Source of the DNA: Bacteroidota bacterium
GTDB taxonomy: Bacteria; Bacteroidota; Bacteroidia; Sphingobacteriales; Sphingobacteriaceae
Reading direction: 5' to 3'
Assembly: GCA_037033465.1 (NCBI GenBank)
Contig: JAZBLX010000002.1
Span: 109,299-173,298 of the forward strand
Length of the DNA stretch: 64,000 bases
The notes under the pieces are model-generated. The model saw only the letters and a program-made list of their open reading frames with translations. It did not search any database and was not told the DNA's origin. Shown here one piece after another: positions 1-64,000 of the stretch. The position numbers and the translations under genes are program-made. Numbering within the stretch: position 1 is the first letter of the stretch; every line of letters starts with the position of its first letter.

Positions 1-178
1 TAAACGATTGATCGATGATTTTGCACCAGGCTGATAATATATCTTCTTTACTCTCCTGCGAATTTACAGGGCTACGTTTGATTGAGTCATCAATCAGTGT
101 TCTTGTTTCTAAATCTACCAATGCGGCTGTAATATGCGAGCCGCCGATATCCACACCCAATGCTACAGGCTTTTCCAT
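1..178 (-). CDS. ROK-family sugar kinase/repressor, N-terminal fragment (continues past window start)
   Basis: Minus-strand reading from ATG (rc of cat 176-178) gives MEKPVALGVDIGGSHITAALVDLETRTLIDDS..., with the GxDxGG(S/T) phosphate-1 motif of ROK/ASKHA kinases. It is open to the window edge, so it is absent from the ORF track. The + ORF 15..212 is its antisense shadow. Confidence 0.6.
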   Translation of the reverse strand, partial: MEKPVALGVDIGGSHITAALVDLETRTLIDDSIKRSPVNSQESKEDILSAWCKIIDQSF

Positions 179-399
179 TCTATTTCTTATTTCTATATTA
201 ATTTTACGCTAGTCAAATCAGACATTAATTAGGCCGATACATGTGAGATCAAAGCTAATGAGTTATTATTTATTCACGATTCTGATCGATCAGCTACCCA
301 TTCTTAATATAACGGGAATGTTGGCGCCTATCGTATTCATTAAATTGATCAGCCTGCTTTGCTGCAAAATCCTGCCTTTATTCTGGATAAAAATTTCAC

Positions 400-2844
400 T
401 TATTTGATGTTCCACTGATCTGCCAGCATTTTTATAAAATACCCCCCGACAACACTTCTCGCCTGGAAACCAGTTTTCACCCCGGTTTTGGTTTCATGCC
501 AATCTGTTAACGGTACTTTGCTTGATGTTTCTGTAGCAAATTTATGCACAGGGTTGATAAATTTTTCAAAATCTACCTGGTTGTCAGCAAGGGTTGCAGT
601 CCACACAATCCAGTCAGATTTTGTATAATCCTTCCGGCTATCCAATGGCAAGCCGAATTCATTCTGTTTAGTTAAATAATAATCTATTTCCTTTTTATAC
701 ACCGCTTCAGGAAAAAGATTCAATTTCAAAAGCTTATCCCAAACCAGGTTATATTTTTGACTCCAGGTATTTTTATCATTAAAAGTCAGGGCGAAGTGAT
801 CACCGCCATCGGCAAGTTTTTGCCAGTTTTTAGCCATTTCTAAAGCTGCATTTCTATACTTTGTGGCGGTTTCCTTTTTACCTGATAATTCTGCCATTTG
901 TGCGTAAGCTCCCAAGCCAACAATAGCCTTTACAGATAAATTGGCATTTCTGGCCAGATGCCCTGCGAAATCGTCGGTGCATAACTGGTTAGCCGGATCA
1001 AACCCTTCCTTCAGCAGATAATCCGCCCATACAGACATTATATCCCAATGTTTAGCAGCATAAACGGTATTGCCATCTGCCCGGGTGATGGCCGCGGCTA
1101 AAATAAGCATGTTTCCAGCTTCTTCTACTGGCATGTCTTCTCCATAGATTTGTCCATTCGCAACCGGATAAGTACCTATATCGTGAGCGGGATAAGGTTT
1201 TTTCCATTTGCCGCTCTCCGAATAATAAAAAATTCCATTTAACATTCCTTTTAATAATTCGGGATTATAAAGCAAATACTGTGGTGCCGATGGATAAGTT
1301 ACATCAACTGTATTAATAAAACCTCCGCTAAAATTTTCTTTTGATAAAAAGAGCAGATCGCCATGTGGAGCATAAACAATTTTATGTGCTGCAATACTTT
1401 GGCGGTAGGCAAGTTTACATAGATCTGCGTATTTTTTACCTCCAACCTTTGTGGCATCTGCAACAAGTTTTGCATCGAATGCCTTTGTTTTAGCCTGCAG
1501 TGCTGAATATTCAGCATGAGCGGCAGCTAATTGATCTTCAAAACTTGCAGCTGCAGATTTTTTCCAGATCGGTGATAGCTGATCGCCAAAGTACTCTACC
1601 GACTTCAAGTCGTCATAACCCAACATGATATATTTTTCAATCAATTTTGAGGTGACTTTTCCAAACGGAATTACAGTGCCTAAATCCTGAGTCTTTACAT
1701 TTATCGCCTGTGGCGCCTGTGGATATTTCCCCAATTTAAACGCATTGATGTTATCACCCTGCTTACCAATAAACTGCACAGCATTAAATTCAGCTGGCAC
1801 CGCGATGTAGAGGTAACCCCAATCAATCCTTAAATCATCATTCTTCTTTTGCAAAACAGGTTGTTCTACCGTTCCGGCCTTTAAAATGAAAAGGTCGTTT
1901 TTAGTATTCTTCCAAACCGAAACAGGTTGGTTCGGGGTATTTACAGCGAGATCCGAGGAGGCACCAAAATAAACATCTACCTGATGTGCTTTGGCATCTG
2001 CAGATTTTACCGCGTAAGTAATATAGCTGATGGGTCTCGCAGTCAAATTCACATCGTTTAAGAGCAAAGGTGAAGTAAAGGTTAGCTTTAAATTCACACC
2101 ACCAGCAGTAAAGTTATAAGAAGTATTGGTGGCATTAACTGATACATTAGTTTGCGTGGCATTGATCACATTTGCAGCCATAGGAATTTCTTCTACAATA
2201 CCCGCATCGAGGAACCTGCCGCCAGCTGTATTTTTACAATTGATGGCTAAAATGTTGTCTCCTGCCTTCAAAACATCATCTGGAATTGGAATATAAATAT
2301 ACTCGTGTACCCAACCTTCCTTTTTGTAAATTAATTGATCATTGAGGTAAACCACCACATTATCATCATGGCTAAGCTTTAAATACTTTTTTGCCGCTGA
2401 CTTTTTAGCAATAGAAAATTTTCTCCGGTAAAAAATCTCGTCTGTATCCCATTTTGTTTTGGCCATCTGATCATCACCAAAAGGTGCTTTGCCAGTCATC
2501 CAGGAAGCCTGATTAAAATTTAGACTTTTCCATCCTTCTGCCGGCTTTTTAGTACTGTAACTGGCGTGATAATGCTCTTCATCAGCTGCTGCCAAAACCG
2601 TTTTATAACTTTTACTATCAGCTCCTAAAAACCTGTAAAAATGGTTGTCTACCTTTATAATTCCATTAAGGGAATGTTCCTTACCGGTCCAGTGTTTGGT
2701 GGTAGATTGGTTTAAGCCATCTCCAAAAGACCAGATGCTTAAATAAGTGTCGTGCGTAATTAAGGGATAGGCCGGCGCTTTATCTTGCGCGATGGTACAC
2801 ATACTGTATACCAATAAAACAGCCAGTGCATAAAGGTTTTTCAT
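400..2844 (-). CDS. Secreted glutaminase-A-like glycoside hydrolase (DUF4964/DUF5127/DUF4965/DUF1793 architecture) with an inserted galactose-binding-like domain
   Basis: 814 aa with a signal peptide. The N-terminus APAYPLITHDTYLSIWSF...HWTGKEH...YRFLG and the C-terminal (alpha/alpha)6-like region are typical of this family. It sits next to the LacI gene and the SusC/D pair. Confidence 0.7.
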   Translation of the reverse strand: MKNLYALAVLLVYSMCTIAQDKAPAYPLITHDTYLSIWSFGDGLNQSTTKHWTGKEHSLNGIIKVDNHFYRFLGADSKSYKTVLAAADEEHYHASYSTKKPAEGWKSLNFNQASWMTGKAPFGDDQMAKTKWDTDEIFYRRKFSIAKKSAAKKYLKLSHDDNVVVYLNDQLIYKKEGWVHEYIYIPIPDDVLKAGDNILAINCKNTAGGRFLDAGIVEEIPMAANVINATQTNVSVNATNTSYNFTAGGVNLKLTFTSPLLLNDVNLTARPISYITYAVKSADAKAHQVDVYFGASSDLAVNTPNQPVSVWKNTKNDLFILKAGTVEQPVLQKKNDDLRIDWGYLYIAVPAEFNAVQFIGKQGDNINAFKLGKYPQAPQAINVKTQDLGTVIPFGKVTSKLIEKYIMLGYDDLKSVEYFGDQLSPIWKKSAAASFEDQLAAAHAEYSALQAKTKAFDAKLVADATKVGGKKYADLCKLAYRQSIAAHKIVYAPHGDLLFLSKENFSGGFINTVDVTYPSAPQYLLYNPELLKGMLNGIFYYSESGKWKKPYPAHDIGTYPVANGQIYGEDMPVEEAGNMLILAAAITRADGNTVYAAKHWDIMSVWADYLLKEGFDPANQLCTDDFAGHLARNANLSVKAIVGLGAYAQMAELSGKKETATKYRNAALEMAKNWQKLADGGDHFALTFNDKNTWSQKYNLVWDKLLKLNLFPEAVYKKEIDYYLTKQNEFGLPLDSRKDYTKSDWIVWTATLADNQVDFEKFINPVHKFATETSSKVPLTDWHETKTGVKTGFQARSVVGGYFIKMLADQWNIK

Positions 2845-2965
2845 AATTATTTTTGGTTAGTTTTTATTTATAACGATCAGGCATACCAAACGAAGATTTG
2901 CATTTATTTACTGAACAGCATTATAATAGAAATGCACATTTTCAGAATGAAAAAGCAATTATACA

Positions 2966-2977
2966 TAAAACGTTTTA
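2966..2977. promoter_or_regulatory. Candidate LacI-family operator (perfect 12-bp palindrome TAAAACGTTTTA)
   Basis: Perfect palindrome centred on CG, about 122 nt upstream of the hydrolase start (2844). The same AAAACGTTTT core recurs upstream of susC at 9161-9170. Confidence 0.55.
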
Positions 2978-3051
2978 CCTTTTTCAATAATAGAGAGTAG
3001 CTGCAACAATTACAACGCCTTGTAGTAACAATTACATTACTGAATAAGAAA

Positions 3052-4053
3052 TTATCTTTCGATCAGTTTAGCGGGTAATATGATGTGCTCGTTATCGAGC
3101 TTTGTTTTAGAAGAAAGCTGACTTAGGATCAGCTGAATTACTGTTTCGGCAATCTCTTCAAGTGGTTGTTGTACAGCGGAAATCCCCGGGGTATGAAGCT
3201 CAAATACTTCATGATCATCATAGGCAATTACACTGAAATCATCACCAATTTTTTTGCCGGTTTGCTTTAATACTTTGAGTCCGCTTATGGCTAAATAATT
3301 TGTGGCAAAGAGCACCGCATCTATTTCTTCTGTTTGGAAAAGTTTTGCCATTTGGACCATTGTTTCATTTTCATTCTGATTGAAATGAACCTTTAATACC
3401 AGTTTTTCGTCATAAGGAATGTCGTAATCAGTCAGCGCTTTTTTATAAGCGGCCAAACGTTCTGTAATTTGCTGCACATCGATATCGATGGTGATCAGGG
3501 AGATTTTCTTTTTCCCTTGTTTTATAAAATGCTCAATAGAATGGTAAGTGGCTTTAAAATGATCTGCACCAACATAATTGGTATCCAAATCCGGTAGGTT
3601 CCTGTCGAACAAAATAACAGGTTTATTATCAGCCATTAACTGTTGAATATCTTCTTCCAGACCTTTTATAGGGGAAATGATATAACCATCAACCTTTCTC
3701 GACTTAAACATATTAATCAGTTCTTTCGCTTTTTCAATACGGTTTTCCGTGCTGGAATAAATAATTTTATACCCTTTTTTATAAGCCTTATCTTCAATTA
3801 ATCTGGCTATCCGTGAGAAGAATGAATTGGAAATATCTTCCACAATTAATCCGATAATGTTTGAGTTACCAGTTCTTAAACTTCTGGCAATCTGATTTGG
3901 TTTATAGCCGCTCTCTACAATAATTTTCTCTACTTTTTTAATTACGGCTTCGCTGATTGATTTATCTCTGGCTTTACCATTAATAATAAAAGAAACTGTA
4001 GTGATGGATACGCCAGCTTTGACGGCAATATCTTTTATAGAAAGGCTTTTCAT
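3052..4053 (-). CDS. LacI-family transcriptional regulator
   Basis: 333 aa. N-terminal HTH IKDIAVKAGVSITTVSFIINGK followed by a periplasmic-binding-protein-like sugar-binding fold. Confidence 0.9.
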   Translation of the reverse strand: MKSLSIKDIAVKAGVSITTVSFIINGKARDKSISEAVIKKVEKIIVESGYKPNQIARSLRTGNSNIIGLIVEDISNSFFSRIARLIEDKAYKKGYKIIYSSTENRIEKAKELINMFKSRKVDGYIISPIKGLEEDIQQLMADNKPVILFDRNLPDLDTNYVGADHFKATYHSIEHFIKQGKKKISLITIDIDVQQITERLAAYKKALTDYDIPYDEKLVLKVHFNQNENETMVQMAKLFQTEEIDAVLFATNYLAISGLKVLKQTGKKIGDDFSVIAYDDHEVFELHTPGISAVQQPLEEIAETVIQLILSQLSSKTKLDNEHIILPAKLIER

Positions 4054-4186
4054 TTATAGGAGCATATTTTTACCAGGTGAATTGCAGGCTAAACAACTAA
4101 AATTAGCCTGGTTTGGCGAATATAATGCATAATCATGAAGATTGATTGAATTGAACAAAGGAATTGTATTAATTTTCAACCCTGAA

Positions 4187-4226
4187 TGTAAAAATGCCCC
4201 CAATAAGTGTGTAACTTTTTGGGGGC
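4187..4226 (-). terminator. Likely intrinsic terminator after susD-like gene
   Basis: GCCCCCAA (4196-4203) pairs with TTGGGGGC (4219-4226), and a T-run follows on the minus strand (rc of 4187-4195). The loop is rather long (15 nt). Confidence 0.45.
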
Positions 4227-4252
4227 AGTACAAATTTGGTGCCTACTGTTAA

Positions 4253-5905
4253 TTAATAGCCAGGGTTCTGGGCTAAATTCTCGTTTAAGGTTCTTTGAAT
4301 TAAAGGAATTGGAAACAGCTGTCTGAACGGTGCTGATGGTGTATGATCCCACCATGTAGCGGTGTGGAATTTCCCGAAACGAATTAAATCGTCACGTCTA
4401 AAACCTTCAAATACAAACTCACGTCCTCTTTCGTTTAATAATTCATCAAGCGTTAAAGTGGCTGTGGTATACTGGTTTGCTGGCCAGGTAGCTTCTGTGA
4501 ACGCACGTTTCTTGCAGTCGTTAATTAATTGTACAGCCTCTGCATTTGCAGCCCCACCATTTTTACGCATAATGGCTTCTGCTTTTGCAAAATAGATCCA
4601 GGTAAGGCGATACAAATTCCAATCAGTACAATTGTAATTTAAATCGATACCAACAGGATTGCCATTTACGATACCAGCCACGTTGTTACCCAATTTATAT
4701 TTGTTAAAGCGCACGCCACTGTTCTCTTCACCTTCGCTCATGTTTGAAACAGTTGAATTTGCTCTGGCACGACGAATCTCATCAACGAAATTAATTTGCT
4801 GACCATCATATTCATTACCACCTGATGCAAGAGCTGGAGCACCATTATCAAAACGAAACTGTGGACCCTGTAATAACCAGGTACTTTTTCTCAAGTCATC
4901 GTTGCTATATTTAGTATAATTACCTGGAACCATCACCACGCCATTATTTCCATTTCTAGATCCACCATATATTCTGTCTTGCTGAAAATGGAAGAAGTCA
5001 CCGGTCCATGAGGGTTGCGAATTCGCAATTCTAAACTCGTAAGCAATTGCAAAAATAACTTCTTTCGATAGATCGTTAGTCGTTTTAAATTGATCAGTAA
5101 TGTTCGGATCCAATGCCATTGGACCATTCTGACCACCGCCTTCGTTGTTAATCAATTTATTAGCTGCAGCAATACAATCATCCCAGCGTGCAGTACCTGT
5201 CCAAACTTCGGCATTTAAATAAAGTTCTACCAACATGGCATATCCACCAGCTTGCGTCATACGTCCAAGCATGTTTTTCGAAAGTTTTGGAGCTTTATCA
5301 ATATTATCTTTGATTTCCTTCTCGATAAAGGCAAAAACTTCTGCACGCGGCCTGGTTTCGGGCTTTGCTGGTATTCCAATCTGAGTAACAATCGGAATAT
5401 TGCCGAACAGATCCATTAATTTAAGGTAATGATACGCCCTTAACAGTTTTAATTCAGAAATATAAGCGTCTTTTTCTACCTGGGTTACTCCCATTTGTGA
5501 TAGACTGCGTTTTTCTAAATTCTCAATTGGATCATTACAATAACCAACACCACCGAACATCAAACCCCATGCACTGTTTAACGGCCCATCATCTACCAAC
5601 CAGGTGTGGTAGTGCAAGCGTTTCCATTTTCCACCGTCTTCACCATGGCGCCCTTTTGTTGGCCACGCCAGCTGATCGCCAGAAAGCTCAGAAGGCCTCC
5701 ACCATCCATCCTGCCCAGAAGGAGTTGCCCAAGCGTTGGCATGAGTATAAGGTCGTAGCACAGCAGATAGCACTTCGTTTTTATTATTGTAATAATTATC
5801 TGTAATTAATTGACTGTATACATTCTCATCTAGCTTAGTACATGCATTAAATAGTATTGGTGAAGCTACTATCGCCGAGAGAATGACTTTTTTAAATGTT
5901 CTCAT
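4253..5905 (-). CDS. SusD/RagB-family nutrient-binding outer-membrane lipoprotein
   Basis: 550 aa with a lipoprotein signal (LFNAC). The C-terminal RGREF.FEG.R..DL.R and final NPGY are typical of SusD. It lies directly downstream of its SusC partner. Confidence 0.9.
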   Translation of the reverse strand: MRTFKKVILSAIVASPILFNACTKLDENVYSQLITDNYYNNKNEVLSAVLRPYTHANAWATPSGQDGWWRPSELSGDQLAWPTKGRHGEDGGKWKRLHYHTWLVDDGPLNSAWGLMFGGVGYCNDPIENLEKRSLSQMGVTQVEKDAYISELKLLRAYHYLKLMDLFGNIPIVTQIGIPAKPETRPRAEVFAFIEKEIKDNIDKAPKLSKNMLGRMTQAGGYAMLVELYLNAEVWTGTARWDDCIAAANKLINNEGGGQNGPMALDPNITDQFKTTNDLSKEVIFAIAYEFRIANSQPSWTGDFFHFQQDRIYGGSRNGNNGVVMVPGNYTKYSNDDLRKSTWLLQGPQFRFDNGAPALASGGNEYDGQQINFVDEIRRARANSTVSNMSEGEENSGVRFNKYKLGNNVAGIVNGNPVGIDLNYNCTDWNLYRLTWIYFAKAEAIMRKNGGAANAEAVQLINDCKKRAFTEATWPANQYTTATLTLDELLNERGREFVFEGFRRDDLIRFGKFHTATWWDHTPSAPFRQLFPIPLIQRTLNENLAQNPGY

Positions 5906-5916
5906 TTCTTTTATTA

Positions 5917-8900
5917 TTAAAATCCAAAATTAACACCGAAAACAAAACTTCTTGTGGTTGGGTAAGGACTTCTGACATCAATACCTAAACTGCGTCCATT
6001 GATTTCATTTCCTAAACCTACATCCTGAATGGTATCAGGATCATTGCCTGAATAACCTGTTATTAAAGCCAGGTTTTGTCCTACCGCATAAACGCGTAAG
6101 CTTCTGAAAGCTTTATCTTTAAATTTAAATGTGTACCCAAGCGTTACCTCGTCAAGTTTTAGAAAACTTGCATTTTCGACATAGTAATCAGAGTACATAT
6201 AGGTGTCGTTAATTTCTGCGTATTTGGTAAAAGCACTATTTAACAAATTCCCCTGAGTTCCAAATTTATTCCCATAAGATAAGGCAACAGTGTTAAGTGC
6301 ATCAAAGCCCAACTTACTTCTTAAGAATATTCTTAAGTCAAACTGTTTGTAAGTAAAGGTGTTTCCCAAGGAAAGATAATACTTCGGAATCGCATTACCG
6401 ATTGGCTGAAGATCAGTCTGATCTCTAAAAGGAGAAGTGTTGATCTGAGCATTAGGGACTGCCTGGCCTGCTCGGTTATAGAATAACCATTTACCTTCGG
6501 GTGTGAAGCCCGCAAAACGCTTACCCCAAAACTCGCCTATGTTACGGCCTTCATAAGTACGGAATGCATTTCCAAGAGCTCCTGCCCCACCAATACTACC
6601 AAACTCCACCATATCTCTTTTATAGATGTCATTTGAAAAAGTTTCTAACTTATTATCGATGGTGCTTCCTGCAAAATCAACATTCCAGGTGAAGTCGTTT
6701 CCTTTAATTGCTGCATAGCTTAAGGAAAGCTCTATCCCTTTAGCTGAAATAGTACCTACATTTGTATAAATTGAACCTTGAACAAACGGCGGTTGAGGGG
6801 AAGTATAAGTATAAAGTAAATCAACAGTATTACGTTTAAATACCTCTAAGGAACCACTGAGTCTGTTATCCAGCATTCCAAAGTCTATTCCCAAATTATA
6901 TTCACGTTTGCGTTCCCATCTTAAATCAGGATTTGGGTTACGTGATGGGCCATACGTTTGTAACCAGGTACCACCTGGGAAAGGGTAAAGATTACCAGTA
7001 CTCAAAGTAACCAGCGATGCATAATTTGCGAAACCAGAGTTACCTGTTTCTCCGTAGCCAGCTCTTAGCTTCAAGAAGTTAAGCCATTTGGTGTTTTCCA
7101 TAAATTTCTCGCGGGTGATTTCCCATGAAGCAGATAGAGCAGGGAAACTAGCCCACTTGTTGTTTCGTCCAAATCTTGAAGAACCCTCTCTCCTTAATAC
7201 CGCTTCAACGTTCACTTTACCATCGAATGTATAGTGTACACGACCGAACAATCCAATTAAGGTATTATCATCTTTAAAACTTCCGATACCAATTCTATTA
7301 ATACCAACAGGTACTGAACCCAGGTTATTTTCTTCGAAAAGATCGTTAGTATATCCGCGGTTGTTTGCACTAAATTCCTCATTTACTTCATAACGATAAG
7401 AATATCCCACCATTCCGGTTAAACGGTGTTTATCATTGATCATTTTGCTGTATTCTATGGTAGGTTCAAAATTGAAATTTTGTTCCAATCGCGTGCCTTT
7501 GTAAGCATAACCACCACCTGGAGAATCGCCATTTTCAACAGAATTCTGACTGCCGATTGCGCGGTATTGATTATCAATAAATTGGTTTCTTTGGTAAGCT
7601 ACAAATGCAGAGGCTTTCAAATCTTTTATGATATCAATATCGATCTTTCCATCTACCGAGTAGGTTTGCTGACTTCTTTTGTTCTTTTCTTGTTCTAAAC
7701 GAGCAATCTCATTAGTGATGTTCCTTGTAAACAAATAAGAGCCATCAGGATTGTAGTATGATTCTGTAGGGTTTTTAATTAACACAGGTTCCCAACCTCC
7801 GCCACCTAATAAGTTAGCATTATTGATGTTGGATGCAATATTAAACATGGCAGAAACTTTATCTTTGAAACCCTTTTGCGTTAGGCTCATTCTAAACTGA
7901 TATTGCTCCCTAGTGTTTGCCTTTGAGAAACCATCTAACTTATTATAAGTAAATGAGGCACGATAGGTAGATTTATCCCCACCACCAGCTACAGAAAGAT
8001 TTTGGTAATTGGTGAGATTGTCTTCATTAATTAATTCATTAAAATAATCAAAGTCACCTCCAAAATCCTGAGCTTTATATTGTCCACTTGCTAATTTTTC
8101 CCTGAATTGGGTTGCATTCATAAAATCAGGGCGTTCATACAATGTTTCATGTCTGAGATAGCCATTATAATTAAATTGAGAAGGACCTTTACGTCCTTTT
8201 TTAGTAGTTACCAGGATAACACCGGCATTGGCACGTGTACCATAAATTGCTGCTGCCGATCCATCTTTTAAAACAGTAAAAGACTCTATATCATCTTGTT
8301 GAAGTAAATCTAAGTTACCACCAGGAATGCCATCGATAACAATGAGTGGAGAAAGTGATCCAGAGATAGAAGTTACGCCTCGGAGTTGAATAGCTACACC
8401 AGAATTAGGATTGGAACTATTTCTGGAAATTTGTAAACCAGCCACCTTACCTTGTAATAAATCCAAAGCATTTCTCGCTCCACTCTGCCTGAATTGCGAA
8501 GTATCAACTTTGGTAATGGCAGAAGTTAATTCACGCTGACTACGTGTACCATACCCCACAACGACTACATCATCCAATTTCGTATCAGATGCTACAGCTA
8601 GCTTGATATTTAGATTAGTTTCAGCACCAACAGTTACGTTCTGTGTTTGATAACCGAGGAATGTAAACCGGATGACCTCATTTTCGTTTGCTTCAATTTT
8701 AAACTGCCCGTTGGCATCTGTTACCGTACCTTGTCCGGAGGTAATATTCTTAACCCCGACACCCGGAACACCCAGATTTTTTTCATCCACAACTTTCCCG
8801 GTAATTACCTTCCGCACACTTGCTTTGTGCCAGGGAACTTCAACCTCGAGAAGGCCATCGAAATCTTTTCGGTCAGATTCAGCCGAAAGCGCCGGAAAAC

Positions 8901-8952
8901 TCGACAAAACAATTGCAGAGATCCCAGTGAGTTTGAGTAAATTAATTTTCAT
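5917..8952 (-). CDS. SusC/RagA-family TonB-dependent outer-membrane transporter
   Basis: 1011 aa. Carboxypeptidase-regulatory-like segment (ITGKVVDE..GVPGVGV), plug region (VVVVGYGT), and a beta-barrel ending in F. Confidence 0.92.
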   Translation of the reverse strand: MKINLLKLTGISAIVLSSFPALSAESDRKDFDGLLEVEVPWHKASVRKVITGKVVDEKNLGVPGVGVKNITSGQGTVTDANGQFKIEANENEVIRFTFLGYQTQNVTVGAETNLNIKLAVASDTKLDDVVVVGYGTRSQRELTSAITKVDTSQFRQSGARNALDLLQGKVAGLQISRNSSNPNSGVAIQLRGVTSISGSLSPLIVIDGIPGGNLDLLQQDDIESFTVLKDGSAAAIYGTRANAGVILVTTKKGRKGPSQFNYNGYLRHETLYERPDFMNATQFREKLASGQYKAQDFGGDFDYFNELINEDNLTNYQNLSVAGGGDKSTYRASFTYNKLDGFSKANTREQYQFRMSLTQKGFKDKVSAMFNIASNINNANLLGGGGWEPVLIKNPTESYYNPDGSYLFTRNITNEIARLEQEKNKRSQQTYSVDGKIDIDIIKDLKASAFVAYQRNQFIDNQYRAIGSQNSVENGDSPGGGYAYKGTRLEQNFNFEPTIEYSKMINDKHRLTGMVGYSYRYEVNEEFSANNRGYTNDLFEENNLGSVPVGINRIGIGSFKDDNTLIGLFGRVHYTFDGKVNVEAVLRREGSSRFGRNNKWASFPALSASWEITREKFMENTKWLNFLKLRAGYGETGNSGFANYASLVTLSTGNLYPFPGGTWLQTYGPSRNPNPDLRWERKREYNLGIDFGMLDNRLSGSLEVFKRNTVDLLYTYTSPQPPFVQGSIYTNVGTISAKGIELSLSYAAIKGNDFTWNVDFAGSTIDNKLETFSNDIYKRDMVEFGSIGGAGALGNAFRTYEGRNIGEFWGKRFAGFTPEGKWLFYNRAGQAVPNAQINTSPFRDQTDLQPIGNAIPKYYLSLGNTFTYKQFDLRIFLRSKLGFDALNTVALSYGNKFGTQGNLLNSAFTKYAEINDTYMYSDYYVENASFLKLDEVTLGYTFKFKDKAFRSLRVYAVGQNLALITGYSGNDPDTIQDVGLGNEINGRSLGIDVRSPYPTTRSFVFGVNFGF

Positions 8953-9127
8953 TAGCTATTATTTATGTTTTGATATGAATTGGCTGATCATGAATGAATC
9001 ACTCGCTTTCATGGCAGAATAGTCTGCTATTCGCAAATACAAATTGATTCATTTGGTTAAAGTAATTTGGTTAGTTAGCTAGTTTTTCCGATTAACTAGC
9101 TCAATATTAGAAAAAATAATCAGCTAT

Positions 9128-9173
9128 TAAAACGATTTAGCAAGTAAAAAAAACGTTACAAAAACGTTTTAGT
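9128..9173. promoter_or_regulatory. Candidate LacI operator cluster upstream of susC (AAAACGTTTT core at 9161-9170 plus two degenerate copies)
   Basis: ACAAAAACGTTTTAGT (9158-9173) is a 16-bp palindrome with one mismatched pair. AAAACGATTT (9129-9138) and AAAACGTT (9149-9156) lie just upstream. All are in the 290-nt susC leader. Confidence 0.5.
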
Positions 9174-9242
9174 CATTAACGTAGAAAGAAACATGCAGAA
9201 TGACTAGTCATTTATGCGATAACGTGAAGCGGAAAAGTTCTA

Positions 9243-10346
9243 CTATTTGAGGTACGACAAAATCAAACCGGCTGTTTTTGCAGATGCGCCGGGTTTTCCC
9301 ATTAAGCCTAAAAGCTCGTCGTAATGATTAAGCATTGCTGATCTGCCCTCTCCCTTCAGAATTATATTCAATTCAGTATTTACACTAACAGGATTACAAT
9401 CTTCCTGAATCAGTTCGGTTACAATTCTTTTGTCTACGATGAGATTAACAAGGGAGATGAACCTTATTTTAACCAGCATTCTGGCAATAGCAATGGAGAT
9501 TGCCCCCCCTTTATAAACGACCACTTGCGGAAGCTTAAATAAAGCAGTTTCCAGCGTAGCTGTACCAGATGCTACAAGGGCCGCATGCGCTAAATTCAGC
9601 AGATTATAGGTATTATTAAAAAGAAGTTGAACTTTTTTTGTGCCTGTGAACTGATGGTAATAACTCTCAGAAAAAGTAGGTGCAGCGGCGATTACAAAAG
9701 CATAATCCGGATAATTATCAGTGATACTCAGCATTACCGGCAACAATCGTTCAATTTCCTGCTTTCTGCTCCCCGGAAGCAAAGCAATGATTTTTTGATC
9801 ACCAAGATTATTATTCGCTCTGAAATTTGCATCTGGATTGAATTGTGCAATTTCATCTAACAAAGGATTGCCCACATAATCAACCTTCATTCCCCATTCA
9901 CGGTAAAAATCTACTTCAAATGGCAGGATACAAAACATATGATCGACCACCTTTTTGATTTTGAGCACCCGTTTCCGGTTCCAGGCCCACACTTTTGGCG
10001 AAATATAATAACAGACCTTTATGCCATTCGCTTTCGCAAATTCGGCAATCTTCAGGTTGAAACCAGGAAAATCAATCAAGATCAAAACGTCTGGTTTCCA
10101 ATTCAGGATATCAGCTTTGCAAGCTTTTAAATTTTTAAAAATCGTTCTTAAATTCAAAACCACTTCCGTAAATCCCATAAAAGCCATTTCAGCATAGTGT
10201 TTTACGAGTTCTCCGCCTTCAGCCTGCATTTTATCACCACCAAAATACCTGAAAACAGCACTACCATCTTCAGCTTTCAAAGCCTTCATTAAATTTGCAC
10301 CGTGTAAATCGCCGGAGGCTTCTCCTGCTACGAGGTAATATTTCAT
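9243..10346 (-). CDS. lpxB: Lipid-A-disaccharide synthase
   Basis: 367 aa. MKYYLVAGEASGDLHGANLM N-terminus and overall GT19 pattern, in the conserved surE-lpxB neighbourhood. Confidence 0.92.
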   Translation of the reverse strand: MKYYLVAGEASGDLHGANLMKALKAEDGSAVFRYFGGDKMQAEGGELVKHYAEMAFMGFTEVVLNLRTIFKNLKACKADILNWKPDVLILIDFPGFNLKIAEFAKANGIKVCYYISPKVWAWNRKRVLKIKKVVDHMFCILPFEVDFYREWGMKVDYVGNPLLDEIAQFNPDANFRANNNLGDQKIIALLPGSRKQEIERLLPVMLSITDNYPDYAFVIAAAPTFSESYYHQFTGTKKVQLLFNNTYNLLNLAHAALVASGTATLETALFKLPQVVVYKGGAISIAIARMLVKIRFISLVNLIVDKRIVTELIQEDCNPVSVNTELNIILKGEGRSAMLNHYDELLGLMGKPGASAKTAGLILSYLK

Positions 10347-10356
10347 GTTCTAGTAT

Positions 10357-10510
10357 TGAGTAGTGAGTGGTAAGTCTTACGTAATAAGTTTTAAGTAATA
10401 TGTATTGACTTTATACATTTTTATTTTCTATTTCCTGTTTTCTATTCCCTGCTTTCCATCCCCTGCTTTCCATTCCCTATTTTCTACTTCCTATTCCCTA
10501 TTCTGTTTCT
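10357..10510 (-). repeat. Heptamer-phased degenerate tandem repeat, 22 consecutive 7-nt units
   Basis: Plus strand reads TGAGTAG TGAGTGG TAAGTCT TACGTAA TAAGTTT TAAGTAA TATGTAT TGACTTT ATACATT TTTATTT TCTATTT CCTGTTT TCTATTC CCTGCTT TCCATCC CCTGCTT TCCATTC CCTATTT TCTACTT CCTATTC CCTATTC TGTTTCT. On the sense (minus) strand it starts at the stop codon of the 90-aa gene as GGAATAGG-type purine words. Confidence 0.8.
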
Positions 10511-10782
10511 CAAAAAACTTTATAAGCGAAGAAAATAAGTGCACAAAGAAAAGTAGCGGCTAAAATACCCCTTCCAATATTTTCTTTATTGAATTTAAAG
10601 AAATACTGCATAATGTAAGCATTCACGGCAATTCCACCGATATATAATAAATCTGCCTTTGCCAGTGATGCAACATGATGAATAATAAACCAGGCGATAG
10701 CACATAGCGTAGCCGGGGATAATAAACCGATCCACAGACCAATCCACACGGAATTATTTAGCTTCCTTAAGCGATCCTGCAT
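10510..10782 (-). CDS. Small integral membrane protein (about 3 TM), function unknown
   Basis: 90 aa and hydrophobic (WIGLWIGLLSPATLCAIAWFII..., ILAATFLCALIFFAY). Tightly packed, 5 nt after surE. Confidence 0.6.
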   Translation of the reverse strand: MQDRLRKLNNSVWIGLWIGLLSPATLCAIAWFIIHHVASLAKADLLYIGGIAVNAYIMQYFFKFNKENIGRGILAATFLCALIFFAYKVF

Positions 10783-10787
10783 TTTTT

Positions 10788-11630
10788 TTATCCTAAATTG
10801 ATTCCGTCTGGCGCAGAAACCTTATTCGCTTTATCTGCCTTTCCTATACCATTGGCATCAAAATTCCAGCTGCTTAAGGTTTGAATAGCATGATGCGCAG
10901 TTAAATCAAACTGTACCGGAACAATAGAAACATAACCATGTTCAAGCGCCCAAACATCAGTATCTTCTCCGTGATCGAAGTTTTCAAAAACGCCTGTTAA
11001 CCAATAATACGGACGGTTATAGGGATCTGTCCGCTCATCGAACTCTTCCATCCATTTGGCATTAGCCTGACGACAGATTTTAATTCCTTTTAAATTTCCA
11101 CCTTTAGGAAAATTAACATTTAACAAGGTTCCTGTTGGTAAGCCATTGGCCAGCACCTCTTCGCAGATGTTTTTAATGTATTTTTTGGTATGGCTAAAAT
11201 CAGCATCAGCTGCAAAATCATCCATCGAAAACCCGATAGATGGCATTTTTTCAATTGCGCCTTCCACCGCAGCAGACATGGTGCCGGAATAAAGCACATT
11301 GATTGAATTATTTAATCCATGGTTAATACCAGAAACACATAAATCTGGCTTTTTACCTTTAAAAATTTTATTCACAGCAATTTTCACACAATCTACTGGT
11401 GTACCACTGCACTTGTACATTTCCACGCCCTCATACAGTACAACCTTATCAAAACGGATAGGCTTACCTATGGTAATGGCATGGCCCATCCCGCTTTGCG
11501 GACTATCCGGAGCCACTACTACTACATTGCCGATTTCCTGCATTACCTCCATCAGGTTTTTAATACCAGTGGCTGTAATTCCATCATCATTGACTACTAA
11601 AATATTAGGTTTAGAACTTTGCTTTGTCAT
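10788..11630 (-). CDS. surE: 5'/3'-nucleotidase SurE
   Basis: ILVVNDDGI...GINHG..N....YSGT motifs. I take the start at the internal ATG (MTKQSSKPNILVVNDDG) rather than the track start at 11660. Confidence 0.9.
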   Translation of the reverse strand: MTKQSSKPNILVVNDDGITATGIKNLMEVMQEIGNVVVVAPDSPQSGMGHAITIGKPIRFDKVVLYEGVEMYKCSGTPVDCVKIAVNKIFKGKKPDLCVSGINHGLNNSINVLYSGTMSAAVEGAIEKMPSIGFSMDDFAADADFSHTKKYIKNICEEVLANGLPTGTLLNVNFPKGGNLKGIKICRQANAKWMEEFDERTDPYNRPYYWLTGVFENFDHGEDTDVWALEHGYVSIVPVQFDLTAHHAIQTLSSWNFDANGIGKADKANKVSAPDGINLG

Positions 11631-11838
11631 ATGTACAAAAATACGGATTATTAAATTCAAGGCACAATATACCCTGGTTTAATATCTTATTTTCATTAAA
11701 TCTGCCTCTTTTATTTCCGTTTTGTAAAAAGCATTTCATTCGATAACAGAAAGCATATATATTTGGGTAGAAATGAGGCTGATATCTCAGCATTACGCTT
11801 GTGGAAATGCACTTCATTTATAAACCAAAAACAAATCA

Positions 11839-14772
11839 ATGAAAATCAAACTATTTACTTTAGCTTGTTTTCTAATTGCGGGTACAGTTGCACAGGCACA
11901 AAATACCTATCAATGGAAAACAGGATCCTCTGGTGGCTATAGCTACAAATTCGTAACAAACGACCCTACAAAAACCCGTTTTTATACGCTAAAAAATGGC
12001 TTAACAGTTATTTTATCTCAAAATAACAAAGAGCCAAATATTGTATATAAAATGGCGGTAAGGGCAGGAAGTAATACCGACCCACGAACCAATACGGGTT
12101 TAGCACATTATTTAGAGCATTTGTTGTTTAAGGGAACGGATAAATTCGGAACATTAAACTATGCAAAAGAAAAGCCACTACTAGATAAAATTGAAGCACT
12201 TTACGAAACGTATATTAAAACAACCGACCCCCTAAAACGGAAGGAAATTTATGCTGAGATTGATAAAACTTCAGGGGAAGCCTCAAATTATTCTATTGCA
12301 AATGAGTACGATAAAATGATGAAATCAATCGGTAGCAGTTCAACAAATGCACATACTTCTGTTGAAGAAACCGTTTATGAAGAAGATCTTCCATCAAATG
12401 CCATTGATAAATTCTTATCGGTTCAGGCAGAACGTTTCCGCTCACCGGTGTTCCGGATTTTCCATACCGAACTGGAAGCCGTGTACGAAGAAAAAAACAT
12501 TGGTATGGATAACGATGGCCGCAAAATGTATGAGAAAATGCTTAATGCATTATTCCCTACACACAATTATGGTCAGCAAACTACAATCGGTACAATAGAA
12601 CACCTTAAAAACCCTTCTCTGGTAGAAATCAGGAAATATTACAACAAATATTATGTACCAAACAATATGGCTTTGATTATGTCTGGCGATATTAATTACG
12701 ACGACCTTATTAAAAAAGTGGACAAGGATTTTTCATACATGGTTTCCAAACCATTAGCGCTGTATAATCCAGCGGCAGAAAAACCACTTACTCAGGTACA
12801 AAAGGTTGATATTTATGGTCCGAGTGCAGAAAATTTATATGTAGCCTACCGTGGTTTTGCACAAAATTCCCGTCAAAGCTTATTATTGGATTTAATTGGA
12901 AGCATTTTATCTAACGGCAAAGCAGGTTTGATGGATATTAACATCAACAAGCAACAAAAAATGTTACGTGCAAATGCAGGTTACAACCAGATGAAAGATT
13001 ACGGAATTTTCATTCTATCTGGTTCGCCTAAAGCCGGACAAAGCTTAGAAGAAGCGCAAAAATTATTATTAGAACAGGTTGATTTACTTAAAAAAGGTGA
13101 GTTTGATGAAAGCCTGATTAAAGCAACTGTAGCGAATATTAAATTAGGAGAATTACAGGGTTTCGACAACAATGATGTACGTGCAGATTATACCATGACG
13201 GCTTTTATTCAAAACCGCGGAAATGAATGGGATAAAATGCTCTCCTCAACCGATGCCATGGGTAAGGTAACGAAAAAAGAAATTGTAGATTTTGCCAACA
13301 AATTCTTCATTAATAATTATGTTTCTGTTTTCAAACATAAAGGTGAAGATAAAAGCATCCTAAAAGTTGAAAAACCAATTATTACGGCCGTTAAAACCAA
13401 CACCAACGAAGTTTCTCCATTTACAAGAACTGTTATTGCTGCACCGGTAAAACCGATTGCACCTAAGTTCCTAGATTATACCAAAGATCTTAATTTTGGC
13501 AAGGCTGGCATCGCCGATGTAATCTCCGTTCAAAATAATGAGAATGGAATTTTCCGCATGAGCTACCGTTTTGAAATGGGTTCTTACAATTACAAACTTT
13601 TACCTTACGCCGCTCAATATCTTGCTTTTTTAAGTACTGATAAATATTCTGCGGAAGATGTCAGCAAAGCTTTTTATAACATCGCTTGCAGCTATAGCGT
13701 AAATGTAGGAAACGATGTAACCACAATAGCTGTTTCAGGATTACAGGAAAACTTTGATAAAGCGCTGGCTCTGGTAGAAGACGTATTGGCCAACTGTAAG
13801 CCTAATGAAAAGGCGCTGGAAGATTTGAAAGGCAGGATTTTAAAATCGAGAGAAAATGCGAAATTAAATAAGTCATCTATTTTAGGTGGTTTGATGAGTT
13901 ATGCCCAATATGGCACAGATAACCCATTCAATTATGGCTTAACGAACGATGAGATCAAAAACATGAAATCATCTGATTTAATTTACCTGTTGCATAACTT
14001 AACCAATTACCAACACACCATCACCTATTATGGCCCTAAAAACATAACAGCTTTATCTGATGATATTGTTAAAGTTCATCGTTTAGCCAGCGAGTTTACT
14101 CCGATAGCACCGATGAAGAAATTTGTCTACACTAAAACAGATTCAAACAAGGTGTATTTCGCGGATTATGATATGGTGCAGGCTGAAATTCGTTGGGTAA
14201 GAAACGGCGGGTTATATGATCCTGCAAACTCAGCAAAAATCGGCTTATTTAATAATTATTTTGGTGGTGGCATGGGCTCTATTGTTTTCCAAACCATCCG
14301 CGAATCTAAAGCATTGGCTTATTCTACTTTCGCGGTATACTCTAGTCCGAATACCAAAGAAAAAGAAAATACGGTGGTAGCTTATGTGGGTACGCAAGCT
14401 GATAAAATGAATGATGCAGTTGCGGGAATGAATGAGTTGCTAAATACTTTGCCAGAATCCGACAAGTCTTTCGCCCTTTCAAAAACCAATTCCTTAAATG
14501 GTTTAGAAACATCACGCATCACAAAAGATGGTATTATTGCAAGTTACCTTGCCGACAAAAAATTAGGTTATGATCATGACTCCAGAATTGATGAATATGC
14601 TAACCTTAAACCATTAACTTTTGCTGATATCAATACTTTTCACCACGATAATTTATCTACCAAGCCATACAGCTATTGTGTTGTTGCTTCAGAGAAAAAA
14701 ATTAACATGGCAGATTTGGCAAAATTTGGCCCGGTTACTAAGTTAACTTTAGAGCAGATTTTCGGATACTAA
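11839..14772 (+). CDS. M16-family (insulinase/pitrilysin-like) zinc peptidase, secreted, double-length
   Basis: 977 aa with a signal peptide and the inverted zinc motif HYLEHLLF (HxxEH). Confidence 0.85.
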   Translation: MKIKLFTLACFLIAGTVAQAQNTYQWKTGSSGGYSYKFVTNDPTKTRFYTLKNGLTVILSQNNKEPNIVYKMAVRAGSNTDPRTNTGLAHYLEHLLFKGTDKFGTLNYAKEKPLLDKIEALYETYIKTTDPLKRKEIYAEIDKTSGEASNYSIANEYDKMMKSIGSSSTNAHTSVEETVYEEDLPSNAIDKFLSVQAERFRSPVFRIFHTELEAVYEEKNIGMDNDGRKMYEKMLNALFPTHNYGQQTTIGTIEHLKNPSLVEIRKYYNKYYVPNNMALIMSGDINYDDLIKKVDKDFSYMVSKPLALYNPAAEKPLTQVQKVDIYGPSAENLYVAYRGFAQNSRQSLLLDLIGSILSNGKAGLMDININKQQKMLRANAGYNQMKDYGIFILSGSPKAGQSLEEAQKLLLEQVDLLKKGEFDESLIKATVANIKLGELQGFDNNDVRADYTMTAFIQNRGNEWDKMLSSTDAMGKVTKKEIVDFANKFFINNYVSVFKHKGEDKSILKVEKPIITAVKTNTNEVSPFTRTVIAAPVKPIAPKFLDYTKDLNFGKAGIADVISVQNNENGIFRMSYRFEMGSYNYKLLPYAAQYLAFLSTDKYSAEDVSKAFYNIACSYSVNVGNDVTTIAVSGLQENFDKALALVEDVLANCKPNEKALEDLKGRILKSRENAKLNKSSILGGLMSYAQYGTDNPFNYGLTNDEIKNMKSSDLIYLLHNLTNYQHTITYYGPKNITALSDDIVKVHRLASEFTPIAPMKKFVYTKTDSNKVYFADYDMVQAEIRWVRNGGLYDPANSAKIGLFNNYFGGGMGSIVFQTIRESKALAYSTFAVYSSPNTKEKENTVVAYVGTQADKMNDAVAGMNELLNTLPESDKSFALSKTNSLNGLETSRITKDGIIASYLADKKLGYDHDSRIDEYANLKPLTFADINTFHHDNLSTKPYSYCVVASEKKINMADLAKFGPVTKLTLEQIFGY

Positions 14773-14778
14773 AAGAAG

Positions 14779-14862
14779 GAAAGATGAAAGCTCGAAGCTA
14801 AAAGACTAAAGCTGAAAGCGAGGTTTAGCGCAAGTGGAAGACGATAAACGCGAGACGAAAAA
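14779..14862 (+). repeat. Heptamer-phased purine-rich repeat starting just after the stop codon
   Basis: GAAAGAT GAAAGCT CGAAGCT AAAAGAC TAAAGCT GAAAGCG AGGTTTA GCGCAAG TGGAAGA CGATAAA CGCGAGA CGAAAAA. The xGAAG/AAAG word recurs at exact 7-nt spacing six times. Confidence 0.75.
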
Positions 14863-14865
14863 TAA

Positions 14866-14899
14866 AAAGCGATTTCTGGAAACAGGAATCGCTTTTTTT
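14866..14899. terminator. Bidirectional intrinsic terminator between convergent genes
   Basis: AAAGCGATT(T)C pairs with GAATCGCTTT. It is flanked by an A-run and a T-run. Confidence 0.8.
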
Positions 14900-14910
14900 G
14901 TGGTGCTAGT

Positions 14911-15960
14911 TTAAACCGGTTTCAGCAGACTCAAAATTTCCTGAATCGAAAATCTGGCTCCGCAAACAAATTCGTCAGCGGCACCGTAATAAATGGTTAA
15001 CTCATCGCCATCAACAACATGGCCGTTGGTAAATACAACCTCACCAAAAAAACCATTTATTTCATAATCAGTAGTTGGCCGCATAATTGGCGCATCGGTT
15101 TGTGCAATAACTTTCGATGGATCATCCAAATCCATAAGAAATGCCCCCAGGCAATATTGACGCTTGTGATTAGCGCCGTGGTAAATCGATAACCAGCCTC
15201 GATCGGTTTTAATTGGTGCTGCACCGGCACCAACACGTTTACAATCCCATTTATCTTCCCGGGTCTTGATGATACATTTATGGTTTCCCCAGTGAATGCC
15301 GTCCGGAGATTCAGCCAACCAGATATAATTGCCACCTAAACCTACACTGCTCGGCCGGTGCAACGCATAAAATTTTCCATTAATTTTTTCTTCAAAAATG
15401 GCGCAGTCCTTATTATGTGGAGAGATGATCATGCCGTGCTTTTCGAAAGTTTTCCAGTCTTTTGTGGTGCGTAGACCTACCCCAACCCCATGTGCGGAAA
15501 CAGCGGTGTAAGTTAAATAGTAAGTATCTTCTATTTGTGCAACCCGACAATCCTCTATCCCGAAAGCTTCATTTTCACCTTCGCCCTGCAACAATGGAAA
15601 TCCATCCGGTTGATGGAAATGGATTCCATCGTCACTACAAACCAGCCTTAAATGCGAAAGCGTGGTGAGGTAATCTGCCCCCTTAAAAGTGATTATTCGG
15701 GGATCACCGGCCTTTAAATCCGGATCATTTTCATTAATAGCGATAATCTCAATTCCACTATCATTTAAAACTGGAAAAGATATCAGCCCCTTTATTTGAC
15801 TCGGTCGTTCTGCCACCCGGATCAACATCCAAACTTTACCTTCAAACCTGAATACGCCAGGATTTAACAAACAGGCAATTTCTAAACCTGAATGACTTGG
15901 AACTAAATCTTTTGGCGATAAAATTGGATTTTCAGAAAATCTCTTAGCCTGTTCTTCCAT
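14911..15960 (-). CDS. GH130-family glycosidase / beta-mannoside phosphorylase-like protein
   Basis: 349 aa with no signal peptide. Five-bladed beta-propeller signatures: GIEDCRV..IEDTYYLTYTAVS, YALHRP, IYYGAAD. Confidence 0.8.
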   Translation of the reverse strand: MEEQAKRFSENPILSPKDLVPSHSGLEIACLLNPGVFRFEGKVWMLIRVAERPSQIKGLISFPVLNDSGIEIIAINENDPDLKAGDPRIITFKGADYLTTLSHLRLVCSDDGIHFHQPDGFPLLQGEGENEAFGIEDCRVAQIEDTYYLTYTAVSAHGVGVGLRTTKDWKTFEKHGMIISPHNKDCAIFEEKINGKFYALHRPSSVGLGGNYIWLAESPDGIHWGNHKCIIKTREDKWDCKRVGAGAAPIKTDRGWLSIYHGANHKRQYCLGAFLMDLDDPSKVIAQTDAPIMRPTTDYEINGFFGEVVFTNGHVVDGDELTIYYGAADEFVCGARFSIQEILSLLKPV

Positions 15961-16374
15961 AAAATTATTTCAAACTGTATCATTAATAACAAAACTGGAT
16001 GCAAAAGTTTAGTTGCATTTTTAAAATTTTAAAGAAATTAAATGTAAGCGATCTTAGCCAGATTCCATTTTAATATGCTTAATAGAAATTCTTGATCACA
16101 AAATTGAATAGAAAATGAATTTTCCTGCTTTCTTTTTATGAAATTTTCTTTCTTTTTATTTCCAGATATCCCCCTGATCTCAAACCAGTAATGTTATTAC
16201 GCAATTCCTTTCATAAAAAAACTACTTAAAACAACTCCTAGCTTAAAATAATAGATATTAAATGTTAAATAATACAGAGTTTTTACTCTTTATATGTTTA
16301 TATGTTTTTTTTGAGTAAATTAAACTGTCATTCTTGAACAAGGACTGATTATCATCAACTAAACTAAACAATTA

Positions 16375-19300
16375 ATGAAAAAACTACTACTTAGTATGGT
16401 TTTAACTTTCGGATTAATTTCATTTGCTTTCGCACAAAGCAAAGTAGTTAGCGGCAAAGTTACTTCTGGCACTTCTGGTCCAATTCCGGGTGTGAGCGTG
16501 TTTGTAAAAGGATCACCAGGTACCATCACGCAAAGTGATGCAGCAGGTAATTACAAATTAAACGTTCCGAATGATGCAAAAACACTCGTTTTTAGTTTCA
16601 TCGGTTACACCACTTTAGAAATCCCTATCACTGGCACCTCCATTAATGCCAATCTTAAAGAAGAAAACACTACCCTCTCGGATGTGGTAGTGGTGGGTTA
16701 TGGTACGCAGAACAAGCGAGACGTTACGGGGTCAGTCGCTTCGGTGAAATCAAAAGACTTAGAGAACCTCCCGGTAACCAGTTTTGAACAAGCCCTGCAA
16801 GGTAAAGCAGCTGGTGTCCAAATTTCAGCTCAAAACGGTAAACTTGGCCAGGGAATCACCGTTCGGGTACGTGGGGCAGCTTCAGTAACTGCTGGCAGCG
16901 AGCCACTGTACATTGTAGACGGAATTCCCATTACATCTGGAGATTTTTCCAGCACTACGGCTCCAACAAGTGCTTTAGCGGATTTAAATACTAATGACAT
17001 TGAATCTATTGAAGTTTTAAAAGACGCATCTGCATCTGCTATTTATGGAGCAAGAGCATCCAATGGAGTTGTTTTAATCACTACAAAACAGGGTAAAGCC
17101 GGCAAAACACTTATTCAGTTCAATGCCCTTGGAGGAATCAGCACTCCTTCGAATCACAGAGATTTTTTAAATGCAGAACAATATGTTCAACTTATCAGAA
17201 GAGCGGGAGTTGGTCGTGCACAGGATGATTTTGATAACACAACGGATTATGCAACGCTGCAAGAAGCACTTGATGATTATAGCTCAATAGTGGAGGGCAG
17301 ACTTAATCGTTATTCGGCAGGTAATAATGATTATCAAACCTATAAAGTAAATACTAATTGGGAACGAGAATCATTTCAGAATAATCCGGTAACCCAACAA
17401 TATGATTTGAACCTGACCGGAGGCAATGAAAAAACCAAGTTCTATATGGGCGGACAAGCTTTAGATCAAAAAGGCATCATCGTAGGAAATAGTTATAAAC
17501 GTTATAGTGGCAGATTAAACTTAACGAACAAAGTGACCGATTTCCTGGAAGTTGGGATTAACTTAAACTTTTCAAATAGTATCAACAATCGATTATCAAA
17601 TGATAATGCCTTTTCAAGTCCGCTACAATCGGTAGCCTTATCACCTATTACCCCCTTTATCGATCCAAGATCAGGTTTAATTAGTGGAACCCTGCCAGGA
17701 TCGGCCTCTAATTATCCGGTGTATTACAACCCATTTATCGGAATTGACAATTCATTTTATAAAGCAACAGTTTATCGTACCATTGGAAAAGCTTTTTCGA
17801 ACGTAAACATTGCAAAAGGTTTAAAATTCAGTACAGACTTCTCTATTGATAACTTAAACCAAAACGAAGAGAGCTATTATGGTTCCTTGACTTTTAGAAA
17901 TACAGGAACATCAAACGGAGACGGAGAGAATATCTCTACTTTTGTAATTAATGCAAACACCAATAATTTCTTTAGCTACAATACAACAATAGGTAAGAGT
18001 AGTTTTGATGCTATTTTAGGAACGAGTTACCAAAAATCTACTACAAAATATAGCACTATAGAAGGTCAGGATTTTCCAAGTGATGCCTATATAAAATTAG
18101 GTTCAGCTGCGACAAAGGTTATTGCAACAAGTAATGAAAGCGCTTTTAGTTTCCTTTCTTATTTTTTTAGAGCCAATTACAAATACAACGACCGCTATTT
18201 GGTTGGTTTTAGTGTAAGAGCAGATGGCTCATCCCGCTTTGGAGAAAATCATAGATATGGATATTTCCCTGCCGGATCTTTGGCTTGGATTGCTTCTGAA
18301 GAGGATTTCCTTAAACAGAGTGAAACCATCAGTTTATTAAAATTAAGAGCCAGTTACGGTTTAACCGGTAACGCGGAAATTGGGAATTACGCTGCCAGAG
18401 GATTATTTAGTGGAACAGGTGCTTATGGCGGTTCAGCGGGGCAGATTCCATCAAGAATTGCAAACCCGGATTTAACCTGGGAGAAGACCAAACAGCTTGA
18501 TTTAGGCTTGGACTTTGGTATACTGAAAAACAGAATTACTGGTACTTTCGATTTCTATCAAAAAAACACTACTGACTTACTGTTAAATGTTCCGATACCC
18601 CAAACAACCGGTTTTGCCACTATCACCCAGAACTTAGGCAAGTTAAAGAATACCGGATATGAATTGGGAATAAATTCAGAAAACTTTGTAGGCGAATTCA
18701 AATGGTCTACTGCAATAACAGCAGCAATTAATAATAATAAAATCACTGATCTTGGAGGGCAGGTGTTAAACACCAATGAAATCAATGCGGCAATTGCTGG
18801 GCAACCCATTGGTGTTTTCTATTTACCTGAATATGCAGGTGTAGACGCTGCAAATGGAGATGCGCTTTACTATAAAAACATCACACTTGCTGATGGAAAT
18901 GTTGACAGAACTACGACAAAAAATATTAACGAAGCGCAAAGAATATTTGCTGGCAACCCGAACCCGAAATATACCTTCGGAATAAACAATACCTTTTCTT
19001 ATAAAAACTTTGATTTAGGCGTGTTTTTCCAAGGCGTTTCTGGAAACAAAATTTATAACGCCGGTGGTCAGTACATGAGTGCAAATGGCTCCAACGGTTA
19101 TGATAACCAAACGGTTGACCAGATGGAATACTGGGATAAGCCCGGAGATATTACGATGGTACCAGAACCTCGTTTAGGTCTTGGAAATGGCGTTGGTAAC
19201 TCCACAAGATATATATCAGATGGAAATTACATTCGCTTAAAAACTTTAACACTTGGTTACACTTTCCCGACGGCAATTTTAACCAAAATCAAATTAAGTA

Positions 19301-19470
19301 AATTGAGGCTATATGCTACAGCTCAAAACCTTGCAACTATCACAGGTTACAAAGGCTGGGATCCGGAAGTAAATGCTGATTATCAATCTTCAAACATCAA
19401 TCAGGGTGTAGATTTTTATTCTGCACCTCAGCCACGTGTAATTTCATTAGGTATTAACATTGGCTTATAA
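16375..19470 (+). CDS. SusC/RagA-family TonB-dependent outer-membrane transporter
   Basis: 1031 aa. VSGKVTS..GPIPGVSV carboxypeptidase-regulatory-like domain, VVVVGYGTQ plug, terminal barrel. Confidence 0.92.
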   Translation: MKKLLLSMVLTFGLISFAFAQSKVVSGKVTSGTSGPIPGVSVFVKGSPGTITQSDAAGNYKLNVPNDAKTLVFSFIGYTTLEIPITGTSINANLKEENTTLSDVVVVGYGTQNKRDVTGSVASVKSKDLENLPVTSFEQALQGKAAGVQISAQNGKLGQGITVRVRGAASVTAGSEPLYIVDGIPITSGDFSSTTAPTSALADLNTNDIESIEVLKDASASAIYGARASNGVVLITTKQGKAGKTLIQFNALGGISTPSNHRDFLNAEQYVQLIRRAGVGRAQDDFDNTTDYATLQEALDDYSSIVEGRLNRYSAGNNDYQTYKVNTNWERESFQNNPVTQQYDLNLTGGNEKTKFYMGGQALDQKGIIVGNSYKRYSGRLNLTNKVTDFLEVGINLNFSNSINNRLSNDNAFSSPLQSVALSPITPFIDPRSGLISGTLPGSASNYPVYYNPFIGIDNSFYKATVYRTIGKAFSNVNIAKGLKFSTDFSIDNLNQNEESYYGSLTFRNTGTSNGDGENISTFVINANTNNFFSYNTTIGKSSFDAILGTSYQKSTTKYSTIEGQDFPSDAYIKLGSAATKVIATSNESAFSFLSYFFRANYKYNDRYLVGFSVRADGSSRFGENHRYGYFPAGSLAWIASEEDFLKQSETISLLKLRASYGLTGNAEIGNYAARGLFSGTGAYGGSAGQIPSRIANPDLTWEKTKQLDLGLDFGILKNRITGTFDFYQKNTTDLLLNVPIPQTTGFATITQNLGKLKNTGYELGINSENFVGEFKWSTAITAAINNNKITDLGGQVLNTNEINAAIAGQPIGVFYLPEYAGVDAANGDALYYKNITLADGNVDRTTTKNINEAQRIFAGNPNPKYTFGINNTFSYKNFDLGVFFQGVSGNKIYNAGGQYMSANGSNGYDNQTVDQMEYWDKPGDITMVPEPRLGLGNGVGNSTRYISDGNYIRLKTLTLGYTFPTAILTKIKLSKLRLYATAQNLATITGYKGWDPEVNADYQSSNINQGVDFYSAPQPRVISLGINIGL

Positions 19471-19486
19471 TTTTAAAAGAAGAGAC

Positions 19487-20848
19487 ATGAAAAAAACATA
19501 TATATACAATTTGCTATTGGCATCAATGTTACTTTCAGTGGCATCATGTAAAAAAGCACTTGATATTTCTCCCGTAGATACAATAGAACAAAGCCAGGCC
19601 CTCCTTACCTCTAAAGATGTTGAAGTAGCGTTAGTAGGTACCTATTCTGCATTGGGAAGCAGAAATCTTTATGGAGGAAGACCATTCTTAATGGCTGATT
19701 TTTTAGCCAATACAGATGCTATACAATGGTTTGGAACCTATGAAGAGCTTACTCAGACAGTAAATAAATCCATCCTAAAGACCAATACTTTTGTTAATAA
19801 CATATGGGCTGATGGTTATACAGCTATTAACGATGCCAATAATGTTATTTCAGCGATTAGTAAAGTTGATGCCGCTAAACGGAATAGAGTGGAGGGCGAG
19901 GCTAAATTTATCAGAGGTTCAGTTTACTTTGATCTGGTAAGGTTATTTGCCAAAGCATATAATGATGGTTCGCCAACTGTTAATTTAGGTGTACCCATTG
20001 TACTTACTCCAACCACTGCTGTAACTGGTGATAGCTATGTAAACAGGGCTACAGTGGCTGCGGTTTATACTCAGGCAATAGCTGATTTAACAGAAGCAGA
20101 AACTAAGTTACCCGCTACAAATGGATTTTACGCTACAAAATCTGCAGCAGCAGGCATGTTAGCCCGACTGTATTTACAAATGGGAAATTACGCTGCTGCA
20201 GGTGCCGCAGCTAATCGCGTAATTACATCAGGGAACTATACTTTAACTCCTTCTTTCATGGGGGCTTTTCCTGTTATGGGCTCAGCTGTTGGATCGAATA
20301 CCACTGAAGACGTATTTTCCATTCAGGTTAGAACGCTAACAGGATTTAATGGTTACAATGAATTCTATGGATCATCCACATATGGTGGTCGCGGAGATGC
20401 TGTTATTTCCCAAACCTGGATAAACCAAACTTACAATCCAGCGGATGACCGAATCAACGCATTTTATGATGACGGAGATATGTTCAGCTCGAAATTTGCC
20501 AACCAATATGGAAATGTTTCCATTATTAGATTAGCTGAAATGTATTTAATCAGGGCAGAATGCAATGCACGTTTAGCACCGGCAGCACCAATTGGTGGAC
20601 AAACACCTCTACAAGATTTAGCAGTGGTGAGAAGCAGAGCAGGATTAACAACAACAACAGCTACGCTAGCCGATATTTTAGCAGAAAGAAAACTTGAACT
20701 GGCTTTTGAAGGCTTTGCTTTACATGATGCAAAGAGAACTCAAACCAATATTGGATCTATTCCATGGAATGCAAATAACCTCGTTTTTCCAATTCCTCAA
20801 ATTGAAATTGATGCTAACAAAAATTTAGTGCAAAACCCAGGCTACTAA
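19487..20848 (+). CDS. SusD/RagB-family nutrient-binding lipoprotein
   Basis: Start taken at MKKTYIYNLLLASMLLSVASC (lipobox), 17 nt after the susC stop. C-terminal ERKLELAFEG....D..R and NPGY. Confidence 0.9.
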   Translation: MKKTYIYNLLLASMLLSVASCKKALDISPVDTIEQSQALLTSKDVEVALVGTYSALGSRNLYGGRPFLMADFLANTDAIQWFGTYEELTQTVNKSILKTNTFVNNIWADGYTAINDANNVISAISKVDAAKRNRVEGEAKFIRGSVYFDLVRLFAKAYNDGSPTVNLGVPIVLTPTTAVTGDSYVNRATVAAVYTQAIADLTEAETKLPATNGFYATKSAAAGMLARLYLQMGNYAAAGAAANRVITSGNYTLTPSFMGAFPVMGSAVGSNTTEDVFSIQVRTLTGFNGYNEFYGSSTYGGRGDAVISQTWINQTYNPADDRINAFYDDGDMFSSKFANQYGNVSIIRLAEMYLIRAECNARLAPAAPIGGQTPLQDLAVVRSRAGLTTTTATLADILAERKLELAFEGFALHDAKRTQTNIGSIPWNANNLVFPIPQIEIDANKNLVQNPGY

Positions 20849-20865
20849 TCACAAGCCTCTTTAAA

Positions 20866-20898
20866 CAAAAAATGCTCCCGAAATCAGGAGCATTTTTT
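20866..20898. terminator. Bidirectional intrinsic terminator (susD-like / acs convergent)
   Basis: AATGCTCC (20871-78) pairs with GGAGCATT (20887-94). A-run before, T-run after. Confidence 0.85.
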
Positions 20899-20916
20899 GT
20901 TTAATTGCTATTTAAA

Positions 20917-22815
20917 TTATTTCAAAGCCTTCGCCGCTTCGATGATCTCTTCCACTACATTTGGATCGAGTAAGGTAGAAGTATCGCCTAAATTAGCAGT
21001 ATCGCCTTCGGCAATTTTTCTTAAAATCCTGCGCATAATTTTGCCGGAACGCGTTTTAGGTAAGCCGGAAACAAATAGGATTTTATCTGGTTTTGCAATG
21101 GCACCAATTACCCTGGTAACCGTTTGCAGGATATCTTTTTTGGTTAATTCTGCTTCACCATGCATCTCCGGGTTGATCACAAACGCATAAATACCTTGTC
21201 CTTTCACTTCATGTGGATAACCTACCACGGCACTTTCTACCACCCCCGCGTGCATGTTAATGGCATTTTCTACTTCAGCAGTACCAATTCGATGACCTGA
21301 AACATTTAAAACATCATCTACCCGACCAGTAATCCGGTAATAGCCATCCGCATCACGCAAACATCCGTCTCCGGTAAAATACAGATCCGGATAAGTAGAG
21401 AAATAAGTTTGCTTGCAACGCTCATGATCGCCATAAGTTGTTCTTAACATGCCCGGCCAAGGGAATTTAATACAAAGGTTACCCATCACATCATTTCCTA
21501 AAATTTCTTTTCCATTTTCATCCACCAAAATCGGCTGAATTCCTGGTAAAGGTAAAGTAGCGAAACTCGGTTTAGTTGGCGTAACAGTGGCTATCGGTGA
21601 AATCATAATCCCTCCGGTTTCCGTTTGCCACCAGGTATCAACAATCGGCGCCTTGCCATGCCCTATTTTTTCATCAAACCAATGCCAGGCTTCTTCGTTA
21701 ATCGGCTCCCCCACCGACCCTAAAACACGAATGGAACTTAAATCCTTTCCTTCCAATGGTTCATCGCCATAACTCATTAAAGAGCGAATAGCAGTAGGTG
21801 CGGTATAAAGTGTATTTACTTTATGCTTTTCCACCACATCCCAAAAACGCGATGGTGTTGGGTATGTAGGAATCCCCTCGAACAAAACAGAGGTAGCGCC
21901 TTGAGACAGCGGACCGTAAACGATATAAGAGTGACCGGTAATCCAGCCAATATCTGCCGTACAAAAATAAACTTCGCCCGGTTGATAATTAAAAACATTG
22001 GCAAATGTATAGCCTGCATAAACCATATAGCCACCGCAAGTATGTACTACTCCTTTAGGTTTTCCAGTTGAGCCTGAAGTATAAAGAATGAAAAGCATAT
22101 CTTCAGCATCCATTTCTTCGGCCTCACAAATATCGTTAACGTGTTTAACTTCATCCTCCCACCAAACGTCGCGCCCCTTTAACATAGAAACCGGAGTACG
22201 CACATGCGTTAGCACGATACACTTTTCTACCGTTGGACAACCGATTAAAGCGTCATCAATTACATCTTTTAAAGGGATTTGTTTACTTCCACGGTAGGCA
22301 CCATCTGCTGTGATGACTACTTTACATTGCGAATCGTTGATGCGATCTGCAATAGATTTAGCAGAGAATCCACCAAAAATTACAGAGTGCACCGCACCAA
22401 TTCTTGCACAAGCCAAAACGGCAATGGCGAGCTCCGGTACCATGGGCATATAAATACAAATACGATCGCCTTTTTTAGCCCCGTTACGTTTTAATACATT
22501 CGCAAAACGGCAAACACGTTCGTGCAACATCTTATAAGTTAGGGTTACACTCTCCTCTTCAGGGTTATTGGGTTCCCAGATGATGGCTGGTTTATTGCCA
22601 TTTTTTTCCAGATGACGATCAAGACAATTTTCGGTAATATTAAGTTTTGCACCTTCAAACCATTTGATATTAGGTTCTTTAAAATCCCATGATAGTACTT
22701 TAAACCAGGGTTTTCGCCATTGAAAATTCTGCGCAACTTCGCCCCAGAATTGCTCGGGATTTTCTACGCTTTTCTTAAAATCTTCTTCGTATTGCTTAAA
22801 AAATGTAATTTGCAT
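20917..22815 (-). CDS. acs: Acetyl-CoA synthetase (AMP-forming)
   Basis: 632 aa. YTSGSTGKPKG AMP-binding motif and C-terminal SGKIMRR. Confidence 0.93.
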   Translation of the reverse strand: MQITFFKQYEEDFKKSVENPEQFWGEVAQNFQWRKPWFKVLSWDFKEPNIKWFEGAKLNITENCLDRHLEKNGNKPAIIWEPNNPEEESVTLTYKMLHERVCRFANVLKRNGAKKGDRICIYMPMVPELAIAVLACARIGAVHSVIFGGFSAKSIADRINDSQCKVVITADGAYRGSKQIPLKDVIDDALIGCPTVEKCIVLTHVRTPVSMLKGRDVWWEDEVKHVNDICEAEEMDAEDMLFILYTSGSTGKPKGVVHTCGGYMVYAGYTFANVFNYQPGEVYFCTADIGWITGHSYIVYGPLSQGATSVLFEGIPTYPTPSRFWDVVEKHKVNTLYTAPTAIRSLMSYGDEPLEGKDLSSIRVLGSVGEPINEEAWHWFDEKIGHGKAPIVDTWWQTETGGIMISPIATVTPTKPSFATLPLPGIQPILVDENGKEILGNDVMGNLCIKFPWPGMLRTTYGDHERCKQTYFSTYPDLYFTGDGCLRDADGYYRITGRVDDVLNVSGHRIGTAEVENAINMHAGVVESAVVGYPHEVKGQGIYAFVINPEMHGEAELTKKDILQTVTRVIGAIAKPDKILFVSGLPKTRSGKIMRRILRKIAEGDTANLGDTSTLLDPNVVEEIIEAAKALK

Positions 22816-23028
22816 TGCTCGTTGATATGTTTTGGATTAGTATCGGCTAATTTAATTAAATAATGATAAGGAGAAATATCCAAACCACATTAAAATCAAT
22901 CCGGTGTATTAATTAAAAAATATATGAAAATATTTAGCACCACTCTTGCTGTTTTCATTTATTATTCAGATATTTGCACACTCTTAAAAAAATTAAGCGG
23001 ACGATATTAACAACTATATTTACAAGTC

Positions 23029-23262
23029 ATGTCAAGAGTTTGTGATTTAACAGGAAAAAAAGCAATGGTAGGTAACAACGTTTCTCACTCAAACGTTAAA
23101 ACCAAACGCAAATTTTACCCGAACCTTCAACTTCAGAAATTTTATATTCCTGAAGAAAACCGTTGGATTACGTTGAAAGTTTCGACTTCAGCGATTAAAA
23201 CCATTAATAAAGTGGGTATCAGCGAAGCCATCAACCGTTTCGTTAAAAAAGGATTTTTGTAA
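23029..23262 (+). CDS. rpmB: 50S ribosomal protein L28
   Basis: [31 protein letters not shown] is canonical L28. Confidence 0.93.
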
Positions 23263-23305
23263 AAAACATTAACTGTTGAGATTAACAGTTTAAATTTATA
23301 TTATA

Positions 23306-23488
23306 ATGGCAAAAAAAGGTAACAGAGTTCAGGTTATTTTAGAATGTACTGAACATAAAGAAAGTGGCATGCCAGGTATGTCTAGATATATTTCTACCAA
23401 AAACCGTAAAAACACAACCGAGCGTTTAGAATTGAAAAAATTCAATCCAGTGTTGAGAAAAGTAACCGTACATAAAGAAATTAAATAG
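23306..23488 (+). CDS. rpmG: 50S ribosomal protein L33
   Basis: [17 protein letters not shown]......[24 protein letters not shown] is canonical L33. Confidence 0.93.
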
Positions 23489-23559
23489 TTGAATGATAGA
23501 TTGACCGATTGATTGAATTTATTTCAATCCTTCCAACATTCTCTAACTCAATCATTAAA
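23489..23559 (+). repeat. Heptamer-phased imperfect hairpin element in the rpmG-DUF4295 spacer
   Basis: TGAATGA TAGATTG ACCGATT GATTGAA TTTATTT CAATCCT TCCAACA TTCTCTA ACTCAAT CATTAAA. The central perfect 7-bp stem is GATTGAA (23511-17) / TTCAATC (23523-29). Confidence 0.6.
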
Positions 23560-23570
23560 AACATAAGAAC

Positions 23571-23726
23571 ATGGCAAAGAAAGTAGTTGCGACCCTTAAA
23601 ACAGGTAGTGGTAAAGAATATTCGAAAGTAATTACAATGGTAAAATCACCAAAAACTGGTGCTTACTCATTCAAAGAACTTATCGTTCATAACGACCACG
23701 TAAAAGATGCTATTGCATCTAAATAA
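23571..23726 (+). CDS. DUF4295-family small protein (conserved partner of rpmB-rpmG in Bacteroidota)
   Basis: 51-aa ORF below the track cutoff: MAKKVVATLKTGSGKEYSKVITMVKSPKTGAYSFKELIVHNDHVKDAIASK. The position after rpmG and a terminator right after it match the known synteny. Confidence 0.75.
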   Translation: MAKKVVATLKTGSGKEYSKVITMVKSPKTGAYSFKELIVHNDHVKDAIASK

Positions 23727-23759
23727 GATTAATATTTTTTAATATTGAAAATATTAAAG

Positions 23760-23791
23760 GCCGTTCCGTTTTAACCGGAAGGGCTTTTTTT
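23760..23791 (+). terminator. Intrinsic terminator after the ribosomal-protein mini-operon
   Basis: GCCGTTCCG pairs with CGGAAGGGC (one G-G mismatch), followed by a T7 run. Confidence 0.7.
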
Positions 23792-23810
23792 GTTATATAA
23801 AAATTTAGAT

Positions 23811-24773
23811 ATGGGCTTATTCGATTTTTTCAAAAAGAAAGAAACTGCACCTGAAGCACAAGAAGCTTTAGACAAAGGTTTAGAAAAGACCAAAGATGGT
23901 TTTTTCAATAAAATAACCAAAGCTGTCGCAGGTAAATCTTCTGTTGATGATGAGGTACTCGATAACCTGGAAGAGGTTTTAGTTACCTCTGACGTTGGCG
24001 TAAGCACTACATTAAAAATTATCAAACGGATTGAAGAGCGTGTCTCCAAGGATAAATACCTCAATACTTCAGAACTTAATTATATCCTGAGAGATGAAAT
24101 TCAGCTTTTACTGGCCGAAAACAACAGCAACGATTTCCGTCAGTTCGAATATGGCGACCATAAACCCTATGTAATTATGGTGGTTGGCGTTAACGGCGTG
24201 GGTAAAACTACCACTATCGGAAAGCTGGCGCATAAGTTAAAAGAATCGGGACTTAAAGTGGTATTGGGCGCTGCCGATACTTTCAGGGCTGCAGCGGTAG
24301 ACCAGATTAAACTTTGGGGTGAACGTGTTGGTGTTAGGGTAGTGGCGCAGGCGATGGGTTCTGACCCGGCTTCTGTTGCTTTCGATACTTTACAATCTGC
24401 TGTAGCTGCAGGTGAAGATGTGGTAATTATTGATACTGCAGGTCGCTTGCATAATAAAGTAGGCTTAATGAATGAGCTTGGCAAAATTAAGCAGGTAATG
24501 CAGAAGGTTGTTCCAAATGCGCCGCATGAAATTTTATTGGTTTTGGATGCTTCAACTGGCCAGAATGCTTTTGAACAATGTAAACAGTTTACAGAAGCTA
24601 CTGATGTGAATGCATTAGCCATCACCAAACTTGATGGAACAGCAAAAGGTGGCGTGGTCATCGGAATTTCAGATCAGTTTAGAATCCCGGTGAAATATAT
24701 TGGTGTAGGTGAAAAAATAGGAGATTTACAGCTATTCGATAAAAAGGAATTTGTGAATAGTTTGTTTAAATAA
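23811..24773 (+). CDS. ftsY: Signal recognition particle receptor FtsY
   Basis: MGLFDFFKKK start and the SRP GTPase motifs GVNGVGKTT, DTAGR, TKLDG. The track start at 23790 is a TTG inside the terminator T-run, so ATG 23811 is preferred. Confidence 0.92.
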   Translation: MGLFDFFKKKETAPEAQEALDKGLEKTKDGFFNKITKAVAGKSSVDDEVLDNLEEVLVTSDVGVSTTLKIIKRIEERVSKDKYLNTSELNYILRDEIQLLLAENNSNDFRQFEYGDHKPYVIMVVGVNGVGKTTTIGKLAHKLKESGLKVVLGAADTFRAAAVDQIKLWGERVGVRVVAQAMGSDPASVAFDTLQSAVAAGEDVVIIDTAGRLHNKVGLMNELGKIKQVMQKVVPNAPHEILLVLDASTGQNAFEQCKQFTEATDVNALAITKLDGTAKGGVVIGISDQFRIPVKYIGVGEKIGDLQLFDKKEFVNSLFK

Positions 24774-24778
24774 CGCAA

Positions 24779-25290
24779 GCGGTTAAGCACAGATCTTTCA
24801 CTTCGTGGATGATTTCACAGATTGTTGGATTACACAGATTATCAGTAACTTCAACAATGGAAGAATATGAAAATCATGAACTTACCAGAATTATTATTGG
24901 CTGTTGCTACGAAGTTCGTAATCAGCTAGGACCAGGCTTTTTAGAGAAGATCTATGTTAATGCCCTTAAAATAAAACTTCAGCAAGCTGGGTTAAAATTT
25001 GATGTTGAGAAGGAGTTTGTAGTGAGGTTTGAAGACCAAATTATTGGTAAATTTAGATGTGACCTGGTTGTAGAGCAAAAGGTAATTGTTGAATTAAAAT
25101 CTGTAACGGGTTATCAACCTAAATTATTTCAGAACCAACTTATATCTTATTTAAAAGCCAGTAAAATTAAGACTGGATTACTGATTAACTTTGGCAACAC
25201 AAGCTGTGAGGTAAAAAGAATAGCTGTGTAGTCCTTTAAAATATCCACAATAGAATCTGTGGAATCGCTAGATCTGTGGAATCAAACCGC
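24779..25290 (+). mobile_element. Putative insertion cassette carrying a GxxExxY gene, bounded by inverted repeats
   Basis: The left end is GCGGTT(aag)CACAGATCT (24779-24796) and the right end is AGATCTGTG(gaatca)AACCGC (25270-25290), which are mutually inverted. Inner extra copies are GATTTCACAGATT (24811-23), GGATTACACAGATT (24827-40) and GAATCTGTGGAATC (25253-66). Confidence 0.4.
24857..25231 (+). CDS. GxxExxY-family protein (PD-(D/E)XK nuclease-like fold)
   Basis: IIGCCYEV...LGPGFLEKIY..AL...L..AG........V.V.F....IG.FRCDLVVE..VIVELKSV pattern, including the G-x2-E-x2-Y signature. Start taken at MEEYENHEL, because the longer track ORF would translate the flanking repeat. Confidence 0.75.
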   Translation: MEEYENHELTRIIIGCCYEVRNQLGPGFLEKIYVNALKIKLQQAGLKFDVEKEFVVRFEDQIIGKFRCDLVVEQKVIVELKSVTGYQPKLFQNQLISYLKASKIKTGLLINFGNTSCEVKRIAV

Positions 25291-25313
25291 AAGGAAGCGT
25301 AAATAAAATTAAT

Positions 25314-26645
25314 ATGAATACCAAAATAGTAAGAAGTAAAAGCGCAATAAAACAACCTAAAATCAATGTGATTACTTTGGGTTGCTCAAAAAACATCTAC
25401 GATTCGGAAGTGTTAATGGGTCAGTTGCGTGGAAACAATTTAAATGTGGTTCACGAATCTGATAAGATGGGGAAAGATGATATCGTGGTAATCAATACCT
25501 GCGGTTTTATCGACAATGCTAAACAAGAATCAATTGATACCATTCTGCAATTTAGTGAATTAAAAGAAGCAGGTAAGATTGGAAAGGTAGTGGTAACCGG
25601 TTGCTTATCGGAACGCTACAAACCAGAGTTAGAATCAGAAATAACCAACGTTGATGCCTTTTTCGGCACGAACGACTTACAAAATATCCTGCACGAATTA
25701 GGGGCAAACTACAAACACGAACTCATTGGTGAACGTTTGCTCACCACGCCATCACACTTTGCTTATTTCAAAATAGCAGAAGGTTGTAATCGCCCATGCT
25801 CATTTTGCGCCATCCCGCTGATGCGAGGAAAGCACATGAGTAAGCCGATGGAAGAATTGGTGAATGAGGCAAAAATTCTTGCTAAAAACGGCACGAAAGA
25901 GCTGATCTTAATTGCACAGGATCTTACCTATTACGGATTAGATTTATATGGCGTCCGCAAACTAGATGAATTGATGCGTCGCCTCTCTGATGTACCGGGC
26001 ATTGAGTGGATTCGTTTGCAATATGCTTACCCAAGTGGTTTCCCGATGGAAATTCTGGATGCCATGAATGAGCGTGATAACATCTGTAAATACCTGGATA
26101 TGCCGTTACAGCACATTACCGACAATATGTTGAAATCGATGCGTCGTGGTACTACTAAGCAAAAGACAATCGACCTGGTAAATCAAATTAGAGATAAGGT
26201 TCCGAATATTGCCATGCGTACCACATTAATTTGCGGTTATCCAGGCGAAACACAACAGGATTTTGAAGAAATGGCTGCCTGGGTGGCTGATACAAAATTT
26301 GATCGTTTAGGTTGCTTTACTTATTCTCACGAAGAAAAAACACATGCCCATACCCTAATTGATGATGTTCCTGATGAAGTAAAACAACAGCGTGTTGATG
26401 ATATTATGGAAATTCAACAAGGCATATCTTTCGATATCAACCAAGAGAAAGTTGGCCAAACATTTAAAGTATTAATTGATAAAAAAGAAGGTGACTTCTT
26501 TGTAGGAAGAACAGAATTTGATTCCCCTGAAGTAGATAACGAAGTTTTAATCGATGCTGCAACTGGTTATGCGGCCAATGGAAGTTTCGTACAGGTGAAA
26601 ATAGACAGAGCAGAAGATTTCGATTTATACGGCACAATCGTTTAA
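25314..26645 (+). CDS. rimO: Ribosomal protein S12 methylthiotransferase RimO
   Basis: 443 aa. UPF0004 N-domain (VITLGCSKN), radical-SAM CNRPCSFCAIP, C-terminal TRAM domain. Confidence 0.9.
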   Translation: MNTKIVRSKSAIKQPKINVITLGCSKNIYDSEVLMGQLRGNNLNVVHESDKMGKDDIVVINTCGFIDNAKQESIDTILQFSELKEAGKIGKVVVTGCLSERYKPELESEITNVDAFFGTNDLQNILHELGANYKHELIGERLLTTPSHFAYFKIAEGCNRPCSFCAIPLMRGKHMSKPMEELVNEAKILAKNGTKELILIAQDLTYYGLDLYGVRKLDELMRRLSDVPGIEWIRLQYAYPSGFPMEILDAMNERDNICKYLDMPLQHITDNMLKSMRRGTTKQKTIDLVNQIRDKVPNIAMRTTLICGYPGETQQDFEEMAAWVADTKFDRLGCFTYSHEEKTHAHTLIDDVPDEVKQQRVDDIMEIQQGISFDINQEKVGQTFKVLIDKKEGDFFVGRTEFDSPEVDNEVLIDAATGYAANGSFVQVKIDRAEDFDLYGTIV

Positions 26646-26663
26646 GATAATTACCTTTAAATT

Positions 26664-26698
26664 AATCCCGATAAGCAATCGCCTATCGGGATTTTTTT
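26664..26698 (+). terminator. Intrinsic terminator after rimO
   Basis: AATCCCGATA pairs with TATCGGGATT, followed by T7. Confidence 0.85.
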
Positions 26699-26761
26699 GC
26701 ACTATTATTCCTGTTCTGTAGCGATCTCAGGATTGCAGTCGTTTAATGGAAAAAACTAATC

Positions 26762-27265
26762 ATGAAAAAAGTCTTTATCGTTCTCGCAGTGATGTTTATT
26801 GTTGGCATTGGTTGCAAAAAAACACTTGATCCGGGCGGTGGCCCATGTGCATGCTCACCCATTTCGAATGTTTATTTTAGTTTATCGGTTAAAAGCAGTA
26901 ACGGTTCCGATTTACTTAATGCTACAAATCCGGGCGCCTACAACAAAGATCAAATTCAACTTTATTACAAAGATGCCCAAGGTGTTTCAAAATCGGTAGA
27001 CTTCTCCATTCGACCGCCTTTTTCAACACCAAAAACGACCTATGCATTCAATCAATTATTTTCCAATACCCTGGCGGAGATCGCACGGAGTGGCAACCAT
27101 ATTTTTTTCTTAAAATTAGGCGACCGTCAGCCCATGGAATTGAATGTTAAAGTTGTTGGAACTAAAACAGAACGGCTGCTGATTGATCAGGTAGAAGTGC
27201 CCCTTGAACCTGCCACAGCAGACAATGAACTCTACCTTAAAAGTATCTTTTCGTTAAAATTATAG
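26762..27265 (+). CDS. Hypothetical lipoprotein
   Basis: 167 aa. Signal peptide with lipobox VGIGC. No recognisable catalytic motif. Confidence 0.6.
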   Translation: MKKVFIVLAVMFIVGIGCKKTLDPGGGPCACSPISNVYFSLSVKSSNGSDLLNATNPGAYNKDQIQLYYKDAQGVSKSVDFSIRPPFSTPKTTYAFNQLFSNTLAEIARSGNHIFFLKLGDRQPMELNVKVVGTKTERLLIDQVEVPLEPATADNELYLKSIFSLKL

Positions 27266-27272
27266 CCCATAA

Positions 27273-27304
27273 AAAAGCAGCTCAGTTTTGGTGAGCTGCT
27301 TTTG
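27273..27304. terminator. Bidirectional intrinsic terminator
   Basis: AAAAGCAGCTCA pairs with TGAGCTGCTTTT, between convergent genes. Confidence 0.85.
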
Positions 27305-27324
27305 TAAATTATACTGGCCAGAAA

Positions 27325-27666
27325 CTATTTTTTAGATGCCGGTCTGATTTTAATCTGGCTAGGTTTTAACCAGATTTTTGCACCTTTAGCATTCACATAA
27401 TATTTCTCATTCTTTGCATTGATGTAAACATCAGAACCATCTGGTGCCATTCTACCTTTCCAGGTCTTATCAGCAACCTTAGAACCACCTTTAACTGCTA
27501 TTTCAGCAGTTTTATTACCTACTGATTTTGCGCCCTTGCCAATTGCCTTACCCGTATGATCCAATGCTTTCCCAACTTCTGTTTTTTTCTCTTGCGCACC
27601 AGCACTGAAGGTTAATCCACCAACTAATGCAAGCGCTAATAATCCGATTGAAAATTTCTTTTTCAT
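27325..27666 (-). CDS. Hypothetical secreted Lys/Gly-rich small protein
   Basis: Start taken at MKKKFSIGLLALALVGGLTFSAGAQ (signal peptide). About 113 aa. Confidence 0.55.
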   Translation of the reverse strand: MKKKFSIGLLALALVGGLTFSAGAQEKKTEVGKALDHTGKAIGKGAKSVGNKTAEIAVKGGSKVADKTWKGRMAPDGSDVYINAKNEKYYVNAKGAKIWLKPSQIKIRPASKK

Positions 27667-27837
27667 GGCTTTTATATTTATTTCAGGTGATAACAGCGAA
27701 TGCATTGATTTGTTTTAATTCACAGCCTTACAAACTGTTAAATTAATTTTAACACATTAGGGTGGTTATCTAAGCCCAGGTTAAATCATTTTAGTAGCCA
27801 ACAATTTGCCAGAACTATAGATTGGACTTTTAGCTAA

Positions 27838-28836
27838 TCAATTTAATTTCTCAGCTAGTAACTTCATCTCAATCCTTGGAGATCGGTTTCCATATAGAAT
27901 GTTATGAACAGCTTTGCTTATGGGCATATCTACATCATAAGCCTGATTTTTGATGTGCATACATTTTACCGCATAATAACCCTCAGCAATCATGTTCATT
28001 TCCAGTTGTGCCGATTTAACGGTATAGCCCTTCCCTACCATATTCCCGAAAGTACGGTTACGGCTAAACTGGGAATAAGCAGTTACCAAAAGGTCGCCGA
28101 GATAGGCAGACTCTTTAATGTCGCGGTTAATAGGGTGTACTGCATCAACAAAGCGTTTAATTTCACGAATGGCATTGCTAATTAAAACTGCCTGGAAATT
28201 ATCGCCATAACCAATACCATGACAAATGCCACTTGCAACAGCATAAATATTTTTTAATACTGCGGCGTATTCGGTTCCAAAAATATCATCAGAAACATTG
28301 GTTTTAATATACCTGTTATTCAAGAAAGCAGCAAATGTAGAAGCCACCTGAATATCAGTGCAGGCAATTGTGAGATAGGAAAGTTTTTCGAAAGCGACCT
28401 CTTCCGCATGACAAGGACCACTTACTACCAAAATATCATCATAGGGAACTCCGTAAATTTCATGTAAAAACTCTCCGATAATCAGATTATCTTCGGGTAC
28501 GATTCCTTTAATAGCAGAAACAATTTTCTTTCCTTTCAAATCTTCGGCTGTTATCCCTTTCAAACTCTCCTTTAAAAAAGCAGCGGGAACATTTAAGATC
28601 ACAAAATCAGCCGATTTAATGATGCAGGCGATATCTGATGAGATATTATCTTCAGGCAGTTTAATTTCTACAGAACTTAAATAATGAGGATTATGCTTGA
28701 ATTTGTTGATGTGTTCTATCGCCACTTCATTCCGCATCCACCAATATATTTCCTTCTCTGAAGTATTGTCAGACAGCATTTTTACAATAGCTGTAGCCCA
28801 ACTACCGCCCCCTATCATCGCTATTTTAGGTACCAT
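27838..28836 (-). CDS. gpsA: NAD(P)H-dependent glycerol-3-phosphate dehydrogenase
   Basis: 332 aa. IAMIGGGSWATA Rossmann motif and the overall GpsA pattern. Confidence 0.9.
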   Translation of the reverse strand: MVPKIAMIGGGSWATAIVKMLSDNTSEKEIYWWMRNEVAIEHINKFKHNPHYLSSVEIKLPEDNISSDIACIIKSADFVILNVPAAFLKESLKGITAEDLKGKKIVSAIKGIVPEDNLIIGEFLHEIYGVPYDDILVVSGPCHAEEVAFEKLSYLTIACTDIQVASTFAAFLNNRYIKTNVSDDIFGTEYAAVLKNIYAVASGICHGIGYGDNFQAVLISNAIREIKRFVDAVHPINRDIKESAYLGDLLVTAYSQFSRNRTFGNMVGKGYTVKSAQLEMNMIAEGYYAVKCMHIKNQAYDVDMPISKAVHNILYGNRSPRIEMKLLAEKLN

Positions 28837-28846
28837 GTTTATAAAA

Positions 28847-28923
28847 AAGGTTTAAGGTAAAAGGTGTAAAATTTAGGGTTCAGACAATCTGCCTTAAACC
28901 CTAAACCTTACACCTTAAACAAC
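28847..28923 (-). repeat. Heptamer-phased hairpin element (AAGGTNN words / AAACCTT words)
   Basis: AAGGTTT AAGGTAA AAGGTGT AAAATTT AGGGTTC AGACAAT CTGCCTT AAACCCT AAACCTT ACACCTT AAACAAC. The arms are complementary at word level, with one unit bulged. Confidence 0.8.
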
Positions 28924-28955
28924 GCAAGTTACTATTTCTTGCGATTAATTATAAA

Positions 28956-30290
28956 CTACTTTTTACCGTCTTTGCTAAACAATTGGTCTTTAGCCGTTTT
29001 TTCTACAATCATCCCATCCTTTAGTTTATTCTGGATAGCGGAATAAGGACCGGTTACAATTTCTTGTCCAGATTTAATACCCGATTTAACAATGATAAAC
29101 TGGTCATTCTGGATGCCTGTGGTGACTTCGATCTTTTTAACTTTCTTAGTTTTAGCATCATAAGCATACACAAACTGCTTAACTTTCTTATCTGTAAGTT
29201 TTGATTTTTGTTTATCAGCATTTTCCTGGTTGCCCTGGTTTTCATCAGCACCTTTACCGCTCTCAGTAAATACCGCCTGAATTGGAATTGCTAAACCATT
29301 AAGCGAAGCACTTTCAATATCTACTGTTGCAGACATCCCCGGGCGGAAGATTGATTGTTGCTTACCCTCCATTACCTCCGTGATTCTGATTTTTACAGAG
29401 AAATTTGTCACCTGATCTACAGAAGTAGAAGTTGCCGTTCCAACAGCAGTTGATGAACTGGCTATTTCAGTAACTACTCCTCTAAATTTTTTATCAGAAA
29501 ATGCATCTACTTCAATGGAAGCTTTATCACCTACCTTCACACGGGTAATGTCGTTCTCGTTAACATCTACATTAACTTCCATTGATGATAAATTTGAGAT
29601 TCGCATAATTTCCGTACCTGCCATTTGTGAGGTACCTAAGATACGATCACCTAATTCGATAGAAAGTTTGGAAACCACACCATCAGCTGGAGCATAAATC
29701 GTTGTTCTGGCAAGGTTAGCACCTGCTTCTTTCACATTTGCACCAGTTTGTTCCAGTGTAAATTTAGCACCGGTTACACTTTCTTTTGCACTGGCTAAAG
29801 TTGCTTTAGCGGTTAAATATGCAGCTTTGGCCGAATCAAATTCAGAGGCCGAAATCACCTTTTTCTTAAATAGCTCTACATTACGTTTATAAGTAGCTTC
29901 AGCATTAGCAAAGTTGGCCTGGTTCTGGATAAGCTGTTGTTGCGCAGCCGCAACACTTGCTTTTTGCGCATTAAAGGTTGCTACGGTCCGTTCGTATCCG
30001 GATTGTAAAATATCCGGACGAACCTTACAAAGTAACTGACCGGCTTTTACAATATCTCCTTCTTTAACTGTCAATTGCACTACCTCTCCCGAAACTTCAG
30101 AACTTAATTTGACTTCCGTTTCTGGTTGGATTTTTCCACTTGCCGTAACCGTTTCTACAACAGTTTTTGCCGAAGCTTTTTCGGTAGTTACTTTTTCAGT
30201 TTTTTCGCCACCGATTACTCCCGTAAGCTTCAGTATGATTAAAATGGCAATGATCACACCAATGGTAATGAGTATGTGCTTCAGTTTCAT
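28956..30290 (-). CDS. Efflux transporter periplasmic adaptor (HlyD/MacA-like membrane fusion protein)
   Basis: 444 aa. N-terminal TM anchor, lipoyl/barrel-sandwich segments (GEVVQL.VKEGD.VKAGQLL) and coiled-coil hairpin. Confidence 0.85.
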   Translation of the reverse strand: MKLKHILITIGVIIAILIILKLTGVIGGEKTEKVTTEKASAKTVVETVTASGKIQPETEVKLSSEVSGEVVQLTVKEGDIVKAGQLLCKVRPDILQSGYERTVATFNAQKASVAAAQQQLIQNQANFANAEATYKRNVELFKKKVISASEFDSAKAAYLTAKATLASAKESVTGAKFTLEQTGANVKEAGANLARTTIYAPADGVVSKLSIELGDRILGTSQMAGTEIMRISNLSSMEVNVDVNENDITRVKVGDKASIEVDAFSDKKFRGVVTEIASSSTAVGTATSTSVDQVTNFSVKIRITEVMEGKQQSIFRPGMSATVDIESASLNGLAIPIQAVFTESGKGADENQGNQENADKQKSKLTDKKVKQFVYAYDAKTKKVKKIEVTTGIQNDQFIIVKSGIKSGQEIVTGPYSAIQNKLKDGMIVEKTAKDQLFSKDGKK

Positions 30291-30319
30291 AATTGTTAAT
30301 GTGTTTCCTTTGTGGTTAT

Positions 30320-31675
30320 TTAAAATGTTATCTGTTTCCCTAAGTAATAATCAATCACCTTTGCCCTGAATATTAAATCATATTTTGCTAAAATGAAATC
30401 TATTTCAGCTTTGTTTCTATTGGTTTGTGCCGTACTGAAATCTAAAGAATTTACCAAGCCAACATTATAGCGTTGCTCAATAACATAGAAGGCATCTTTC
30501 TGTGCTTCAAAAGCATTTTGTGTAGAGGTAAATCTGCTTTTTGCAGCATTTAAGTCGGCAACAGCCTGATTAATTACTTTAATCAGGTTATTTTTAGCTA
30601 ACGTTTCATCGTTTCGCCTTTGTAACAGTGTAATCTTCGCCCTTCGTACATTAGACCGGGTTTGGAATCCATTTAAAATTGGAACTGAAATACCCATACT
30701 CAGAAACTTACCGAAGTTATCTGATAGCTGACTACCGAAACCACCATTTTGGCGAAACTGACTGGCGTTAAACTGATAGTAATAAGCAGAACCCAAGCCA
30801 CCTCCGAAAGTGATCTGAGGAAAGAAACTTCCTCTTGCAACATCAACTCCTTTCTCCGCAGCTTTGGAGTAATTAATAGCTAATCTGATATCAGGAAAAC
30901 TTTCCATAGCTTGTTTATAGATATCGTTAGGTACATAAGTTGTTTTCAGGTTTTCGATTTCATTCACCAAAGGTGGTTGCACCTTAAACGTCATCGGAGG
31001 TTGAATTTCCATCAATTGCCCTAATGTTAAATACGATATCGCTAATTGATTTTGAGCATCTGTAAGATTTAATTCTGCAGTTGCTGATTGAGATTTCGCC
31101 TGTGATATGTCTGCCAAGGTTTTGTTACCTACATCTAATAAAGCCTGTTCGCGTTTTAATGTAGAATTTGCTACCTCAAGTTGCTGTTGCGTGGCCCTTA
31201 CCTGATCCTGATTATTTAATACCTGAAGATAAGCGGTTACAACCTGAAGAATTAAATCATTTTTTACTTTATCAATATTGGTTTTTCCAGCATCTAATAA
31301 GAATTTATTCTGTCTGATCTGATTGATCTTTGTTCCACCACCAAAAACAGCAACATTTGCATTAACAGTTGGACTTAAATTATAATTCTGAGTGTTTTCA
31401 AATAGACCAGATAACTGCTGACTCCTGCCCCATTGCATAGATTGATTGATAGTTCCGTTTAACGTAGGTAATAAGGCGTTTTTGGATTGTCTTAAATCTT
31501 CTTCACTGAGTGCAGCACTAAAAGCAGCTTGTTTTATATTCAGGTTATTTTTAAGCGTATTGTCAACAGCCTGTTCAATGGTAATAACCTCTTGAGCAGA
31601 AACAAGCTGACCTAAACTTAAGGCTAACAATAAAGCAGATCCGGTAATTAACTTATTCTTGGTAAACATCTTCAT
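30320..31675 (-). CDS. TolC-family outer-membrane efflux protein
   Basis: 451 aa with a signal peptide and two OEP repeats. It sits upstream of the adaptor in the same orientation. Confidence 0.88.
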   Translation of the reverse strand: MKMFTKNKLITGSALLLALSLGQLVSAQEVITIEQAVDNTLKNNLNIKQAAFSAALSEEDLRQSKNALLPTLNGTINQSMQWGRSQQLSGLFENTQNYNLSPTVNANVAVFGGGTKINQIRQNKFLLDAGKTNIDKVKNDLILQVVTAYLQVLNNQDQVRATQQQLEVANSTLKREQALLDVGNKTLADISQAKSQSATAELNLTDAQNQLAISYLTLGQLMEIQPPMTFKVQPPLVNEIENLKTTYVPNDIYKQAMESFPDIRLAINYSKAAEKGVDVARGSFFPQITFGGGLGSAYYYQFNASQFRQNGGFGSQLSDNFGKFLSMGISVPILNGFQTRSNVRRAKITLLQRRNDETLAKNNLIKVINQAVADLNAAKSRFTSTQNAFEAQKDAFYVIEQRYNVGLVNSLDFSTAQTNRNKAEIDFILAKYDLIFRAKVIDYYLGKQITF

Positions 31676-31749
31676 AATTTGGTTTCAAATCTATATAAAC
31701 GACTTTAATAATTTCAATCTGTTCAGGCATTTACTAACTTTGAAACTAA

Positions 31750-32427
31750 ATGTACCTGATCAAATCACCGCTTCTGCTAAAATGGTATTATCCATCATTA
31801 CTTTGGAATAAATCCCGCACCGAAAAAGTTATTTATTTGACCTTTGACGATGGACCTATACCCAATGTTACAGATTTTGTTTTAAAAACTTTAAAAGCCT
31901 TTAACGCAAAAGCTACATTTTTTTGCATCGGTGACAATATTGTTAAGCATCCCGACGTTTACGCGAATATCTTAAATGACGGACATGCCATCGGAAACCA
32001 TACTTTTAATCATTTAAAAGGCTGGAAAACCGATGATGAAACCTATATCCAAAACACTTTAAAATGCCAGGCACTTACGCAATCAAATCTTTTTCGCCCA
32101 CCTTACGGAAGGATCAAGAAGAGTCAGATTGCGAGTCTTCAGTCCTTAGTCCTTAATCCGAAGTCAGACTTTAGATTTGAGACTCCAGACTCCAAACTCA
32201 AGACTCCAGACTCAAGACTAGACATCATCATGTGGGATGTCCTGAGTGGCGATTTTGACATCAACTTATCTCCTGAAAAATGTTATCAAAACGTGATAAA
32301 TCATACCGAAAATGGTTCGATTATCGTATTTCATGATAGCTTAAAAGCATTTGACCGATTAGCATACGCATTGCCTCGGGCATTAAAATATTTTGCAGAT
32401 AAAGGTTTCGCTTTTTCAACGTTGTAG
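31750..32427 (+). CDS. Polysaccharide deacetylase (NodB/CE4 domain) carrying an in-frame repeat insertion
   Basis: CE4 motifs LTFDDGP, GNHTFNH, RPPYG, IIMWDV and VFHDS are present. About 20 extra residues with the 7-aa repeat TPDSKLK TPDSRLD lie between RPPYG and IIMWDV. Confidence 0.8.
   Translation: MYLIKSPLLLKWYYPSLLWNKSRTEKVIYLTFDDGPIPNVTDFVLKTLKAFNAKATFFCIGDNIVKHPDVYANILNDGHAIGNHTFNHLKGWKTDDETYIQNTLKCQALTQSNLFRPPYGRIKKSQIASLQSLVLNPKSDFRFETPDSKLKTPDSRLDIIMWDVLSGDFDINLSPEKCYQNVINHTENGSIIVFHDSLKAFDRLAYALPRALKYFADKGFAFSTL
32133..32223 (+). repeat. Heptamer-phased repeat lying inside the deacetylase CDS
   Basis: GAGTCTT CAGTCCT TAGTCCT TAATCCG AAGTCAG ACTTTAG ATTTGAG ACTCCAG ACTCCAA ACTCAAG ACTCCAG ACTCAAG ACTAGAC. 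ACTCN words fall at exact 7-nt spacing six times. Left-arm AGTCYTT words complement right-arm AAGACT words. Confidence 0.8.
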
Positions 32428-32710
32428 CCGTGAGCGATTGTTATGCCACTAAAAAGATAGTGCTATCGCGCAACCTGAATGAAGATTTATCAAAAGCACA
32501 ATTCTTAGAACGTTCGGAATCGAACAACACCGTCCGGTATTGAACAGTGATCTGATATGATAAAAAGCAACAGGCAAAATTCACATTCAACATTTATTTA
32601 GAATATTTCCAAATAATACAATGATCTCAGGATGACCTACCGTAGAACATTTTTTTCGTAAATTCGCAGCTAGTAGAATAGAAGTATTACCTTTTAACCA
32701 ATAAAAATCG

Positions 32711-34993
32711 ATGGCTTTTGACATAGACATGATTAAAAAGGTTTATGCAAACTTCGGCCCTCGTGTAGATGCGGCCCGTAAGATTGTTGGCAGACCTTTA
32801 ACATTATCAGAAAAAATATTATATGCTCACCTTTGGGATGGTGATCCTAGAAAAGCATTCTCTCGCGGAACGGATTATGTAGATTTCGCACCAGATCGCG
32901 TTGCAATGCAAGATGCAACGGCTCAAATGGCACTTTTGCAGTTTATGCAAGCTGGTCGTCCACAAGTAGCTGTTCCTTCTACGGTTCATTGTGATCACTT
33001 AATTACAGCTAAAGAAGGTGCATCAATAGATTTACCTCACGCCAGAACAGAAAGTGCTGAAGTTTTTGATTTCTTATCTTCTGTATCAAATAAATATGGT
33101 ATCGGTTTCTGGAAACCAGGAGCAGGTATTATTCACCAGGTAGTTTTAGAAAATTATGCTTTCCCGGGCGGAATGATGATTGGAACCGATTCACACACAG
33201 TTAATGCTGGTGGTTTGGGTATGGTTGCAATTGGTGTTGGTGGTGCGGATGCCTGTGATGTAATGGCGGGTTTACCATGGGAACTTAAATTCCCTAAGTT
33301 AATCGGTGTAAAATTAACGGGTAAATTAAACGGCTGGACTGCTGCTAAAGACGTAATTCTTAAAGTTGCCGGTATCTTAACTGTAAAAGGCGGTACGGGT
33401 GCAATTGTAGAATATTTTGGTGATGGCGCAATCAATTTAAGCTGTACTGGTAAAGGTACTATCTGTAACATGGGTGCTGAAATTGGTGCAACTACTTCTA
33501 CTTTTGGTTATGATGAGAGCATGGAACGTTATTTACGCTCTACTGATCGTAACGAAGTTGCTGACGAAGCCAACAAAATAAAAGAATATTTAACAGGTGA
33601 TAGCGAAGTTTATGCTAATCCTGAAAACTATTTCGATCAGGTTATTGAGATTGATTTAGATACATTAGAGCCCTATTTAAATGGTCCTTTCACACCAGAT
33701 TTAGCAACTCCGGTTTCTCAAATGAAAGTGGAAGCTGAGAAAAATGGCTGGCCATTAAAAGTAGAATGGGGTTTGATCGGTTCTTGTACCAACTCTTCTT
33801 ACGAAGATTTGTCAAGAGCAGCATCAATCGCTAATCAGGCTATTGCAAAAGGTTTAGTTACTAAAGCTGATTTTGGAATTAACCCGGGATCTGAGCAAGT
33901 ACGTTACACCGCAGATCGCGATGGTTTCTTAAAAACTTTCGAAGATTTAAATGCAACAATCTTTACCAATGCCTGCGGACCATGTATTGGTATGTGGGAT
34001 AGAACAGGTGCAGAAAAAGCAGAGAAAAATACGATCGTTCACTCATTCAATAGAAACTTTGCAAAACGTGCAGATGGTAATCCTAATACATTCGCATTTG
34101 TTGCTTCACCAGAAATGGTTGCGGCAATTGCAATTGCTGGTGATTTAGGTTTCAACCCACTAACAGATACGTTAACAAACGATAAAGGCGAGCAAATTAA
34201 ACTGGATCCACCTACGGGAGATGAGTTACCTACAAAAGGTTTCGCTGTAGAAGATGCAGGTTTTCAGGCACCGGCAGCTGATGGCTCATCAGTTGAGGTT
34301 TTAGTTTCTCCAACTTCTCACCGTTTACAATTGTTAGATCCATTTAAACCTTGGGAAGGCACAGACTTAACAGGTTTAAAACTTTTAATTAAAGCTAAAG
34401 GTAAGTGTACAACGGATCATATTTCTATGGCTGGTCCTTGGTTAAAATTCCGTGGTCACCTGGATAACATTTCTAACAACATGTTAATAGGTGCCGTGAA
34501 TTACTTCAACGACAAAACCGATAACGTTAAAAATGAATTAACCGGCGAATACGGACCGGTTCCTGCTACTCAGCGTGATTACAAAGCAGCTGGTTTTGGT
34601 TCTATCGTAATTGGCGATGAAAACTATGGTGAAGGTTCATCTCGTGAGCATGCTGCTATGGAACCTCGTCACCTAGGCGTTCGTGCGGTATTGGTAAAGT
34701 CTTTTGCCCGTATTCATGAAACCAACCTGAAAAAACAAGGGATGCTTGGTTTAACCTTCGCTGATAAAGATGATTATGATAAAATCTTAGAAGGAGATAT
34801 TGTTGATATTTTAGGCCTGACAGAATTTGCGCCAGACAAACCACTTACTTTGGTATTACACCATGCAGATGGCTCTGAAGAGCAATTCCCTGTTAACCAC
34901 AGTTATAATGCACAACAAATCGACTGGTTCAAAGCCGGTGGTGCGTTAAACATTATCAGAGCTGAAGCTGCTGCAAAAGCGGCGGTTTTATAG
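32711..34993 (+). CDS. acnA: Aconitate hydratase (monomeric, about 760 aa type)
   Basis: Fe-S ligand regions GTDSHT, GSCTNSS and NACGPCIG, and the C-terminal swivel domain. Confidence 0.9.
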
Positions 34994-35028
34994 AATAAAG
35001 ATAAAGGAGCAAGGAATAAAGACTGTAA
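34994..35028 (+). repeat. Short purine-rich heptamer block directly after the acnA stop
   Basis: AATAAAG ATAAAGG AGCAAGG AATAAAG ACTGTAA, five units. Confidence 0.45.
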
Positions 35029-35061
35029 GTTGACTATTCATAGTTCCTTATCACATCAAGA

Positions 35062-35098
35062 AAATCCCGTTTTGAGTAAAATCGAAACGGGATTTTTT
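35062..35098 (+). terminator. Intrinsic terminator after acnA
   Basis: AAATCCCGTTT pairs with AAACGGGATTT, followed by T6. Confidence 0.85.
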
Positions 35099-35269
35099 GT
35101 TAAAGAAGGTGGCGATATCAATATAATCCAACTTAAGTCCATTCCTAACGTTACTAACTTTAACCTATCACCAGACTATTAAAAGGTAGCAACTTTAACT
35201 GAAGAAAGATAACTCCACTTATTTAATCCTTATAAAGTTGCATTCTTCGTCTGCGGAAAATAATCAGCA

Positions 35270-35800
35270 TTATTTTTCTCTTTCCCAAAAAATCATTTCT
35301 TCGTTCCTGTTTAATTCACTGAATTCAAATTTCTGCAAGATCTTTTGCGACCCAGAATTCGAGATTAAACAACTGGCAGTAATGGAATTAACATTAGGTT
35401 GATTAAATGCCCACTGAATGAGGGCCTGAACGGTTTCTGCTGCAAATCCTTGCATGCGCTCAGTCGCAATTATAGCATAGCCAATATCTATAGTTCCTGC
35501 TGCACTGGGCTGACCTTTAAAACCAACATCACCGATAATAACAAAACCATCCTTTTTTACAATTAACCAGGATTCAAATCCAGTTGGACGAGTGGCAAGC
35601 GCTAGATTTTTCTTAATCTTTGGAAATGTTTCTAAAGCATCTTTATCAGGCCATCCATTGCCATAAATAAATCTGTTGGCTTTCAATAATGCACCACCTT
35701 CATGCTCTATCGAATCTAAAATTTCTGCACTGAAAGGAATTAAGATCAATCGCTCCGTATATATAAAGGCGATCCCTGCTTGTAAATTTTCCAAGCCCAA
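35270..35800 (-). CDS. GNAT-family N-acetyltransferase (RimJ/RimL-like)
   Basis: 176 aa. TERLILIPFS N-terminus and acetyl-CoA-binding-like region RMQGFAAETV. Confidence 0.7.
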   Translation of the reverse strand: MGLENLQAGIAFIYTERLILIPFSAEILDSIEHEGGALLKANRFIYGNGWPDKDALETFPKIKKNLALATRPTGFESWLIVKKDGFVIIGDVGFKGQPSAAGTIDIGYAIIATERMQGFAAETVQALIQWAFNQPNVNSITASCLISNSGSQKILQKFEFSELNRNEEMIFWEREK

Positions 35801-35971
35801 TATTACAAGTATTTTAATAAACCAGAAACCTCAGACTATAATTATAAATTATAAATCAAGTTACCAACTGTTACCTGCCGCCATACTATTAAAGATTAAA
35901 GCTGTACAACATTGAATTCTTGATTGGATTATAAATTCCAAACAGTAAAGAACATCAACAGGAAAACATAT

Positions 35972-37309
35972 CTAGTTCCTCAGAAATTCCTGCCACCAAT
36001 ATCCCGAATATTTAATTGTTCTGGCTAAAGTTTTAAAATCGGTATGAACCAAGCCAAACCGTGCGTTAAATCCCTCTGCCCATTCAAAGTTATCCATCAA
36101 AGTCCAGGCCATGTAACCAGTGATATTGATTCCTTCCTTCTTTGCTTTAAGCATGGCCGTTAAATATAGATCGAAATATTCAATACGTTCGGCATCGATA
36201 ACCTTGCCATTGGTAAGTTTATCATGATATGCTGCACCGTTCTCGGTAATCATCAGGTTTTTAATGTTAGGGTAGGCAGCAAATTGTTTAATGATCCGAT
36301 AGAAGCTTTCCGCATTAATCTCCCATCCCATGGCGGTATGTGGTTTTTTCCTACTTTTGGCCTTAATTTCCCAGGCTTGAATGACTGGTATAAAAGCATT
36401 GTATTTTACAGTTAAAGGGAAGTAGTTTTGAAGGCCGATAAAATCAAATTCAAATTTCATCCGATCATTTAAACGCCAGGTGCCGTATTCTATCTGAAAT
36501 TTTTCCAGCACATCCCAGTTGGAGGTAGGAAAACCCAAGCCCTGTGCTGGCTCTACAAATAACCTGTTCATCAGGCAATCTATCCGGTTTGCCGCCTGGA
36601 TATCATTGTCGCTTTGGGTATAAGGAATAATCTCTGAGCAAGAGTATGTAGTACCGATATTGGCTTCACTCACTTCGGCTCTTAAGATCTTCCCACCTTC
36701 GGCCTGCGCAATTGCGGTATGAAGAACTGCAGGAAAAAAGTTGCTTAATCCGCTTTTTCCAGGAGCATGAATCCCCAGCATATAGCCAAGCGATGTAAAG
36801 CCAAATGGCTCATTAAGTACCAGCCAGTTTTTAACCTTATCACCATATTCTTTAGCACAAATACTCACAAAAGAATTGAATGCAGCGTTGATGCTGAAAC
36901 TGGTCCAGCCGCCTTCATCCTCAAGCGCCTGCGGCAAATCCCAATGGTATAACGTAACATAAGGAACAATCCCTTGTGTGAGGCATTCATCAATCACGTT
37001 ATGATAAAACCTGATTCCTTCCTGGTTAACCTCCCCCCTGCCTGTAGGTAAGATTCTTGCCCATGCAATAGAAAACCTAAACACTTCAAAACCTAGCAGC
37101 TTAACAAGTGCAATATCTTCGTGATATTGATGGTAAAAATCGCAGGCGATATCCAGTTTATGTCCCTTTTTAATTTTGCCACTTCTTGCAGAAAAGGTAT
37201 CCCAAATGGATGCACCTTTGCCATATAGCTGCGAAGCACCTTCAATCTGCGGTGCAGCAGTCGCTACGCCCCACAAAAAATCTTTTCCAAAATCACTTGC
37301 TTTGATCAT
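35972..37309 (-). CDS. GH1-family beta-glucosidase
   Basis: 445 aa. FLWGVATAAPQIEG, acid/base LNEP and nucleophile ITENG motifs. Confidence 0.9.
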   Translation of the reverse strand: MIKASDFGKDFLWGVATAAPQIEGASQLYGKGASIWDTFSARSGKIKKGHKLDIACDFYHQYHEDIALVKLLGFEVFRFSIAWARILPTGRGEVNQEGIRFYHNVIDECLTQGIVPYVTLYHWDLPQALEDEGGWTSFSINAAFNSFVSICAKEYGDKVKNWLVLNEPFGFTSLGYMLGIHAPGKSGLSNFFPAVLHTAIAQAEGGKILRAEVSEANIGTTYSCSEIIPYTQSDNDIQAANRIDCLMNRLFVEPAQGLGFPTSNWDVLEKFQIEYGTWRLNDRMKFEFDFIGLQNYFPLTVKYNAFIPVIQAWEIKAKSRKKPHTAMGWEINAESFYRIIKQFAAYPNIKNLMITENGAAYHDKLTNGKVIDAERIEYFDLYLTAMLKAKKEGINITGYMAWTLMDNFEWAEGFNARFGLVHTDFKTLARTIKYSGYWWQEFLRN

Positions 37310-37409
37310 CTTGTCAATTGATTGACCGTAAGTTGCAAGTTTACTATTAAGAAATCATTAACAATTGAAATTGGATGGAAAGTTTTTCAATGCTTGATCG
37401 CTTTAAAAC

Positions 37410-39224
37410 TTATGACAATGATAATCCAATCTCTTTTAGCAAAATAGCGGCATTAAACGTAGAACAAGGACCTTGCTTCAGCTTGTAATCAAACTTCATC
37501 TCTCCTGCTGTAATTTGAATATCAAAGTGAAAATTTCGAAGCGTTTTTTCATGATCATTTTTAAGGTCTGCCAACTGCAAATCGTGGGTAGCAAACAAGC
37601 CAGGAGTCCTTTCCGCAATCAGTTTTTCTACAAAAACTTTAGATCCTAAATATTTGTCGCGGCTATTCGTTCCCCGCAACATCTCATCAATTAATACAAA
37701 CGTATCTTTATCATTTACCACATGATCCAGAATCATTTTTAGACGATTCAACTCTGCCTTAAATGTAGATGTACTCTCATTCAGCGAATCTTTAATCCGC
37801 ATGTAGGTATTAATTGAGAAAACCGAAAGACTCATGGCTTCGGCACATACCGGGGCACCTATGTAAGCCAAAACCATATTTATGCCTAACGTACGTAGAA
37901 AGGTGCTTTTGCCCGCCATGTTTGATCCTGTAACAATATCTACTGTTGGTTGGTTCTCCAGGCTGAAGGTATTGTTTACCCGAATATCCGGAGCAATTAA
38001 TGGATGGCCAATCTCCTTTGTAGTCAGCTTAAATTCGTTAGTAATTTCGGGAAAAACCCAAGCCGGTTCGTTATGCACCAAAGTTGCAAGGGAGATTAAT
38101 TCCTCAAAATCGCCCAGGTGGTTCAATGCAGAAATCACATCTTTTGATGAGGACTGATACCAGCGATCAAGACTAATACAGCATTTCAGGTCCCATAACA
38201 GTAATGCGTTCAGTGCCGTGCCAACCACAATATTCAACCGGGCATCGAAACTTTGAATAATCTTCGAAAGATTTTTGATTTCAACACTTACCGGCATTTT
38301 AGATTGAAATAAAGCTAAAATGTAAGGGCTGGTCCATTGCTGTTTTTCCGTCCATAAAATGGCATCTGCATAACCATTAAGCAAGTTTGATCCACCGCCA
38401 AAACTATAGAATACCTTATTTATCTTCGAATTTTGCAGTACAATGAAGCCTATATTAATAATTAAATAAAGCGTCAGGATGTTCCAAAACGCACTGTTTA
38501 CGAAAATTGCAGCCAGAATAATTGCGGCAGAGATATATGGTACAACTGCAACATAAAATTTCAGCAACTTATTTCGAACAAATTTAAGCTGTTCGCCTAG
38601 TTGAGACTTCAACTGAAGTTTAATCTGTTCAATTTTATCAACATCATGACCGTAAAGATTTGCCCTAAAATCGAATGTATCCTCAATTTTGGTATGCATT
38701 TCCCTTACCGCTTCCTGACGTCCCAGGATTTGATGCTTTGCTAATTTCTCTGCCAGATTTTTTGCCAATAATTCTTTTCCATTTTTGGTATAACACCGAT
38801 TCAGCAAACCATATAAAGAGGCATGACCAAAAATATCAAGATCTGATGTATAAGGATGTGTTTCCGACTGGAAAGCTTTGCCATGGTTATAACCATTTGC
38901 AATGCCATTAAGCACATTCCATTCATTCTGATAAACCCAGAGTAATTGTTTCTGGTAATCAATTTCCCGATCAAGTTTACTTTGCTTTTTTACGATGATC
39001 GCAAAAGCAAAAACTGGCAGAATTAATAAAATCTGCACGAGTGTTCTCCATTCATCATCTGCGGAGTTCAGCAGCAGAATAAAAAACAAAATCTCGGCAA
39101 GGAATAGTCCTATGCGTGCAAAAGAAAGCTGATCGATCAGTTTTTTAGTTTGATCGATCCGACTATTTACCTCATTAACTTTTTGGCTGTAGCCAGATAT
39201 TATTTGTGCTTGCGTATTTAACAT
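37410..39224 (-). CDS. MutS-related protein (membrane-anchored, MutS domain V ATPase only)
   Basis: 604 aa. N-terminal and central TM helices. C-terminal Walker A GSNMAGKST and DEMLRGTN (MutS ABC ATPase signature). Confidence 0.8.
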   Translation of the reverse strand: MLNTQAQIISGYSQKVNEVNSRIDQTKKLIDQLSFARIGLFLAEILFFILLLNSADDEWRTLVQILLILPVFAFAIIVKKQSKLDREIDYQKQLLWVYQNEWNVLNGIANGYNHGKAFQSETHPYTSDLDIFGHASLYGLLNRCYTKNGKELLAKNLAEKLAKHQILGRQEAVREMHTKIEDTFDFRANLYGHDVDKIEQIKLQLKSQLGEQLKFVRNKLLKFYVAVVPYISAAIILAAIFVNSAFWNILTLYLIINIGFIVLQNSKINKVFYSFGGGSNLLNGYADAILWTEKQQWTSPYILALFQSKMPVSVEIKNLSKIIQSFDARLNIVVGTALNALLLWDLKCCISLDRWYQSSSKDVISALNHLGDFEELISLATLVHNEPAWVFPEITNEFKLTTKEIGHPLIAPDIRVNNTFSLENQPTVDIVTGSNMAGKSTFLRTLGINMVLAYIGAPVCAEAMSLSVFSINTYMRIKDSLNESTSTFKAELNRLKMILDHVVNDKDTFVLIDEMLRGTNSRDKYLGSKVFVEKLIAERTPGLFATHDLQLADLKNDHEKTLRNFHFDIQITAGEMKFDYKLKQGPCSTFNAAILLKEIGLSLS

Positions 39225-39267
39225 TATCTTTGAATCGCGGAAAATTCTAAAGATAACAAAATATTAA

Positions 39268-39741
39268 ATGAAGATCACTTTAATAGCCATTGGCAAAACC
39301 GAGGATAAGTATTTGATTGAGGGGATTGATAAGTACATTAACCGCCTGAAACATTATATCAATTTCAGTTTTCTGCCAATTCCTGATGTCAAAAATGTAA
39401 AAAACCTGAGTGAAGCACAGCAAAAAAATAAAGAGGCAGAGCTTTTGCACAAACAAATTAATAATGGTGATGTTGTAATTTTATTGGATGAAAAGGGCAA
39501 AAAGTACAGTTCGGTAGATTTTTCAAACTACTTAAATAAGCAAATGATCGGAAGTGTGCAGCACCTCATTTTTATTATCGGAGGGCCTTACGGTTTCGAT
39601 GATAGCATTTATAAAAGGGCGAATGGTTTAATCTCATTGTCTGACATGACTTTCTCCCATCAAATGATCAGGTTATTTTTTGTTGAGCAACTGTATCGAG
39701 GATTCAGTATTTTAAAGGGCGAACCTTATCATCATGCGTAA
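39268..39741 (+). CDS. rlmH: 23S rRNA (pseudouridine1915-N3)-methyltransferase RlmH
   Basis: 157 aa SPOUT fold. IGGPYG, and the C-terminal HQ..R....EQ.YR......G..YH. Confidence 0.9.
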   Translation: MKITLIAIGKTEDKYLIEGIDKYINRLKHYINFSFLPIPDVKNVKNLSEAQQKNKEAELLHKQINNGDVVILLDEKGKKYSSVDFSNYLNKQMIGSVQHLIFIIGGPYGFDDSIYKRANGLISLSDMTFSHQMIRLFFVEQLYRGFSILKGEPYHHA

Positions 39742-39783
39742 GATGGATGAAGGGGAATGGAAGATGGGAAATAGGAAATGGAA
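39742..39783 (+). repeat. Purine-rich heptamer block directly after the rlmH stop
   Basis: GATGGAT GAAGGGG AATGGAA GATGGGA AATAGGA AATGGAA. Same GGAAAT/GGAATGG word family as the kdp and lpxB spacers. Confidence 0.65.
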
Positions 39784-39837
39784 TTTTGACAATTGATATG
39801 GATTTACTATTCATTCATCATCATTAAATAAAAAGAT

Positions 39838-39960
39838 ATGTTAGATAAATATAAACGCCAATACCGATATAGAAGTAATCAAAGTGGCAACAACAAAATG
39901 TTATGGATTAGCATCATCATTTCACTGGTGATTGTGGTGATTCTTTACTATTTCTTTTAA
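39838..39960 (+). CDS. Possible small membrane protein (40 aa, or 20 aa from the internal ATG)
   Basis: MLDKYKRQYRYRSNQSGNNKMLWISIIISLVIVVILYYFF: a basic N-terminus plus one TM helix. It ends 3 nt before a strong terminator. No homology evidence is available. Confidence 0.3.
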   Translation: MLDKYKRQYRYRSNQSGNNKMLWISIIISLVIVVILYYFF

Positions 39961-39962
39961 AC

Positions 39963-39995
39963 AAAAAAACACCAAACAAATTGCTTGGTGTTTTT
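39963..39995. terminator. Bidirectional intrinsic terminator
   Basis: CACCAA (39970-75) pairs with TTGGTG (39985-90), with an A7 run before and T5 after. It lies between convergent transcription units. Confidence 0.7.
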
Positions 39996-40013
39996 AAAAT
40001 TTATTAAAAAAGC

Positions 40014-40556
40014 TTAAACGCCTTTTTTACTTGTCATACTTGCTTTCTTAGCAGGTGCTGAAGTTTTTGTAGTGGCTTTAGCACTTGCAGAACCTTTAGC
40101 ACTTGAAGCTTTCTGCTTTTTATCGGCAGCAACTTTTTCTTCAGCTAAGCTTACTTCTGCAGGAGAACCTGGAGTTTCAGGCGTTTCTTCAGTAAATAAA
40201 GGCAAATCTTTCAATAAGTTATACCAGGTAATGATCTTCTTCATATCAGAAGCATATACTTTCTCCTGATCGTGGCCAGGTGCAACTTCCAGGAAGTATG
40301 AACGTAAATCACCTTTTAAATCTGGTGTACTTCCTTTCTCAGAAATTTTAGTGAAGATATCAGATAATTTAATTTCTTCATCTTCTCCATATACGGTAAT
40401 ATCTTCTAATGAAGCTAATTTCGTATTGGTGATATTGGCTACAACTTTAGTTTTTTGAGCATCTAAACCCTCTAAAATGTAACCAACTTTATTTTGTCCA
40501 ACCAGTTTAAATAATCCTGGTCTGCCAGATACGGCAACAATTCCTCTTAAGTTCAT
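40014..40556 (-). CDS. DUF5606-like conserved Bacteroidota protein with a Lys/Ala/Ser-rich basic tail
   Basis: Start at MNLRGIVAVSGRPGLFKLVGQNK.GYILE. C-terminal tail KKQKASSAKGSASAKATTKTSAPAKKASMTSKKGV. Confidence 0.6.
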   Translation of the reverse strand: MNLRGIVAVSGRPGLFKLVGQNKVGYILEGLDAQKTKVVANITNTKLASLEDITVYGEDEEIKLSDIFTKISEKGSTPDLKGDLRSYFLEVAPGHDQEKVYASDMKKIITWYNLLKDLPLFTEETPETPGSPAEVSLAEEKVAADKKQKASSAKGSASAKATTKTSAPAKKASMTSKKGV

Positions 40557-40568
40557 AATATTTTTTTT

Positions 40569-40708
40569 GAGATGTGAGATTTTAGAAAAAGAAGTGTTAA
40601 TCACTTACAATTAATACCCAAATCTATTATCTAATTAATTAAATGAGAAAGAGATTCAAATCGGAGAATAATATCTCAAATCTAATGTCTCACATCTCCA
40701 TCTTTTTA
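40569..40708 (-). repeat. Heptamer-phased element with an 11-bp perfect terminal inverted repeat (ppiase-DUF5606 spacer)
   Basis: GAGATGTGAGA (40569-79) and TCTCACATCTC (40688-98). Units include ...CCAAATC TATTATC TAATTAA TTAAATG AGAAAGA GATTCAA ATCGGAG AATAATA TCTCAAA TCTAATG TCTCACA TCTCCAT. It abuts the PPIase stop codon. Confidence 0.7.
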
Positions 40709-41170
40709 CTAATCTTCGATTATTTCGATTCCTACAATTTTATCTCCCTGACGGATATCGTCTACAAGATCAACATTTTCGATAGCTTTACCAAAAACAG
40801 TATGGTTGCGATCTAAGTGCGCAGTGTTTGCTCTGCTATGGCAGATGAAAAACTGAGAACCACCAGTATTGCGACCAGCATGAGCCATTGACAATACACC
40901 ACGATCGTGATACTGGTTTTCGCCATCCAATTCACAATCGATTTTGTATCCCGGGCCACCGGTACCTGCTAAATGTGCTGTAGCTGGATCTTTTGAATTA
41001 GGACAACCCGTTTGAACCATGAAGTTTGGAATTACACGGTGAAAAGTTACACCATTGTAAAAGCCTTCGCTTGCTAATTTTTTGAAGTTTGCAACTGCTT
41101 TTGGAGCGTCTTTTTCAAAGAACTCAACAGTCATATCACCTTTTTCGGTTTTTATTATTGCTTTACTCAT
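40709..41170 (-). CDS. Cyclophilin-type peptidyl-prolyl cis-trans isomerase
   Basis: 153 aa. FHRVIPNFMVQTG, SMA.AG.NT.GSQFFI and FG signatures. Confidence 0.9.
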   Translation of the reverse strand: MSKAIIKTEKGDMTVEFFEKDAPKAVANFKKLASEGFYNGVTFHRVIPNFMVQTGCPNSKDPATAHLAGTGGPGYKIDCELDGENQYHDRGVLSMAHAGRNTGGSQFFICHSRANTAHLDRNHTVFGKAIENVDLVDDIRQGDKIVGIEIIED

Positions 41171-41295
41171 ATCAATTTTGGGTACTAAATTTAAATTTTA
41201 ACGCCTTAAAGAACAATTCGTTTTTTTAAAGTAAAAGGCAAAAATAACAAAATAGTATTACATCTGATATTATTAAATTTTTCTAAACAGTTTAA

Positions 41296-42588
41296 ATGAG
41301 GTATTTTAGTATTTTAAGCAAGGTCATTTTGAGAAAGAAATATTATATCCTGTTGTTTTGTCTGTTTTGTACACTCGGTGTTCGGGCTTCCTCCCTGTTA
41401 ATTTATATGGATGAAGATCAAAAAAACCACCTTAAAGCATATGGAATTGCCTACTGGACGATCAGTAAACAGGTTGAAGTAGATTGGCTTTTAAACTATC
41501 GAGGTGGAAGCTTCCTGATTAAGTACAATAAAAGTGTTGAGGATGAATTAAAAATCAGAGGGGTTTCTTATGAAGTACTGGCTGATGGAAAAGTAGTGAA
41601 TCTTTTAAACGAGATCAGTGACCCGTCAGTAAACATGGAAATGGTTAAACTGGAGAAAACACCTAAAATCGCAGTGTACTCTCCTAAAAGTAAATTGCCC
41701 TGGGATGATGCCGTAACCCTTGTACTCACTTATGCTGAGATTCCTTATGAGGTGATTTACGATGACGATATAATCAACGATAAACTGAGCAAATATGACT
41801 GGCTACACCTTCACCATGAAGATTTTACCGGGCAATATGGTCGCTTCTGGTCTAACTTCAGGTATGCAACCTGGTACCAGGAAGATGTGAAAAATCAAGA
41901 GAAATTAGCCAAACGTCTGGGTTTCAAAAAAGTTTCTGAAATGAAGCTTGCCGTAGCGAAACACATTAAGGAATACTGTGCCGGCGGAGGTTTTATGTTT
42001 GCCATGTGCTCAGGAACAGATAGTTTCGATATTGCTTTGGCTGCCGATGGTATTGATATCTGTGCGCAGATGTTCGATGGCGATGCCGCTGACCCGAATG
42101 CACAGTCGAAATTAGACTTCAATAAAACATTGGCTTTTCAAAACTTTAAGCTCGATAACAATCCAATGAATTACGAATTTTCGGATATTGATGTTACCCA
42201 GTTTAGAACGCTTAACCAAACGAACGATTATTTCACCTTATTCGATTTTTCTGCAAAATGGGACTTGGTACCAAGTATGCTTACCCAAAACCATGACAAG
42301 GTAATTAAAGGCTTCATGGGGCAAACCACAGCATTTAAAAAAAGCCTGGTTAAGCCAAGTGTAACGGTGCTGGGAGAAAATAAAGGTGCCGCAGAAGTAA
42401 GATACCTGCATGGTGAAATAGGAAAAGGTCAGTTTACTTTTTACGGTGGCCATGACCCGGAAGATTATCAGCACGCGGTTGGAGATCCCCCGACAGACTT
42501 AAACCTCCATCCCAATTCTGCCGGTTATCGGTTGATCCTAAATAATGTACTTTTTCCCGCAGCGAAGAAAAAACCTCAAAAAACTTAG
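41296..42588 (+). CDS. Conserved secreted protein of unknown function, class-I glutamine-amidotransferase-like core (from memory, often database-labelled asparagine synthetase B)
   Basis: 430 aa with a signal/anchor. LLIYMDEDQKNHLKAYGIAYW N-terminal block and a candidate nucleophile elbow GGGFMFAMCSG. Confidence 0.4.
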   Translation: MRYFSILSKVILRKKYYILLFCLFCTLGVRASSLLIYMDEDQKNHLKAYGIAYWTISKQVEVDWLLNYRGGSFLIKYNKSVEDELKIRGVSYEVLADGKVVNLLNEISDPSVNMEMVKLEKTPKIAVYSPKSKLPWDDAVTLVLTYAEIPYEVIYDDDIINDKLSKYDWLHLHHEDFTGQYGRFWSNFRYATWYQEDVKNQEKLAKRLGFKKVSEMKLAVAKHIKEYCAGGGFMFAMCSGTDSFDIALAADGIDICAQMFDGDAADPNAQSKLDFNKTLAFQNFKLDNNPMNYEFSDIDVTQFRTLNQTNDYFTLFDFSAKWDLVPSMLTQNHDKVIKGFMGQTTAFKKSLVKPSVTVLGENKGAAEVRYLHGEIGKGQFTFYGGHDPEDYQHAVGDPPTDLNLHPNSAGYRLILNNVLFPAAKKKPQKT

Positions 42589-42835
42589 CTTGCACACTGC
42601 TTTTAAAAACCAAACAATTGTCATAATAAGGCATAAAATTATCCTCGCAAATATCTCTTTTTGTATGAACCTTATCAGAATTGAAAGCATCTAAAACTTG
42701 AAATCTTACACCAAAGACTCCTTAAACAAGTGAAAAGATGCTTCATTTGATGCACATTCCTGATTTGTATACAATATACAACAGTGTGTAGAAACGCGCT
42801 TTTTTCCCTATTTTAACTTTATTCTACTAAAAAAA

Positions 42836-42871
42836 CATCCTGAAAGACAGAGTCTTAGGATGCATTTTTTT
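42836..42871 (+). terminator. Intrinsic terminator 250 nt downstream of the previous CDS
   Basis: CATCCT(G)AA(A)GAC pairs with GTCTTAGGATG, followed by CATTTTTTT. Two single-nt bulges. Confidence 0.55.
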
Positions 42872-42976
42872 ATTATGTGCTATACTTTGGCACAGCTTTT
42901 GGAAATGAGGCTTGTAATTAACAACGGGTTTTGGCCTTAAATTTTAAACAAGATTCTTTACTTAAAGAAAAATATC

Positions 42977-43723
42977 ATGAAAAAATTATTATTAAGTGCA
43001 TCAGTATTATTAATGGCAACAGGTGCTTTTGCACAAACAACAACCATGACAGGTTCGGATGCCAGATTTGGAATTAAAGCAGGAGTAAACTTATCTAAGT
43101 TTCACATGGGCGGAGATAATGCTTTATCAAATGCTTATAACGACAACGTAAAAAGTAATGTTGGTTTCAATGTTACCGCATTTGCAGATTTTGGTGTGGG
43201 AAACAACTTCTTCATTCAACCAGGAGTTTCGTTACAAAACAAAGGTGACAAGTTTGAATCAGTAAGTACAGCAACTTCAAACAACAATACGATTACAACA
43301 ACAACAACCGGTAAAAATAATTTGATGGCGATTGAAGTTCCAATCAATGCAGTGTTTAGAATTCCTACTGGTACAGCTGGTGCAATACAAATCAGTGCTG
43401 GTCCGTATGTAGGCTTTAATATCTCCGGTAAAAATAAAGGAGATATCACTACAACTACTGTAAATAACACTACTAACACGAGTACATCTTCAACTATTGC
43501 AAATGATGACGACTTATCTTTCGGTAGTGCTACAAACAAAGATTTCGCTAGTACAGACTTCGGTGCAAACTTTGGTTTAGCTTACCGTACCAATTCTGGA
43601 TTCTTAGTTGGTGCAAACTATGGATTAGGATTATCAAACCTTGTACCTAAAGATTCAAGAACAAATAACGATAACAAATTGACTAATCGTGTTTTAGGTT
43701 TCTCAGTAGGTTATTCTTTCTAA
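42977..43723 (+). CDS. Outer-membrane beta-barrel (porin-family/OmpA-barrel-like) protein with Thr/Asn-rich loops
   Basis: 248 aa with a signal peptide, alternating beta-strand pattern, terminal GYSF, and low-complexity loops (NNNTITTTTTGKNN, TTTTVNNTTNTSTSS). Confidence 0.7.
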   Translation: MKKLLLSASVLLMATGAFAQTTTMTGSDARFGIKAGVNLSKFHMGGDNALSNAYNDNVKSNVGFNVTAFADFGVGNNFFIQPGVSLQNKGDKFESVSTATSNNNTITTTTTGKNNLMAIEVPINAVFRIPTGTAGAIQISAGPYVGFNISGKNKGDITTTTVNNTTNTSTSSTIANDDDLSFGSATNKDFASTDFGANFGLAYRTNSGFLVGANYGLGLSNLVPKDSRTNNDNKLTNRVLGFSVGYSF

Positions 43724-43740
43724 GAAAATCTTAAGATTTA

Positions 43741-43777
43741 AAAGCCGTTTTGATTGAGTTCAAAACGGCTTTTTTTA
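43741..43777 (+). terminator. Intrinsic terminator after the OMP gene
   Basis: AAAGCCGTTTTGA pairs with TCAAAACGGCTTT, followed by a T-run. Confidence 0.88.
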
Positions 43778-43825
43778 TATCCGATCATTTGATATAAGCT
43801 TTTAGATCATTTAAAAATCCAGGCC

Positions 43826-43859
43826 AAAAAAAAATGCCTGCTTGGTGATCAGCAGACAT
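43826..43859 (-). terminator. Intrinsic terminator for the minus-strand unit (GH92 plus 63-aa ORF)
   Basis: The minus strand reads AATGTCTGCTGATCACCAAGCAGGCATTTTTTTTT. Confidence 0.75.
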
Positions 43860-43881
43860 TTCTATTTTGTTTATGAGAAAT

Positions 43882-44073
43882 CTACAACAACCCGTATAAA
43901 CCGTGTGCATATGATCTTAAAGATGATGATACACTCTGCATTTTTTCTGGTGAAGGACCTTTAACTTTATAGGCCTCCGGATGTAATTCCAATGATTGAT
44001 CGTTTAATAATTCTGAGGTGTTTTTATTGCTCAACGTAGCATGCTGTTCTTCGCTTATTTTTAATGGGGCCAT
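43882..44073 (-). CDS. Hypothetical small protein
   Basis: 63-aa ORF between GH92 and a dedicated terminator. No recognisable motif. Confidence 0.35.
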   Translation of the reverse strand: MAPLKISEEQHATLSNKNTSELLNDQSLELHPEAYKVKGPSPEKMQSVSSSLRSYAHGLYGLL

Positions 44074-44144
44074 GTTAATAAATTTTATATCAGAATAACA
44101 TGTCTATCAAAAATATGTTTGCCATTTCAACATAATTTTTATAA

Positions 44145-46223
44145 TTAATTTTCAATTGATGAGATCCAGTTCTCTGTATCAGAAATTTTCACCGGATCTG
44201 CAGCAGAAATAATTTTTAATACTCCACCATTATTGATTTCTTCCTGCGTGATGTAATTTCTTTTAAATGGCTTGCCATTTAAGAATACCGCCCGGATGTA
44301 TTTATTTTTAAGATTAAAATGCGCTGTTTCAATTTTGAAAGTCTTTCCTTTTGGCAAATGATAAATTACGGAAGGAAACAGCGGAACGTTCAAATAATAC
44401 ATTGGCCAACCTACACAAGCGGGCGAAAAGCCACTTGCAGTAAAAACGTACCAGGCACTCATGGCGCCGGCATCATCATCCATTGTTCTTAAATAGGCTT
44501 GTGGCTCATTATTATAGATTTTTCCGATGTAGGAACCAATTCCCCGACTGTTGTCGTTAAAGTAATTTTGAATTACCGTATCGGCGGCTAACTGGCGCAT
44601 CCAGTACTGAGATTTATAGCCAGACCGCGTAACATTATACATTAAAGGCACCTGTAAATCCGGCTCATTGGCATGGTTGTATAAATCTTTAGCAAAGAAT
44701 TCGTCCAGATGAGCAAGATAGGCTTCTTCCCCGCCATCCAATTCAATTAATCCTTTAAAATCATAAGGTACAAACCAGCGATATTGCCAAATGGTTCCCT
44801 GATATAAACCTCTGGCCTGCATCCTGTCTACATCATTTTTGCTTAGATCCTTAAAGTCTTTATTCCAATATTTCTTATATTCCAAAGCCTTATTTTTATA
44901 AAAATCAGCCTGTTTTTTATTTTTCAGGATGGCAAAAATCTCTGATAAGGCCCAATGATCGTAACTGGTTTCCAGCGCCTTATCGGGTGATTTGTAATCC
45001 AAACTATTTACTTCCTTAACCAGTGAATCTGCTATTTTTTTAAAATCAACCGGATAACCTTTTCGGTAAGCATCTAGAAGCACCACAATAGCATGCTCAG
45101 AACGGACAGTGTTTGACGGCTCATGCTGACCAGCATAATCTTTTTTACCCGACTGATATAATTCGGCAATCGAAGTAACCATTCCTGCATATTCATTTTG
45201 GTTGGTAATGGAGAGCAAAGGCAATTGTGTTCGGTAATTATCCCAGATGGCCCAGCCATTATAATGCACTTGTTTATCTTTTTCAAGTTCTCCCTTCGTA
45301 TTTCTATACTGCCCGTTCTTCTCCGAAATTACGTATGGCGATTGCATGGTACGGTACAAAAGCGAGTAAAATAATTTCGCATCTGTTCCCTCACCATTCA
45401 CTTCAATCTTTTTCAGATTTCGGTTCCAATCCATCGCACTTTGCAATTTAAACTGATCAAATGATTGCATATTAATCGCTAACGCCGCAGCTTCTGCACT
45501 AACTGAAGATAATGCCACATTAATTTCACTTACAACTGCACCTTCCGGAAGCATCAAAACCAATTGATGGCTTCCATTATCTTTCCAGGAACTTCCGATT
45601 GGCACAGAGAGCGAATAATAAATTTTATATTTCCCAACGCTACAGGTGGTTTTCGAAGTAATCCAGCCTGAAACAGTATTCCCGTTTACCTCATGCTCTT
45701 CATCCACGAACGCATTATTAAAGGCATAACTAAGATCGAGATAAAAACCTTTTTTACCTTTCGGAAACTGATAAACATGTTTCCCAGCATTACCTAAAAC
45801 GCTTAATTCTACACTTATTTTATTCTCAAAACCCACTGCATAATACCCCGGACTAGCCTTTTCTGTCACTTTTAACAATTCCGTTTTAGCGGGATCTTCA
45901 CCCAAAAAAGGTTTAATAAATATATTTCCTCCAGAACCCTGACAGCCTACCCCTTCGAAACGATTATGTGTAAAGCCCTCAAATTTCTTTGCCAGGTATT
46001 CATATCCGGTATGCGTTTTTGGGTAAGTTTGCGGACCAATACTCAACATGCTAAATGGATAGGAGGCTGCAGGCGACATTTGTCCATGATCTCCAGAAGA
46101 ACCCAGAAACACATTTACCAATTCTACAGGCTGCTTCCCCTCCACAGAGAAATTATTTTGCTGTGCTAAAACGTTTAACTGAAAAAGTAATAGAAGTGAA
46201 GTTAATCGGATAAAAATTTTCAT
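44145..46223 (-). CDS. GH92-like alpha-mannosidase family protein (divergent), secreted
   Basis: 692 aa. The N-terminal pattern VN.F.G..GDHG...P.A..PF.M....P......GY.Y......GF.H.R..G.GC and HANEPDLQVPLMYN resemble GH92 signatures. Confidence 0.65.
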   Translation of the reverse strand: MKIFIRLTSLLLLFQLNVLAQQNNFSVEGKQPVELVNVFLGSSGDHGQMSPAASYPFSMLSIGPQTYPKTHTGYEYLAKKFEGFTHNRFEGVGCQGSGGNIFIKPFLGEDPAKTELLKVTEKASPGYYAVGFENKISVELSVLGNAGKHVYQFPKGKKGFYLDLSYAFNNAFVDEEHEVNGNTVSGWITSKTTCSVGKYKIYYSLSVPIGSSWKDNGSHQLVLMLPEGAVVSEINVALSSVSAEAAALAINMQSFDQFKLQSAMDWNRNLKKIEVNGEGTDAKLFYSLLYRTMQSPYVISEKNGQYRNTKGELEKDKQVHYNGWAIWDNYRTQLPLLSITNQNEYAGMVTSIAELYQSGKKDYAGQHEPSNTVRSEHAIVVLLDAYRKGYPVDFKKIADSLVKEVNSLDYKSPDKALETSYDHWALSEIFAILKNKKQADFYKNKALEYKKYWNKDFKDLSKNDVDRMQARGLYQGTIWQYRWFVPYDFKGLIELDGGEEAYLAHLDEFFAKDLYNHANEPDLQVPLMYNVTRSGYKSQYWMRQLAADTVIQNYFNDNSRGIGSYIGKIYNNEPQAYLRTMDDDAGAMSAWYVFTASGFSPACVGWPMYYLNVPLFPSVIYHLPKGKTFKIETAHFNLKNKYIRAVFLNGKPFKRNYITQEEINNGGVLKIISAADPVKISDTENWISSIEN

Positions 46224-46309
46224 TGTGTGGTGTTAAAATCGGACTAAAATAAGATTTTACCATGAAGTTAGGGTTATGTTATCGTTTCTTTACAAATTGA
46301 TCTGACAAC

Positions 46310-46340
46310 AAAAAAGCCATTCCGGATTCCGAAATGGCTT
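46310..46340 (-). terminator. Intrinsic terminator after the DUF2911 gene
   Basis: The minus strand reads AAGCCATTTCGGAATCCGGAATGGCTTTTTT. Confidence 0.8.
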
Positions 46341-46359
46341 AAATATAATTTTAATTTCC

Positions 46360-46878
46360 TTACTTGATTGATACAAGAACAGAAACTTTATCCCAATCTA
46401 AAGAGAAACCAGTTTTAGTTATTTTGTATACTAAACGCTCTTGAGTAGCTTTTAATGGCTTTACTTTAACATCAACACGTAAAGCATCTTTAGCTTCTTC
46501 GTATTTATAAGCACCCCATTGTTTTGGCTCTTTGTTAAAAACGGCTGTCCATGTTCCGCTTTCTTTAGGTACTAAGAAGAAACTATATTTACCAGCGGCC
46601 AATGGTTTTCCTTCTACCATAATATCTTTATCAGTTTCAAAAACCGTTGCTTCATTTGCACCTGCACGCCAAACTTTATCATAAGCTTCTAAGCCACCGA
46701 AAATTTTACGTCCTTTTACCGCTGGGCTGCTGTAATTGATGGTGATGGTTGCACCTTTTACTTTTCCGGTTGCAGTAGCTGCCGGACTTGGTTTCGGTTG
46801 CGCTTCCTGTGCCATTGCACTGGTTGAGATCGTTATTGCCGTTAAAAGCAATGTAATAGATTTAATCATCGTTTTCAT
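46360..46878 (-). CDS. DUF2911-family secreted protein
   Basis: Start at [12 protein letters not shown] (signal peptide). YSSP..KGR.IFG.L..Y..VWR.GANEAT and GKY.F pattern. The longer track ORF overlaps the symporter gene end. Confidence 0.7.
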
Positions 46879-46913
46879 ACTAGTATAATTATTTGTTTTT
46901 GTTGTTTTTGACT

Positions 46914-48605
46914 TTACGAATTTAATGCTTTGGGGCGATAAAATAATAATCCCAAAGTCGAAAAAATGATCACCGCAGCTGCTCCGATCACATTTAGCCA
47001 AAGAAACGATACGATATCGAATTCATAAACGGCAATCACGGCAATTTCTGATAAAATAGCAGAAATAAATACCAAAGCGCCATCTATCTTCTTAAAATAA
47101 AATGCCACCAGAAATATACCCAGAATTGGTCCGTAGAAAAGAGAACCCAGTACATTTACGGCTTCTATCAGTGAACCCATCTGTGTGGCGAACATTGCTA
47201 CCGCAATAGAGAATATGCCCCATGCCAGTGTGTGCAATCTGCTATATTTTAATTCTATTGCATCATCAATTGCCTTTTTACTAAAAATTAAATGTACATC
47301 CTTTAATGAGGAAGATGCCAATGAGTTTAATGCTGCAGATATAGAACCCCAGCTGGCCAAAAATATCACTGCGAATAATAATCCTATCATCCCGACAGGT
47401 AGCGTGTTTTTTACAAAATAAAGGAAGATATAATTGGTATCCGTTTTCTCTGCATTAAAATTAGATTGATTAATGGCTTCTTCTACCCTTCCATGAAGTT
47501 CTTTAACATCTTTTTGAGTTGCCTTGAAATTTGCGATAGCGGTATTTAATTCCGGTGAACGACTTTCTTTATGTGCCAGGATTGCCTGAGATTGAGTATT
47601 AAATTTTTCGGCCAACGCCTGATGTTCCTTTTCAAAAACTGCTGCCTGCTCCGGTTTGGTTTCCTTCAGATATTGATAAGATCGCTCGTTGAAGTAAATG
47701 GGTGCCGGTTTTAAAGAAAAGAAGGCAAAAAGTAATGCACCAATTAAAAGAATGGCAAATTGCATCGGTATTTTAACCAAGCCGTTTAACAACAAACCCA
47801 TTTTTGCATTGGTATTGTCTTTCGCAGTGATGTATCGCCCTACCTGACTCTGATCGGTACCAAAGTAGGAAAGCGCCAGGAAGAAACCTCCAATTAAACC
47901 ACTCCAGATATTGTATTTATCTTTCCAGTCGAAGTCTGTAGTGATCACATTTAGTTTTCCGGATTTACCGGCGAGGTAAAGCGCATCACCAAAACCAACT
48001 CCGTTTGGCATATTCTGCACCAATAAATAACCAGCAAAAGCCATGGTACCCAGAATGATCAGGAACTGCAATTTCTGCGTGTGTGCAATGGCCTTGGCAC
48101 CACCGATATAAGTGTAAATTAAAAGGATTCCGCCAGTTAAAACATTCGTTAAGTAAATGTTCCAGTTTAATACGCTCGATAAAATAATACTCGGTGCATA
48201 AATGCTGATTCCTGTAGATAAGCCCCTGGAAAATAAGAAAAGTAAAGAAGTTAAAACCCTGGTTTTTTTATCGAATCGGTTTTCCAAATACTCGTACGCA
48301 GTATAAACATTCAGCCTTTGAAATATCGGAATGAAGGTGATGCAAATTACAATCATCGCCAATGGCAAACCAAAGTAGTATTGCACGAAACGCATCCCAT
48401 CGGTATAGGCTTGACCAGGCGCGGATAAAAAGGTAATGGCACTGGCTTGTGTGGCCATAATGCCCAGCAGCACAATGTACCAGGGCATTTTACTATCCGC
48501 TTTTAAATAAGATTCGTTACTTTTTTGTCCGCGGCCGATGAAAATGCCGTAAACTACAACGGCGAGTAAAGTAAAAATGAGTACGCACCAATCGATATTA
48601 CTCAT
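46914..48605 (-). CDS. Sodium:solute symporter (SSS family)
   Basis: 563 aa with about 13-14 TM helices and a cytoplasmic coiled insert (residues about 300-380). Confidence 0.85.
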
Positions 48606-48706
48606 GCCCAGAATTTCGTGAAGAAATAATAAAATACAACCTGAAACACCAAAGCTAATGCGAGTAGGATGTACCAGGTGTTCCAGTTTTTAAGCTGATT
48701 GTTCAT
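48602..48706 (-). CDS. 34-aa single-TM peptide translationally coupled to the symporter
   Basis: [34 protein letters not shown]. Its TGA overlaps the symporter ATG (ATGA). Confidence 0.45.
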   Translation of the reverse strand: MNNQLKNWNTWYILLALALVFQVVFYYFFTKFWA

Positions 48707-48889
48707 TTGATTAATAATGATGATGAGATTAATGCTGTCATTTGGTTTCTCACAACAAAATTTAAAATTACTAATATAAGTTGATAAGCGTATGTATTGG
48801 TAATGTTTACTTGGAATGTTCACGTTAGTGAGACAACAGACTGGTGAAATCTTGAGTTTTGGAACAACCTTTAGAAGCGAGAAACCTAA

Positions 48890-49324
48890 TTATTTATTCA
48901 AAATAATTTGAAATTCTTCGTTCATAAAAGAAGATATAGTCATGATTTTTGTTTTTCCATGAGGATTAAGAATTAGTAAATCCTGATCTCCGGTTAACAA
49001 AAAATCTGCATCGCTATCAACAGAAAGAGAAATTAGAAAATTATCTTTTTCATCACGACAATAGCTTGTGCTACTTTTCACTTCTACAAATTCTGCATAT
49101 TCTTCAATAGTCTCTAGAAGTGCCTCTAAATTTTCCTTAACAAAATATTTTCTAAGTTTTGGACGATTTGTTACTTCCAAAAATTCATTAAGCAGTTCAC
49201 TACTGAATATTAATACAGCCTTTTTAGAAAAAATAATATCATCAAGCTTAGAAAAATCTTTGGTAATTAGAAAGCTAATCCAAAGATTAGTATCGATGAT
49301 AATTTTACTCTTCTGAGTTTGCAT
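48890..49324 (-). CDS. PIN-domain toxin (PIN_3 / TIGR00305-like)
   Basis: Start at MQTQKSKIIIDTNLWISFL. Acidic residues are spaced as in PIN domains (D12, E in SSELLNEF, D..D in DADFLLTGDQDL). It overlaps the upstream antitoxin ORF by 20 nt. Confidence 0.75.
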   Translation of the reverse strand: MQTQKSKIIIDTNLWISFLITKDFSKLDDIIFSKKAVLIFSSELLNEFLEVTNRPKLRKYFVKENLEALLETIEEYAEFVEVKSSTSYCRDEKDNFLISLSVDSDADFLLTGDQDLLILNPHGKTKIMTISSFMNEEFQIILNK

Positions 49325-49526
49325 ATCGCTTAGATCGTACAATTTCAACTTCAGTTGTAATTTCTTCCATAGAAGGAACTGACTTAAATTTAGTTCTAAG
49401 TTTTTCAAGTACACCTGCGAAACTATCTTGAGAAGTATCTTGAATTGCAATTAAATTAAGTGCTTCTAATTCTCTCAAAAGTTGAGTTGCTTTTGGGTTT
49501 AATATATCAATTCGCATCGTATTCAT
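49305..49526 (-). CDS. Putative antitoxin partner of the PIN toxin
   Basis: 73-aa ORF immediately upstream of, and overlapping, the PIN gene. No DNA-binding motif assigned. Confidence 0.55.
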   Translation of the reverse strand: MNTMRIDILNPKATQLLRELEALNLIAIQDTSQDSFAGVLEKLRTKFKSVPSMEEITTEVEIVRSKRYANSEE

Positions 49527-49722
49527 ATCTCAAATTTAAACAAAAGAATGCAAATATTCTATTTACAATTGCAGACTGGAAAGTCAAAACAAAATTGACA
49601 TAGATCATCTAGTTGACTCGATAATTCATCCATTTCCTTTCAAAGTTAAACCACTAGCTAATTCCCGGTGGATGAGACACAAGACCTGTAAAAAAAACAG
49701 AACACCAACCGGTAAAGAATAG

Positions 49723-52191
49723 CTACTTCCCTGCCGATATAAAATTAAAGAATAACCTTGCTGCACCCACATTACCAGCGGGCAACTGCCTGAAAAATGC
49801 CAGTGGCGAATAGATAAAGTTCCCTTTTCCATATTTCGCATATAAGGTTGATCCCTTTAAGGGCTCCTCTCCGGTATCGTTCATTTCAAAAAGTGCTTCA
49901 TATTTATCATCCCATTTATCCGGGAAATAAGCCCCACGCTCCTGCACCCAGCCATTAAAATCTGTGGCCGTAATCTTATTAGGATAGTTTAAAAGTTTAT
50001 GATTTGGAATCAGAAACTTCAGCGCAGCATTTTCTTCGGTAACTCTTTTTCCGCTAATGCTCAAAGGATAAATACCAAAATCCTGCAGGGCCATATCCTG
50101 AGTGGTATTATACTGCATCACAATTGTACCACCGTTTTCCACGTAGTTTTTTAATGCAGGTTGCCAGTTTTTAATTCGTTTCTCAGTGTTGATTACACGG
50201 ACACCAGTTACCACAGCATCATACGTGGCCAGTTTTGTTGGGTTAAGTATATCAGCTTCTGTTAAGACATCAACCTGCAAACCAGCCTGACGCAGAAACT
50301 CTGGAATCAGGTCTCCTGCGCCCTGAATGTACCCCACTTTCTTTGCCAGTACCTTAATATCACCTTTTAACAACCAGGTAGCCGCGGGAACAAAATATTG
50401 TAAAGATGGTAAATGCGGATATTGGATTAATACCTGTCCTTTACTAAAATTACTATTCTCAGCCGAGAAAACTGCCTCCAGCTTATTCTGACTCGTTTTA
50501 ATTTTCGATAAATCTTCCGCAGGAATTAAAAAATCTTTAATCGTAACTGTATTATCTGGCAAGTTAATTCCGGTGAAGGTTTTAACCGGGGTGTTTCCAA
50601 TTTTGAAAGTTACGCTTCCATAGTTGATGAATTGATTGGCTTTTAACCGCAATGTAACGGTCAAGCCTTCCTTCTCCTTCGCAAAATAAACAGGTTCGGC
50701 AAACGCTAAGTCGAGCGCAGGAACAATTCTGAGCTGCTCTACCACATCACCTTTAACCGGATCTAACTTTTTAAAAGATAGCGGCAGTTTTACGCTAAAT
50801 TTCTCCGTACCGATTTTAAGTGCCAGCGTCACATTTAATCCAGATTCATTTTCAGCCAAACCAATCAAGGTATCATTCACTACACTAAAAGTTGCGGGAT
50901 TCTTCGCAGGTTTTTCCAACCAATAGGGTTCCGTTAAAGCTGTACCTGACGGGATCTGAATTTTACGTTCGATGGTTAACAAAGAATCTCCGGAAACTCT
51001 TCTATTTAAATAATCAGTCTGATTAATCCAGTTTACCTGCTCCAAAATCACTGGGGTAGCTGATCTTGCAATCACATTTAAGCGGAAACTATAACTTTTA
51101 CCGGCAATGGCTTCTGCCTGGTTAGTTACCACCTCCCCCATAAAGCCGGTGCAGCTTAAAATGATATGGTCAATTGCAGCTAATTTATCTTTTCTTAGGT
51201 TTAGGTCTTGCAGCTCCGCAATTTTTTTACGCAACATGAGTAATCCATGTAAACTCTGATCAGGATGGTTGTAATCGAAAGACAAAAGCACAATATCGAT
51301 TAATTCATCCAGATCATTAACGCCTTTTTCAGACCAATTCATGGGAATTCTATCGAACAGTGAAACCTTAGCCGGATCGCCTAAAACAGGTATAAAATAT
51401 TCTGTTCTTACCCCAGCTAACGATTGTGTACCTGCACCCTGACTTTTATGTAAACTTCTGCTTAAACCTGCCAGTTCACCGTAACCCATTCCCAGTTGGG
51501 CATCATACTGACCAACGTTTGCCTTCAACTGGCTTTCTGCGGTGGTATTTACCGAGCCAAAACGGAAGGTATTCCAAACCAATCTTTTCGGCTGCCAAAT
51601 ATTAACATATTTGAGCTGGCCTGGAAAAGCATTTCTATCTCCGGCTAGTTTAAAAGCCTTTTCTGCCACCACTGCAGAAGCAGCATGTTGTCCGTGCCCT
51701 GCCGCAGCTGTTGGCGGGAACCTGCAGATAATCACGTCTGGTCTGAATTTTCTAATTACCCAAACCACATCAGCCGTTATGCTATCTGCATCCCATTGTT
51801 TAAAGGTATCATCCGTATTTTTGGAAAAGCCAAAATCAATAGCACGCGTAAAAAACTGCTGTGCACCATCCAGTTTACGGGCTTCTAAAAGTTCATGCGT
51901 TCTGATCAAACCCAAGGCAGCACCTTGTTCAGTGCCTAAGAGGTTTTGTCCGCCATCACCCCTGGTAAGCGATAGATACCCTGTTTCTACGTTTTGCTCA
52001 TTAATTAACCACGAAAGCAAGCCTGTATTTTCATCATCCGGGTGAGCTGCTAAATAAAGCACCTTCGGAAGGTGCTTTAGCGTTTTCAGTTCACGATAAA
52101 TTTCTGAGGATTTTGATGGCCGTACTTGTTGGGCCGAGCAAAAACTCACAAAAATACCGAGGATGAATATAAGAGTTAGTCTTTTGAACAT
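49723..52191 (-). CDS. PIG-L/LmbE-family deacetylase fused to large C-terminal domains (last one ThuA/GATase1-like)
   Basis: 822 aa with a signal peptide and the zinc motif AHPDDE. C-terminal VGYIQGAGD......AG..V..L..........YDAVV.G.R. Confidence 0.75.
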   Translation of the reverse strand: MFKRLTLIFILGIFVSFCSAQQVRPSKSSEIYRELKTLKHLPKVLYLAAHPDDENTGLLSWLINEQNVETGYLSLTRGDGGQNLLGTEQGAALGLIRTHELLEARKLDGAQQFFTRAIDFGFSKNTDDTFKQWDADSITADVVWVIRKFRPDVIICRFPPTAAAGHGQHAASAVVAEKAFKLAGDRNAFPGQLKYVNIWQPKRLVWNTFRFGSVNTTAESQLKANVGQYDAQLGMGYGELAGLSRSLHKSQGAGTQSLAGVRTEYFIPVLGDPAKVSLFDRIPMNWSEKGVNDLDELIDIVLLSFDYNHPDQSLHGLLMLRKKIAELQDLNLRKDKLAAIDHIILSCTGFMGEVVTNQAEAIAGKSYSFRLNVIARSATPVILEQVNWINQTDYLNRRVSGDSLLTIERKIQIPSGTALTEPYWLEKPAKNPATFSVVNDTLIGLAENESGLNVTLALKIGTEKFSVKLPLSFKKLDPVKGDVVEQLRIVPALDLAFAEPVYFAKEKEGLTVTLRLKANQFINYGSVTFKIGNTPVKTFTGINLPDNTVTIKDFLIPAEDLSKIKTSQNKLEAVFSAENSNFSKGQVLIQYPHLPSLQYFVPAATWLLKGDIKVLAKKVGYIQGAGDLIPEFLRQAGLQVDVLTEADILNPTKLATYDAVVTGVRVINTEKRIKNWQPALKNYVENGGTIVMQYNTTQDMALQDFGIYPLSISGKRVTEENAALKFLIPNHKLLNYPNKITATDFNGWVQERGAYFPDKWDDKYEALFEMNDTGEEPLKGSTLYAKYGKGNFIYSPLAFFRQLPAGNVGAARLFFNFISAGK

Positions 52192-52268
52192 AGCATTTGG
52201 TTTATGAAGCCAAATATGCTTAAAAAGGATTTATTTAAAGCGGCCGTAAGCGAAAAAGTACATAAAGC

Positions 52269-53375
52269 TTACGCGCCCTGCTTAAAAAGCGATTCCAGCA
52301 GACGGATATAGAGGGTTATTCCCTCTTCAATTTCTTCGATGTAAACAAATTCATCCGCTGTATGGGATCTTGCTGATTCTCCGGGCCCCATCTTTACTGA
52401 TGGCATATCCAACCAACCCTGATCTGAACTGGTGGGCGATAAATAGGTTTTTCTGCCTAAACTTATGCCTGCTACCACAATAGGATGCAATAAATCGATA
52501 TGGGATGGCTGCAAAATATTCGGACGCACATTGAAACCCGAAATCGTGTGGTTAATAATGGTATTGAGGATCTCTCTGGAAGTATAATTATGATCGAACC
52601 GGATATCTACTGTAAAATGGCAACAGCCGGGAACAATGTTATGTTGCATGCCTGCATCTATTTGCGTTACGCTCATTTTTACAGGTTGCGGCGCGCCATC
52701 TTCAATTGGAAACCGATAGCTCGAAAACCAGGCGATATCTCTCATCGCTTTATAAATTGCATTGTCTCCTTCTTCTCTGGCAGCATGGCCTGAACGACCT
52801 TTCGCAGTACAATCTATCACCATAGAACCTTTTTCAGCAATTGCCATTTGCATGTTTGTAGGTTCACCAACAATGGCAAAAGAAATTGGTTTCAACTCCT
52901 CAAGAATAAATTTAATTCCGTTTCCACCTGAAGTTTCCTCTTCCGCTGTTGCGGCCAAACAAAGATTAAAAGGCAAATCTTCTACAGCATAAAAGTAGAC
53001 AAATGTAGAGATTAACGACACTAAAGCGGCACCGGCATCATTGCTCCCGAGGCCATAAAACTTATCATCGTATACCACTGCCGCAAACGGGTCACGCGTA
53101 TATTGCTCGTTTGGTTTTACGGTATCGTGATGCGAATTGAGTAAAATGGTTGGCTTATGCTGATCAAAAAACTTATTGTAACACCACACATTATTTTGTT
53201 TCCGAATGATGTTAATCTGATGTTTCCTTAAATGCGATTCGATCTCATCGGCAGTTTTGTCTTCAGCACCGCTGAAAGAAGGAATACTGATTAAAGTAGT
53301 CAGAAGGTTGATTGCCTCATTGTAAAGCAGATTTAAATCGGGCGCTGTCGCGACCTGTTGATCTGAAATATTCAT
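52269..53375 (-). CDS. M20-family metallohydrolase (acetylornithine deacetylase ArgE-like)
   Basis: 368 aa. LNSHHDTV, SNDAG, EEETSG and HTADE metal/catalytic-like motifs. Confidence 0.75.
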   Translation of the reverse strand: MNISDQQVATAPDLNLLYNEAINLLTTLISIPSFSGAEDKTADEIESHLRKHQINIIRKQNNVWCYNKFFDQHKPTILLNSHHDTVKPNEQYTRDPFAAVVYDDKFYGLGSNDAGAALVSLISTFVYFYAVEDLPFNLCLAATAEEETSGGNGIKFILEELKPISFAIVGEPTNMQMAIAEKGSMVIDCTAKGRSGHAAREEGDNAIYKAMRDIAWFSSYRFPIEDGAPQPVKMSVTQIDAGMQHNIVPGCCHFTVDIRFDHNYTSREILNTIINHTISGFNVRPNILQPSHIDLLHPIVVAGISLGRKTYLSPTSSDQGWLDMPSVKMGPGESARSHTADEFVYIEEIEEGITLYIRLLESLFKQGA

Positions 53376-53386
53376 GGTAAATTAGT

Positions 53387-53992
53387 TTAATGGATTGCTA
53401 ATGAATGTTGTTTTTTCTCTCTTGAAGCAGTTTGCGCAATGAGCTGATCAATGTGTTGTGGATCAAATAACATCGCCGTACACAGGCAGTTGCAACGCTT
53501 TTTTCTTTCCAGGATATCAAAGTTGGTACAGCTTGCACAACCTGCCCAAAAGGCTTCGTCTGTAGTAATCTGATCAAAAGTTACGGGCTCAAAACCTAGT
53601 TGACTATTCATTTTCATGATTGCTGCACCAGAGGTGATGCTAAATATTTTTGCATGAGGGAATTGACGGCGGGACAGGTTAAAAATTCGGTTTTTAATGG
53701 ATTTGGCTACACCGGAATTCCTGAACTTTGGCTTTACAATTAATCCGGAATTAGAGATAAAGTTCCCATTTTCCCAGGTTTCAAAATAGGAGAAACCTAC
53801 CCACTCGCCATCACTGGTTAAGGCAATTACGCCTTTGCCTGCTTCCATCTTTTCGATAATCGATTCGGGCGTTCTTTTAGAGATCCCAGATCCCCTGATG
53901 ATTGCGGAGTTCAGGGTTTCATTCACAATTTCAGCAGTGTAAATCGCATCTTCCTTTGTTGCAATGCGAACAAATATTATTGGATTATTCAT
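53387..53992 (-). CDS. GNAT-family N-acetyltransferase with a Cys-rich C-terminal extension
   Basis: 201 aa. GNAT core (R.SGVAK), then CASCTNFDILERKKRCNCLC. 11 nt upstream of the M20 gene. Confidence 0.7.
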   Translation of the reverse strand: MNNPIIFVRIATKEDAIYTAEIVNETLNSAIIRGSGISKRTPESIIEKMEAGKGVIALTSDGEWVGFSYFETWENGNFISNSGLIVKPKFRNSGVAKSIKNRIFNLSRRQFPHAKIFSITSGAAIMKMNSQLGFEPVTFDQITTDEAFWAGCASCTNFDILERKKRCNCLCTAMLFDPQHIDQLIAQTASREKKQHSLAIH

Positions 53993-54276
53993 TTTTATTT
54001 AAATTTCATAACCCACCTATACAAAGCAAATGCCTCGCAACAAGTAAACACGTAATAAACTGATTATCTAACAATTAAATATACTAAACAACAATTTAAA
54101 TGATTAGCTGGATTATAAAACACACCAAAATGAAAAGCTTTTTCTCATTATGATTGGGTGTTGCACAGATTACCCGCAAAGAATCGGCTCGAACGATAAA
54201 AATGCACAATAGATTATATCGTTATTGCTGTTGATTCGTTTTTTTTATCCTTAATATTGCAACTTATTTCCAACCT

Positions 54277-55614
54277 ATGAACGGGATCATCCTCATCATT
54301 GATGATGAAAAAAAAATCAGCAGTTTACTCTCCAGAATAATTGAGTTAGAGGGTTTTAAAACATTGCAGGCGGCTACAGGTAAAGAGGGTTTGAAACTCC
54401 TTAAAAATAACGATGTAAGCATTGTTATCAGTGATGTAAAACTGCCCGATGTGAATGGCGTGGCAATGGTAAAAGACATAAAATTACTGAAACCCTATGT
54501 AGAAGTGATTAATCTTACCGCTTACGGAACAATTTCTGATGGTGTTCTAGCCATCAAAAACGGCGCCTTTGATTACCTGGTGAAAGGTGATGATAACGAT
54601 AAAATTATTCCCTTACTCTACAAAGCCATTGAAAAAGCCAATCTGCAACAAAGAGTGGCAGAATTATCACAGAAGATTGCGGGCAAACACCAATTCAATA
54701 CCATCATTGGGCAATCGAAGAAACTAAACGAAGCCATTGATTTAGCTAAGAGGGTAAGTCAAACTGATACCACCGTTTTGCTTTTAGGTGAAACCGGAAC
54801 AGGAAAAGAAGTTTTTGCACAATCCATTCATTATGAAAGCCCGCGGGCAGCCAAGCCTTTTGTAGCCTTGAACTGTAGTGGCTTTAGTCCTGATTTACTG
54901 GAAAGTGAATTATTTGGTTACAAGGCTGGTGCTTTTACCGGCGCCAATAAAGATAAAAAAGGCTTATTGGAAGAGGCCAACGGCGGAACACTTTTTCTGG
55001 ATGAAATTGGTGAAATGAACCTCGATTTACAAGCCAAACTCTTGCGGGTACTGGAAAACCAAAGTTTTATCAAGGTTGGGGATACACACACGCAGCAGGT
55101 AAATGTCCGTATTCTCGCAGCCACCAATAAAGATTTAAAAGCAGACGCAGCATCTGGAAAGTTCCGTTCTGATTTGTATTACCGCCTTTCAGTTTTTACG
55201 ATTATGCTTCCGCCGCTGCGGGAACGTAAAGCCGATATTTCAATGTTGGCGAAGTACTATCTTAAAGAATATGCTACTAAATCCAACCGGACTTCACTTC
55301 ACCTCGATGATAAAATTCTGGATATTTTTGAAAAATATCAGTGGCGTGGCAACATCAGGGAACTCAAAAACGTGATGGAACGTTTGGTCATCTTATCTGA
55401 TGGAGATGAGCTGAACCTATCAGTATTGCCGCCGGAGTTTTTTGAATTCGCGCCTGTTCCAAATAATTTTAACCTTCAACAGGTAGAAAAACAACACATT
55501 CAAAAAGTACTGGTCCATACGAAAGGCAATAAAACGGAAACTTCCAGATTATTGGGAATTGGACTGACGACACTTTATCGTAAAATAGAAGAATACGGGA
55601 TTTTGGAAATTTAA
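54277..55614 (+). CDS. Sigma-54-dependent response regulator (NtrC family)
   Basis: Receiver domain (IIDDE...VISDVKLPD), AAA+ domain with GETGTGKE and GAFTGA, C-terminal Fis-type HTH. Confidence 0.92.
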   Translation: MNGIILIIDDEKKISSLLSRIIELEGFKTLQAATGKEGLKLLKNNDVSIVISDVKLPDVNGVAMVKDIKLLKPYVEVINLTAYGTISDGVLAIKNGAFDYLVKGDDNDKIIPLLYKAIEKANLQQRVAELSQKIAGKHQFNTIIGQSKKLNEAIDLAKRVSQTDTTVLLLGETGTGKEVFAQSIHYESPRAAKPFVALNCSGFSPDLLESELFGYKAGAFTGANKDKKGLLEEANGGTLFLDEIGEMNLDLQAKLLRVLENQSFIKVGDTHTQQVNVRILAATNKDLKADAASGKFRSDLYYRLSVFTIMLPPLRERKADISMLAKYYLKEYATKSNRTSLHLDDKILDIFEKYQWRGNIRELKNVMERLVILSDGDELNLSVLPPEFFEFAPVPNNFNLQQVEKQHIQKVLVHTKGNKTETSRLLGIGLTTLYRKIEEYGILEI

Positions 55615-55670
55615 TATTAAAAATTTCGTTATATATTTTAACATATCCTAACAATTATTTTTTAAAACTT

Positions 55671-57251
55671 ATGCATAAATACATTCTAACTTTATTATTA
55701 TCAACACTATCTTTTTCCATTTTTGCCCAGGAAAACTACTTCCAGCAAAAATTAACGTACAATATTGATGTCACTTTAAATGATAAGAATAAATCGTTAA
55801 AAGGTTCGGAAACCATTATTTATAAGAATAATTCCCCATCAACACTCGATTTTATCTGGTTTCACATCTGGCCAAATGCCTATAAAAATGAATCGACTGC
55901 GCTTTTTAAGCAGATTAGAAACGATACCTCCCGCAAGGAAAAACTGAAAAATGTAACTTATGGCAGCATAGACAGGTTGAACTTTAAAGTGAATGGCAAA
56001 TCAGCCAGAACGGAAGCACATCCAAATCCTGAATATATTGATATCATTAAAGTTTTATTGCCAAATCCGTTAAAATCCGGAGATTCTATTTCCATCTCAA
56101 CAGATTTCAATGTTCAACTTCCAAGTTATTTTTCGCGTTCAGGTTATGCAGATACAGAATTTATGATCACGCAATGGTATCCAAAACCAGCAGTGTTCGA
56201 TAGAAATGGCTGGCATGAATTTCCATACCTGGATATGGGCGAATTTTACAGCGAATATGCAGATTACAAGGTAAACATTACCCTTCCTTCTGCCTACGTA
56301 GTGGGCGCAACGGGCACATTACAAAATGCTGATGAGCTAAAAGCATATAAATCTATAGGCCTAAAAAACACGGCTAATCGCAGCAATCAGCCAACAATTT
56401 ACAGTCCTATTCAAAAATCAGAGAATAAAACGCTTACTTATTCCATTCGTAATGTACCGGATTTCGCATGGTTTGCGGATAAAGATCTTGTTATTCAATA
56501 CGATACTGTTCAATTGGCATCGGGCAAAGTTGTTGATGCTTTCAGCTATTACCACAACAAGAAGAATACGCTTTGGGTAAACAGTATTGATTACATTAAA
56601 GATGCCACCAAAAAATATAGTCAGTGGATTGGTGAATACGAATATCCGGTGGTACAAGCCATAGAAGGGCCGAAAAATAATGCCAGTGGAGGGATGGAAT
56701 ATCCTACAATTACCCTGATTACCAGTCCGGATGCAAAAAAGGAAACCTTAGATGGCGTGATCACACATGAGGTTGGCCACAACTGGTTCATGAGTATGCT
56801 TGGCAGTAATGAAAGAATCCATACCTGGCAGGATGAAGGCTTCAATACTTTTTATCAGTTTAGATACGAAGCAGAGAAGTACAAATCAAATTCTATTTTC
56901 GGCGATGCCATCCCCGAGAAAATTAAAGCTTTACCTACCGATCAGTTTCTATCCAGCATTTACGGTGCATTAGCAAATGTGCCAATGGAATCTGCAATTG
57001 AAACCCCTGCGGCGGATTTCAAAACCTCGGAAGAGTATGGCCTGATTTCTTATGCTAAAACGGCATTATGGCTATACCTTTTGCAGTCACAAATCGGACA
57101 GGAAAAGTTCGACAAAGCATTTCAGGATTATTTTAAAGAGTGGAAAAATAAACACCCTACCCCTGCCGATTTTAAAGCATCCATGGAGAAATCTCTCGGT
57201 ACTAAATTAGATAAGTATTTCGCTTTGTTAAATCAGAAAGGGAAGTTTTAG
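55671..57251 (+). CDS. M1-family zinc metallopeptidase, secreted
   Basis: 526 aa with a signal peptide. HEVGHNWF plus downstream WQDEGF (HExxH-x18-E). Confidence 0.85.
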   Translation: MHKYILTLLLSTLSFSIFAQENYFQQKLTYNIDVTLNDKNKSLKGSETIIYKNNSPSTLDFIWFHIWPNAYKNESTALFKQIRNDTSRKEKLKNVTYGSIDRLNFKVNGKSARTEAHPNPEYIDIIKVLLPNPLKSGDSISISTDFNVQLPSYFSRSGYADTEFMITQWYPKPAVFDRNGWHEFPYLDMGEFYSEYADYKVNITLPSAYVVGATGTLQNADELKAYKSIGLKNTANRSNQPTIYSPIQKSENKTLTYSIRNVPDFAWFADKDLVIQYDTVQLASGKVVDAFSYYHNKKNTLWVNSIDYIKDATKKYSQWIGEYEYPVVQAIEGPKNNASGGMEYPTITLITSPDAKKETLDGVITHEVGHNWFMSMLGSNERIHTWQDEGFNTFYQFRYEAEKYKSNSIFGDAIPEKIKALPTDQFLSSIYGALANVPMESAIETPAADFKTSEEYGLISYAKTALWLYLLQSQIGQEKFDKAFQDYFKEWKNKHPTPADFKASMEKSLGTKLDKYFALLNQKGKF

Positions 57252-57289
57252 TTTATCATAATATTTTAACCTATCCTCCGAAACGATAA

Positions 57290-57318
57290 AAACCCTTCCA
57301 AAACGGAAGGGTTTTTTT
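57290..57318 (+). terminator. Intrinsic terminator after the M1 peptidase gene
   Basis: CCCTTCC (57293-99) pairs with GGAAGGG (57305-11), followed by T7. Confidence 0.88.
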
Positions 57319-57524
57319 ATGCCTAAAATTTCGATTGCTACCAGAAACAAGAACAAACTGCACCTAATCAACCAGTTACAAAAAAGCAGGTATCAGCGGC
57401 ACAAGAGTTGGCAACAGGCATTTCATAAATCAATAAGTTATGACAATTATCCTGTTTCTCCTTTTAATCCTGCTCTGCTGGGCAACTTACCTCTCTATCG
57501 ATTGGTTCGAAAAAATCTAAGAAA

Positions 57525-57602
57525 ATGTTAGCACTATCTATCATCGCAATCGCCGTATTTATCTATATGATTTACGTGTTGATTAAACCAGAAAAATTTT
57601 AA
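57525..57602 (+). CDS. kdpF: K+-transporting ATPase subunit F
   Basis: 25-aa ORF below the track cutoff: MLALSIIAIAVFIYMIYVLIKPEKF. One TM helix, the typical KdpF C-terminus, and a position upstream of kdpA. Confidence 0.7.
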   Translation: MLALSIIAIAVFIYMIYVLIKPEKF

Positions 57603-57607
57603 CACAA

Positions 57608-57768
57608 AAATGGAAAGAGAAATTGAAAGCCGGAAATTGAAAATAGGAAACGGATAATAGCCAATAAGAAAACTAAGAAATGGCTCAACACCTATATTCC
57701 ATTTTCTAAAATCTACTTCCTCTTCCCTGAAATTTATTTCCTACATCAAAAATCTGCTTCTCTTTAAA
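57608..57768 (+). repeat. Heptamer-phased purine-arm/pyrimidine-arm element in the kdpF-kdpA spacer (about 23 units)
   Basis: AAATGGA AAGAGAA ATTGAAA GCCGGAA ATTGAAA ATAGGAA ACGGATA ATAGCCA ATAAGAA AACTAAG AAATGGC | TCAACAC CTATATT CCATTTT CTAAAAT CTACTTC CTCTTCC CTGAAAT TTATTTC CTACATC AAAAATC TGCTTCT. Confidence 0.8.
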
Positions 57769-57779
57769 AAACAAAAACA

Positions 57780-59498
57780 ATGAACACTGAATTAACCGGC
57801 ATTATTGCCACCTTTCTGCTCACCTTAGTTATAGCCATCCCTTTGGGGAAATATTTGGCAAAGGTTTTTGCAGGAGAAAAAGTCTGGACAGACTTTTTAA
57901 AACCATTAGAAAACATTATCTATAAGCTTTCAGGCATCAATGTGAAGGAACAGATGAACTGGAAACAACAATTAAAAGCATTGCTCACCCTTAACCTATT
58001 GTGGCTGATTTATGGTTTTTTTGTTTTAATTTTTCAAGATAAACTGCCTTTTAATCCCGATGGAAATCCAGGCATGACGCCCGATCTGGCTTTCAATACG
58101 ATCGTTAGTTTTGTAGCCAATTGTAACCTTCAACACTATTCTGGCGAAAGTGGCGTAAGCTACCTTACCCAGCAATTCGTACTGATGTTTCTACAATTTG
58201 TAAGTGCTGCTACCGGGATTGCGGCAGCAGTGGTTTTATTTAAAGCTTTTAGAGATAAAACAGCTACACAGCTTGGTAACTTCTGGGAGTTTTTTGTTAA
58301 AGCAATTACCCGCTTATTATTGCCTCTATCAATAGTGATTGCCTTAATATTAACATTTAATGGTACACCAGCAAGTTATGAAGGCAAAGACCAGTTCATT
58401 TCTATGCAGGGCGATACCGTAAATGTTTCCCGCGGTCCGGCGGCACAGCTAATTGCCATAAAACATTTGGGAACGAATGGTGGTGGGTATTTTGGTGCCA
58501 ATTCTGCCCACCCATTCGAAAACCCAAGCTACTTAACCAATATGGTGGAAATGATTGCACAGACCATCATTCCGATTGCCATGATCATCGCTTTTGGCTA
58601 CTTCATCCGCAGAAAAAAATTAGCATGGACCATCTTTGGGGTGATGACGATTGGCTTATTTATGCTGATGATTCCAGCCATCACTTCCGAGTTAGCTGGA
58701 AATCCAGCCTTGGCAAAAATGGGAATCTCACAAGCAACAGGCGCGATGGAGGGGAAAGAAGTACGATTCGGTCCTGCGGCAACGGCTTACTGGAGCACAT
58801 TAACGACCGTAATTTCTACAGGTTCGGTGAATGGGATGCACGACAGTACTATGCCATTAACGGGCTTATGGCAACTGCTCGCCATGATGATTAATGCCAT
58901 TTACGGTGGCTGCGGTGTTGGTTTGCTAAATTATTTTGTCTACCTGATTATTGCCGTATTCATTTCAGGATTAATGGTGGGTAGAACCCCAGAATTTTTA
59001 GGGCATAAAGTAGAAGCAAGAGAAATCAAAATTGCCGCCATCATCACTTTGTTAAGTCCATTTTTAATCTTAGCGGGAACAGCAATCGCCACTTATGTTT
59101 TTACTAATCATGGCGATGCAGCCTGGGCGGTTCAACCGAAAGCCTGGTTAAACAATCGAGCCTTTCATGGCTTCTCCGAAATGCTTTACGAGGTTACTTC
59201 TTCAAATGCAAACAACGGCTCTGGTTTTGAAGGGCTCGGCGACAATAACGTATTTTGGAACGTGTTGACAGGTGTAATTATCTTCCTCGGACGCTTCCTG
59301 CCTATTATCGGTCCGGTGGCAATTGCAGGTTTGTTAGGAAGCAAAAAATTCATTCCTGAATCGGCTGGTACTTTAAAAACCGACACGAAAACTTTTGCAC
59401 TGATGACATTCGCCGTGATCCTGGTATTAACCGCATTGTCTTATTTCCCTGCGCTCGCCTTAGGCCCGATTGCAGAATATTTTACTATGCTTAAATAA
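57780..59498 (+). CDS. kdpA: K+-transporting ATPase subunit A
   Basis: 572 aa polytopic protein with KdpA selectivity-filter-like GTNGGG. Confidence 0.93.
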   Translation: MNTELTGIIATFLLTLVIAIPLGKYLAKVFAGEKVWTDFLKPLENIIYKLSGINVKEQMNWKQQLKALLTLNLLWLIYGFFVLIFQDKLPFNPDGNPGMTPDLAFNTIVSFVANCNLQHYSGESGVSYLTQQFVLMFLQFVSAATGIAAAVVLFKAFRDKTATQLGNFWEFFVKAITRLLLPLSIVIALILTFNGTPASYEGKDQFISMQGDTVNVSRGPAAQLIAIKHLGTNGGGYFGANSAHPFENPSYLTNMVEMIAQTIIPIAMIIAFGYFIRRKKLAWTIFGVMTIGLFMLMIPAITSELAGNPALAKMGISQATGAMEGKEVRFGPAATAYWSTLTTVISTGSVNGMHDSTMPLTGLWQLLAMMINAIYGGCGVGLLNYFVYLIIAVFISGLMVGRTPEFLGHKVEAREIKIAAIITLLSPFLILAGTAIATYVFTNHGDAAWAVQPKAWLNNRAFHGFSEMLYEVTSSNANNGSGFEGLGDNNVFWNVLTGVIIFLGRFLPIIGPVAIAGLLGSKKFIPESAGTLKTDTKTFALMTFAVILVLTALSYFPALALGPIAEYFTMLK

Positions 59499-59517
59499 AT
59501 TCTGAAGCCGAGTTAAG

Positions 59518-59550
59518 CTTTCTTAATCCGAGATTCTATTAAGAAAGTTT
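59518..59550 (+). other. Perfect 10-bp stem-loop followed by TTT inside the kdpA-kdpB spacer
   Basis: CTTTCTTAAT (59518-27) pairs with ATTAAGAAAG (59538-47), with a 10-nt loop. Possible attenuator or processing hairpin. Confidence 0.4.
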
Positions 59551-59572
59551 AGCCTGACCGATTTGAAAAATT

Positions 59573-59604
59573 AATCTGTGAAATCATTTTAAATCTGTGA
59601 GATC
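59573..59604 (+). repeat. Two direct copies of the AATCTGTGNAATC-type motif (orphan copy of the GxxExxY-flank motif)
   Basis: AATCTGTGAAATC (59573-85) is the exact reverse complement of GATTTCACAGATT at 24811-23. The second copy is AATCTGTGAGATC at 59592-604. Confidence 0.7.
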
Positions 59605-59619
59605 ACCTAATTAAATAAA

Positions 59620-61647
59620 ATGAAACCCAATAATAAATTGTTCGAACCTGCTTTAGTGCAAACTGCATTGAAACAATCTTTCATCAAATTAGACCCTCGG
59701 GTAATGGTTCGCAACCCGGTAATGTTTACCGTCGAAATCGGAACCCTCGTAATGGCTTATGTTACTGTTTACTCTTTCAGCCATAGCGGACAAGGTTCAC
59801 CGCTTTATAACTTCTTTATCTTTTTAATTCTGTTGCTCACTGTTCTTTTTGCGAATTTTGCAGAGGCTATTGCCGAAGCAAGAGGTAAGGCGCAAGCTGA
59901 TAGCTTACGCAAAACAAGAGAGGAAACACCTGCCAAAGTACTTTTGGAGAATGGCTCATTTGAAATCCGTTCATCAAACTCGTTAAAAAAGGGCGATATC
60001 TTTATTTGCGAAACCGGCGATACCATCCCAACAGATGGAGAAATTATCGAAGGAATTGCAACGATCGATGAATCTGCCATCACCGGTGAATCTGCGCCGG
60101 TAATTCGTGAGTCTGGTGGCGATAAATCATCGGTTACCGGCGGTACAAAGGTATTGTCTGATGAAATCAAAGTGCAGGTAAGCACGGCTCCGGGTGAAAG
60201 CTTTCTCGATAAAATGATTGCTTTGGTGGAAGGTGCGTCACGTCAGAAAACGCCAAATGAAATTGCCTTAACCATCCTGCTGGCAAGTTTTACTCTGGTA
60301 TTTATTATCGTTTGCGTAACGCTGAAACCATTCGCCGATTACGCCAATACCCCCATTACCATTGCTGCGTTAATTTCATTATTCGTATGCTTAATTCCAA
60401 CCACAATTGGTGGCTTATTATCTGCCATCGGGATTGCCGGAATGGACAGGGCTTTAAGAGCGAATGTAATTACCAAATCAGGTAAAGCGGTAGAAACAGC
60501 TGGCGATATTGACGTGTTGCTTTTGGATAAAACCGGAACCATCACCATCGGAAACCGGAAAGCAACCAACTTCTACCCAACAGCAGGTGTGATGATCAAA
60601 AACTTTACCGATGCCTGTGTATTAAGTTCTTTGGCTGATGAAACCCCAGAGGGAAAATCAATCATTGAATTAGCTGCCGAGCAGGGTTTTAAAAGTGCCG
60701 GAACTCCCAATGGCTCTACATTTATCAAATTTACCGCAGAAACCCGCTCCAGCGGATTAGATACCCTTGATGGCAGGCGAATTAGAAAAGGTGCTTTTGA
60801 TTCGATCAGAAACATCGTTGAGAAAGCAGGAAATATTTTCCCATCAGATATTGAGGACCATGTTAAGGCTATTGCTACCAACGGCGGAACGCCACTAGTG
60901 GTTTCAGAAAATGAAAAAGCCTTAGGCGTAATCGAGCTGCAGGATATTATCAAACCAGGCATCAGCGAACGGTTCGAACGCTTAAGAAAAATGGGCGTAA
61001 AAACCGTAATGGTTACTGGCGATAATCCGTTAACAGCAAAATACATTGCCGAAAAAGCTGGTGTAGATGATTTTATTGCAGAGGCAAAGCCTGAAGATAA
61101 AATGAACTACATTAAAGATGAACAGGCTTTAGGAAAATTGGTCGCCATGATGGGCGATGGTACAAATGATGCACCGGCACTTGCACAAGCTGATGTTGGC
61201 GTGGCCATGAACAGTGGAACGCAGGCGGCAAAAGAAGCAGGAAACATGGTCGATTTAGATAACGACCCCACCAAGTTAATCGAAATTGTAGAAATTGGTA
61301 AACAGCTGTTAATTACCAGGGGAACGCTCACTACTTTCTCCATTGCCAATGATGTAGCTAAATACTTTGCCATTGTTCCGGCACTATTTATTGCCTCCAT
61401 TCCAGCATTGCAACGTTTGAACATCATGGGTTTACATTCACCTGAAAGCGCAATTATGTCGGCGGTTATTTTCAATGCAATCATCATTCCGATCTTAATT
61501 CCATTGGCTTTGAAAGGTGTGGCTTATAAACCTATCGGTGCTACTGCTTTACTTCGAAGAAACTTATTTATCTATGGAATCGGCGGTGTTGTGGCGCCAT
61601 TTATAGGCATCAAACTAATTGACCTCGTCATTGGATTATTTGTTTAA
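59620..61647 (+). CDS. kdpB: K+-transporting P-type ATPase subunit B
   Basis: 675 aa. DKTGTIT phosphorylation motif, [12 protein letters not shown]. Confidence 0.95.
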
Positions 61648-61650
61648 AAC

Positions 61651-61909
61651 AGGAAACAGACAAGAGGGGAAATGGGAAATAGATAGAAGGAAATGAAAAA
61701 TAGTAAGTGGGGGAATAGGAAATAGACAAATGGAAAAATAAGAAATAGGTAACGAACAGATCAAGATAGAAGGACAAAAGGATGAAAACAATATAAATAC
61801 CTCCCATTAAATCCATTTCCTAACATCTGATTCCTAATATCTATTTCCTATTCCCTTAAACCCATTTCCTAATACCTATACCTATTTCCTAACACCTATT
61901 TCCTAAAAT
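61651..61909 (+). repeat. Largest heptamer-phased element (about 37 units) in the kdpB-kdpC spacer
   Basis: The purine arm reads GGGAAAT GGGAAAT AGATAGA AGGAAAT GAAAAAT AGTAAGT ..GGAAT AGGAAAT AGACAAA... In the pyrimidine arm ATTTCCT recurs at 61815, 61843, 61864, 61884 and 61898. There is a 16-nt perfect inverted core at 61711-26 / 61840-55. Confidence 0.85.
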
Positions 61910-61945
61910 ATATTCTCAAAGAAATCTTTAAAAATTAAAAATATC

Positions 61946-62506
61946 ATGAAAAAATACATCATACCATCATTACGCTTAACCTTGGTTCTAATCGTACTAT
62001 TATGCATTATCTACCCCATCAGCATTGCGCTTGCAGGCAAATTTTCTAAAGGAAATGGCGGTGGAGAAAAAATCACTAAAAATGGCAAAACGATAGGTTA
62101 TGCTTTGCTCGGTCAATCGTTTACCAAACCAGAATATTTCTCTGGCAGACCATCAGCTGTAGGTTACAACGCTGCAGGTTCCGCAGGTTCAAATAAAGGC
62201 CCATCAAATCCGGACTACTTAAAAGATGTTCAGTCCAGAATTGATACCCTATTGAAATATAACGCTGATTTGAAAAAATCAGATATCCCTGCAGACATGG
62301 TCACTGCATCTGGCAGTGGTTTAGACCCTAACATCTCTGAGCAAGGTGCCGCCATTCAGGTTGCAAGAGTAGCCAAAGCCCGTAAAATAAGCGAGCAAAA
62401 AGTAAAAGAATTGATTGCCATGAATACGATAAAACCATTATTAGGCTTGTTCGGCCCTTCATCAGTAAATGTATTGAAATTGAATTTAGCATTAGATAAT
62501 TTGTAG
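61946..62506 (+). CDS. kdpC: K+-transporting ATPase subunit C
   Basis: 186 aa. N-terminal TM anchor, SGSGLDP.IS motif. Confidence 0.92.
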   Translation: MKKYIIPSLRLTLVLIVLLCIIYPISIALAGKFSKGNGGGEKITKNGKTIGYALLGQSFTKPEYFSGRPSAVGYNAAGSAGSNKGPSNPDYLKDVQSRIDTLLKYNADLKKSDIPADMVTASGSGLDPNISEQGAAIQVARVAKARKISEQKVKELIAMNTIKPLLGLFGPSSVNVLKLNLALDNL

Positions 62507-62548
62507 GACCTCTCAATCTTAACGCAATTGCTGTAACCCCTAGCTATA

Positions 62549-62575
62549 GGATTGCTTCGTTCCTCAGCAATGACG
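62549..62575 (+). repeat. Short hairpin motif GGATTGCTTCGTTCCTCAGCAATGACG
   Basis: ATTGCT (62551-56) pairs with AGCAAT (62566-71). From memory, it resembles the ...ATTGCTTCG...CCTCGCAATGAC hairpin repeats dispersed in many Bacteroidota genomes. Confidence 0.35.
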
Positions 62576-62644
62576 ATCGCCTTAAAAACCTTAAAATCAC
62601 TTAACATCCGTGTAATCACCCGGAAAGAAAATCACTTTATCAAA

Positions 62645-63715
62645 ATGAAAAAAATAATCACGCTTATCACCACATTAACTGCAGGTTTAACTGCTTTTGC
62701 CCAGGAAGAACCCAAAGTAAAGTTCTCTGGCTACTTAGAAACCTATTATAGTTATGATTTTAATAAACCGTCAGATCATAACCGCCCTGGCTTCATTTAT
62801 TCCCATAACCGCACAAATGAAGTAAATCTGAATTTAGGCTTCATCAAAGCTGCATACGACAGTGGCTCAATCCGCGCGAACCTGGCGGTAATGGCCGGAA
62901 CCTATGCGAACGCCAACTTATCTGCAGAGCCGGGTGTATTGAAAAATGTTTTTGAAGCAAATGCCGGAGTAAAATTATCTAAAACAGAAAACTTATGGAT
63001 TGATGCCGGAATTTTCACTTCTCATATTGGTTTCGAAGGCGCGATTTCCAAAGATTGCTGGGTTCTAACCCGAAATATTGCTTCCGAGAATACGCCTTAT
63101 TATGAATCAGGAGCTAAAATAACCTATGGCACCAAAGATGGTAAACTTACCGCTTCACTACTTTACCTTAACGGCTGGCAAAGAATAACCCGGGTAAATG
63201 GCAATAATAAACCCGCTGGAGGACTACAGCTGACCTGGAAGCCAACAGGTAAAATTACAGTAAATTACAGCAACTACCTGGGTACTGAAGGTGCCGATTC
63301 TGTTCGTGTAAACCGTTTACACCATAATGTTTATGGCATTTTTCAACTTACTGATCATTTTGGTTTAACAATGGGATTTGACTATGGCACGCAGCAGAAA
63401 GAAAAAGGAAGTAACGATAAAAATGAAGTCATTTCGCCTGTAGCAATTGCACAATACAAATTTGCACCAAAATGGGCGGTTGCCGGTAGATTTGAATATT
63501 ATGAAGATAAAAACGGTATTTTTATTTCCAGCGGAACGCCTAACGGGTTCAGAACTAAAGGTTATTCTTTAAACGTTGATTATTCACCGATTCAAAATGC
63601 AGTGATCCGTATAGAAGGAAAAACCTATGATAGTAAAGATAAGATCTTCGTCCGTGAGGGCGGTCAGGTTAATGCAAATACCACTTTAACAGCCAGCATA
63701 GCGGTCGCTTTCTAA
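62645..63715 (+). CDS. Outer-membrane porin associated with the kdp locus
   Basis: Start at MKKIITLITTLTAGLTAFAQ (signal peptide). Beta-strand-alternating sequence ending in F. The track ORF start at 62552 would translate the hairpin repeat. Confidence 0.75.
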   Translation: MKKIITLITTLTAGLTAFAQEEPKVKFSGYLETYYSYDFNKPSDHNRPGFIYSHNRTNEVNLNLGFIKAAYDSGSIRANLAVMAGTYANANLSAEPGVLKNVFEANAGVKLSKTENLWIDAGIFTSHIGFEGAISKDCWVLTRNIASENTPYYESGAKITYGTKDGKLTASLLYLNGWQRITRVNGNNKPAGGLQLTWKPTGKITVNYSNYLGTEGADSVRVNRLHHNVYGIFQLTDHFGLTMGFDYGTQQKEKGSNDKNEVISPVAIAQYKFAPKWAVAGRFEYYEDKNGIFISSGTPNGFRTKGYSLNVDYSPIQNAVIRIEGKTYDSKDKIFVREGGQVNANTTLTASIAVAF

Positions 63716-63733
63716 TAAAACCAGCAAATATCA

Positions 63734-64000
63734 ATGCAAGAAAAAGAAGATTCGGTTGAACACTTCCTTGGACTTATTCAAAAATCGAGGCGGGGCAAAC
63801 TCAAGATTTATATTGGGATGAGCGCTGGTGTGGGCAAAACTTATCGGATGTTGCAAGAAGCCCACGCCTTGTTGCGTAATGGAATCGATATTTGCATTGG
63901 TTATGTGGAAACCCATAAAAGAGCAGAAACCGACGCTTTGGTTGCGGGATTGCCTATAATTCCGAGAAAAAACATTTTCTACAGGGGGAAGGAAATTGAT
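63734..64000 (+). CDS. kdpD: KdpD-type osmosensitive K+ channel sensor, N-terminal fragment (runs off window end)
   Basis: MQEKEDSVEHFLGLIQKSRRGKLKIYIGMSAGVGKTYRMLQEAHALLRNGIDICIGYVETHKRAET matches the KdpD N-terminal P-loop domain (RGKLKI..G...GVGKTY.ML). Open to the window edge, so not in the ORF track. Confidence 0.8.
   Translation, partial: MQEKEDSVEHFLGLIQKSRRGKLKIYIGMSAGVGKTYRMLQEAHALLRNGIDICIGYVETHKRAETDALVAGLPIIPRKNIFYRGKEID

Follow-up and report, generated by a model that had tools for sequence, protein, structure and literature searches.

Heptamer-phased elements in the window

The window, which is the whole 64-kb stretch of DNA analysed here, comes from a Pedobacter-like host, and its arrays sit in spacers between ordinary housekeeping genes, often as two hairpin-capable arms. 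The ten loci named in the first-pass annotation correspond to the following elements.

A, 10347-10509, minus strand: the whole 163-nt spacer from a 90-aa ORF (stop 10510-10512) to lpxB (start 10346)
B, 14773-14824, plus strand: single (GAAAGCT)n array running from the M16 peptidase stop codon, with sense G>C
C, 23488-23572, plus strand: spacer between rpmG and the DUF4295 gene, with a G/T-rich arm and then a C/T-rich arm
D, 28837-28955, minus strand: spacer between an HlyD-family gene and gpsA
E, 32125-32235, plus strand: (AGTCCTT)n and then (AGACTCC)n inside a polysaccharide deacetylase gene (Pfam PF01522)
F, 34991-35033, plus strand: short (AATAAAG/ATAAAGG)n array overlapping the aconitase stop codon, 5' of a hairpin and intrinsic terminator
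G, 39739-39801, plus strand: (GGAAATR/GATGGRA)n array running from the rlmH stop codon
H, 40557-40708, minus strand: the whole spacer from the cyclophilin PPIase gene to the DUF5606 gene, with the word GAGATNT
I, 57603-57779, plus strand: spacer from kdpF (stop 57600-57602) to kdpA, with a (GGAAATT/GAAAATA)n arm and then a (TTTCCTN)n arm
J, 61648-61945, plus strand: spacer from kdpB to kdpC

When the window was scanned by autocorrelation in sliding 42-nt segments, maxima of 0.79 at lag 7 and 0.86 at lag 14 were recorded; these two lags alone stand out, all others between 2 and 16 giving 0.62 or less. Most of the named loci were likewise assigned a period of 7 or 14 by Tandem Repeats Finder. 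Unit identity within the arrays is 61-88% by the same program, a degeneracy which indicates that most of them are not actively slipping. The periodicity of each locus was compared with dinucleotide shuffles (intervals: A 10347-10509, B 14773-14862, D 28837-28955, E 32125-32235, F 34994-35040, G 39742-39800, H 40557-40708, I 57602-57779 and J 61648-61945). None of 300 shuffles matched the observed score at A, B, D, E, F and G (P<=0.0033), while H, I and J gave z scores of 2.8, 6.0 and 9.2; E has a period-7 score of 0.91 and I displays a lag-14 signal. The heptamer phase claimed for all ten loci is thereby upheld at nine. The exception is C (23489-23559 as first delimited), which has a period of 8, as evident from P=0.93 for period 7, scores of 0.57 for period 7 and 0.75 for period 8, and lag-family values of 0.25 (lag 7) and 0.43 (lag 8). 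A weak additional period-7 candidate lies at 16225-16300.

At least six heptamer words occur within the 64 kb, the GGAAATA type at A, G, I and J and five others besides, and a two-arm layout is found at A, D, E, H, I and J. On the sense strand of A, a (GGRAATA/GAAAGCA)n array (10415-10509) precedes an (ACTYACY)n array (10351-10413) that is not complementary to it. An array of up to about 37 units had been described; J is instead composed of a (GGAAATA)n arm of about 17 units, a non-periodic centre and a (TATTTCC/TACCTAT)n arm of about 16 units. Two neighbouring features are distinct from the arrays, namely a bidirectional terminator hairpin at about 14864-14897, 3' of B, and a conserved 40-aa membrane-protein ORF (39838-39960) downstream of G.

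Period 7 also predominates in related DNA. Counts for periods 7, 8, 10, 11 and 13 were 41, 7, 0, 2 and 1 tracts in 1.43 Mb, where 38 of the 41 period-7 tracts are intergenic though coding sequence makes up 86% of the DNA, and 37, 4, 0, 0 and 0 tracts in an independent 629 kb. About 90% of the period-7 tracts are intergenic over the 2 Mb of related Bacteroidota DNA, and period 7 exceeds the other periods, although period-8 arrays exist too (element C and the 7 period-8 tracts of the 1.43 Mb).

Placement and polarity of the arrays

Every intergenic copy had been said to begin within a few nucleotides of the upstream stop codon. This is the case at A, B, F, G and J, where the array starts 0-3 nt from the stop, and also at H and I, with a gap of about 7-10 nt; the statement fails at D, whose first ~34 nt are a conserved hairpin, and at E, which lies inside a coding sequence. 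Translated in frame, E is a 20-aa insertion that only the window and the related locus L013 possess in the protein alignment, and its second arm is strongly diverged in L013. The C-rich arms stop 4-37 nt short of the next start codon; as the arms reach near both the stop and the next start, most elements just span their spacer from end to end.

The proposed order, with the G/A/T-rich arm first on the sense strand, was borne out and extends to 57 tracts counted in 2 Mb of related loci. Sense G exceeds C in 23 of the 28 stop-adjacent tracts, and sense C exceeds G in 26 of the 29 start-adjacent ones. Ordinary post-stop regions do not match the former bias (282 against 334), whereas tract-free regions before starts are already G-poor (C>G in 462, G>C in 228). 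The strictness of this orientation had been put forward as an argument for a role in RNA. A two-armed element, however, is an inverted repeat and hence its own reverse complement, so that it reads alike on both strands, and the purine arm coming first for genes of both strands is automatic for such elements and a weaker argument than it seemed. The informative asymmetry is that sense G exceeds C following stops and sense C exceeds G ahead of starts, and this polarity exceeds background composition. Enrichment inside operons, which had been proposed as a check, was absent: tracts occupy 14 of 673 spacers between co-directional genes, 9 of 240 between convergent genes and 7 of 212 between divergent ones. 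As a family, the elements show a statistically robust combination of heptamer phase, placement between genes, contact with gene ends and a G-rich-then-C-rich order.

A strand-symmetric polarity would suit a property of the DNA duplex, with the G-rich arrays influencing replication or transcription by folding into G-quadruplexes, i-motifs or cruciforms. The closest published class, the GGGAATC/GGGGAYT repeats, folds into G-quadruplexes in vitro and a DNA-structure role has been proposed for it (PMC4692102); by eye, the (GGGAATA)n arrays of L123 and L124 likewise have G3 runs with 4-nt loops between them. Against this, no motif of the form (G3+N1-12)x3 G3+ was found on either strand of the window, and most words (AGATTTG, AAGGTTT, AGTCCTT, AATTATG) are incapable of forming a quadruplex while obeying the same polarity rule, polarity and placement being the same for words with one G per unit. 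Such a role is considered highly improbable.

Folding of the elements and a possible role in RNA

Folding on the sense strand is significantly better than that of shuffled sequences at D, H and J, and likewise at F, where the interval includes the downstream terminator hairpin; at A, E, G and I it is not significantly better than in shuffles. The earlier statement that a complementary arm follows the first is thus only partly true. Element A is not a hairpin (z=+0.4), its two arms carrying unrelated words, and arm pairs without complementarity are also present in L024 and L039. The antisense strand folds equally well or better at A, E, I and J (for J, z is -6.3 antisense and -4.2 sense), as it does in 7 of 10 kdpB-kdpC elements, so a sense-specific RNA signature is absent there. 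Rfam 15 gave no match at gathering score across the 64-kb window.

A strong fold is seen at D, which consists of a conserved small hairpin (the first ~34 nt), a (GGTTTAA)n/(TTAAACC)n hairpin of -45 kcal/mol (z -6.6 to -7.4), UUUUUU directly after it, and AUG; D is not among the sites listed by a simple consensus terminator scan. L006, L010 and L069 have a short GC hairpin (CCCGGTTTAA..TTAAACCGGG) and a T-run at its position. At H, whose fold has z=-2.9, the outer stem is formed by GGAGAUGUGAGA.. and ..UCUCACAUCUC. The PPIase-DUF5606 junction that H occupies measures only 2-5 nt in L006, L010 and L052, and holds heptamer elements of 104-180 nt with different words in L013, L069, L071 and L063, those of L013, L069 and L063 folding significantly as hairpins.

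These observations bear on the explanation that the elements are selected in RNA, as insulating intercistronic or 3' UTR hairpins, as terminators or attenuators, or as platforms on which single-stranded-RNA-binding proteins (e.g. cold-shock-domain or S1-type) sit at steps of ~7 nt; in another variant, the G-rich-first order would keep the C-rich, Rho-attracting arm paired once transcribed. It would account for the presence of different-word, mostly hairpin-folding heptamer elements at the same junctions in several genera, and for the sense-strand polarity above background. At D, a strong hairpin with a U-run takes the place of the relatives' terminator-like hairpin, and strain SNPs in the 3' arm exchange U and C opposite G, i.e. 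G.U and G-C pairs on the sense strand. Work cited in PMC4679880 has CspB binding heptamer units with one protein per unit. The explanation is opposed by the antisense folds, by the unstructured A, L024 and L039, by close relatives that manage with spacers of 2-20 nt, by the lack of operon-internal enrichment and of an Rfam family, and by unit numbers that vary freely among strains. Furthermore, other lineages have unrelated REP-like palindromes between kdpB and kdpC, which suggests that the site is permissive and that no particular element is needed there. Selection in RNA is considered unlikely as the general explanation. Single elements, above all D with its hairpin and U-run, may have an effect at the RNA level.

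Variation between strains and the origin of the arrays

Expansion and contraction between strains had been proposed as a check, and differences in unit number, in 7-nt steps, were indeed found at A, G and J. Near-identical strains differ by a 28-nt (4-unit) indel at A, by a 14-nt (2-unit) indel at G (the window and L086 against six other strain contigs) and by indels of 14 and 13 nt at J (against L102); L123 and L124 differ by 7 and 27 nt within arrays, and the unit number of D is higher in L013 than in the window. These indels contradict the earlier preference for a function over random slippage, and the argument for RNA is further weakened by the antisense folds, the short spacers of relatives and the apparent local seeding of the words. 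Relatives have, at the same junctions, spacers of 2-20 nt or a plain terminator hairpin, which indicates that the arrays are lineage-specific growths and not ancestral spacers. At kdpB-kdpC the spacer of relatives either measures 6-21 nt or holds an element of 139-312 nt; at the aconitase 3' end, most of 79 genomes pass directly from the stop codon to the terminator, and L013, L005 and L047 carry other heptamer words.

Array words resemble the sequence in which they lie. TAGTATC is present once at the aconitase stop of L010, where L005 has (TAGTATT)n; the PPIase gene ends in AGATTAA or AGATTAG and the array word at its junction is AGATTTG; the word GAAATAG is similar to AAAATAGAAATC, the ancestral spacer between kdpB and kdpC; and the ancestral stem at D, GGTTTAA/TTAAACC, is the repeat word of D.

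Hairpin architecture and intergenic position would also be expected of a mobile MITE- or REP-like family with heptamer-built arms, inserted by a transposase. Such a family is in keeping with the GGAAATA word at four window loci, with a loop motif, ACAGCGTTTAG, common to several modules of L123 and L124 at two junctions, and with the true REP/MITE-like palindromes at kdpB-kdpC in other lineages. Window elements, however, match one another over no more than 19 nt, without common termini or loops, and as different loci have at most 2-2.5 units in common, their elements do not derive from a single mobile element. Words change from locus to locus with the local ancestral sequence, the unequal arms change in length by single units, and comparison of filled and empty PPIase-DUF5606 junctions revealed no target-site duplication. 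For the window, where there are neither conserved copies nor defined ends, a mobile family is largely refuted, and its overall probability is considered very small.

The arrays are probably heptanucleotide long simple-sequence or STRR-type repeats that arose in place and were resized by slippage or unequal exchange. An array would begin within a short transcribed spacer and grow or shrink in 7-nt steps. The seed would be a local heptamer, often the one holding the stop codon, since its duplication leaves the protein unchanged and stop codons contain no C; alternatively, 7 nt from each arm of an existing hairpin stem could be used, which would yield complementary arms without inverted duplication. 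Selection would act as a filter, removing frameshifts in genes and keeping the sense strand G-poor just before starts, and at tightly coupled junctions pairing arms may be favoured because they keep stop and start close. Seeding and such a filter would together give the observed order, with the G-rich arm ahead of the C-rich one. The effect on expression is probably modest, by analogy with REP-type intercistronic hairpins, and D most likely still acts as a terminator or attenuator, a role taken over from the hairpin out of which it would have grown.

Several observations speak against this local origin, the degeneracy of the arrays among them. The G>C bias at stops is not matched by ordinary post-stop regions and is shown by single arrays between a stop and a terminator too, so seeding and the start filter are perhaps not the full explanation. 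No ancestral hairpin is visible at the PPIase-DUF5606 junction, yet complementary arms are present, which local growth leaves unexplained there. The recurrence of different-word heptamer elements at this junction in three genera strains the local-origin explanation. The GGAAATA family is the prevailing word type at four window loci and at many kdp loci. Recurrence at one junction and the dominance of GGAAATA could reflect selection or a trans-acting factor rather than neutral growth. Local growth also gives no reason for a unit of 7 nt, and period-8 arrays exist as well.

A different origin would be a scar of repair, in which a break in the spacer is followed by telomere-like reiterative copying of a short G-containing template at the 3' ends and by rejoining, so that G-rich arrays face each other on opposite strands. 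The invariant convergent order for any gene orientation, the unrelated words and unequal arm lengths (A, L024) and the non-repeat centre between arms would all be explained, and Xanthomonas displays the same convergent pairing (PMC4692102). But no bacterial enzyme or precedent is known, the sense G>C bias shared by single arrays between stop and terminator is not predicted, and local seeding with stepwise indels suffices. Scars of this kind are considered a very remote prospect, and growth from local seeds is retained as the favoured origin.

Relation to known repeat classes

Enterobacterial REP/BIME elements are transcribed hairpins in operons or after genes that are tolerated and may affect mRNA stability; REPs are copies of a conserved sequence, are linked to a transposase of their own and lack a heptamer phase. 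The window elements would act similarly, but sequence conservation among copies was tested and not found. Cyanobacterial STRR (short tandemly repeated repetitive) sequences, a family cited also in Vioque 1997, are dispersed, mostly between genes and inside operons, with no function assigned. They were reportedly described by Mazel and co-workers in 1990 as tandem heptanucleotides with a few words per genome. Like the window arrays, they are occasionally tolerated inside a gene (the RNase P RNA gene there, the deacetylase gene here); unlike them, their words are C/G-rich (e.g. CCCCAGT) and near-perfect at very many loci, and no STRR word occurs in tandem within the window.

Among the long repeats of bacteria, heptamers form the most common class (Mrazek 2007, as cited in PMC4679880). 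The TAACTGA repeats of Beggiatoaceae, cyanobacteria and five Bacteroidetes (MacGregor 2015, PMC4679880) resemble the window arrays in being intergenic heptamer direct repeats with an orientation fixed to the nearest start or stop. They differ in having one word, mostly just upstream of starts, in 2-6 perfect copies, and paired arms are rare among them (one indirect repeat out of 170 repeat sets; PMC4679880). No tandem TAACTGA copy was found in the window, where single copies number 5 in 128 kb, both strands counted.

The closest likeness is to the repeats of Rehm et al. 2015, GGGAATC in Xanthomonas and GGGGA(C/T)T in Nostoc PCC 7120. These are 68-93% intergenic at a mean of 28 nt from the upstream ORF, include many convergent pairs capable of forming stem-loops, lie between housekeeping genes, and vary in length and sequence at the same junctions from one close species to the next; no function was identified (PMC4692102). 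The window differs in having several words within 64 kb and apparently no single genome-wide one, more degenerate arrays, no G-quadruplex motif and a Bacteroidota (Sphingobacteriia/Chitinophagia) host; neither GGGAATC nor GGGGATT occurs in tandem in it, and divergent spacers are not depleted in the present sample.

That Bacteroidota, Xanthomonas and cyanobacteria follow one placement rule although their words are unrelated, independently of the potential to form quadruplexes, might point to a conserved, undescribed constraint or machine acting on transcribed spacers, a reading we regard as distinctly doubtful. A heptad-reading single-strand protein could be involved, or else the layout could mask a C-rich, Rho-attracting tract and bring stop and start together, coupling translation across long spacers. 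If this were true, elements with different words recurring at one junction across genera would be selected and not junk.

The Rehm et al. repeats and the window arrays share the 7-nt unit, and the commonest window word, GGAAATA/GGGAATA, resembles the Xanthomonas GGGAATC. The polarity of the window and related tracts is likewise the rule already published for Xanthomonas and Nostoc, in which the G-rich sequence lies on the coding strand 3' of an ORF and on the non-coding strand 5' of it (PMC4692102). The window arrays are a Sphingobacteriia/Chitinophagia member of this already described heptanucleotide repeat class.

Heptamer periodicity in the window and in related Bacteroidota

Self-matching, scored in a sliding 42-nt window at lags of 2 to 16 nt across the 64-kb window (G+C, 38%), peaks at lag 7 (0.79) and lag 14 (0.86), every other lag remaining at or below 0.62. 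The high-scoring lag-7 and lag-14 stretches overlap the ten loci, termed A to J in window order, for which the first-pass annotation had claimed heptamer-phased elements. Nine of the ten pass tests against dinucleotide-preserving shuffles, the exception being C, which has a period of 8. The neighbours of the elements are ordinary housekeeping genes, i.e. lpxB, surE, gpsA, rlmH, kdpFABC and those for M16 peptidase, HlyD-family protein, aconitase and cyclophilin. No core motif is common to all the words beyond A/T-richness with one to three G.

Elements of the window and their period-7 scores against shuffles
A, 10347-10509: above all 300 shuffles
B, F and G: each above all 300 shuffles of its locus
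C, 23488-23572, rpmG-DUF4295 spacer: no period 7 (P=0.93)
D, spacer between the HlyD-family gene and gpsA: above all 300 shuffles
E, 32125-32235, within a gene: above all 300 shuffles
H, PPIase-DUF5606 spacer: z=2.8 (whole segment; lags 7, 14 and 21)
I, kdpF-kdpA spacer: z=6.0 (scored as H)
J, kdpB-kdpC spacer: z=9.2 (scored as H)

In locus C a G/T-rich arm precedes a C/T-rich one, the layout of the heptamer elements, with an 8-nt phase (GATTGANN). A weak further period-7 candidate (TTAAAAT AATAGAT ATTAAAT GTTAAAT) lies at 16225-16300, in the divergent spacer 5' of the gene starting at 16375; its score is unmatched by any shuffle, but the tract is very A/T-rich.

The window strain is metagenomic and Pedobacter-like, with identical contigs in three samples. 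Among the genomes scanned by aconitase anchor, Pedobacter sp. MR2016-19 (L013 among the comparison loci, all prefixed L) is the closest, with an aconitase identity of 95%; a search for an exact match to the window aconitase protein, meant to bring in further strains, gave no record. Tracts were detected by column consensus over six units (score of at least 0.74) in 80 aconitase-anchored loci of Bacteroidota genomes, 1.43 Mb together with the window, and in 80 kdpC-anchored metagenome loci (0.63 Mb).

Tracts detected by period
Period 7: aconitase loci and window, 41; kdpC loci, 37
Period 8: aconitase loci and window, 7; kdpC loci, 4
Period 10: aconitase loci and window, 0; kdpC loci, 0
Period 11: aconitase loci and window, 2; kdpC loci, 0
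Period 13: aconitase loci and window, 1; kdpC loci, 0

Of the 41 period-7 tracts in the aconitase loci and window, 38 fall between genes, although rough gene calls assign about 86% of that DNA to coding sequence. Distribution across taxa is patchy: Pedobacter, Daejeonella, Mucilaginibacter arboris, some Sphingobacterium-like bins and several Chitinophagaceae have tracts, and the 22 kb sampled in Pedobacter antarcticus, Pedobacter sp. MR2016-24 and the Flavobacterium genomes shows none.

Period 8 is the second commonest class in the related loci, with five lag-8 tracts in the Crocinitomicaceae locus L068 as an example. In a Ginsengibacter bin (L077, 12277-12330), 9-nt units (AGTATATAA-type) form a tandem array, scoring 0.86, directly 3' of the aconitase stop, so tandem growth at stop codons is not confined to 7-nt units. 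In three contigs from bins titled Bordetella parapertussis or Leptospirales (L049, L041, L067), the aconitase is of Bacteroidota type, with 78-80% identity to that of the window; these contigs are probably mis-binned or mislabelled.

Unit-step change and growth of arrays at gene junctions

Comparison of close strains, with flank identity of 96-100%, reveals indels of 14 nt in G, 28 nt in A, 14 and 13 nt between J and the related locus L102, and 7 and 27 nt between contigs L123 and L124. These unit-step indels show slippage directly, contradicting the earlier contention that the elements reflect function rather than random slippage.

In L123 (686-1753) and L124 (1745-2978), whole modules of (GGGAATA)n, a ACAGCGTTTAG loop and (CCATTTCC)n are repeated in tandem as well as across two adjacent junctions, i.e. 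the entire hairpin module is duplicated, beyond single units. Their (GGGAATA)n runs display, by eye, G3 tracts with 4-nt loops, the G4 motif search having covered the window only.

The PPIase-DUF5606 junction has a spacer of 2-5 nt in L006, L010 and L052; L047 has 26 nt there, and the spacer reaches 104-180 nt with heptamer arrays of differing words in the window, L013, L069, L071 and L063. Likewise, about 30 relatives have a kdpB-kdpC spacer of 6-21 nt; with heptamer elements it measures 139-312 nt. On the 3' side of aconitase, the terminator follows the stop directly in most of 79 genomes; in the window, L013, L005 and L047 this gap holds arrays, each of another word. On these spacer comparisons, junctions that were once tight have gained the elements.

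In other lineages the kdpB-kdpC spacer holds unrelated palindromic REP/MITE-like elements of 100-170 nt (L106, L110, L112, L117, L122, L127-L131, L135, L140, L156, L159), e.g. TGTCATTCTGAGCGCAGCGAAG...CTTCG..CTCAGCATGACA and CGTCATTCCCGCG...GGGAATGACGA. The junction seems permissive for insertions that form hairpins.

When each element was compared with the window by blastn, the longest match between any two was 19 nt, which indicates that they are not copies of one another. These short matches, together with the lack of target-site duplication on comparing filled and empty junctions, speak strongly against a mobile element as their source. The array words look locally seeded instead, judging from a handful of junctions. 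The aconitase stop shows TAGTATC as a single copy in L010 and as (TAGTATT)n in L005; the PPIase gene ends in AGATTAA or AGATTAG, and the array word there is AGATTTG; the short kdpB-kdpC spacer AAAATAGAAATC is similar to GAAATAG. At the D site, relatives have a hairpin, CCCGGTTTAA..TTAAACCGGG, then a T-run just 5' of the gpsA start codon, and in the window and L013 this T-run is preceded by (GGTTTAA)n..(TTAAACC)n. Amplification of 7 nt from each arm of an existing stem would yield complementary arrays without inverted duplication, and duplication of a stop-codon heptamer would leave the protein unaltered and make the array C-poor by construction.

Element E lies in-frame inside a polysaccharide deacetylase gene (31750-32427; 5696-6373 in L013) and encodes a 20-residue insertion between blocks conserved in the alignment with homologues. 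The insertion occurs in the window and L013 only, being missing from the homologues in L006, L010, L047 and L069, and the second arm of E is strongly diverged between the two. Arrays can also mislead gene callers. For DUF5606, the mechanical ORF list takes a GTG at 40604, within H; judged against eight relatives, the gene really begins with the ATG at 40556 (MNLRGI...). The longer DUF5606 product annotated on the metagenome contig L085 is probably wrong. Two small ORFs bordering elements fall under the usual ORF-length cut-offs: a conserved 40-aa membrane protein ORF 3' of rlmH (39838-39960), present in L013, and the 25-aa kdpF (57525-57602).

Polarity and folding of the tracts

Read on the plus strand, tracts closer to the left flank have more G than C and those closer to the right flank more C than G, regardless of gene orientation. 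For two-armed elements, the G-rich-first order on both plus- and minus-strand genes is automatic, since an inverted repeat reads alike on both strands. The polarity is also seen with non-complementary arms (A, L024) and in single arrays (B, F, G). On the sense strand, 23 of 28 stop-adjacent tracts have G>C and 26 of 29 start-adjacent tracts have C>G, counts that take in orthologous sites and are incompletely independent. Background composition explains the start side in part only, and the stop side not at all: tract-free spacers are unbiased after stops (282 G>C, 334 C>G) and show a weaker bias than tracts before starts (228 G>C, 462 C>G). Tract polarity is therefore real and above background. 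Stop codons in all three frames as the cause of C-poor arrays after genes are rejected, being found within 42 nt in A, B and D only. The orientation rule of the first-pass annotation is thus upheld as to the G-rich-first order; the order is, however, partly a symmetry effect, has already been published in other phyla, and is no argument against slippage. The operon-internal enrichment that was to be checked is not seen.

Elements with significant folding
D: z = -6.6 to -7.4
J: z = -4.2
H: z = -2.9
L043: z = -13.6
L047: z = -6.8
H-site elements of L013, L069 and L063: z about -4

Folding is not significant for A, E, G, I, L024 and L039; only some of the elements are hairpins. Antisense folds equal or surpass sense folds in A, E, I, J and 7 of 10 kdpB-kdpC elements, giving no general sign of pairing tuned for sense RNA, and optimisation of the sense RNA through G.U pairs is rejected on these mixed folding energies. 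D is an exception, as its strain polymorphisms interchange U and C at positions facing G in the sense-strand stem, and it probably keeps a terminator or attenuator role. The long heptamer hairpins went unflagged in the consensus terminator scan, whose limits on stem and loop may leave such structures out; the Rfam gathering search of the whole window returned no matches.

Proposed origin and relation to known heptamer repeats

The original observation is largely confirmed and its interpretation only partly supported. We favour, with some reserve, an origin by slippage, in which heptamer arrays would grow locally within transcribed spacers and then be filtered through mRNA selection. Such selection would favour a G-poor sense strand before starts and paired arms in tight junctions, and would remove frameshifts; any effect on expression may be at most modest and REP-like. 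The 7-nt unit, the consistent sense-strand G>C of single post-stop arrays and the acquisition of repeats at the same junctions across genera are left unaccounted for, which gives a real, conserved RNA-level or protein-mediated mechanism a small chance of being correct. To our knowledge, no explanation is on record for the 7-nt unit or for what heptamer arrays do.

Operon spacers gain up to 300 nt from the arrays, an enzyme can gain 20 residues, and short-read assemblies are likely to break at them. The locus set adds direct strain-level evidence for 7-nt-step change, and at its junctions the ancestral spacer without an array, the seed and the full array can be viewed next to one another; with the variety of words, this makes a good system for testing neutral growth against function.

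The cyanobacterial STRR are the oldest example of heptamer repeats. GGGAATC repeats, with 70-75 convergent pairs per genome, were described in Xanthomonas by Rehm et al. 2015 (PMC4692102), together with GGGGA(C/T)T repeats in Nostoc; between 68 and 93% of the repeats are intergenic, and the upstream ORF lies at a mean of 28 nt. MacGregor 2015 (PMC4679880) reported TAACTGA repeats, and other heptamer repeats in spacers of Bacteroidetes, these spacers being shorter in relatives. According to Mrazek et al. 2007, as cited there, heptamers are the commonest long repeat unit in bacteria, with polymerase slippage as a possible cause. The window arrays differ from these word-defined families, as none of the Rehm, MacGregor or STRR words occurs in tandem in the window; the G4 motif likewise has no occurrence in it, which argues against a G-quadruplex reading there. 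They are thus a new member of the general class rather than of a word-defined family. The soil Sphingobacteriia and Chitinophagia add to this class a lineage with many words under one placement rule, which makes the rule separable from G-quadruplex chemistry.

Follow-up and report, generated by a model that had tools for sequence, protein, structure and literature searches.

A GxxExxY gene framed by mirrored repeat arms between ftsY and rimO of Pedobacter, a candidate gene-plus-cognate-repeat cassette

The locus considered here raises the question of why a block of housekeeping genes should hold, in the gap between ftsY and rimO, one small gene of a nuclease-like family framed on both sides by copies of a short word in mirrored orientation, and whether gene and repeats belong together. 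A sequence-only reading of the window (the whole stretch of DNA that was analysed, 64,000 nucleotides in length) had seen in it either a small mobile cassette dropped into a conserved block or a gene with a repeated protein-binding array on each side. From the comparisons given below, positions 24779-25297 appear to be one copy of a gene-plus-arms cassette, the repeat unit of which is specific to the protein lineage.

The locus and its gene

The host genome is that of a Pedobacter (5.48 Mb, 39% GC), for which Pedobacter sp. Bi126 and P. borealis are the nearest records. The gene order around the insert is rpmB-rpmG-DUF4295-ftsY-GxxExxY-rimO, as had been read from the sequence, and a single ORF, the GxxExxY gene, fills the spacer from the ftsY stop (24773) to the rimO start (25314). 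The features of the locus are as follows:

23790-24773, + strand: ftsY, SRP receptor, the upstream host gene (PF00448, E 1e-74)
24779-24797, + strand: outer left end, GCGGTT and a degenerate unit (AAGCACAGATCTT), which pairs with 25270-25290
24799-24807, + strand: mini-palindrome CACTTCGTG, 5' of the left units
24811-24840, + strand: left arm, two full units, GATTTCACAGATT (24811-24823) and GATTACACAGATT (24828-24840), 17 nt start to start
24857-25231, + strand: GxxExxY gene, 124 aa, PD-(D/E)XK superfamily (PF13366, TIGR04256)
25254-25283, + strand: right arm, AATCTGTGGAATC (25254-25266) and GATCTGTGGAATC (25271-25283), 17 nt apart, reverse complement of the left units
25285-25297, + strand: outer right end, AACCGC within CCGCAAGGAAGCG
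25314-26645, + strand: rimO, the downstream host gene (UPF0004, Radical_SAM and TRAM_2 domains)

The left terminus, GCGGTTAAGCACAGATCT, spans 24779-24796 and the right terminus, AGATCTGTGGAATCAAACCGC, spans 25270-25290, with CACAGAT at 24788, 24816 and 24833 and ATCTGTG at 25255 and 25272; termini, word copies and their 17-nt phasing all lie where the sequence-only reading had placed them. Five of the 12 ATCTGTG sites of the window fall within the 512 bp (expectation for the whole 64 kb, 5.8 +/- 2.5). The real repeat unit is longer than this 7-nt word, comprising 12-13 nt, with GATTNCACNGATT in the left arm and its complement in the right. The cassette is closely fitted between its neighbours, with 5 nt between the ftsY stop codon and the outer repeat, and with the rimO start 30 nt beyond the last right-arm unit. 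The start of the GxxExxY gene is likely ATG 24857 and not 24809, because the proteins of relatives align from 24857. Among the ORFs of 21-29 kb in the window none is transposase-like, which bears out the earlier remark that no transposase is nearby, and an Rfam search of 24600-25450 gave no match.

The assignment of the gene product to the GxxExxY, PD-(D/E)XK-like family was confirmed by PF13366 (E 3e-36, 124.6 bits against a cut-off of 22, profile positions 2-117 of 117), the only Pfam match of the 124-aa protein, and by TIGR04256 'GxxExxY' (E 2e-38, 131.6 bits against a cut-off of 35). The motif G27-F-L-E30-K-I-Y33 is present along with D69, E79 and K81, and none of the catalytic residues varies among 26 homologues of 60-95% identity. 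Median dN/dS is 0.06 for the GxxExxY gene versus 0.014 for ftsY and rimO. The gene is thus under purifying selection with its nuclease active site intact, yet it is often broken or lost. The AF2 model (pLDDT 74) has the topology H-H-E-E-E-H-E-E, and its best fold match in the PDB by Foldseek, a weak one, is Cas4 SSO0001 (E 4.5e-3, TM 0.50), consistent with a predicted RecB/Cas4-like PD-(D/E)XK core. A sequence search of the PDB with the protein returned no relative, and a PADLOC search no match. In a 2012 survey of the PD-(D/E)XK superfamily, PDDEXK_3 was listed as being of unknown function and as having undergone multiple transfers (PMC3424549).

Occupancy and exchange at the ftsY-rimO junction

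A scan of species-representative genomes gave 49 close homologues (60-95% aa identity), 48 of which lie between ftsY and rimO. The holders are Pedobacter, records labelled Nubsella and Mucilaginibacter, and other Sphingobacteriaceae and Sphingobacteriales MAGs; among them the identity of GxxExxY falls to 60% where that of FtsY is 77-99%. Relatives carrying the gene without repeats had been named beforehand as counter-evidence, and none of the 48 is of this kind, as all have arms of the unit type seen in the window, with 1 to about 11 copies per arm and with T, G or A at the variable position of the unit.

Within an even sample of 121 Pedobacter genomes, in which an orthologue was defined by at least 66% identity (paralogues all lie at or below 50%), the gene is found in 28, always adjoining rimO and always as one gene copy per genome, and about 7 of these 28 copies are broken or truncated. 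ftsY is adjacent to rimO in all 40 of the gene-less Pedobacter genomes fetched, and adjoins either rimO or the cassette in 88 of 88 relatives inspected. The comparison of this junction among relatives, which the sequence-only reading had proposed, did reveal empty sites, with spacers of 15-46 bp in many of the gene-less genomes, among them one of 21 bp in G105. Other gene-less junctions contain one of two unrelated palindromic MITE-like elements, or else a 555-bp insert of two ORFs. The junction is thus a hotspot that takes alternative fillers, and some of its alleles are genuinely empty. Filled and empty alleles do not have the same leader in front of rimO.

A search for target-site duplication had also been proposed, and none could be defined, either between filled and empty sites or between copies in different contexts. 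The same comparisons yielded no conserved termini; homology just starts and ends at the outer units. The window copy is old and resident in this Pedobacter rather than newly arrived. These observations bear on the reading of the locus as an autonomous transposon or homing element of recent arrival, bounded by CACAGATCT terminal inverted repeats, which could claim the inverted termini and the existence of empty sites in its favor. However, the site is occupied across the genus by copies that have diverged to 60-95% identity and that number one per genome, there is neither a transposase nor a target-site duplication, and the exact CACAGATCT ends are not conserved in relatives. Such an origin, already contradicted for this locus, is very improbable.

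The gene and its flanks do not share one tree. The gene data reject the host (flank) clades {WIN,L004,L011,L030} (p-AU 5e-4) and {L001,L002,L003,L007,L016} (8e-40), and the flank data in turn reject the gene clades (3e-10 and 6e-4). Sliding identity shows the reason for this conflict, the window cassette being a mosaic. The left arm and first ~25 codons of the window copy are like those of its host-sister L004 (90-97%), and the remaining gene and right arm are like L001 (97-98%), the flanks of which are merely 80-88% identical. When L001 is compared with L016 or L007, which are near-identical hosts, the flanks are 97-100% identical while the sliding identity of the cassette drops to 35-88%, and the edges of this drop coincide precisely with the stop of ftsY and the start of rimO. 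The type of arm goes with the gene clade. Together, the tree conflict, the mosaicism and the concordance of arms with gene clades indicate that cassette alleles, arms included, have been exchanged between species at a fixed site.

Repeat words, dispersed arrays and arm pairing

Beyond species representatives, 80 metagenomic homologues (53-98% identity) were collected, nearly all with GATTNCANNGAT-type units on both flanks. Among 118 intact homologues over the same range of identity, L-type units precede the gene and R-type units follow it in 108, and in 3 the arrangement is reversed; the L..R layout is retained in 28 of the 33 that lie outside ftsY-rimO. At least 14 kinds of spacer hold the window subfamily with its word, the contexts including truB-ribF, rpsK-rpsD, pstB-phoU, histidine kinase-response regulator, x-metH, aaRS-x, a nuoL-like gene and x-nusA (confirmed by Pfam as truB-ribF, x-rpsD, x-phoU, histidine kinase-x, x-metH, aaRS, nuoL-like and x-nusA), and the MAG that holds one of the kinase-regulator loci is labelled a deltaproteobacterium. 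At least 16 changes of context have to be placed on the protein tree, in which copies at ftsY-rimO are sister to copies elsewhere (e.g. L034 and L117, 97% support).

When differently placed copies are aligned, homology begins at the outermost left unit and stops at the outermost right unit; the left unit may overlap the upstream TGA stop, and the right unit lies at most 10-30 nt before the next start codon. These alignments show a block that occupies the whole stop-to-start gap inside operons. Taken with the junction data, they show gene and arms to be inherited, exchanged between species and relocated as one block. The notion of a mobile cassette in a housekeeping block is accordingly retained in part: the cassette is discrete, with empty sites of 15-46 bp and at least 16 context changes on record, but a recent insertion does not agree with the finding of 48 of 49 homologues at the same junction.

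The sequence-only reading had also looked to co-occurrence of ATCTGTG with related genes elsewhere in the genome. This expectation failed, as the word is absent from all six GxxExxY paralogues and from 11 four-helix-bundle (PF05635) loci of this genome. Most of these genes are instead framed by a mirrored word of their own, such as CGCAAAG/CTTTGCG, GCAGATT/AATCTGC, AAGGT/ACCTT, AGTCT/AGACT or GAGAT/ATCTC. The absence of ATCTGTG from the paralogues does not refute the association of gene and word, because most carry their own mirrored word and the word tracks the lineage. As a rough control, at least three shared inverted 7-mers were found at 9 of 16 cassette genes versus 8.1% of 4,369 other genes, and at least four at 3 of 16 versus 0.46% of others, the 7-mer flank score being crude and noisy (8% background at three or more).

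Coupling of word to lineage is also seen within subfamily B, the orthologues of the paralogue at C12:20478. Members with at least 77% identity have CGCAAAG arms, those at 69-75% have CACAGAG arms, some of them at the same locus; in a third group, at ligA-dapA and 49-56% identical, the arms are of CACAAAG. Comparison of these clades shows all units of both arms switching together with the protein clade, which pairing constraint alone does not require. Two points count against taking this as recognition of the word by the protein. A word that is simply inherited along with the gene would follow the protein tree in any case, and common descent can also account for the fixed L..R polarity.

The window word occurs apart from the gene as well. 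The strict unit, AATCNGTGNAATC, is present 38 times in this genome versus 3 times for a reversed-pattern control, and its count ranges across the genus from 0 to 71. With one mismatch allowed there are 26 arrays of at least two units, 25 of them intergenic, and about 25 are gene-less; the sequence-only reading had called for all arrays of the word in the genome and had itself seen them in part. Two gene-less hairpins lie in the spacers at C12:33587 and C51:22604, which we take to be accB-accC and rpsG-fusA. Between co-directional genes, 15 R-type arrays stand 11-31 nt before a start codon (kdpB in the window, polA and others) and 5 L-type arrays stand after a stop codon. The array of the window is the following:

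59573-59605, + strand: gene-less R-type array (AATCTGTGAAATC and AATCTGTGAGATC), 16 nt before the kdpB start

Elements of the C(N)CTTCG(N)GG type are found 5' of L-type units at gene-less arrays also (e.g. cgcttcgcgggtGATTAC, ccttcggtttGATTAC), as is the AAYCCGNAGGAAAA tail 3' of R-type units. Gene-less arrays turn over quickly: of the 14 array loci in genome G047, nine correspond to orthologous spacers of this genome that lack an array. Many other phased repeats are present in the spacers of this genome.

The number of units per genome has a median of 27 with the gene versus 5 without it (p 2e-9), a raw association that is not significant in phylogenetically independent pairs of gene presence and unit count on the ftsY tree. 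A dependence of the arrays on the gene, of the kind known for REP and RAYT, was not accepted as support, since the raw signal vanishes in these independent pairs. Some gene-less genomes are rich in units (G052 with 71, G010 with 59, G068 with 56; four hold 40-71), and several gene-bearing genomes are at background, with 3-10. Close sisters are alike, with 61 in G026, which has the gene, versus 59 in G010, which lacks it, and with 30 in G040 versus 20 in G118. The variable base preferred in a cassette is only weakly predictive of the base used across the genome (rho 0.36, p 0.11). In the short term at least, the dispersed arrays do not seem to require the gene for their upkeep.

Arrays that thrive in genomes without the gene could suggest that the arms are generic, slippage-prone operon spacers, or sites of a host factor, with no specific relation of gene to word. 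The about 25 gene-less arrays of the window word, the many other phased spacer repeats, and the acceptance by the ftsY-rimO hotspot of two palindromic MITE-like elements and a 555-bp two-ORF insert would all suit this explanation. It would not predict the same word with the same subfamily in unrelated contexts, the deltaproteobacterium-labelled MAG included, where about 0.01 units per flank are expected by chance, nor the different words of paralogues within one genome, nor the lineage-word coupling of subfamily B. The tracking of protein by word already largely contradicts it, and we regard it as improbable.

Equally little probability is given to a regulon, in which the protein would be a sequence-specific RNA- or DNA-binding regulator, or an RNase, that targets R-type arrays in ~15 leaders (kdpB, polA and others), mobility being secondary. 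The conservation of the protein, the units on both sides of its own gene, and the placement of R-type arrays 11-31 nt before starts, with 15 R-type versus 5 L-type, are all as an autoregulatory protein would have them. Against a regulon, the positions of arrays vary from species to species (at 9 of 14 loci between G047 and this genome), the arrays persist where the gene is missing, and the genes next to them are functionally incoherent.

The mirrored arms also allow pairing. The duplex of the window arms is predicted at -46.9 kcal/mol versus -24.4 +/- 4.3 for shuffled right arms (z -5.2), and in both MFE and centroid structures the predicted fold of the 543-nt spacer is closed by the arms as its terminal stem (z -3.7). 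The arm duplex has z < -2 in 43 of the 48 ftsY-rimO loci (median -4.2), the clearest exceptions being L048 and L049, where the gene is cut to its last 25 codons and the left arm is replaced by another palindrome. As read from the sequences, units pair with units at 12 of 13 positions and the inter-unit spacers are unpaired, leaving internal loops of 4x4 to 12x10. Unit spacing has its mode at 17 nt in ftsY-rimO loci and at 22 nt in other contexts. The arms are thus predicted to be able to pair unit to unit as a segmented hairpin, not as a continuous covarying helix. Classic compensatory covariation was considered as the main signal and rejected, because own right arms pair only marginally better than foreign ones (-34.4 versus -32.1 kcal/mol). 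Uncompensated A.G positions at the variable base persist in L017, L018, L024 and L026.

This pairing is the foundation of another explanation, that the cassette is an IVS-like RNA element only. The arms would then be a stem in the ftsY-gene-rimO transcript which RNase III cuts, uncoupling the cistrons, with the ORF as a passenger and no protein that reads the word. Pairing in 43 of 48 loci, as the terminal stem of MFE and centroid folds, is what such an element would have. Neither a + strand terminator nor an excess of sigma-70-like promoters was found in the ftsY-rimO spacer, and co-transcription is likely because the terminator is missing. Furthermore, gene-less R-type units occupy positions 11-31 nt before starts, similar to the positional rule of heptamer repeats (PMC4692102), and the excision of ORF-bearing IVS by RNase III is documented (PMC4990558). 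An element of stem alone, however, does not account for the conservation, beyond pairing, of the unit sequence in at least 14 contexts and among proteins as little as 53% identical, nor for units that share one word within a cassette and switch together, which a stem does not require. The unpaired inter-unit spacers, the slight advantage of own over foreign arms and the persisting A.G positions are also contrary to it, as is the strong purifying selection on the ORF. We consider an RNA element of this kind unlikely.

A candidate gene-plus-repeat cassette and its known counterparts

The reading we favor is a gene-plus-cognate-repeat cassette, in which the nuclease would recognise its own units by a logic like that of RAYT/REP or Ssn/NTS and with an anatomy like that of 23S IVS; its probability is put at about one half. 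The GxxExxY protein would bind these units and probably cut at or near them, the substrate being either duplex DNA or a folded single strand (DNA or the read-through transcript). By such recognition the word would be kept constant and the locus made prone to recombination, which would account for the swapping of alleles. Occasional copying of the block, or of arm-only derivatives, into other operon junctions would also be expected. The idea of a repeated protein-binding array, raised from the sequence at the outset, is upheld to this extent, that the arms appear to behave as arrays of a specific, recognised word. Counting against the cassette reading, a 124-aa PD-(D/E)XK enzyme cannot transpose by itself and no target-site duplication is found. 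The bias of arrays toward one orientation (15 R-type versus 5 L-type) also fits a role at the level of RNA at least as well as one at the level of DNA.

A wider generalization may be drawn, although it is tentative and more doubtful than the cassette itself. The GxxExxY proteins would form a large and so far unrecognised family of small nucleases with sequence specificity, in which every lineage would have its own 7-13-nt word (e.g. GATTNCACNGATT, CGCAAAG, CACAGAG). Together with their mirrored arrays, they would be distinct minimal mobile cassettes, homing to the stop-start junctions of operons, leaving arm-only arrays in 5' leaders and turning their loci into recombination hotspots, with the four-helix-bundle '23S IVS proteins' as a parallel class on the same chassis. 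If each lineage does read its own word, the widespread PF13366 family would gain a function, and many odd, repeat-filled operon spacers in Bacteroidota and other phyla would be explained. It would also offer a natural panel of small nucleases with different and predictable specificities, as Ssn does for single-stranded DNA. The ftsY-rimO junction of Pedobacter is a natural experiment to this end, having filled, broken, empty and otherwise-filled alleles and at least two arm types among close, cultivable species.

Among mobile elements, the cassette does not have the features by which IS and MITE elements are recognised (transposase, target-site duplication, multiple near-identical copies). The ends of Tn7 and Mu each bear several direct copies of a protein-binding word, inverted between the ends. 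The arms here similarly have direct copies of a word within each arm, inverted between arms and of fixed polarity (108 L..R versus 3 R..L), but a transposase, whether DDE or other, and a target-site duplication are both missing, and each genome has only one copy. A homing endonuclease gene is a nuclease ORF at one conserved target, usually within an intron or intein, with empty alleles in relatives. At the present site there are empty alleles, and alleles are exchanged horizontally, but the gene is associated with neither intron nor intein and its subfamily occurs in at least 14 kinds of context.

Among repeat systems, the GGGNATC heptamers of Xanthomonas and Nostoc are also phased repeats that lie between co-directional ORFs, obey a strand rule with respect to stop and start codons and change rapidly in unit number (PMC4692102). 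Those heptamers are G-rich, quadruplex-forming, gene-less and in tandem without spacers, whereas the units here are 13-mers set apart by spacers of variable length, with a complementary array as their partner and a protein lineage to which they are coupled. The 23S rRNA IVS, as at helix 45 of Coxiella, resembles the cassette in having an ORF of ~0.4-0.5 kb in the loop of a long terminal stem, here a predicted one, and in its horizontal acquisition followed by maintenance, with decay of the ORF in some lineages (PMC4990558). In contrast, the cassette lies in the mRNA operon spacer of ftsY-rimO rather than in 23S rRNA (helix 25 or 45), its ORF belongs to PF13366 rather than PF05635 (S23p), and its stem is segmented and built of repeated, lineage-specific words.

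The REP/REPIN-RAYT systems share with the cassette a single-copy gene flanked by its own inverted short repeats (PMC3116915; PMC3733652). In both, the repeats are also dispersed as gene-less units and hairpin doublets, intergenic and for the most part flanked by co-directional genes, the gene has long stayed at one site in the chromosome, and gene lineages have different repeat families. RAYT is an HUH/Y1 (IS200/IS605-like) transposase, in contrast to a 124-aa PD-(D/E)XK protein. REPs are palindromes of 20-40 nt present in hundreds of copies, whereas the units here are non-palindromic 13-mers in phased arrays with a period of 17-23, present in tens. Moreover, the gene-bearing copy here has been swapped between species and moved between operon junctions.

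Known nuclease-plus-repeat systems do exist, and the GxxExxY family is not described as one in the literature searched; full-text searches on GxxExxY, PF13366 and IVS-protein cassettes gave no description of the layout. The comparison that bears on this is with Ssn, a GIY-YIG single-strand nuclease rather than a PD-(D/E)XK protein. Its NTS/SRM are single hairpin repeats, unlike the tandem phased units in mirrored arrays seen here, genome-wide repeat numbers are far lower here, and recognition by the GxxExxY protein is a proposed one. Both nonetheless have a small nuclease gene framed on both sides by a short repeat, which in that system is recognised by Ssn (PMC11893778). In both, copies of the repeat are scattered over the genome and a variant protein is accompanied by a variant repeat, and the logic of discovery is the same, namely association with flanks across phyla, seen here as a related repeat on both flanks of 108 of 118 homologues (28 of the 33 that are non-syntenic).

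Occupants of the ftsY-rimO spacer

The spacer between ftsY and rimO, which in the window holds the GxxExxY (PF13366) gene between its mirrored arms, is filled in 10 gene-less Pedobacter genomes by a palindromic MITE-like element of 80-150 bp (cgtcatgctgaatttatttcagcat ... cctgaaataaattcaggatgacg). The filler varies even between very close sisters, with the cassette present in genome G026 and the cgtcatgctgaatttatttcagcat ... cctgaaataaattcaggatgacg element in G010. A second palindrome family (cgtcattgcgaggcacgaagcaatc ... gattgcttcgtgcctcgcaatgacg) also takes this spacer, and at four loci it has displaced the left arm together with all of the GxxExxY gene except its last 25 codons, which remain along with the right arm.

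Palindromic fillers of the ftsY-rimO spacer, by locus in relatives
L052, L053, L055-L059, L063, L066, L068: first, MITE-like family
L048-L051, L054, L060, L061, L065: second family

A third kind of filler at this hotspot is a 555-bp insert carrying two small ORFs, found at the junction in two genomes (L073 in G006; L077 in G108); judged by their look, the ORFs could form a toxin-antitoxin pair. At the Pedobacter superstes locus (L044), the downstream (right) arm has grown to approximately 11 AATCAGTGNAATC units and the GxxExxY gene is frameshifted. The number of units per array is very labile.

Cassettes elsewhere in the genome and genus

A GxxExxY locus of the window's own genome other than that in the window (C12:20478-20852; L211-L223 in relatives) exists within the genus as two coexisting allelic types, with 73-75% and 82-86% identity to the window genome's copy and with different arm words, CACAGAG and CGCAAAG, respectively. 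Here, too, one allele has replaced another as an entire cassette, the second such instance. Another GxxExxY cassette (L230, G097:C4) has GCAGAT/ATCTGC arms and is directly followed by a masked N stretch in the fetched region. At two sites of the own genome, single host genes inside operons are flanked by pairs of four-helix-bundle (PF05635) cassettes, and the mirrored word differs from cassette to cassette; from the flank sequence, the operons look like one with a thiolase gene and one with an arginine-biosynthesis gene.

Four-helix-bundle cassette pairs, own genome, outside the window
C31:51899-53895
C12:5043-6931

Gene-less arrays of the cassette word

Units of the cassette word also occur without the GxxExxY gene.

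Gene-less arrays
Window 59573-59605: pair (AATCTGTGAAATC, AATCTGTGAGATC), 16 nt upstream of kdpB
Own genome C1:177317-177369 and C33:11846-11938, and L174: examples with mini-hairpin and phased repeats

The kdpB pair is one among approximately 15 arrays in the own genome, oriented as in the right arm (ATCTGTG), that are located 11-31 nt upstream of start codons. Often found beside the units of gene-less arrays are a short mini-hairpin of the CCGNAAGG / CCTTCGG type and other phased simple repeats (AGTCGGG x4, AAAGACTAAAGC-type), and this association suggests that units, mini-hairpins and phased repeats together make up composite spacer elements of approximately 45-50 nt.

Follow-up and report, generated by a model that had tools for sequence, protein, structure and literature searches.

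Background

The Rickettsia palindromic elements (RPE) were reportedly described by Ogata et al. in 2000. Palindromic repeats lying in frame in protein genes include RPE, and also BRE, RUP and others (PMC3184786). Another kind of repeat, with a unit of seven nucleotides, forms the commonest class of long simple sequence repeats (SSR) in bacteria, polymerase slippage being given as its cause (Mrazek 2007, as summarised in PMC4679880). In Xanthomonas, arrays of GGGAATC include 70-75 inverted pairs and are under-represented in ORFs (PMC4692102). We found in the literature no description of period-7 arrays in Pedobacter, and no paper on translated heptamer arrays.

Here we analyze a heptamer repeat located inside a polysaccharide deacetylase gene, in a window of 64 kb (the whole stretch of DNA that was analyzed). 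The first-pass annotation of this window had reported thirteen phased heptamers in an open deacetylase frame. The reading that we favor, and consider probable, is that of an in-frame inverted pair of heptanucleotide microsatellites, which evolves by slippage and recombination under a filter on frame and stop codons, and which is tolerated in a disordered loop.

Results and discussion

The host gene

Judging from its domain, motifs and fold, the host gene (Table 1) encodes a CE4/NodB-type polysaccharide deacetylase. The ORF is open throughout and its translation includes ...RPPYGRIKKSQIASLQSLVLNPKSDFRFETPDSKLKTPDSRLDIIMWDV... The 225-aa protein matches PF01522 in Pfam with E=4.5e-27 (94.9 bits for a cut-off of 23.1) and, in a sequence search, solved CE4 structures at about 1e-24. 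Its AF2 model resembles PdaC, PgdA and related CE4 structures with TM of 0.6-0.75 and E of about 1e-11. The window belongs to a species of Pedobacter; the best protein matches all come from this genus, the closest being 96% identical. Of the five NodB motifs, four have the canonical form (TFDDG, HTFNH, RPPYG and IVFHD), and the positions T31FDDG, H84TFNH88, R116PPY and IVFH195D are present and invariant across orthologues. Motif 4 reads LSGDF instead of DxxD(W/Y) and is conserved under this form in orthologues; it is a family-specific variant. The five motifs had been described as intact, which is accurate for the four canonical ones and needs this qualification for the remaining one.

Two fixed points bound the variable linker. 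Upstream, RPPYG is invariant in 28 orthologues. Downstream, the strand and motif-4 region DIIMWDVLSGDF aligns to IMWDVDSLDW of SpPgdA, and I159 and M161-F169 are invariant columns of the orthologue alignment.

Table 1. Coordinates of the features of the deacetylase locus and of intergenic repeats of the window
Feature	Position	Strand	Basis
Host gene, CE4 / NodB-type polysaccharide deacetylase, intact ORF, 225 aa	31750..32427	+	ORF listing, Pfam, structure matches
Codons for RPPYG (CE4 motif 3), upstream anchor of the variable linker	32095..32109	+	read from sequence
Codons for helix K124-L133 (KSQIASLQSL), predicted	32119..32148	+	AF2 secondary structure, H124-133
In-frame heptamer element, 13 phased 7-nt units, translated as SLQSLVLNPKSDFRFETPDSKLKTPDSRLD	32133..32223	+	sequence, TRF, autocorrelation, core search
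Left arm, 5 AGTC-core units: AGTCTTC AGTCCTT AGTCCTT AATCCGA AGTCAGA	32134..32168	+	phased layout, TRF
Centre of symmetry, AGTC-A-GACT	32162..32170	.	read from sequence
Right arm, 8 units, complementary GACT/ACTC core	32167..32219	+	TRF, series L005/L001/window
Codons for strand and motif-4 region DIIMWDVLSGDF, downstream anchor	32221..32256	+	invariant columns
Intergenic heptamer hairpin, AAGGNNN/CCTTNNN	28842-28928		z = -5.0
Intergenic long purine/pyrimidine pair	61685-61915		z = -2.45
Further intergenic period-7 arrays	10348-10503; 14779-14819		

Two inverted arrays of a 7-nt unit

The element lies between the RPPYG motif and the IIMWDV strand. Its sequence is exactly as first noted, and gives the strongest period-7 signal of the window. 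The thirteen phased units read GAGTCTT CAGTCCT TAGTCCT TAATCCG AAGTCAG ACTTTAG ATTTGAG ACTCCAG ACTCCAA ACTCAAG ACTCCAG ACTCAAG ACTAGAC. They had been presented as one direct array; the phasing stands, and the arrangement is in fact that of two inverted arrays, with five AGTC-core units followed by eight GACT-core (GACT/ACTC) units. Tandem Repeats Finder (TRF) reports period 7 in both, with 2.7 copies of AGTCCTT at 32141-32159 and 5.7 copies of AGACTCC at 32180-32219 (score 59).

The lag-7 autocorrelation of the element, computed in windows of 56 nt, is 0.75, the maximum of the whole 64 kb, and under the same conditions lags 5, 6, 8, 9 and 10 nowhere reach 0.62. In a stricter scan (42 nt, threshold 0.66), lag 7 is the sole lag with matches. 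Within the element lag 7 (0.75) exceeds lag 14 (0.68), which itself exceeds lag 21 (0.57); the unit is therefore one of 7 nt, and not a repeat of 21 nt or 7 aa. A search for at least three 4-nt cores at 7-nt spacing followed by at least three complementary cores returned a single site in the window, which is the element, and none in ten Markov-shuffled windows. The periodicity extends to the orthologues: over 50 orthologous insertion alleles the mean lag-7 value is 0.53, versus 0.26 in the remainder of the gene. The element is thus made of head-to-tail 7-nt copies beyond chance, as in a heptanucleotide SSR. Its copies are imperfect: unit matches reported by TRF amount to 84-91%, which falls short of near-perfect unit identity, at most two identical units follow each other, and the conserved part is the 4-nt core alone. 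No G-quadruplex motif is present in the element.

Age and origin of the insertion

We compared the locus with 80 orthologous loci from species-representative genomes, to which the nearest strain, L081, was added (81 loci; 82 alleles counted). A TolC-like gene is located upstream of the deacetylase in 80 of the 81, L081 among those checked, which supports the orthology of the loci. In basal species (P. steynii, P. caeni, P. africanus, P. nyackensis, P. cryoconitis and others) the protein has 205 aa and represents the uninterrupted allele that had been expected among relatives. Its linker has 16 aa, SQIxxLRxEFPELQII, and is non-periodic (lag 7 of about 0.29). Extra sequence is found at exactly the site of the element in about 50 of the 80 Pedobacter species genomes, where the insert-bearing linkers measure 20-88 aa and nearly all show period 7 and two inverted arms. 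On an independent tree, that of the neighboring aconitase gene, every insertion allele falls into a single clade.

The segment is also additional with respect to the family as a whole. The spacing from RPPYG to the strand is 14-18 residues in 93 of the 96 family representatives having both motifs, versus 38 in the window. In 7y51, a homologue of solved structure, 7 residues correspond to 29 of the window protein, close to the 8-10 residues that the first-pass annotation had given for homologues. On these sequence comparisons the insertion is genuine with respect to the family, but old and common to a large Pedobacter clade. It had been presented as a recent insertion or expansion; because an insert occupies the same site in about 50 species forming one clade on the aconitase tree, the insertion itself is not recent, and only copy-number steps and sequence turnover are. 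Nor is its length a multiple of 21 nt, as had been envisaged: the net difference between the window linker and the basal allele is +60 nt. Several species are back at a 16-aa linker, and several lineages are without the second arm or the whole insert, with an intact gene.

Both ends of the element merge into native codons. The first left unit coincides with native Ser-Leu codons, AGTCTG being already there in the basal allele of L052, and the last right unit overlaps the native invariant Leu ahead of the strand. The most likely origin is an expansion from native codons at both ends of the original 16-aa linker. It would have taken place once, in an ancestor of the large Pedobacter clade, from a left-hand Ser-Leu seed (AGT CTN) and a right-hand x-Leu seed (NNA CTN). 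The exact 5+5 palindrome, and the presence of the same core in LipB (see below), would also be compatible with the capture of an array formed beforehand.

Reading frame and stop codons

As 7 and 3 have no common factor, an array of at least three units is read in all three phases, so that a change is viable only if its net length is a multiple of 3 nt. The peptide repeat TPDSKLK/TPDSRLD was correctly explained from the start by three 7-nt units making 7 codons: it is one heptamer read in three phases. Since the heptamer encodes different residues of TPDSKLK in each phase, selection at the peptide level could not produce the repeat.

We considered that a two-armed element is tolerated only if the unit and its reverse complement are both stop-free in every phase. 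The units AGACTCC and GACTCCC, both common in right arms, are stop-free on both arms, as are AACTCCC/GGAGTTT and AGTCCGA; AGACTCA fails (TCA). A perfect array of AGTCCTT would give TAG in frame, and the fourth left unit, which is degenerate, deviates accordingly. For CAAATCT the direct arrangement alone is free of stops, and the alleles that contain it (L031, L032, L037) are all one-armed. None of the intergenic unit types of the window passes on both arms. The frame constraint also explains the inability of the spacers to stay complementary inside the gene. As about 35-50% of all heptamers pass the stop filter, it cannot by itself explain the choice of the AGTC/GACT core.

A unit that is not a multiple of 3 calls to mind a phase-variation switch, in which gain or loss of a single 7-nt unit would turn the deacetylase off and on by frameshift, and simulated slips of +/-7 or +/-14 nt do truncate the protein at residues 154-171. 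Such a switch is extremely improbable: in each of the 82 alleles the frame continues open as far as the C-terminal motifs, and no allele is out of frame, the units are imperfect with at most two identical in tandem, and Pedobacter is a soil and water genus without host-adaptation context. Two candidate frameshifted alleles, P0123 and P0203, were discarded as evidence of phase variation, their divergence not being at the heptamer array.

Position of the insert in the protein

The AF2 model, of moderate quality (mean pLDDT 67), places a helix at 124-133, a stretch of pLDDT below 50 at 136-153, and a strand from about 158 leading into motif 4. The first left-arm units already overlap the C-terminal half of the helix, whose residue L130 is invariant among orthologues. 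The insert is thus predicted to be a disordered surface loop between helix and strand, in line with the surface loop that had been suspected. In a (beta/alpha)-barrel enzyme, CE4 included, each catalytic residue is found where a strand ends on its C-terminal side; a loop leading from a helix to a strand should therefore lie on the opposite face, away from the active site. This position, deduced from the known fold, would be what makes tolerable a hypervariable disordered peptide of 7-aa period.

Recent turnover of the linker

Between close alleles the length of the linker varies by whole steps. The left arm being constant at 5 units, the right arm has 2 units in L005, 5 in L001 and 8 in the window, giving linkers of 22, 29 and 36 aa, and the differences along this series are exact steps of 21 nt, a rule which is valid between such close alleles only. 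Across 120 homologue clusters, proteins of 211, 218 and 225 aa are each seen repeatedly, and the 90%-identity cluster of the window protein contains four members of 225 aa and one of 218 aa. Close relatives are thus polymorphic in copy number, as is the case for a heptanucleotide SSR or VNTR.

Sequence turnover is equally local. The nearest strain, L081, is 98.5% identical over the 3 kb upstream of the gene. In the gene itself, 10 of the 12 nucleotide differences between window and L081 are within the 60 nt at 32162-32221, and all nine amino-acid differences are in the linker; the right arm is a hotspot of strain differences. Among equal-length alleles, amino-acid identity is 52% in the linker versus 93% in the flanks. 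What the orthologues share in this segment is therefore a nucleotide periodicity, and not a conserved amino-acid sequence.

These figures bear on the idea of a selected protein feature, according to which the insert would be a flexible tether or interaction loop made of 7-aa repeats, and the nucleotide periodicity would merely mirror the peptide. Its long retention in many species and its composition (S, L, K, T, D, P, Q), typical of linkers, would agree with this. We nevertheless hold it very improbable, given a period of 7 nt and not 21, the low identity of the linker relative to its flanks, lengths spread from 20 to 88 aa with several species returned to 16 aa, and the lack of the segment from the family norm.

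A different type of change is seen in another group of genomes. L031, L032 and L037 have a one-armed linker of 48 nt, (CAAATCT)4, and L028 and L014, the TolC of which is 98% identical to that of this group, have a 99-nt hairpin. Between L028 and L031 the flanks of the gene are 2-3% different, and in the linker even the Ser codon family differs; the differences in the CE4 flanks of L028 are concentrated within 35 nt upstream of the linker. This change is too abrupt for slippage and looks like a recombinational replacement of the linker.

In the explanation that we favor, (AGTCNNN)n followed by (NNNGACT)n in the codons of a surface helix-to-strand loop of the deacetylase would have been shaped, after its origin, by replication slippage, by turnover of units within the arrays and by occasional recombinational replacement of the whole linker. 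Selection on the enzyme would let pass net multiples of 3 nt, that is, within one arm, steps of three units (21 nt, 7 aa), and would also require units that are stop-free in any phase. Several observations go against this explanation, among them the abrupt change just described. Slippage should now be slow because the perfect tandem runs have only 2 units, and the clustered substitutions between near-identical strains could come from conversion or recombination instead of slippage.

Symmetry and folding of the arms

The symmetry of the two arms is real. Over 13 orthologues whose linker measures 87 nt, 59.8% of cells are paired in the palindrome register versus 20-36% in slid registers, and the AGTC-A-GACT centre is also found in alleles of the 29-aa class. 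Matched arms are kept with cores that differ by lineage, AGTC/GACT in one and GGAGTT/AACTCC in another. Compared with dinucleotide shuffles, 22 of the 50 insertion alleles fold with z < -2 (down to z = -5.3 for the most stable) versus 3 of the 28 sixteen-aa alleles; Pedobacter sp. R20-19 and P. jeongneungensis are among the strains having strong hairpins. The allele of the window is itself without significant structure (z = -0.6 as RNA, -0.5 as DNA). Its right arm has outgrown the left one, and it is largely a decayed palindrome (5 units versus 8), probably neutral for the enzyme.

The folding of the insertion alleles, together with the arms remaining matched despite different cores and with the strong structure of intergenic relatives such as the hairpin at 28842-28928 (z = -5.0), could be taken as the mark of a selected in-gene mRNA or DNA structure (a signal for processing, pausing or stability, or an array of protein-binding sites) of which the peptide would be a by-product. 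Several results make this improbable. Besides the unstructured allele of the window, compensatory covariation in the 13 equal-length alleles is not above shuffles (72 of 500), pairing in these alleles being that of nearly invariant AGT/ACT cores of 3-4 nt with mostly unpaired 3-nt spacers; for this reason we do not claim a selected RNA structure. Loss of the second arm or of the whole insert has left the gene intact in several lineages. There is no U-tract at the element. Against Rfam 15, the window has no match above the gathering thresholds, and the interval 31900-32450 has none even at E<=1. The microsatellite explanation has its own difficulty here, stable hairpins in 22 of 50 alleles despite fast turnover being unpredicted by pure neutral decay.

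Other heptamer arrays, and a second gene

Period 7 is the sole over-represented period in 595 kb of Pedobacter DNA, with 39 matches, whereas each of the other periods between 4 and 12 gives 0-2. Of these 39 matches, 29 are this CE4 site, and the other ten are all outside long ORFs. The window itself contains intergenic heptamer arrays (Table 1), and the hairpin at 28842-28928 recurs at the orthologous spacer in other species. The element had been assigned to the same class as these intergenic repeats; this is right for the architecture (period 7, inverted arms), and not for the sequence, since the intergenic units are unrelated to AGTC and share no sequence with the CE4 element. A dispersed family sharing a consensus of about 100 nt or more was not found in the window and the 595 kb of relatives, where the units are unrelated.

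We also scanned metagenomes for five AGTC cores at 7-nt spacing. The 120 stretches retrieved belong to many taxa and are for the most part non-coding; an inverted GACT arm accompanies several of them. Flags of possible coding on high-GC contigs were discarded, long open frames occurring there by chance, and a low-GC case was kept. On this contig, L108, an AGTC/GACT hairpin is in frame near the start of lipB; compared with 1w66, LipB gains about 31 residues from it, located after the first helix and before the LLFVEHP strand. The homologues of this LipB fragment, where named, are from Chitinophagaceae. In these homologues the linker at the site of the hairpin has 20-70 aa, with 7-aa repeats such as those of two examples (NSELRTH NSELRTQ NSELRTQ; PDSRLPA PDSQLPT). 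In the Chitinophagaceae MAG L202, a direct array of seven GACTCCC-type units is present in the N-terminal ORF of lipB, this gene being called as two ORFs. The LipB of Chitinophagaceae thus has the same signature at an equivalent helix-to-strand junction, and the phenomenon is not unique to the CE4 gene or to Pedobacter. A protein search with a synthetic consensus peptide (KSLKSLVLSPKSEVRSPKSDSRLKTQ...) for other genes with in-frame AGTC/GACT arrays gave 19 short hypothetical ORFs and no domain-bearing proteins.

That the AGTC/GACT core is also present in the LipB of another family might indicate a dispersed element instead of growth in place. Under such a hypothesis, a small palindromic mobile or dispersed element of AGTC/GACT heptamers, RPE- or MITE-like, would have been inserted once in frame, and would since have degenerated, expanded and contracted. 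The single origin on the aconitase tree, the 5+5 palindrome with its precise AGTC-A-GACT centre, the frequency in metagenomes of AGTC-core arrays with inverted GACT arms, the lipB cases of L108 (hairpin) and L202 (direct array), and an intergenic (GAGACTT)n in the Pedobacter MAG L051 are all in its favor. We regard it as unlikely, though less so than the other alternatives. Inspection of the junctions by eye showed neither terminal inverted repeats nor target-site duplication, hence no MITE hallmark, and we found no evidence of mobility of the CE4 element. The arms merge into native codons, the end units coinciding with native invariant Leu codons and AGTCTG preexisting in basal L052; the consensus is limited to the 4-nt core, and intergenic arrays of the same genome are built of unrelated units.

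The CE4 and LipB cases taken together lead us to a more general and speculative proposal, rather doubtful at this stage: a recurrent process of Bacteroidota, possibly fold-back or template-switch replication on slipped arrays, would build inverted heptamer arrays, and these would repeatedly colonize helix-to-strand loops of housekeeping enzymes (CE4 in Pedobacter, LipB in Chitinophagaceae), turning them into disordered loops that are hypervariable genus-wide. If true, this would be a microsatellite-driven counterpart of the creation of protein sequence by RPE, with arms kept complementary by concerted evolution and not by selection.

Comparison with known systems

The locus offers a clear natural example of a repeat with a unit length not divisible by three, normally thought barred from coding DNA, persisting in a conserved enzyme. 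It shows how the frame reshapes such a repeat, with 21-nt steps, stop-free units, and arms unable to stay perfectly complementary. The CE4 loop, and possibly also that of LipB, can accommodate between 4 and 72 additional residues, a property of use in protein engineering, and the linker is a fast-evolving marker for the typing of Pedobacter strains. Taken with the LipB case, it hints that heptamer arrays repeatedly give rise to new disordered segments in the proteins of Bacteroidota.

Among described systems, coding VNTRs and contingency loci resemble the CE4 element in being tandem repeats in an ORF with strain length polymorphism. The units of coding VNTRs are normally multiples of 3, whereas that of the CE4 element is 7 nt, and contingency loci consist of long perfect tracts with out-of-frame alleles, whereas the tracts of the CE4 element are imperfect and its alleles in frame in 82 cases out of 82. 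Like the CE4 element, the heptanucleotide long SSRs (including the Xanthomonas GGGAATC arrays and the cyanobacterial STRR heptamers) have a tandem 7-nt unit that varies in copy number between strains, and often form two convergent inverted arrays, capable of a stem-loop, with slippage as presumed cause. They are overwhelmingly intergenic, whereas the CE4 element is translated and persists genus-wide in a conserved enzyme; its units are also degenerate, with a 4-nt core and a variable 3-nt spacer shaped by the reading frame. RPE share with the element the presence, in frame, of palindromic DNA of non-coding type in housekeeping enzymes, where it is translated and tolerated in surface regions; the CE4 element is likewise palindromic DNA that keeps the frame of a functional gene and occupies a site where the structure permits it. 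RPE differ by their size of 105-146 nt, their family consensus and their many loci, compared with 7-nt units, a 4-nt core and 21-nt steps. The CE4 element thus combines two known kinds of repeat, heptanucleotide repeats and in-frame palindromic repeats.

Linker variation in the CE4 deacetylase genes

Linkers following the RPPYG motif were compared between closely related Pedobacter loci. In L031, L032 and L037 the CE4 linker is a 48-nt (CAAATCT)4 array, and in L028 and L014 it is a wholly different 99-nt hairpin. Despite these unlike linkers, the upstream TolC-like genes of the two groups are 98% identical, and the CE4 flanks of L028 differ by only 2-3% from those of the (CAAATCT)4 group. The flank differences between the two types of allele are concentrated within 35 nt upstream of the linker. 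This contrast suggests that the linker was replaced by short-tract recombination. The largest expansion observed is that of L069 (88 aa), whose linker consists of several distinct period-7 blocks: GGAGTCG/GGAGGTC, CAGTCAG, then CCCTAAA/CCCTCTA-type units.

Only 47 of the 81 loci (L001-L081) have, downstream of CE4, the aconitase gene that follows it in the window, and one subclade has another gene at this place. Synteny is thus broken immediately 3' of the CE4 gene.

Heptamer arrays outside CE4

The distribution of other heptamer elements is given in the table. The intergenic hairpin at 28842-28928 has a minimum free energy of -25.5 kcal/mol and is markedly more stable than shuffled sequence (z = -5.0). 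Period-7 arrays are again present in the orthologous spacer of L016, L018, L025 and L029. The arrays at 61685-61915 form an imperfect inverted repeat of 230 nt (z = -2.45); the two arrays at 10348-10503 are non-complementary and do not make up a hairpin. In a Pedobacter MAG, the unlike arrays of L051 reach an autocorrelation of 0.86 at lag 7, and show that GACT-containing units are present outside genes too in this genus.

Heptamer-associated features in the window and in compared contigs
Sequence	Coordinates	Strand	Feature	Context
Window	10348-10503		Adjoining period-7/14 arrays, (NAGTNNT)8 then (TTTCTATTCCCTG)n	Between ORFs 9243..10346 and 10510..10782
Window	14779-14819		One-armed (GAAAGCT)n array	Directly past stop of ORF 11839..14772
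Window	14868-14900		Terminator-like stem and T-run (AAAGCGATTTCTGGAAACAGGAATCGCTTTTTTT)	After the (GAAAGCT)n array
Window	28842-28928		Hairpin, AAGGTTT AAGGTAA AAGGTGT ... CCTTAAA CCCTAAA CCTTACA CCTTAAA	Intergenic; glycerol-3-phosphate dehydrogenase-like gene on one side, membrane-fusion-protein gene on the other
Window	61685-61915		Long purine-rich GGAAATA-type array facing a pyrimidine-rich period-7/14 array (TTTCCTAAYAYCTA)	Upstream of ORF 61946..62506
L051	6226-6433		Consecutive (AAAGATC)n, (TTGAGAC)n, (CTTTACT)n	Intergenic
L069 (Pedobacter sp. UYP30)	3001-3831		CE4 orthologue, 277 aa	88-aa linker
L108 (metagenome contig Ga0193740_1001438)	~4957-5090	reverse	In-frame AGTC/GACT hairpin	lipB
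L202 (Chitinophagaceae MAG GCA_016706495.1)	1501-1818		Direct GACTCCC array	lipB

A heptamer-coded linker in lipB

In Chitinophagaceae-like contigs (L108, L202; proteins P0294-P0411), lipB carries a hypervariable heptamer-coded linker of 20-70 aa, which joins the first helix to the LLFVEHP strand. For the L202 gene (1501-2306), gene calling gives two overlapping ORFs, 105 and 163 aa long, with the break shortly past the linker; either a frameshift or an error in the assembly could account for the split. The heptamer-coded linker of lipB and that of the CE4 gene are the same phenomenon.

Follow-up and report, generated by a model that had tools for sequence, protein, structure and literature searches.

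Tandem repeats of the heptamers GGGAATC in Xanthomonas and GGGGAYT in Nostoc are approximately 90% intergenic and lie mostly between co-directional ORFs, with the G-rich strand placed either up to 50 nt past a stop codon (sense) or up to 50 nt upstream of an ORF (antisense) (Rehm, 2015; PMC4692102). They include 70–75 convergent pairs able to form stem–loops, vary in length between species and are transcribed, and no function has been assigned to them (PMC4692102). For the excess of heptamers among long SSRs, polymerase slippage was proposed by Mrazek (2007), as summarized in a later paper (PMC4679880); in the accounts of citing papers (PMC4679880, PMC4692102), that work is a statistical survey that does not deal specifically with purine/pyrimidine-arm palindromes or with the Sphingobacteriaceae. 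Post-transcriptional control has been proposed for TAACTGA repeats (MacGregor, 2015; PMC4679880), a few Bacteroidetes have been noted to carry long heptamer arrays (PMC4679880), and CspB is mentioned in the same paper as binding heptamer repeats with one protein per heptamer (PMC4679880).

In this study, we analysed the spacer between kdpB and kdpC in a 64,000-nucleotide stretch of Pedobacter DNA (the window). The element that fills it is an A-rich, largely non-G4 heptamer SSR of an already described kind, and its significance was over-read in the original prediction. With the Xanthomonas and Nostoc repeats it shares tandem heptamers, the unit coming close to theirs (GGGAAT-N; GGGAATA is one base different), the positional bias towards stops and starts, convergent pairs, intergenic location and a unit number that varies in close relatives. 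It differs from them in its phylum (Bacteroidota), its A-richer unit (GGAAATA, GGGAATA, GAGAATA) and its much more degenerate arrays, and in that other C-free units (GATGKAW, GAGATKT, TTTAAGG) behave alike in Pedobacter. A four-tract G-quadruplex motif is missing at kdpB–kdpC and in 79 of 83 arrays, and the element is therefore filed under the heptanucleotide long SSRs and not under the quadruplex-forming family. In that class, as the survey of Mrazek (2007) is summarized by others, 7-nt units are the over-represented ones; units repeated head to tail, intergenic bias and length change by indels of whole units are all found here.

Like the STRR and TAACTGA repeats, the Pedobacter elements are intergenic tandem heptamers, often just upstream of starts, and are sporadic and strain-specific; unlike those repeats, which are direct only and have other units, the element described here has complementary arms. 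The STRRs of heterocystous cyanobacteria have the units CCCCAGT, TTGGTCA and CAACAGT; with GGRAATR/YATTYCC as its units and Pedobacter as its host, the present element is not one of them. The naming of STRR as the closest analogy in the original prediction was fair, but the Xanthomonas/Nostoc heptamer SSRs are much closer (PMC4692102). The REP/BIME elements of enterobacteria (for example at malE–malF) are likewise hairpin-forming repeats inside operons that are not conserved at orthologous sites; the Pedobacter element differs in lacking a conserved palindrome consensus and in having arms that are purine-only and pyrimidine-only tandem arrays. As an analogy, REP/BIME is the best functional one for a putative intercistronic hairpin, and STRR/TAACTGA is a looser one. 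A literature search found no description of such elements for Sphingobacteriia, Pedobacter or Flavobacteria, in agreement with the earlier statement that none was known for Sphingobacteriia.

The heptamer element between kdpB and kdpC

The host of the window is a Pedobacter; Pedobacter sp. CFBP9032 and N23S346 have KdpC proteins with 95% identity to its own. NCBIfam profile matches support the identities of KdpF, KdpA, KdpB and KdpC, which are encoded on the plus strand by kdpF (57525–57599), kdpA (57780–59498), kdpB (59620–61647; TIGR01497, 1031 bits; also in the ORF list) and kdpC (61946–62506; KdpC models). With the kdpB stop codon at 61645–61647 and the kdpC ATG at 61946, the kdpB–kdpC spacer spans 61648–61945 and is 298 nt long.

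The spacer, read on the plus strand, opens with a purine-rich lead-in, AACAGGAAACAGACAAGA (61648–61665), which lies at the very base of the predicted stem, and the first clear heptamer unit begins 19 nt past the kdpB stop. The G-type, C-poor arm that follows (61666–61751) is made up of approximately 12 imperfect heptamers (GGGGAAA TGGGAAA TAGATAG AAGGAAA ...) whose register slips between 7 and 8 nt; the segment 61662–61752 contains a single C. The central region (61752–61806), at the top of the hairpin, is degenerate and purine-rich and then A-rich, and most of it has weak pairing or none in the MFE structure. It leads into the C-type, almost G-free arm (61807–61914), which has a 14-nt super-period and carries ATTTCCT five times, at 61815, 61843, 61864, 61884 and 61898. 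The arm ends 31 nt from the kdpC ATG, and the intervening A/T-rich kdpC leader (…TTAAAAATTAAAAATATC; 61915–61945) matches the short ancestral spacer of relatives that lack the insert. The change of composition is steep: 61648–61790 contains A78 C9 G40 T16 and 61791–61945 contains A57 C39 G2 T57, with the only G's between 61785 and 61945 lying at 61829 and 61921. The two arms are linked by a 16-nt inverted core, GGGAATAGGAAATAGA at 61711–61726 and TCTATTTCCTATTCCC at 61840–61855, the complementarity of which is perfect.

Periodicity was measured as identity autocorrelation against 500 dinucleotide-preserving shuffles. The whole spacer gives z = 5.0 at lag 7, z = 8.0 at lag 14 and z = 4.1 at lag 21, so that the period-7 signal on which the original prediction had staked its case is present. 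The main source of this signal is the pyrimidine arm (lag 14, z = 6.7), where TRF reports rows with periods 7, 14, 20 and 34 at 61815–61914. The purine arm taken alone is weakly periodic at lags 7–8 (z of approximately 2) because its register slips. The pattern in the spacer is thus real and above chance. The spacer length, the ATTTCCT positions, the perfect core and the composition of the arms were all as first described. The count of about 21 RGGAAAT units was too high: this word is found at only seven positions with at most one mismatch, about 12 in-phase units are recognizable (61666–61751) and the remainder of the purine arm is purine-rich and non-periodic.

Several other identities for the spacer were considered and rejected. 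The window has no Rfam match at the gathering threshold, and none falls inside the spacer at E values up to 10. The antisense ORFs 61628–61816 and 61636–61791 have no NCBIfam matches and are not conserved. There is no terminator-like site in 61648–61945, where the stem is followed by AAAATATATTCTC. Nothing resembling a sigma-70 promoter rises above chance; one 9/12 match on the minus strand touches the spacer, and the count for the region is below the shuffle mean. The Bacteroidetes −7 motif TAnnTTTG does not occur in the spacer. These results show that no predicted promoter or terminator motif breaks the kdp operon at this point. The 7- and 14-nt units run head to tail and are not 23–50 nt repeats with unique spacers, as in a CRISPR array, and the elements of the window share only the heptamer word, with no 20–40 nt palindrome consensus of the REP/BIME kind. 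The original exclusion of a CRISPR array, a single REP palindrome and a coding sequence was therefore sound.

Related arrays and the junction in other genomes

The spacer was originally presented as the type locus of a dispersed family, and further GGRAATA/TATTYCC elements do occur in the window. The kdpF–kdpA spacer holds a sister element (57601–57779, plus strand) with the purine arm GGAAAGAGAAATTGAAAGCCGGAAATTGAAAATAGGAAAC followed by a G-poor arm, …TATTCCATTTTCTAAAATCTACTTCCTCTTCCC…ATTTCCTAC; its complementarity is weak (fold z −1.4). A minus-strand array (10347–10520) consists of approximately 12 GGGAATA-type units that start from the stop of a 90-aa ORF and give way to G-poor ACTTA-type heptamers, which reach the start of lpxB; no hairpin is predicted for it (fold z +1.9). 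On the plus strand, a gene for a SPOUT methyltransferase is followed directly past its stop codon by GGGGAATGGAAGATGGGAAATAGGAAATGG and then by a G-poor tract (39742–39837). Dozens more such elements were found in related genomes, many of them Sphingobacteriaceae. The same architecture is built from other C-free units in the intergenic regions 28843–28927 (TTTAAGG/CCTTAAA), 40562–40708 (GAGATKT) and 23487–23570 (GATTGAT…). The kdpA–kdpB spacer of the window contains another inverted repeat.

In a census of 1.03 Mb, comprising the window and the genome loci, TRF arrays with a period of 7n numbered 80 in intergenic regions against 29 in ORFs, which make up 81% of the sequence. The commonest units in 1.28 Mb are GGAAATA, GGGAATA, GGGAAAT and GAGAATA, and the anchored unit profile reads G, G, A/G (46/42%), A (72%), A (77%), T/A (50/42%) and A/T; the third position, which is G in the Xanthomonas-type consensus GGGANTN, is often A here. 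Two of about ten heptamer elements in the window lie in kdp, and an enrichment there is not clear, the fetched loci being almost all kdp clusters. In two of these (L044 and L076), G-then-C heptamer arrays occupy nearly all spacers in the cluster. A few C-free heptamer units (GGRAATA, GATGKAW and GAGATKT) recur across genera. Ten viral contigs of 34–61% GC contain (GGRAATA)4 as well, and in at least one of them the G-then-C order stands ahead of a start codon. This makes the unit an SSR type that recurs, rather than a mobile sequence confined to the Sphingobacteriaceae.

The kdpB–kdpC spacer was then extracted from 80 genome and 80 metagenome loci around kdpC. Across approximately 150 related kdp loci its length ranges from 4 to 652 nt. 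About 60 relatives, among them nearly all Mucilaginibacter and many Pedobacter, have a spacer of only 4–26 nt, and the gap is 8 nt in E. coli, in keeping with the original premise that kdp genes are normally tight. These short spacers consist of an A/T-rich leader (…AAAAATATC/AAATC ahead of the ATG) that matches the last 20 nt or so of the spacer in the window. The comparison shows that the tight spacer of 4–26 nt is ancestral and that the heptamer element arose secondarily, by expansion in particular lineages.

Where the spacer is long, it is occupied by repeats able to form hairpins, which fall into at least four unrelated classes. Class A, with heptamer arms, is that of the window and of L085, L086, L028, L003, L001/L096/L098, L005, L014/L097, L025/L044/L106/L107, L109 and L076. 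The other three are REP-like and have long conserved consensus sequences in the relatives: class B (TGTCATTCTGAGCGCAGCGAAGAATC…GATGCTTCG…CTCAGCATGACA), class C (CTGTCACGTTGAGCCTGTCGAAACGC…CTTCGAC.AGCTCAGGATGACA), which reaches up to 8–9 tandem copies in L010, and class D (CGTCATTCCCGCG…GGGAATGACG). On an NJ tree built from the C-terminal 500 aa of KdpB, class A occurs in at least 4–5 separate lineages, among which lineages with classes B, C and D or with no insert are interspersed. This makes the kdpB–kdpC junction a hotspot of turnover for palindromic repeats rather than a conserved part of the operon. In Pedobacter, several hairpin-forming repeat classes without relation to one another are gained and lost there, and the heptamer element is shown to be one of them.

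Aligned orthologous spacers, which the original prediction had put forward as a check, differ in presence and absence and, where the element is present, by unit steps. The closest relative compared in this way (L085; KdpC 98% identical, spacer 269 nt) differs from the window by indels of 14, 13, 1 and 1 nt and by five substitutions. The 14- and 13-nt indels both lie in the pyrimidine arm, and the missing 14-nt segment takes with it most of the 3′ half of the 16-nt core. Between L106 and L107 the spacer indels are 13, 14 and 7 nt, and between L025 and L106 they are 14, 7, 35 and 1 nt. Such unit-step change of 7, 14 or 35 nt points to replication slippage or unequal exchange as the probable process. 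In three independent assemblies with 99.9% identity to the window the spacer is exactly the same; it is therefore not hypervariable at the strain level, and among them there is no evidence of phase variation.

Predicted RNA fold

The RNA fold of the spacer has an MFE of −67.6 kcal/mol. Dinucleotide shuffles average −49.8 kcal/mol (z −3.8), and arm-wise shuffles, which preserve the purine/pyrimidine asymmetry, average −37.3 kcal/mol (z −6.9), none of the 200 being as good. The prediction of a structured insert accordingly stands as regards an inverted heptamer element with a strong predicted fold, but not as regards a conserved structured RNA, since the fold varies in close relatives. The spacer of the 98% relative folds at −44.9 kcal/mol (z −1.5) and that of a 95% relative (L028) folds like shuffled sequence (z 0.06 and −0.3). 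RNAalifold on four homologues gave 18 pairs at −7.9 kcal/mol with a covariation term of +0.5, that is, no covariation. Over the heptamer family the fold strength spans z −6.9 to +1.9, and members with a single arm, in which a hairpin is impossible, include the kdpB–kdpC spacer of L076 (86 nt, no C) and the 10347–10520 array of the window.

The original prediction had also envisaged a duplex tolerant of G–U pairs. When the 5′ arm was aligned with the reverse complement of its own 3′ arm in 11 elements, the mismatches comprised 23 G·U-compatible, 32 A·C and 65 transversions, with no preference for G·U on the sense strand; there is therefore no sign of pairing maintained in the sense RNA, and the idea of G–U tolerance finds no support in the arms. 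A conserved structured RNA was rejected as a candidate, given that presence, length and fold strength vary among close relatives and that covariation is absent.

Origin of the element and its arm order

We consider it most probable, at roughly 60%, that the spacer is an imperfect heptanucleotide SSR of the 'convergent pair' type that was born in a spacer of approximately 10–25 nt, remodelled by slippage, and is tolerated rather than required. The sense strand carries a G-type array (unit GGRAATR) soon after the kdpB stop, and a complementary C-type array (YATTYCC, with the 14-nt super-period) precedes the ancestral A-rich kdpC leader. The element would be transcribed within the kdpFABC mRNA, where it may form a long imperfect hairpin whose stem base brings together the kdpB stop and the kdpC leader. 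Its influence on expression is probably minor. As the relatives show, the presence of the element is not conserved, nor is the strength of its pairing.

A hairpin with a function would be a different matter. An intercistronic RNA structure of the REP/BIME kind could set the stoichiometry of the Kdp subunits by protecting the kdpFAB mRNA from 3′ exonucleases, by providing a processing site, by shielding from Rho or by re-initiation from the kdpB stop to the kdpC start. The strong fold at kdpB–kdpC would suit this, as would the purine/pyrimidine arms of the kdpF–kdpA and kdpB–kdpC spacers and the inverted repeat in kdpA–kdpB, the nearly complete filling of the L044 and L076 kdp spacers with G-then-C arrays, the recurrence of four unrelated palindromic classes at one junction and the consistent order of the arms. 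However, the insert is missing from many Pedobacter and nearly all Mucilaginibacter, most of the fold strength is lost in the 98% and 95% relatives, neither covariation nor a sense-strand G·U preference is seen, and single-arm members are unable to fold back; we regard a functional hairpin as unlikely. A site array for a single-strand nucleic acid-binding protein that covers about 7 nt per monomer, such as a cold-shock or S1-domain protein, might act in post-transcriptional control. The few units that recur across genera and even in viral contigs, the position of arrays next to stop and start codons and the CspB–heptamer precedent as mentioned in PMC4679880 speak for it, but the units are degenerate, several unit families behave alike and the arrays are not conserved at orthologous sites, which makes this reading rather improbable. 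We likewise give little credence to the idea that G-then-C palindromes are a selected, modular 'spacer cassette' of Sphingobacteriaceae operons, which, through pairing of the C-rich arm with the earlier G-rich arm during transcription, would mask a Rho or RNase site and control downstream read-through; in kdp operons with GGG runs in their G arms, a K+-dependent G4 in competition with the hairpin could make this read-through respond to K+.

The remaining readings are less probable still. One of them sees in the spacer a G-quadruplex or some other non-B structure like that of the GGGNATC-type repeats of Xanthomonas and Nostoc, with a K+-stabilized G4 of the G arm, in DNA or RNA, that would compete with the hairpin. 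It could be invoked because GGGAATA is one base from the Xanthomonas GGGAATC, the positional bias and convergent pairs are alike and canonical G3N4 runs exist in some relatives (for example L076 3153–3220). Sequence prediction nevertheless finds in 61648–61790 no three-tetrad motif and no two-tetrad motif with loops of up to 7 nt, a canonical three-tetrad motif occurs in only four of the 83 arrays in 1.28 Mb, and the G tracts of the commonest units (GGAAATA, GAGAATA) are no longer than GG; a quadruplex role here is very improbable. Arrays that are mostly incapable of forming a G4 and yet show the same bias and pairing weaken the G4 explanation of both features, and the Xanthomonas/Nostoc heptamer-SSR phenomenon thereby reaches a third phylum, in mostly G4-incapable form. 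Insertion of a non-autonomous mobile element, MITE-like or REP-like, would account for the presence/absence polymorphism in close relatives, for a site that also takes REP-like repeats and for the overall inverted-repeat architecture. It is hard to reconcile with copies in the window that share the heptamer word but no common termini or full-length similarity, with alignments to L085, L086 and L028 that reveal no target-site duplication or duplicated flank, with variation that is internal and stepwise instead of all-or-none, and with single-arm arrays; we consider it highly unlikely.

Some observations sit uneasily with the preferred reading of a tolerated, slippage-remodelled SSR. The junction has been filled repeatedly and independently by four hairpin-forming classes, so that a hairpin could be useful there. 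The recurrence of a few C-free units across genera is not predicted by pure neutral slippage. The 16-nt core of the window and its much stronger fold than that of the 98% relative leave room for recent selection or arm-to-arm conversion.

For annotation, long operon gaps in Pedobacter and other Sphingobacteriaceae are often slippage-driven heptamer arrays with a fixed G-then-C order, and should not be taken for missing genes, riboswitches or conserved sRNAs. The order itself was counted wherever a spacer between co-directional genes contains a G-rich segment free of C as well as a C-rich one free of G: in 27 of 28 cases the G-type segment comes first, and in one it comes second. Among paired segments, the median distance is 45 nt between the G segment and the upstream stop and 46.5 nt between the C segment and the downstream start. 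A palindrome of this kind reads G-then-C on both strands, so that of two conceivable palindrome classes only this one is represented. This 27:1 polarity and the repeated filling of one junction by unrelated palindromes are the most interesting residue of the analysis, and bear on whether Rho, RNases and SD-independent initiation shape the survival of repeats in Bacteroidota operons.

The fixed order could alternatively be of mutational origin, for instance through fold-back copying that occurs preferentially on a G-rich nascent strand. We prefer selection on the transcript as its cause, and infer a role of Rho and of the leader. A C-rich, G-free arm that emerged first would be a long single-stranded target for Rho or RNases, and one that emerged second would pair at once with the preceding G arm. 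The prediction from Rho that lone C-type arrays should be scarce on the sense strand gained no confirmation, with 46 lone C against 42 lone G segments, counts that come from a loose detector and consist mostly of non-periodic segments. Placing the C arm second would also put G-poor sequence beside the start codon, as Bacteroidota start regions prefer; leaders are G-depleted at −30 to −1, with 11.7% G.

REP-like palindromes and inverted repeats at the kdp junctions

The kdpB–kdpC junction of other Pedobacter species is occupied by three families of REP-like palindromic repeats, each with a long conserved consensus and all unrelated to the heptamer element that fills this spacer in the window. 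These families, designated classes B (loci L002, L009, L033, L039, L041 and L062), C (L010, L011, L016, L017 and L019) and D (L013, L024, L027 and L038), lie at approximately positions 5750–6000 of each fetched locus. The 652-nt junction of L010 carries eight to nine class C copies in tandem. In the window, half of a class B repeat, GGATTGCTTCGTTCCTCAGCA, is found shortly after kdpC (62540–62569).

The kdpA–kdpB spacer of the window is 121 nt in length and contains an inverted repeat of its own, AAGCTTTCTTAAT … ATTAAGAAAGTTT, at 59505–59560, so that each of the window's three internal kdp junctions bears inverted-repeat or complementary-arm sequence. In the same spacer, the short motif AATCTGTG(W)AATCA is present as two direct repeats at 59570–59612, and this motif also occurs just upstream of kdpC in several relatives (L004, L007, L016, L063, L088, L091, L092, L100 and L111); it could represent a further repeat class or a regulatory site. 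In L076, a metagenome-assembled genome of a distant relative, the kdpA–kdpB gap extends to approximately 700 nt (3153–3880) and contains, in this order, a G-arm/C-arm heptamer hairpin, approximately 400 nt of unrelated sequence and a second C-type array reaching the start of kdpB.

The region upstream of kdpF

Directly upstream of kdpF, positions 57439–57519 encode a hydrophobic ORF of 26 amino acids, MTIILFLLLILLCWATYLSIDWFEKI, the C-terminal …DWFEKI of which is kept in L076 (approximately 1000–1045). No match to this ORF was found in Pfam, and it may encode a small membrane protein that belongs to the kdp operon and has escaped annotation. Ahead of the small ORF and kdpF lies a TGGCA-N6-…TTTC sequence, TTGGCAACAGGCATTTCA (approximately 57395–57415), a possible sigma-54 promoter of the kdp genes. 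A gene for a sigma-54-dependent response regulator is located two genes upstream of kdp (54277–55614).

Heptamer repeats elsewhere in the window and in viral contigs

Two further heptamer hairpins, each C-free and then G-free, lie between co-directional minus-strand genes: one with the unit TTTAAGG/CCTTAAA at 28843–28927 and one with the unit GAGATKT at 40562–40708, with fold z-scores of −5.2 and −4.6, respectively. The GAGATKT unit also fills the kdpB–kdpC spacer of the metagenome locus L146. At 23487–23570 a C-poor tract (GATTGAT…) followed by a G-free tract (…CAATCCTTCCAACATTCTCTAACTCAATCATT) separates two small ORFs, which may be ribosomal-protein genes.

Arrays of AGTCCTT and then AGACTCC are found at 32141–32219, within an ORF of 225 amino acids (31750–32427). 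The polysaccharide deacetylase domain of this ORF stops at residue 133, right where the arrays start, and the repeat may disrupt or extend the gene.

In the viral contigs L165 and L169, (GGGAATA)n is accompanied by long arrays built from different short tandem units, such as the 7-nt CTGCCAC/CTGCCTT and the 10-nt GGCAGGAGTT, which look cyanobacterial in style.
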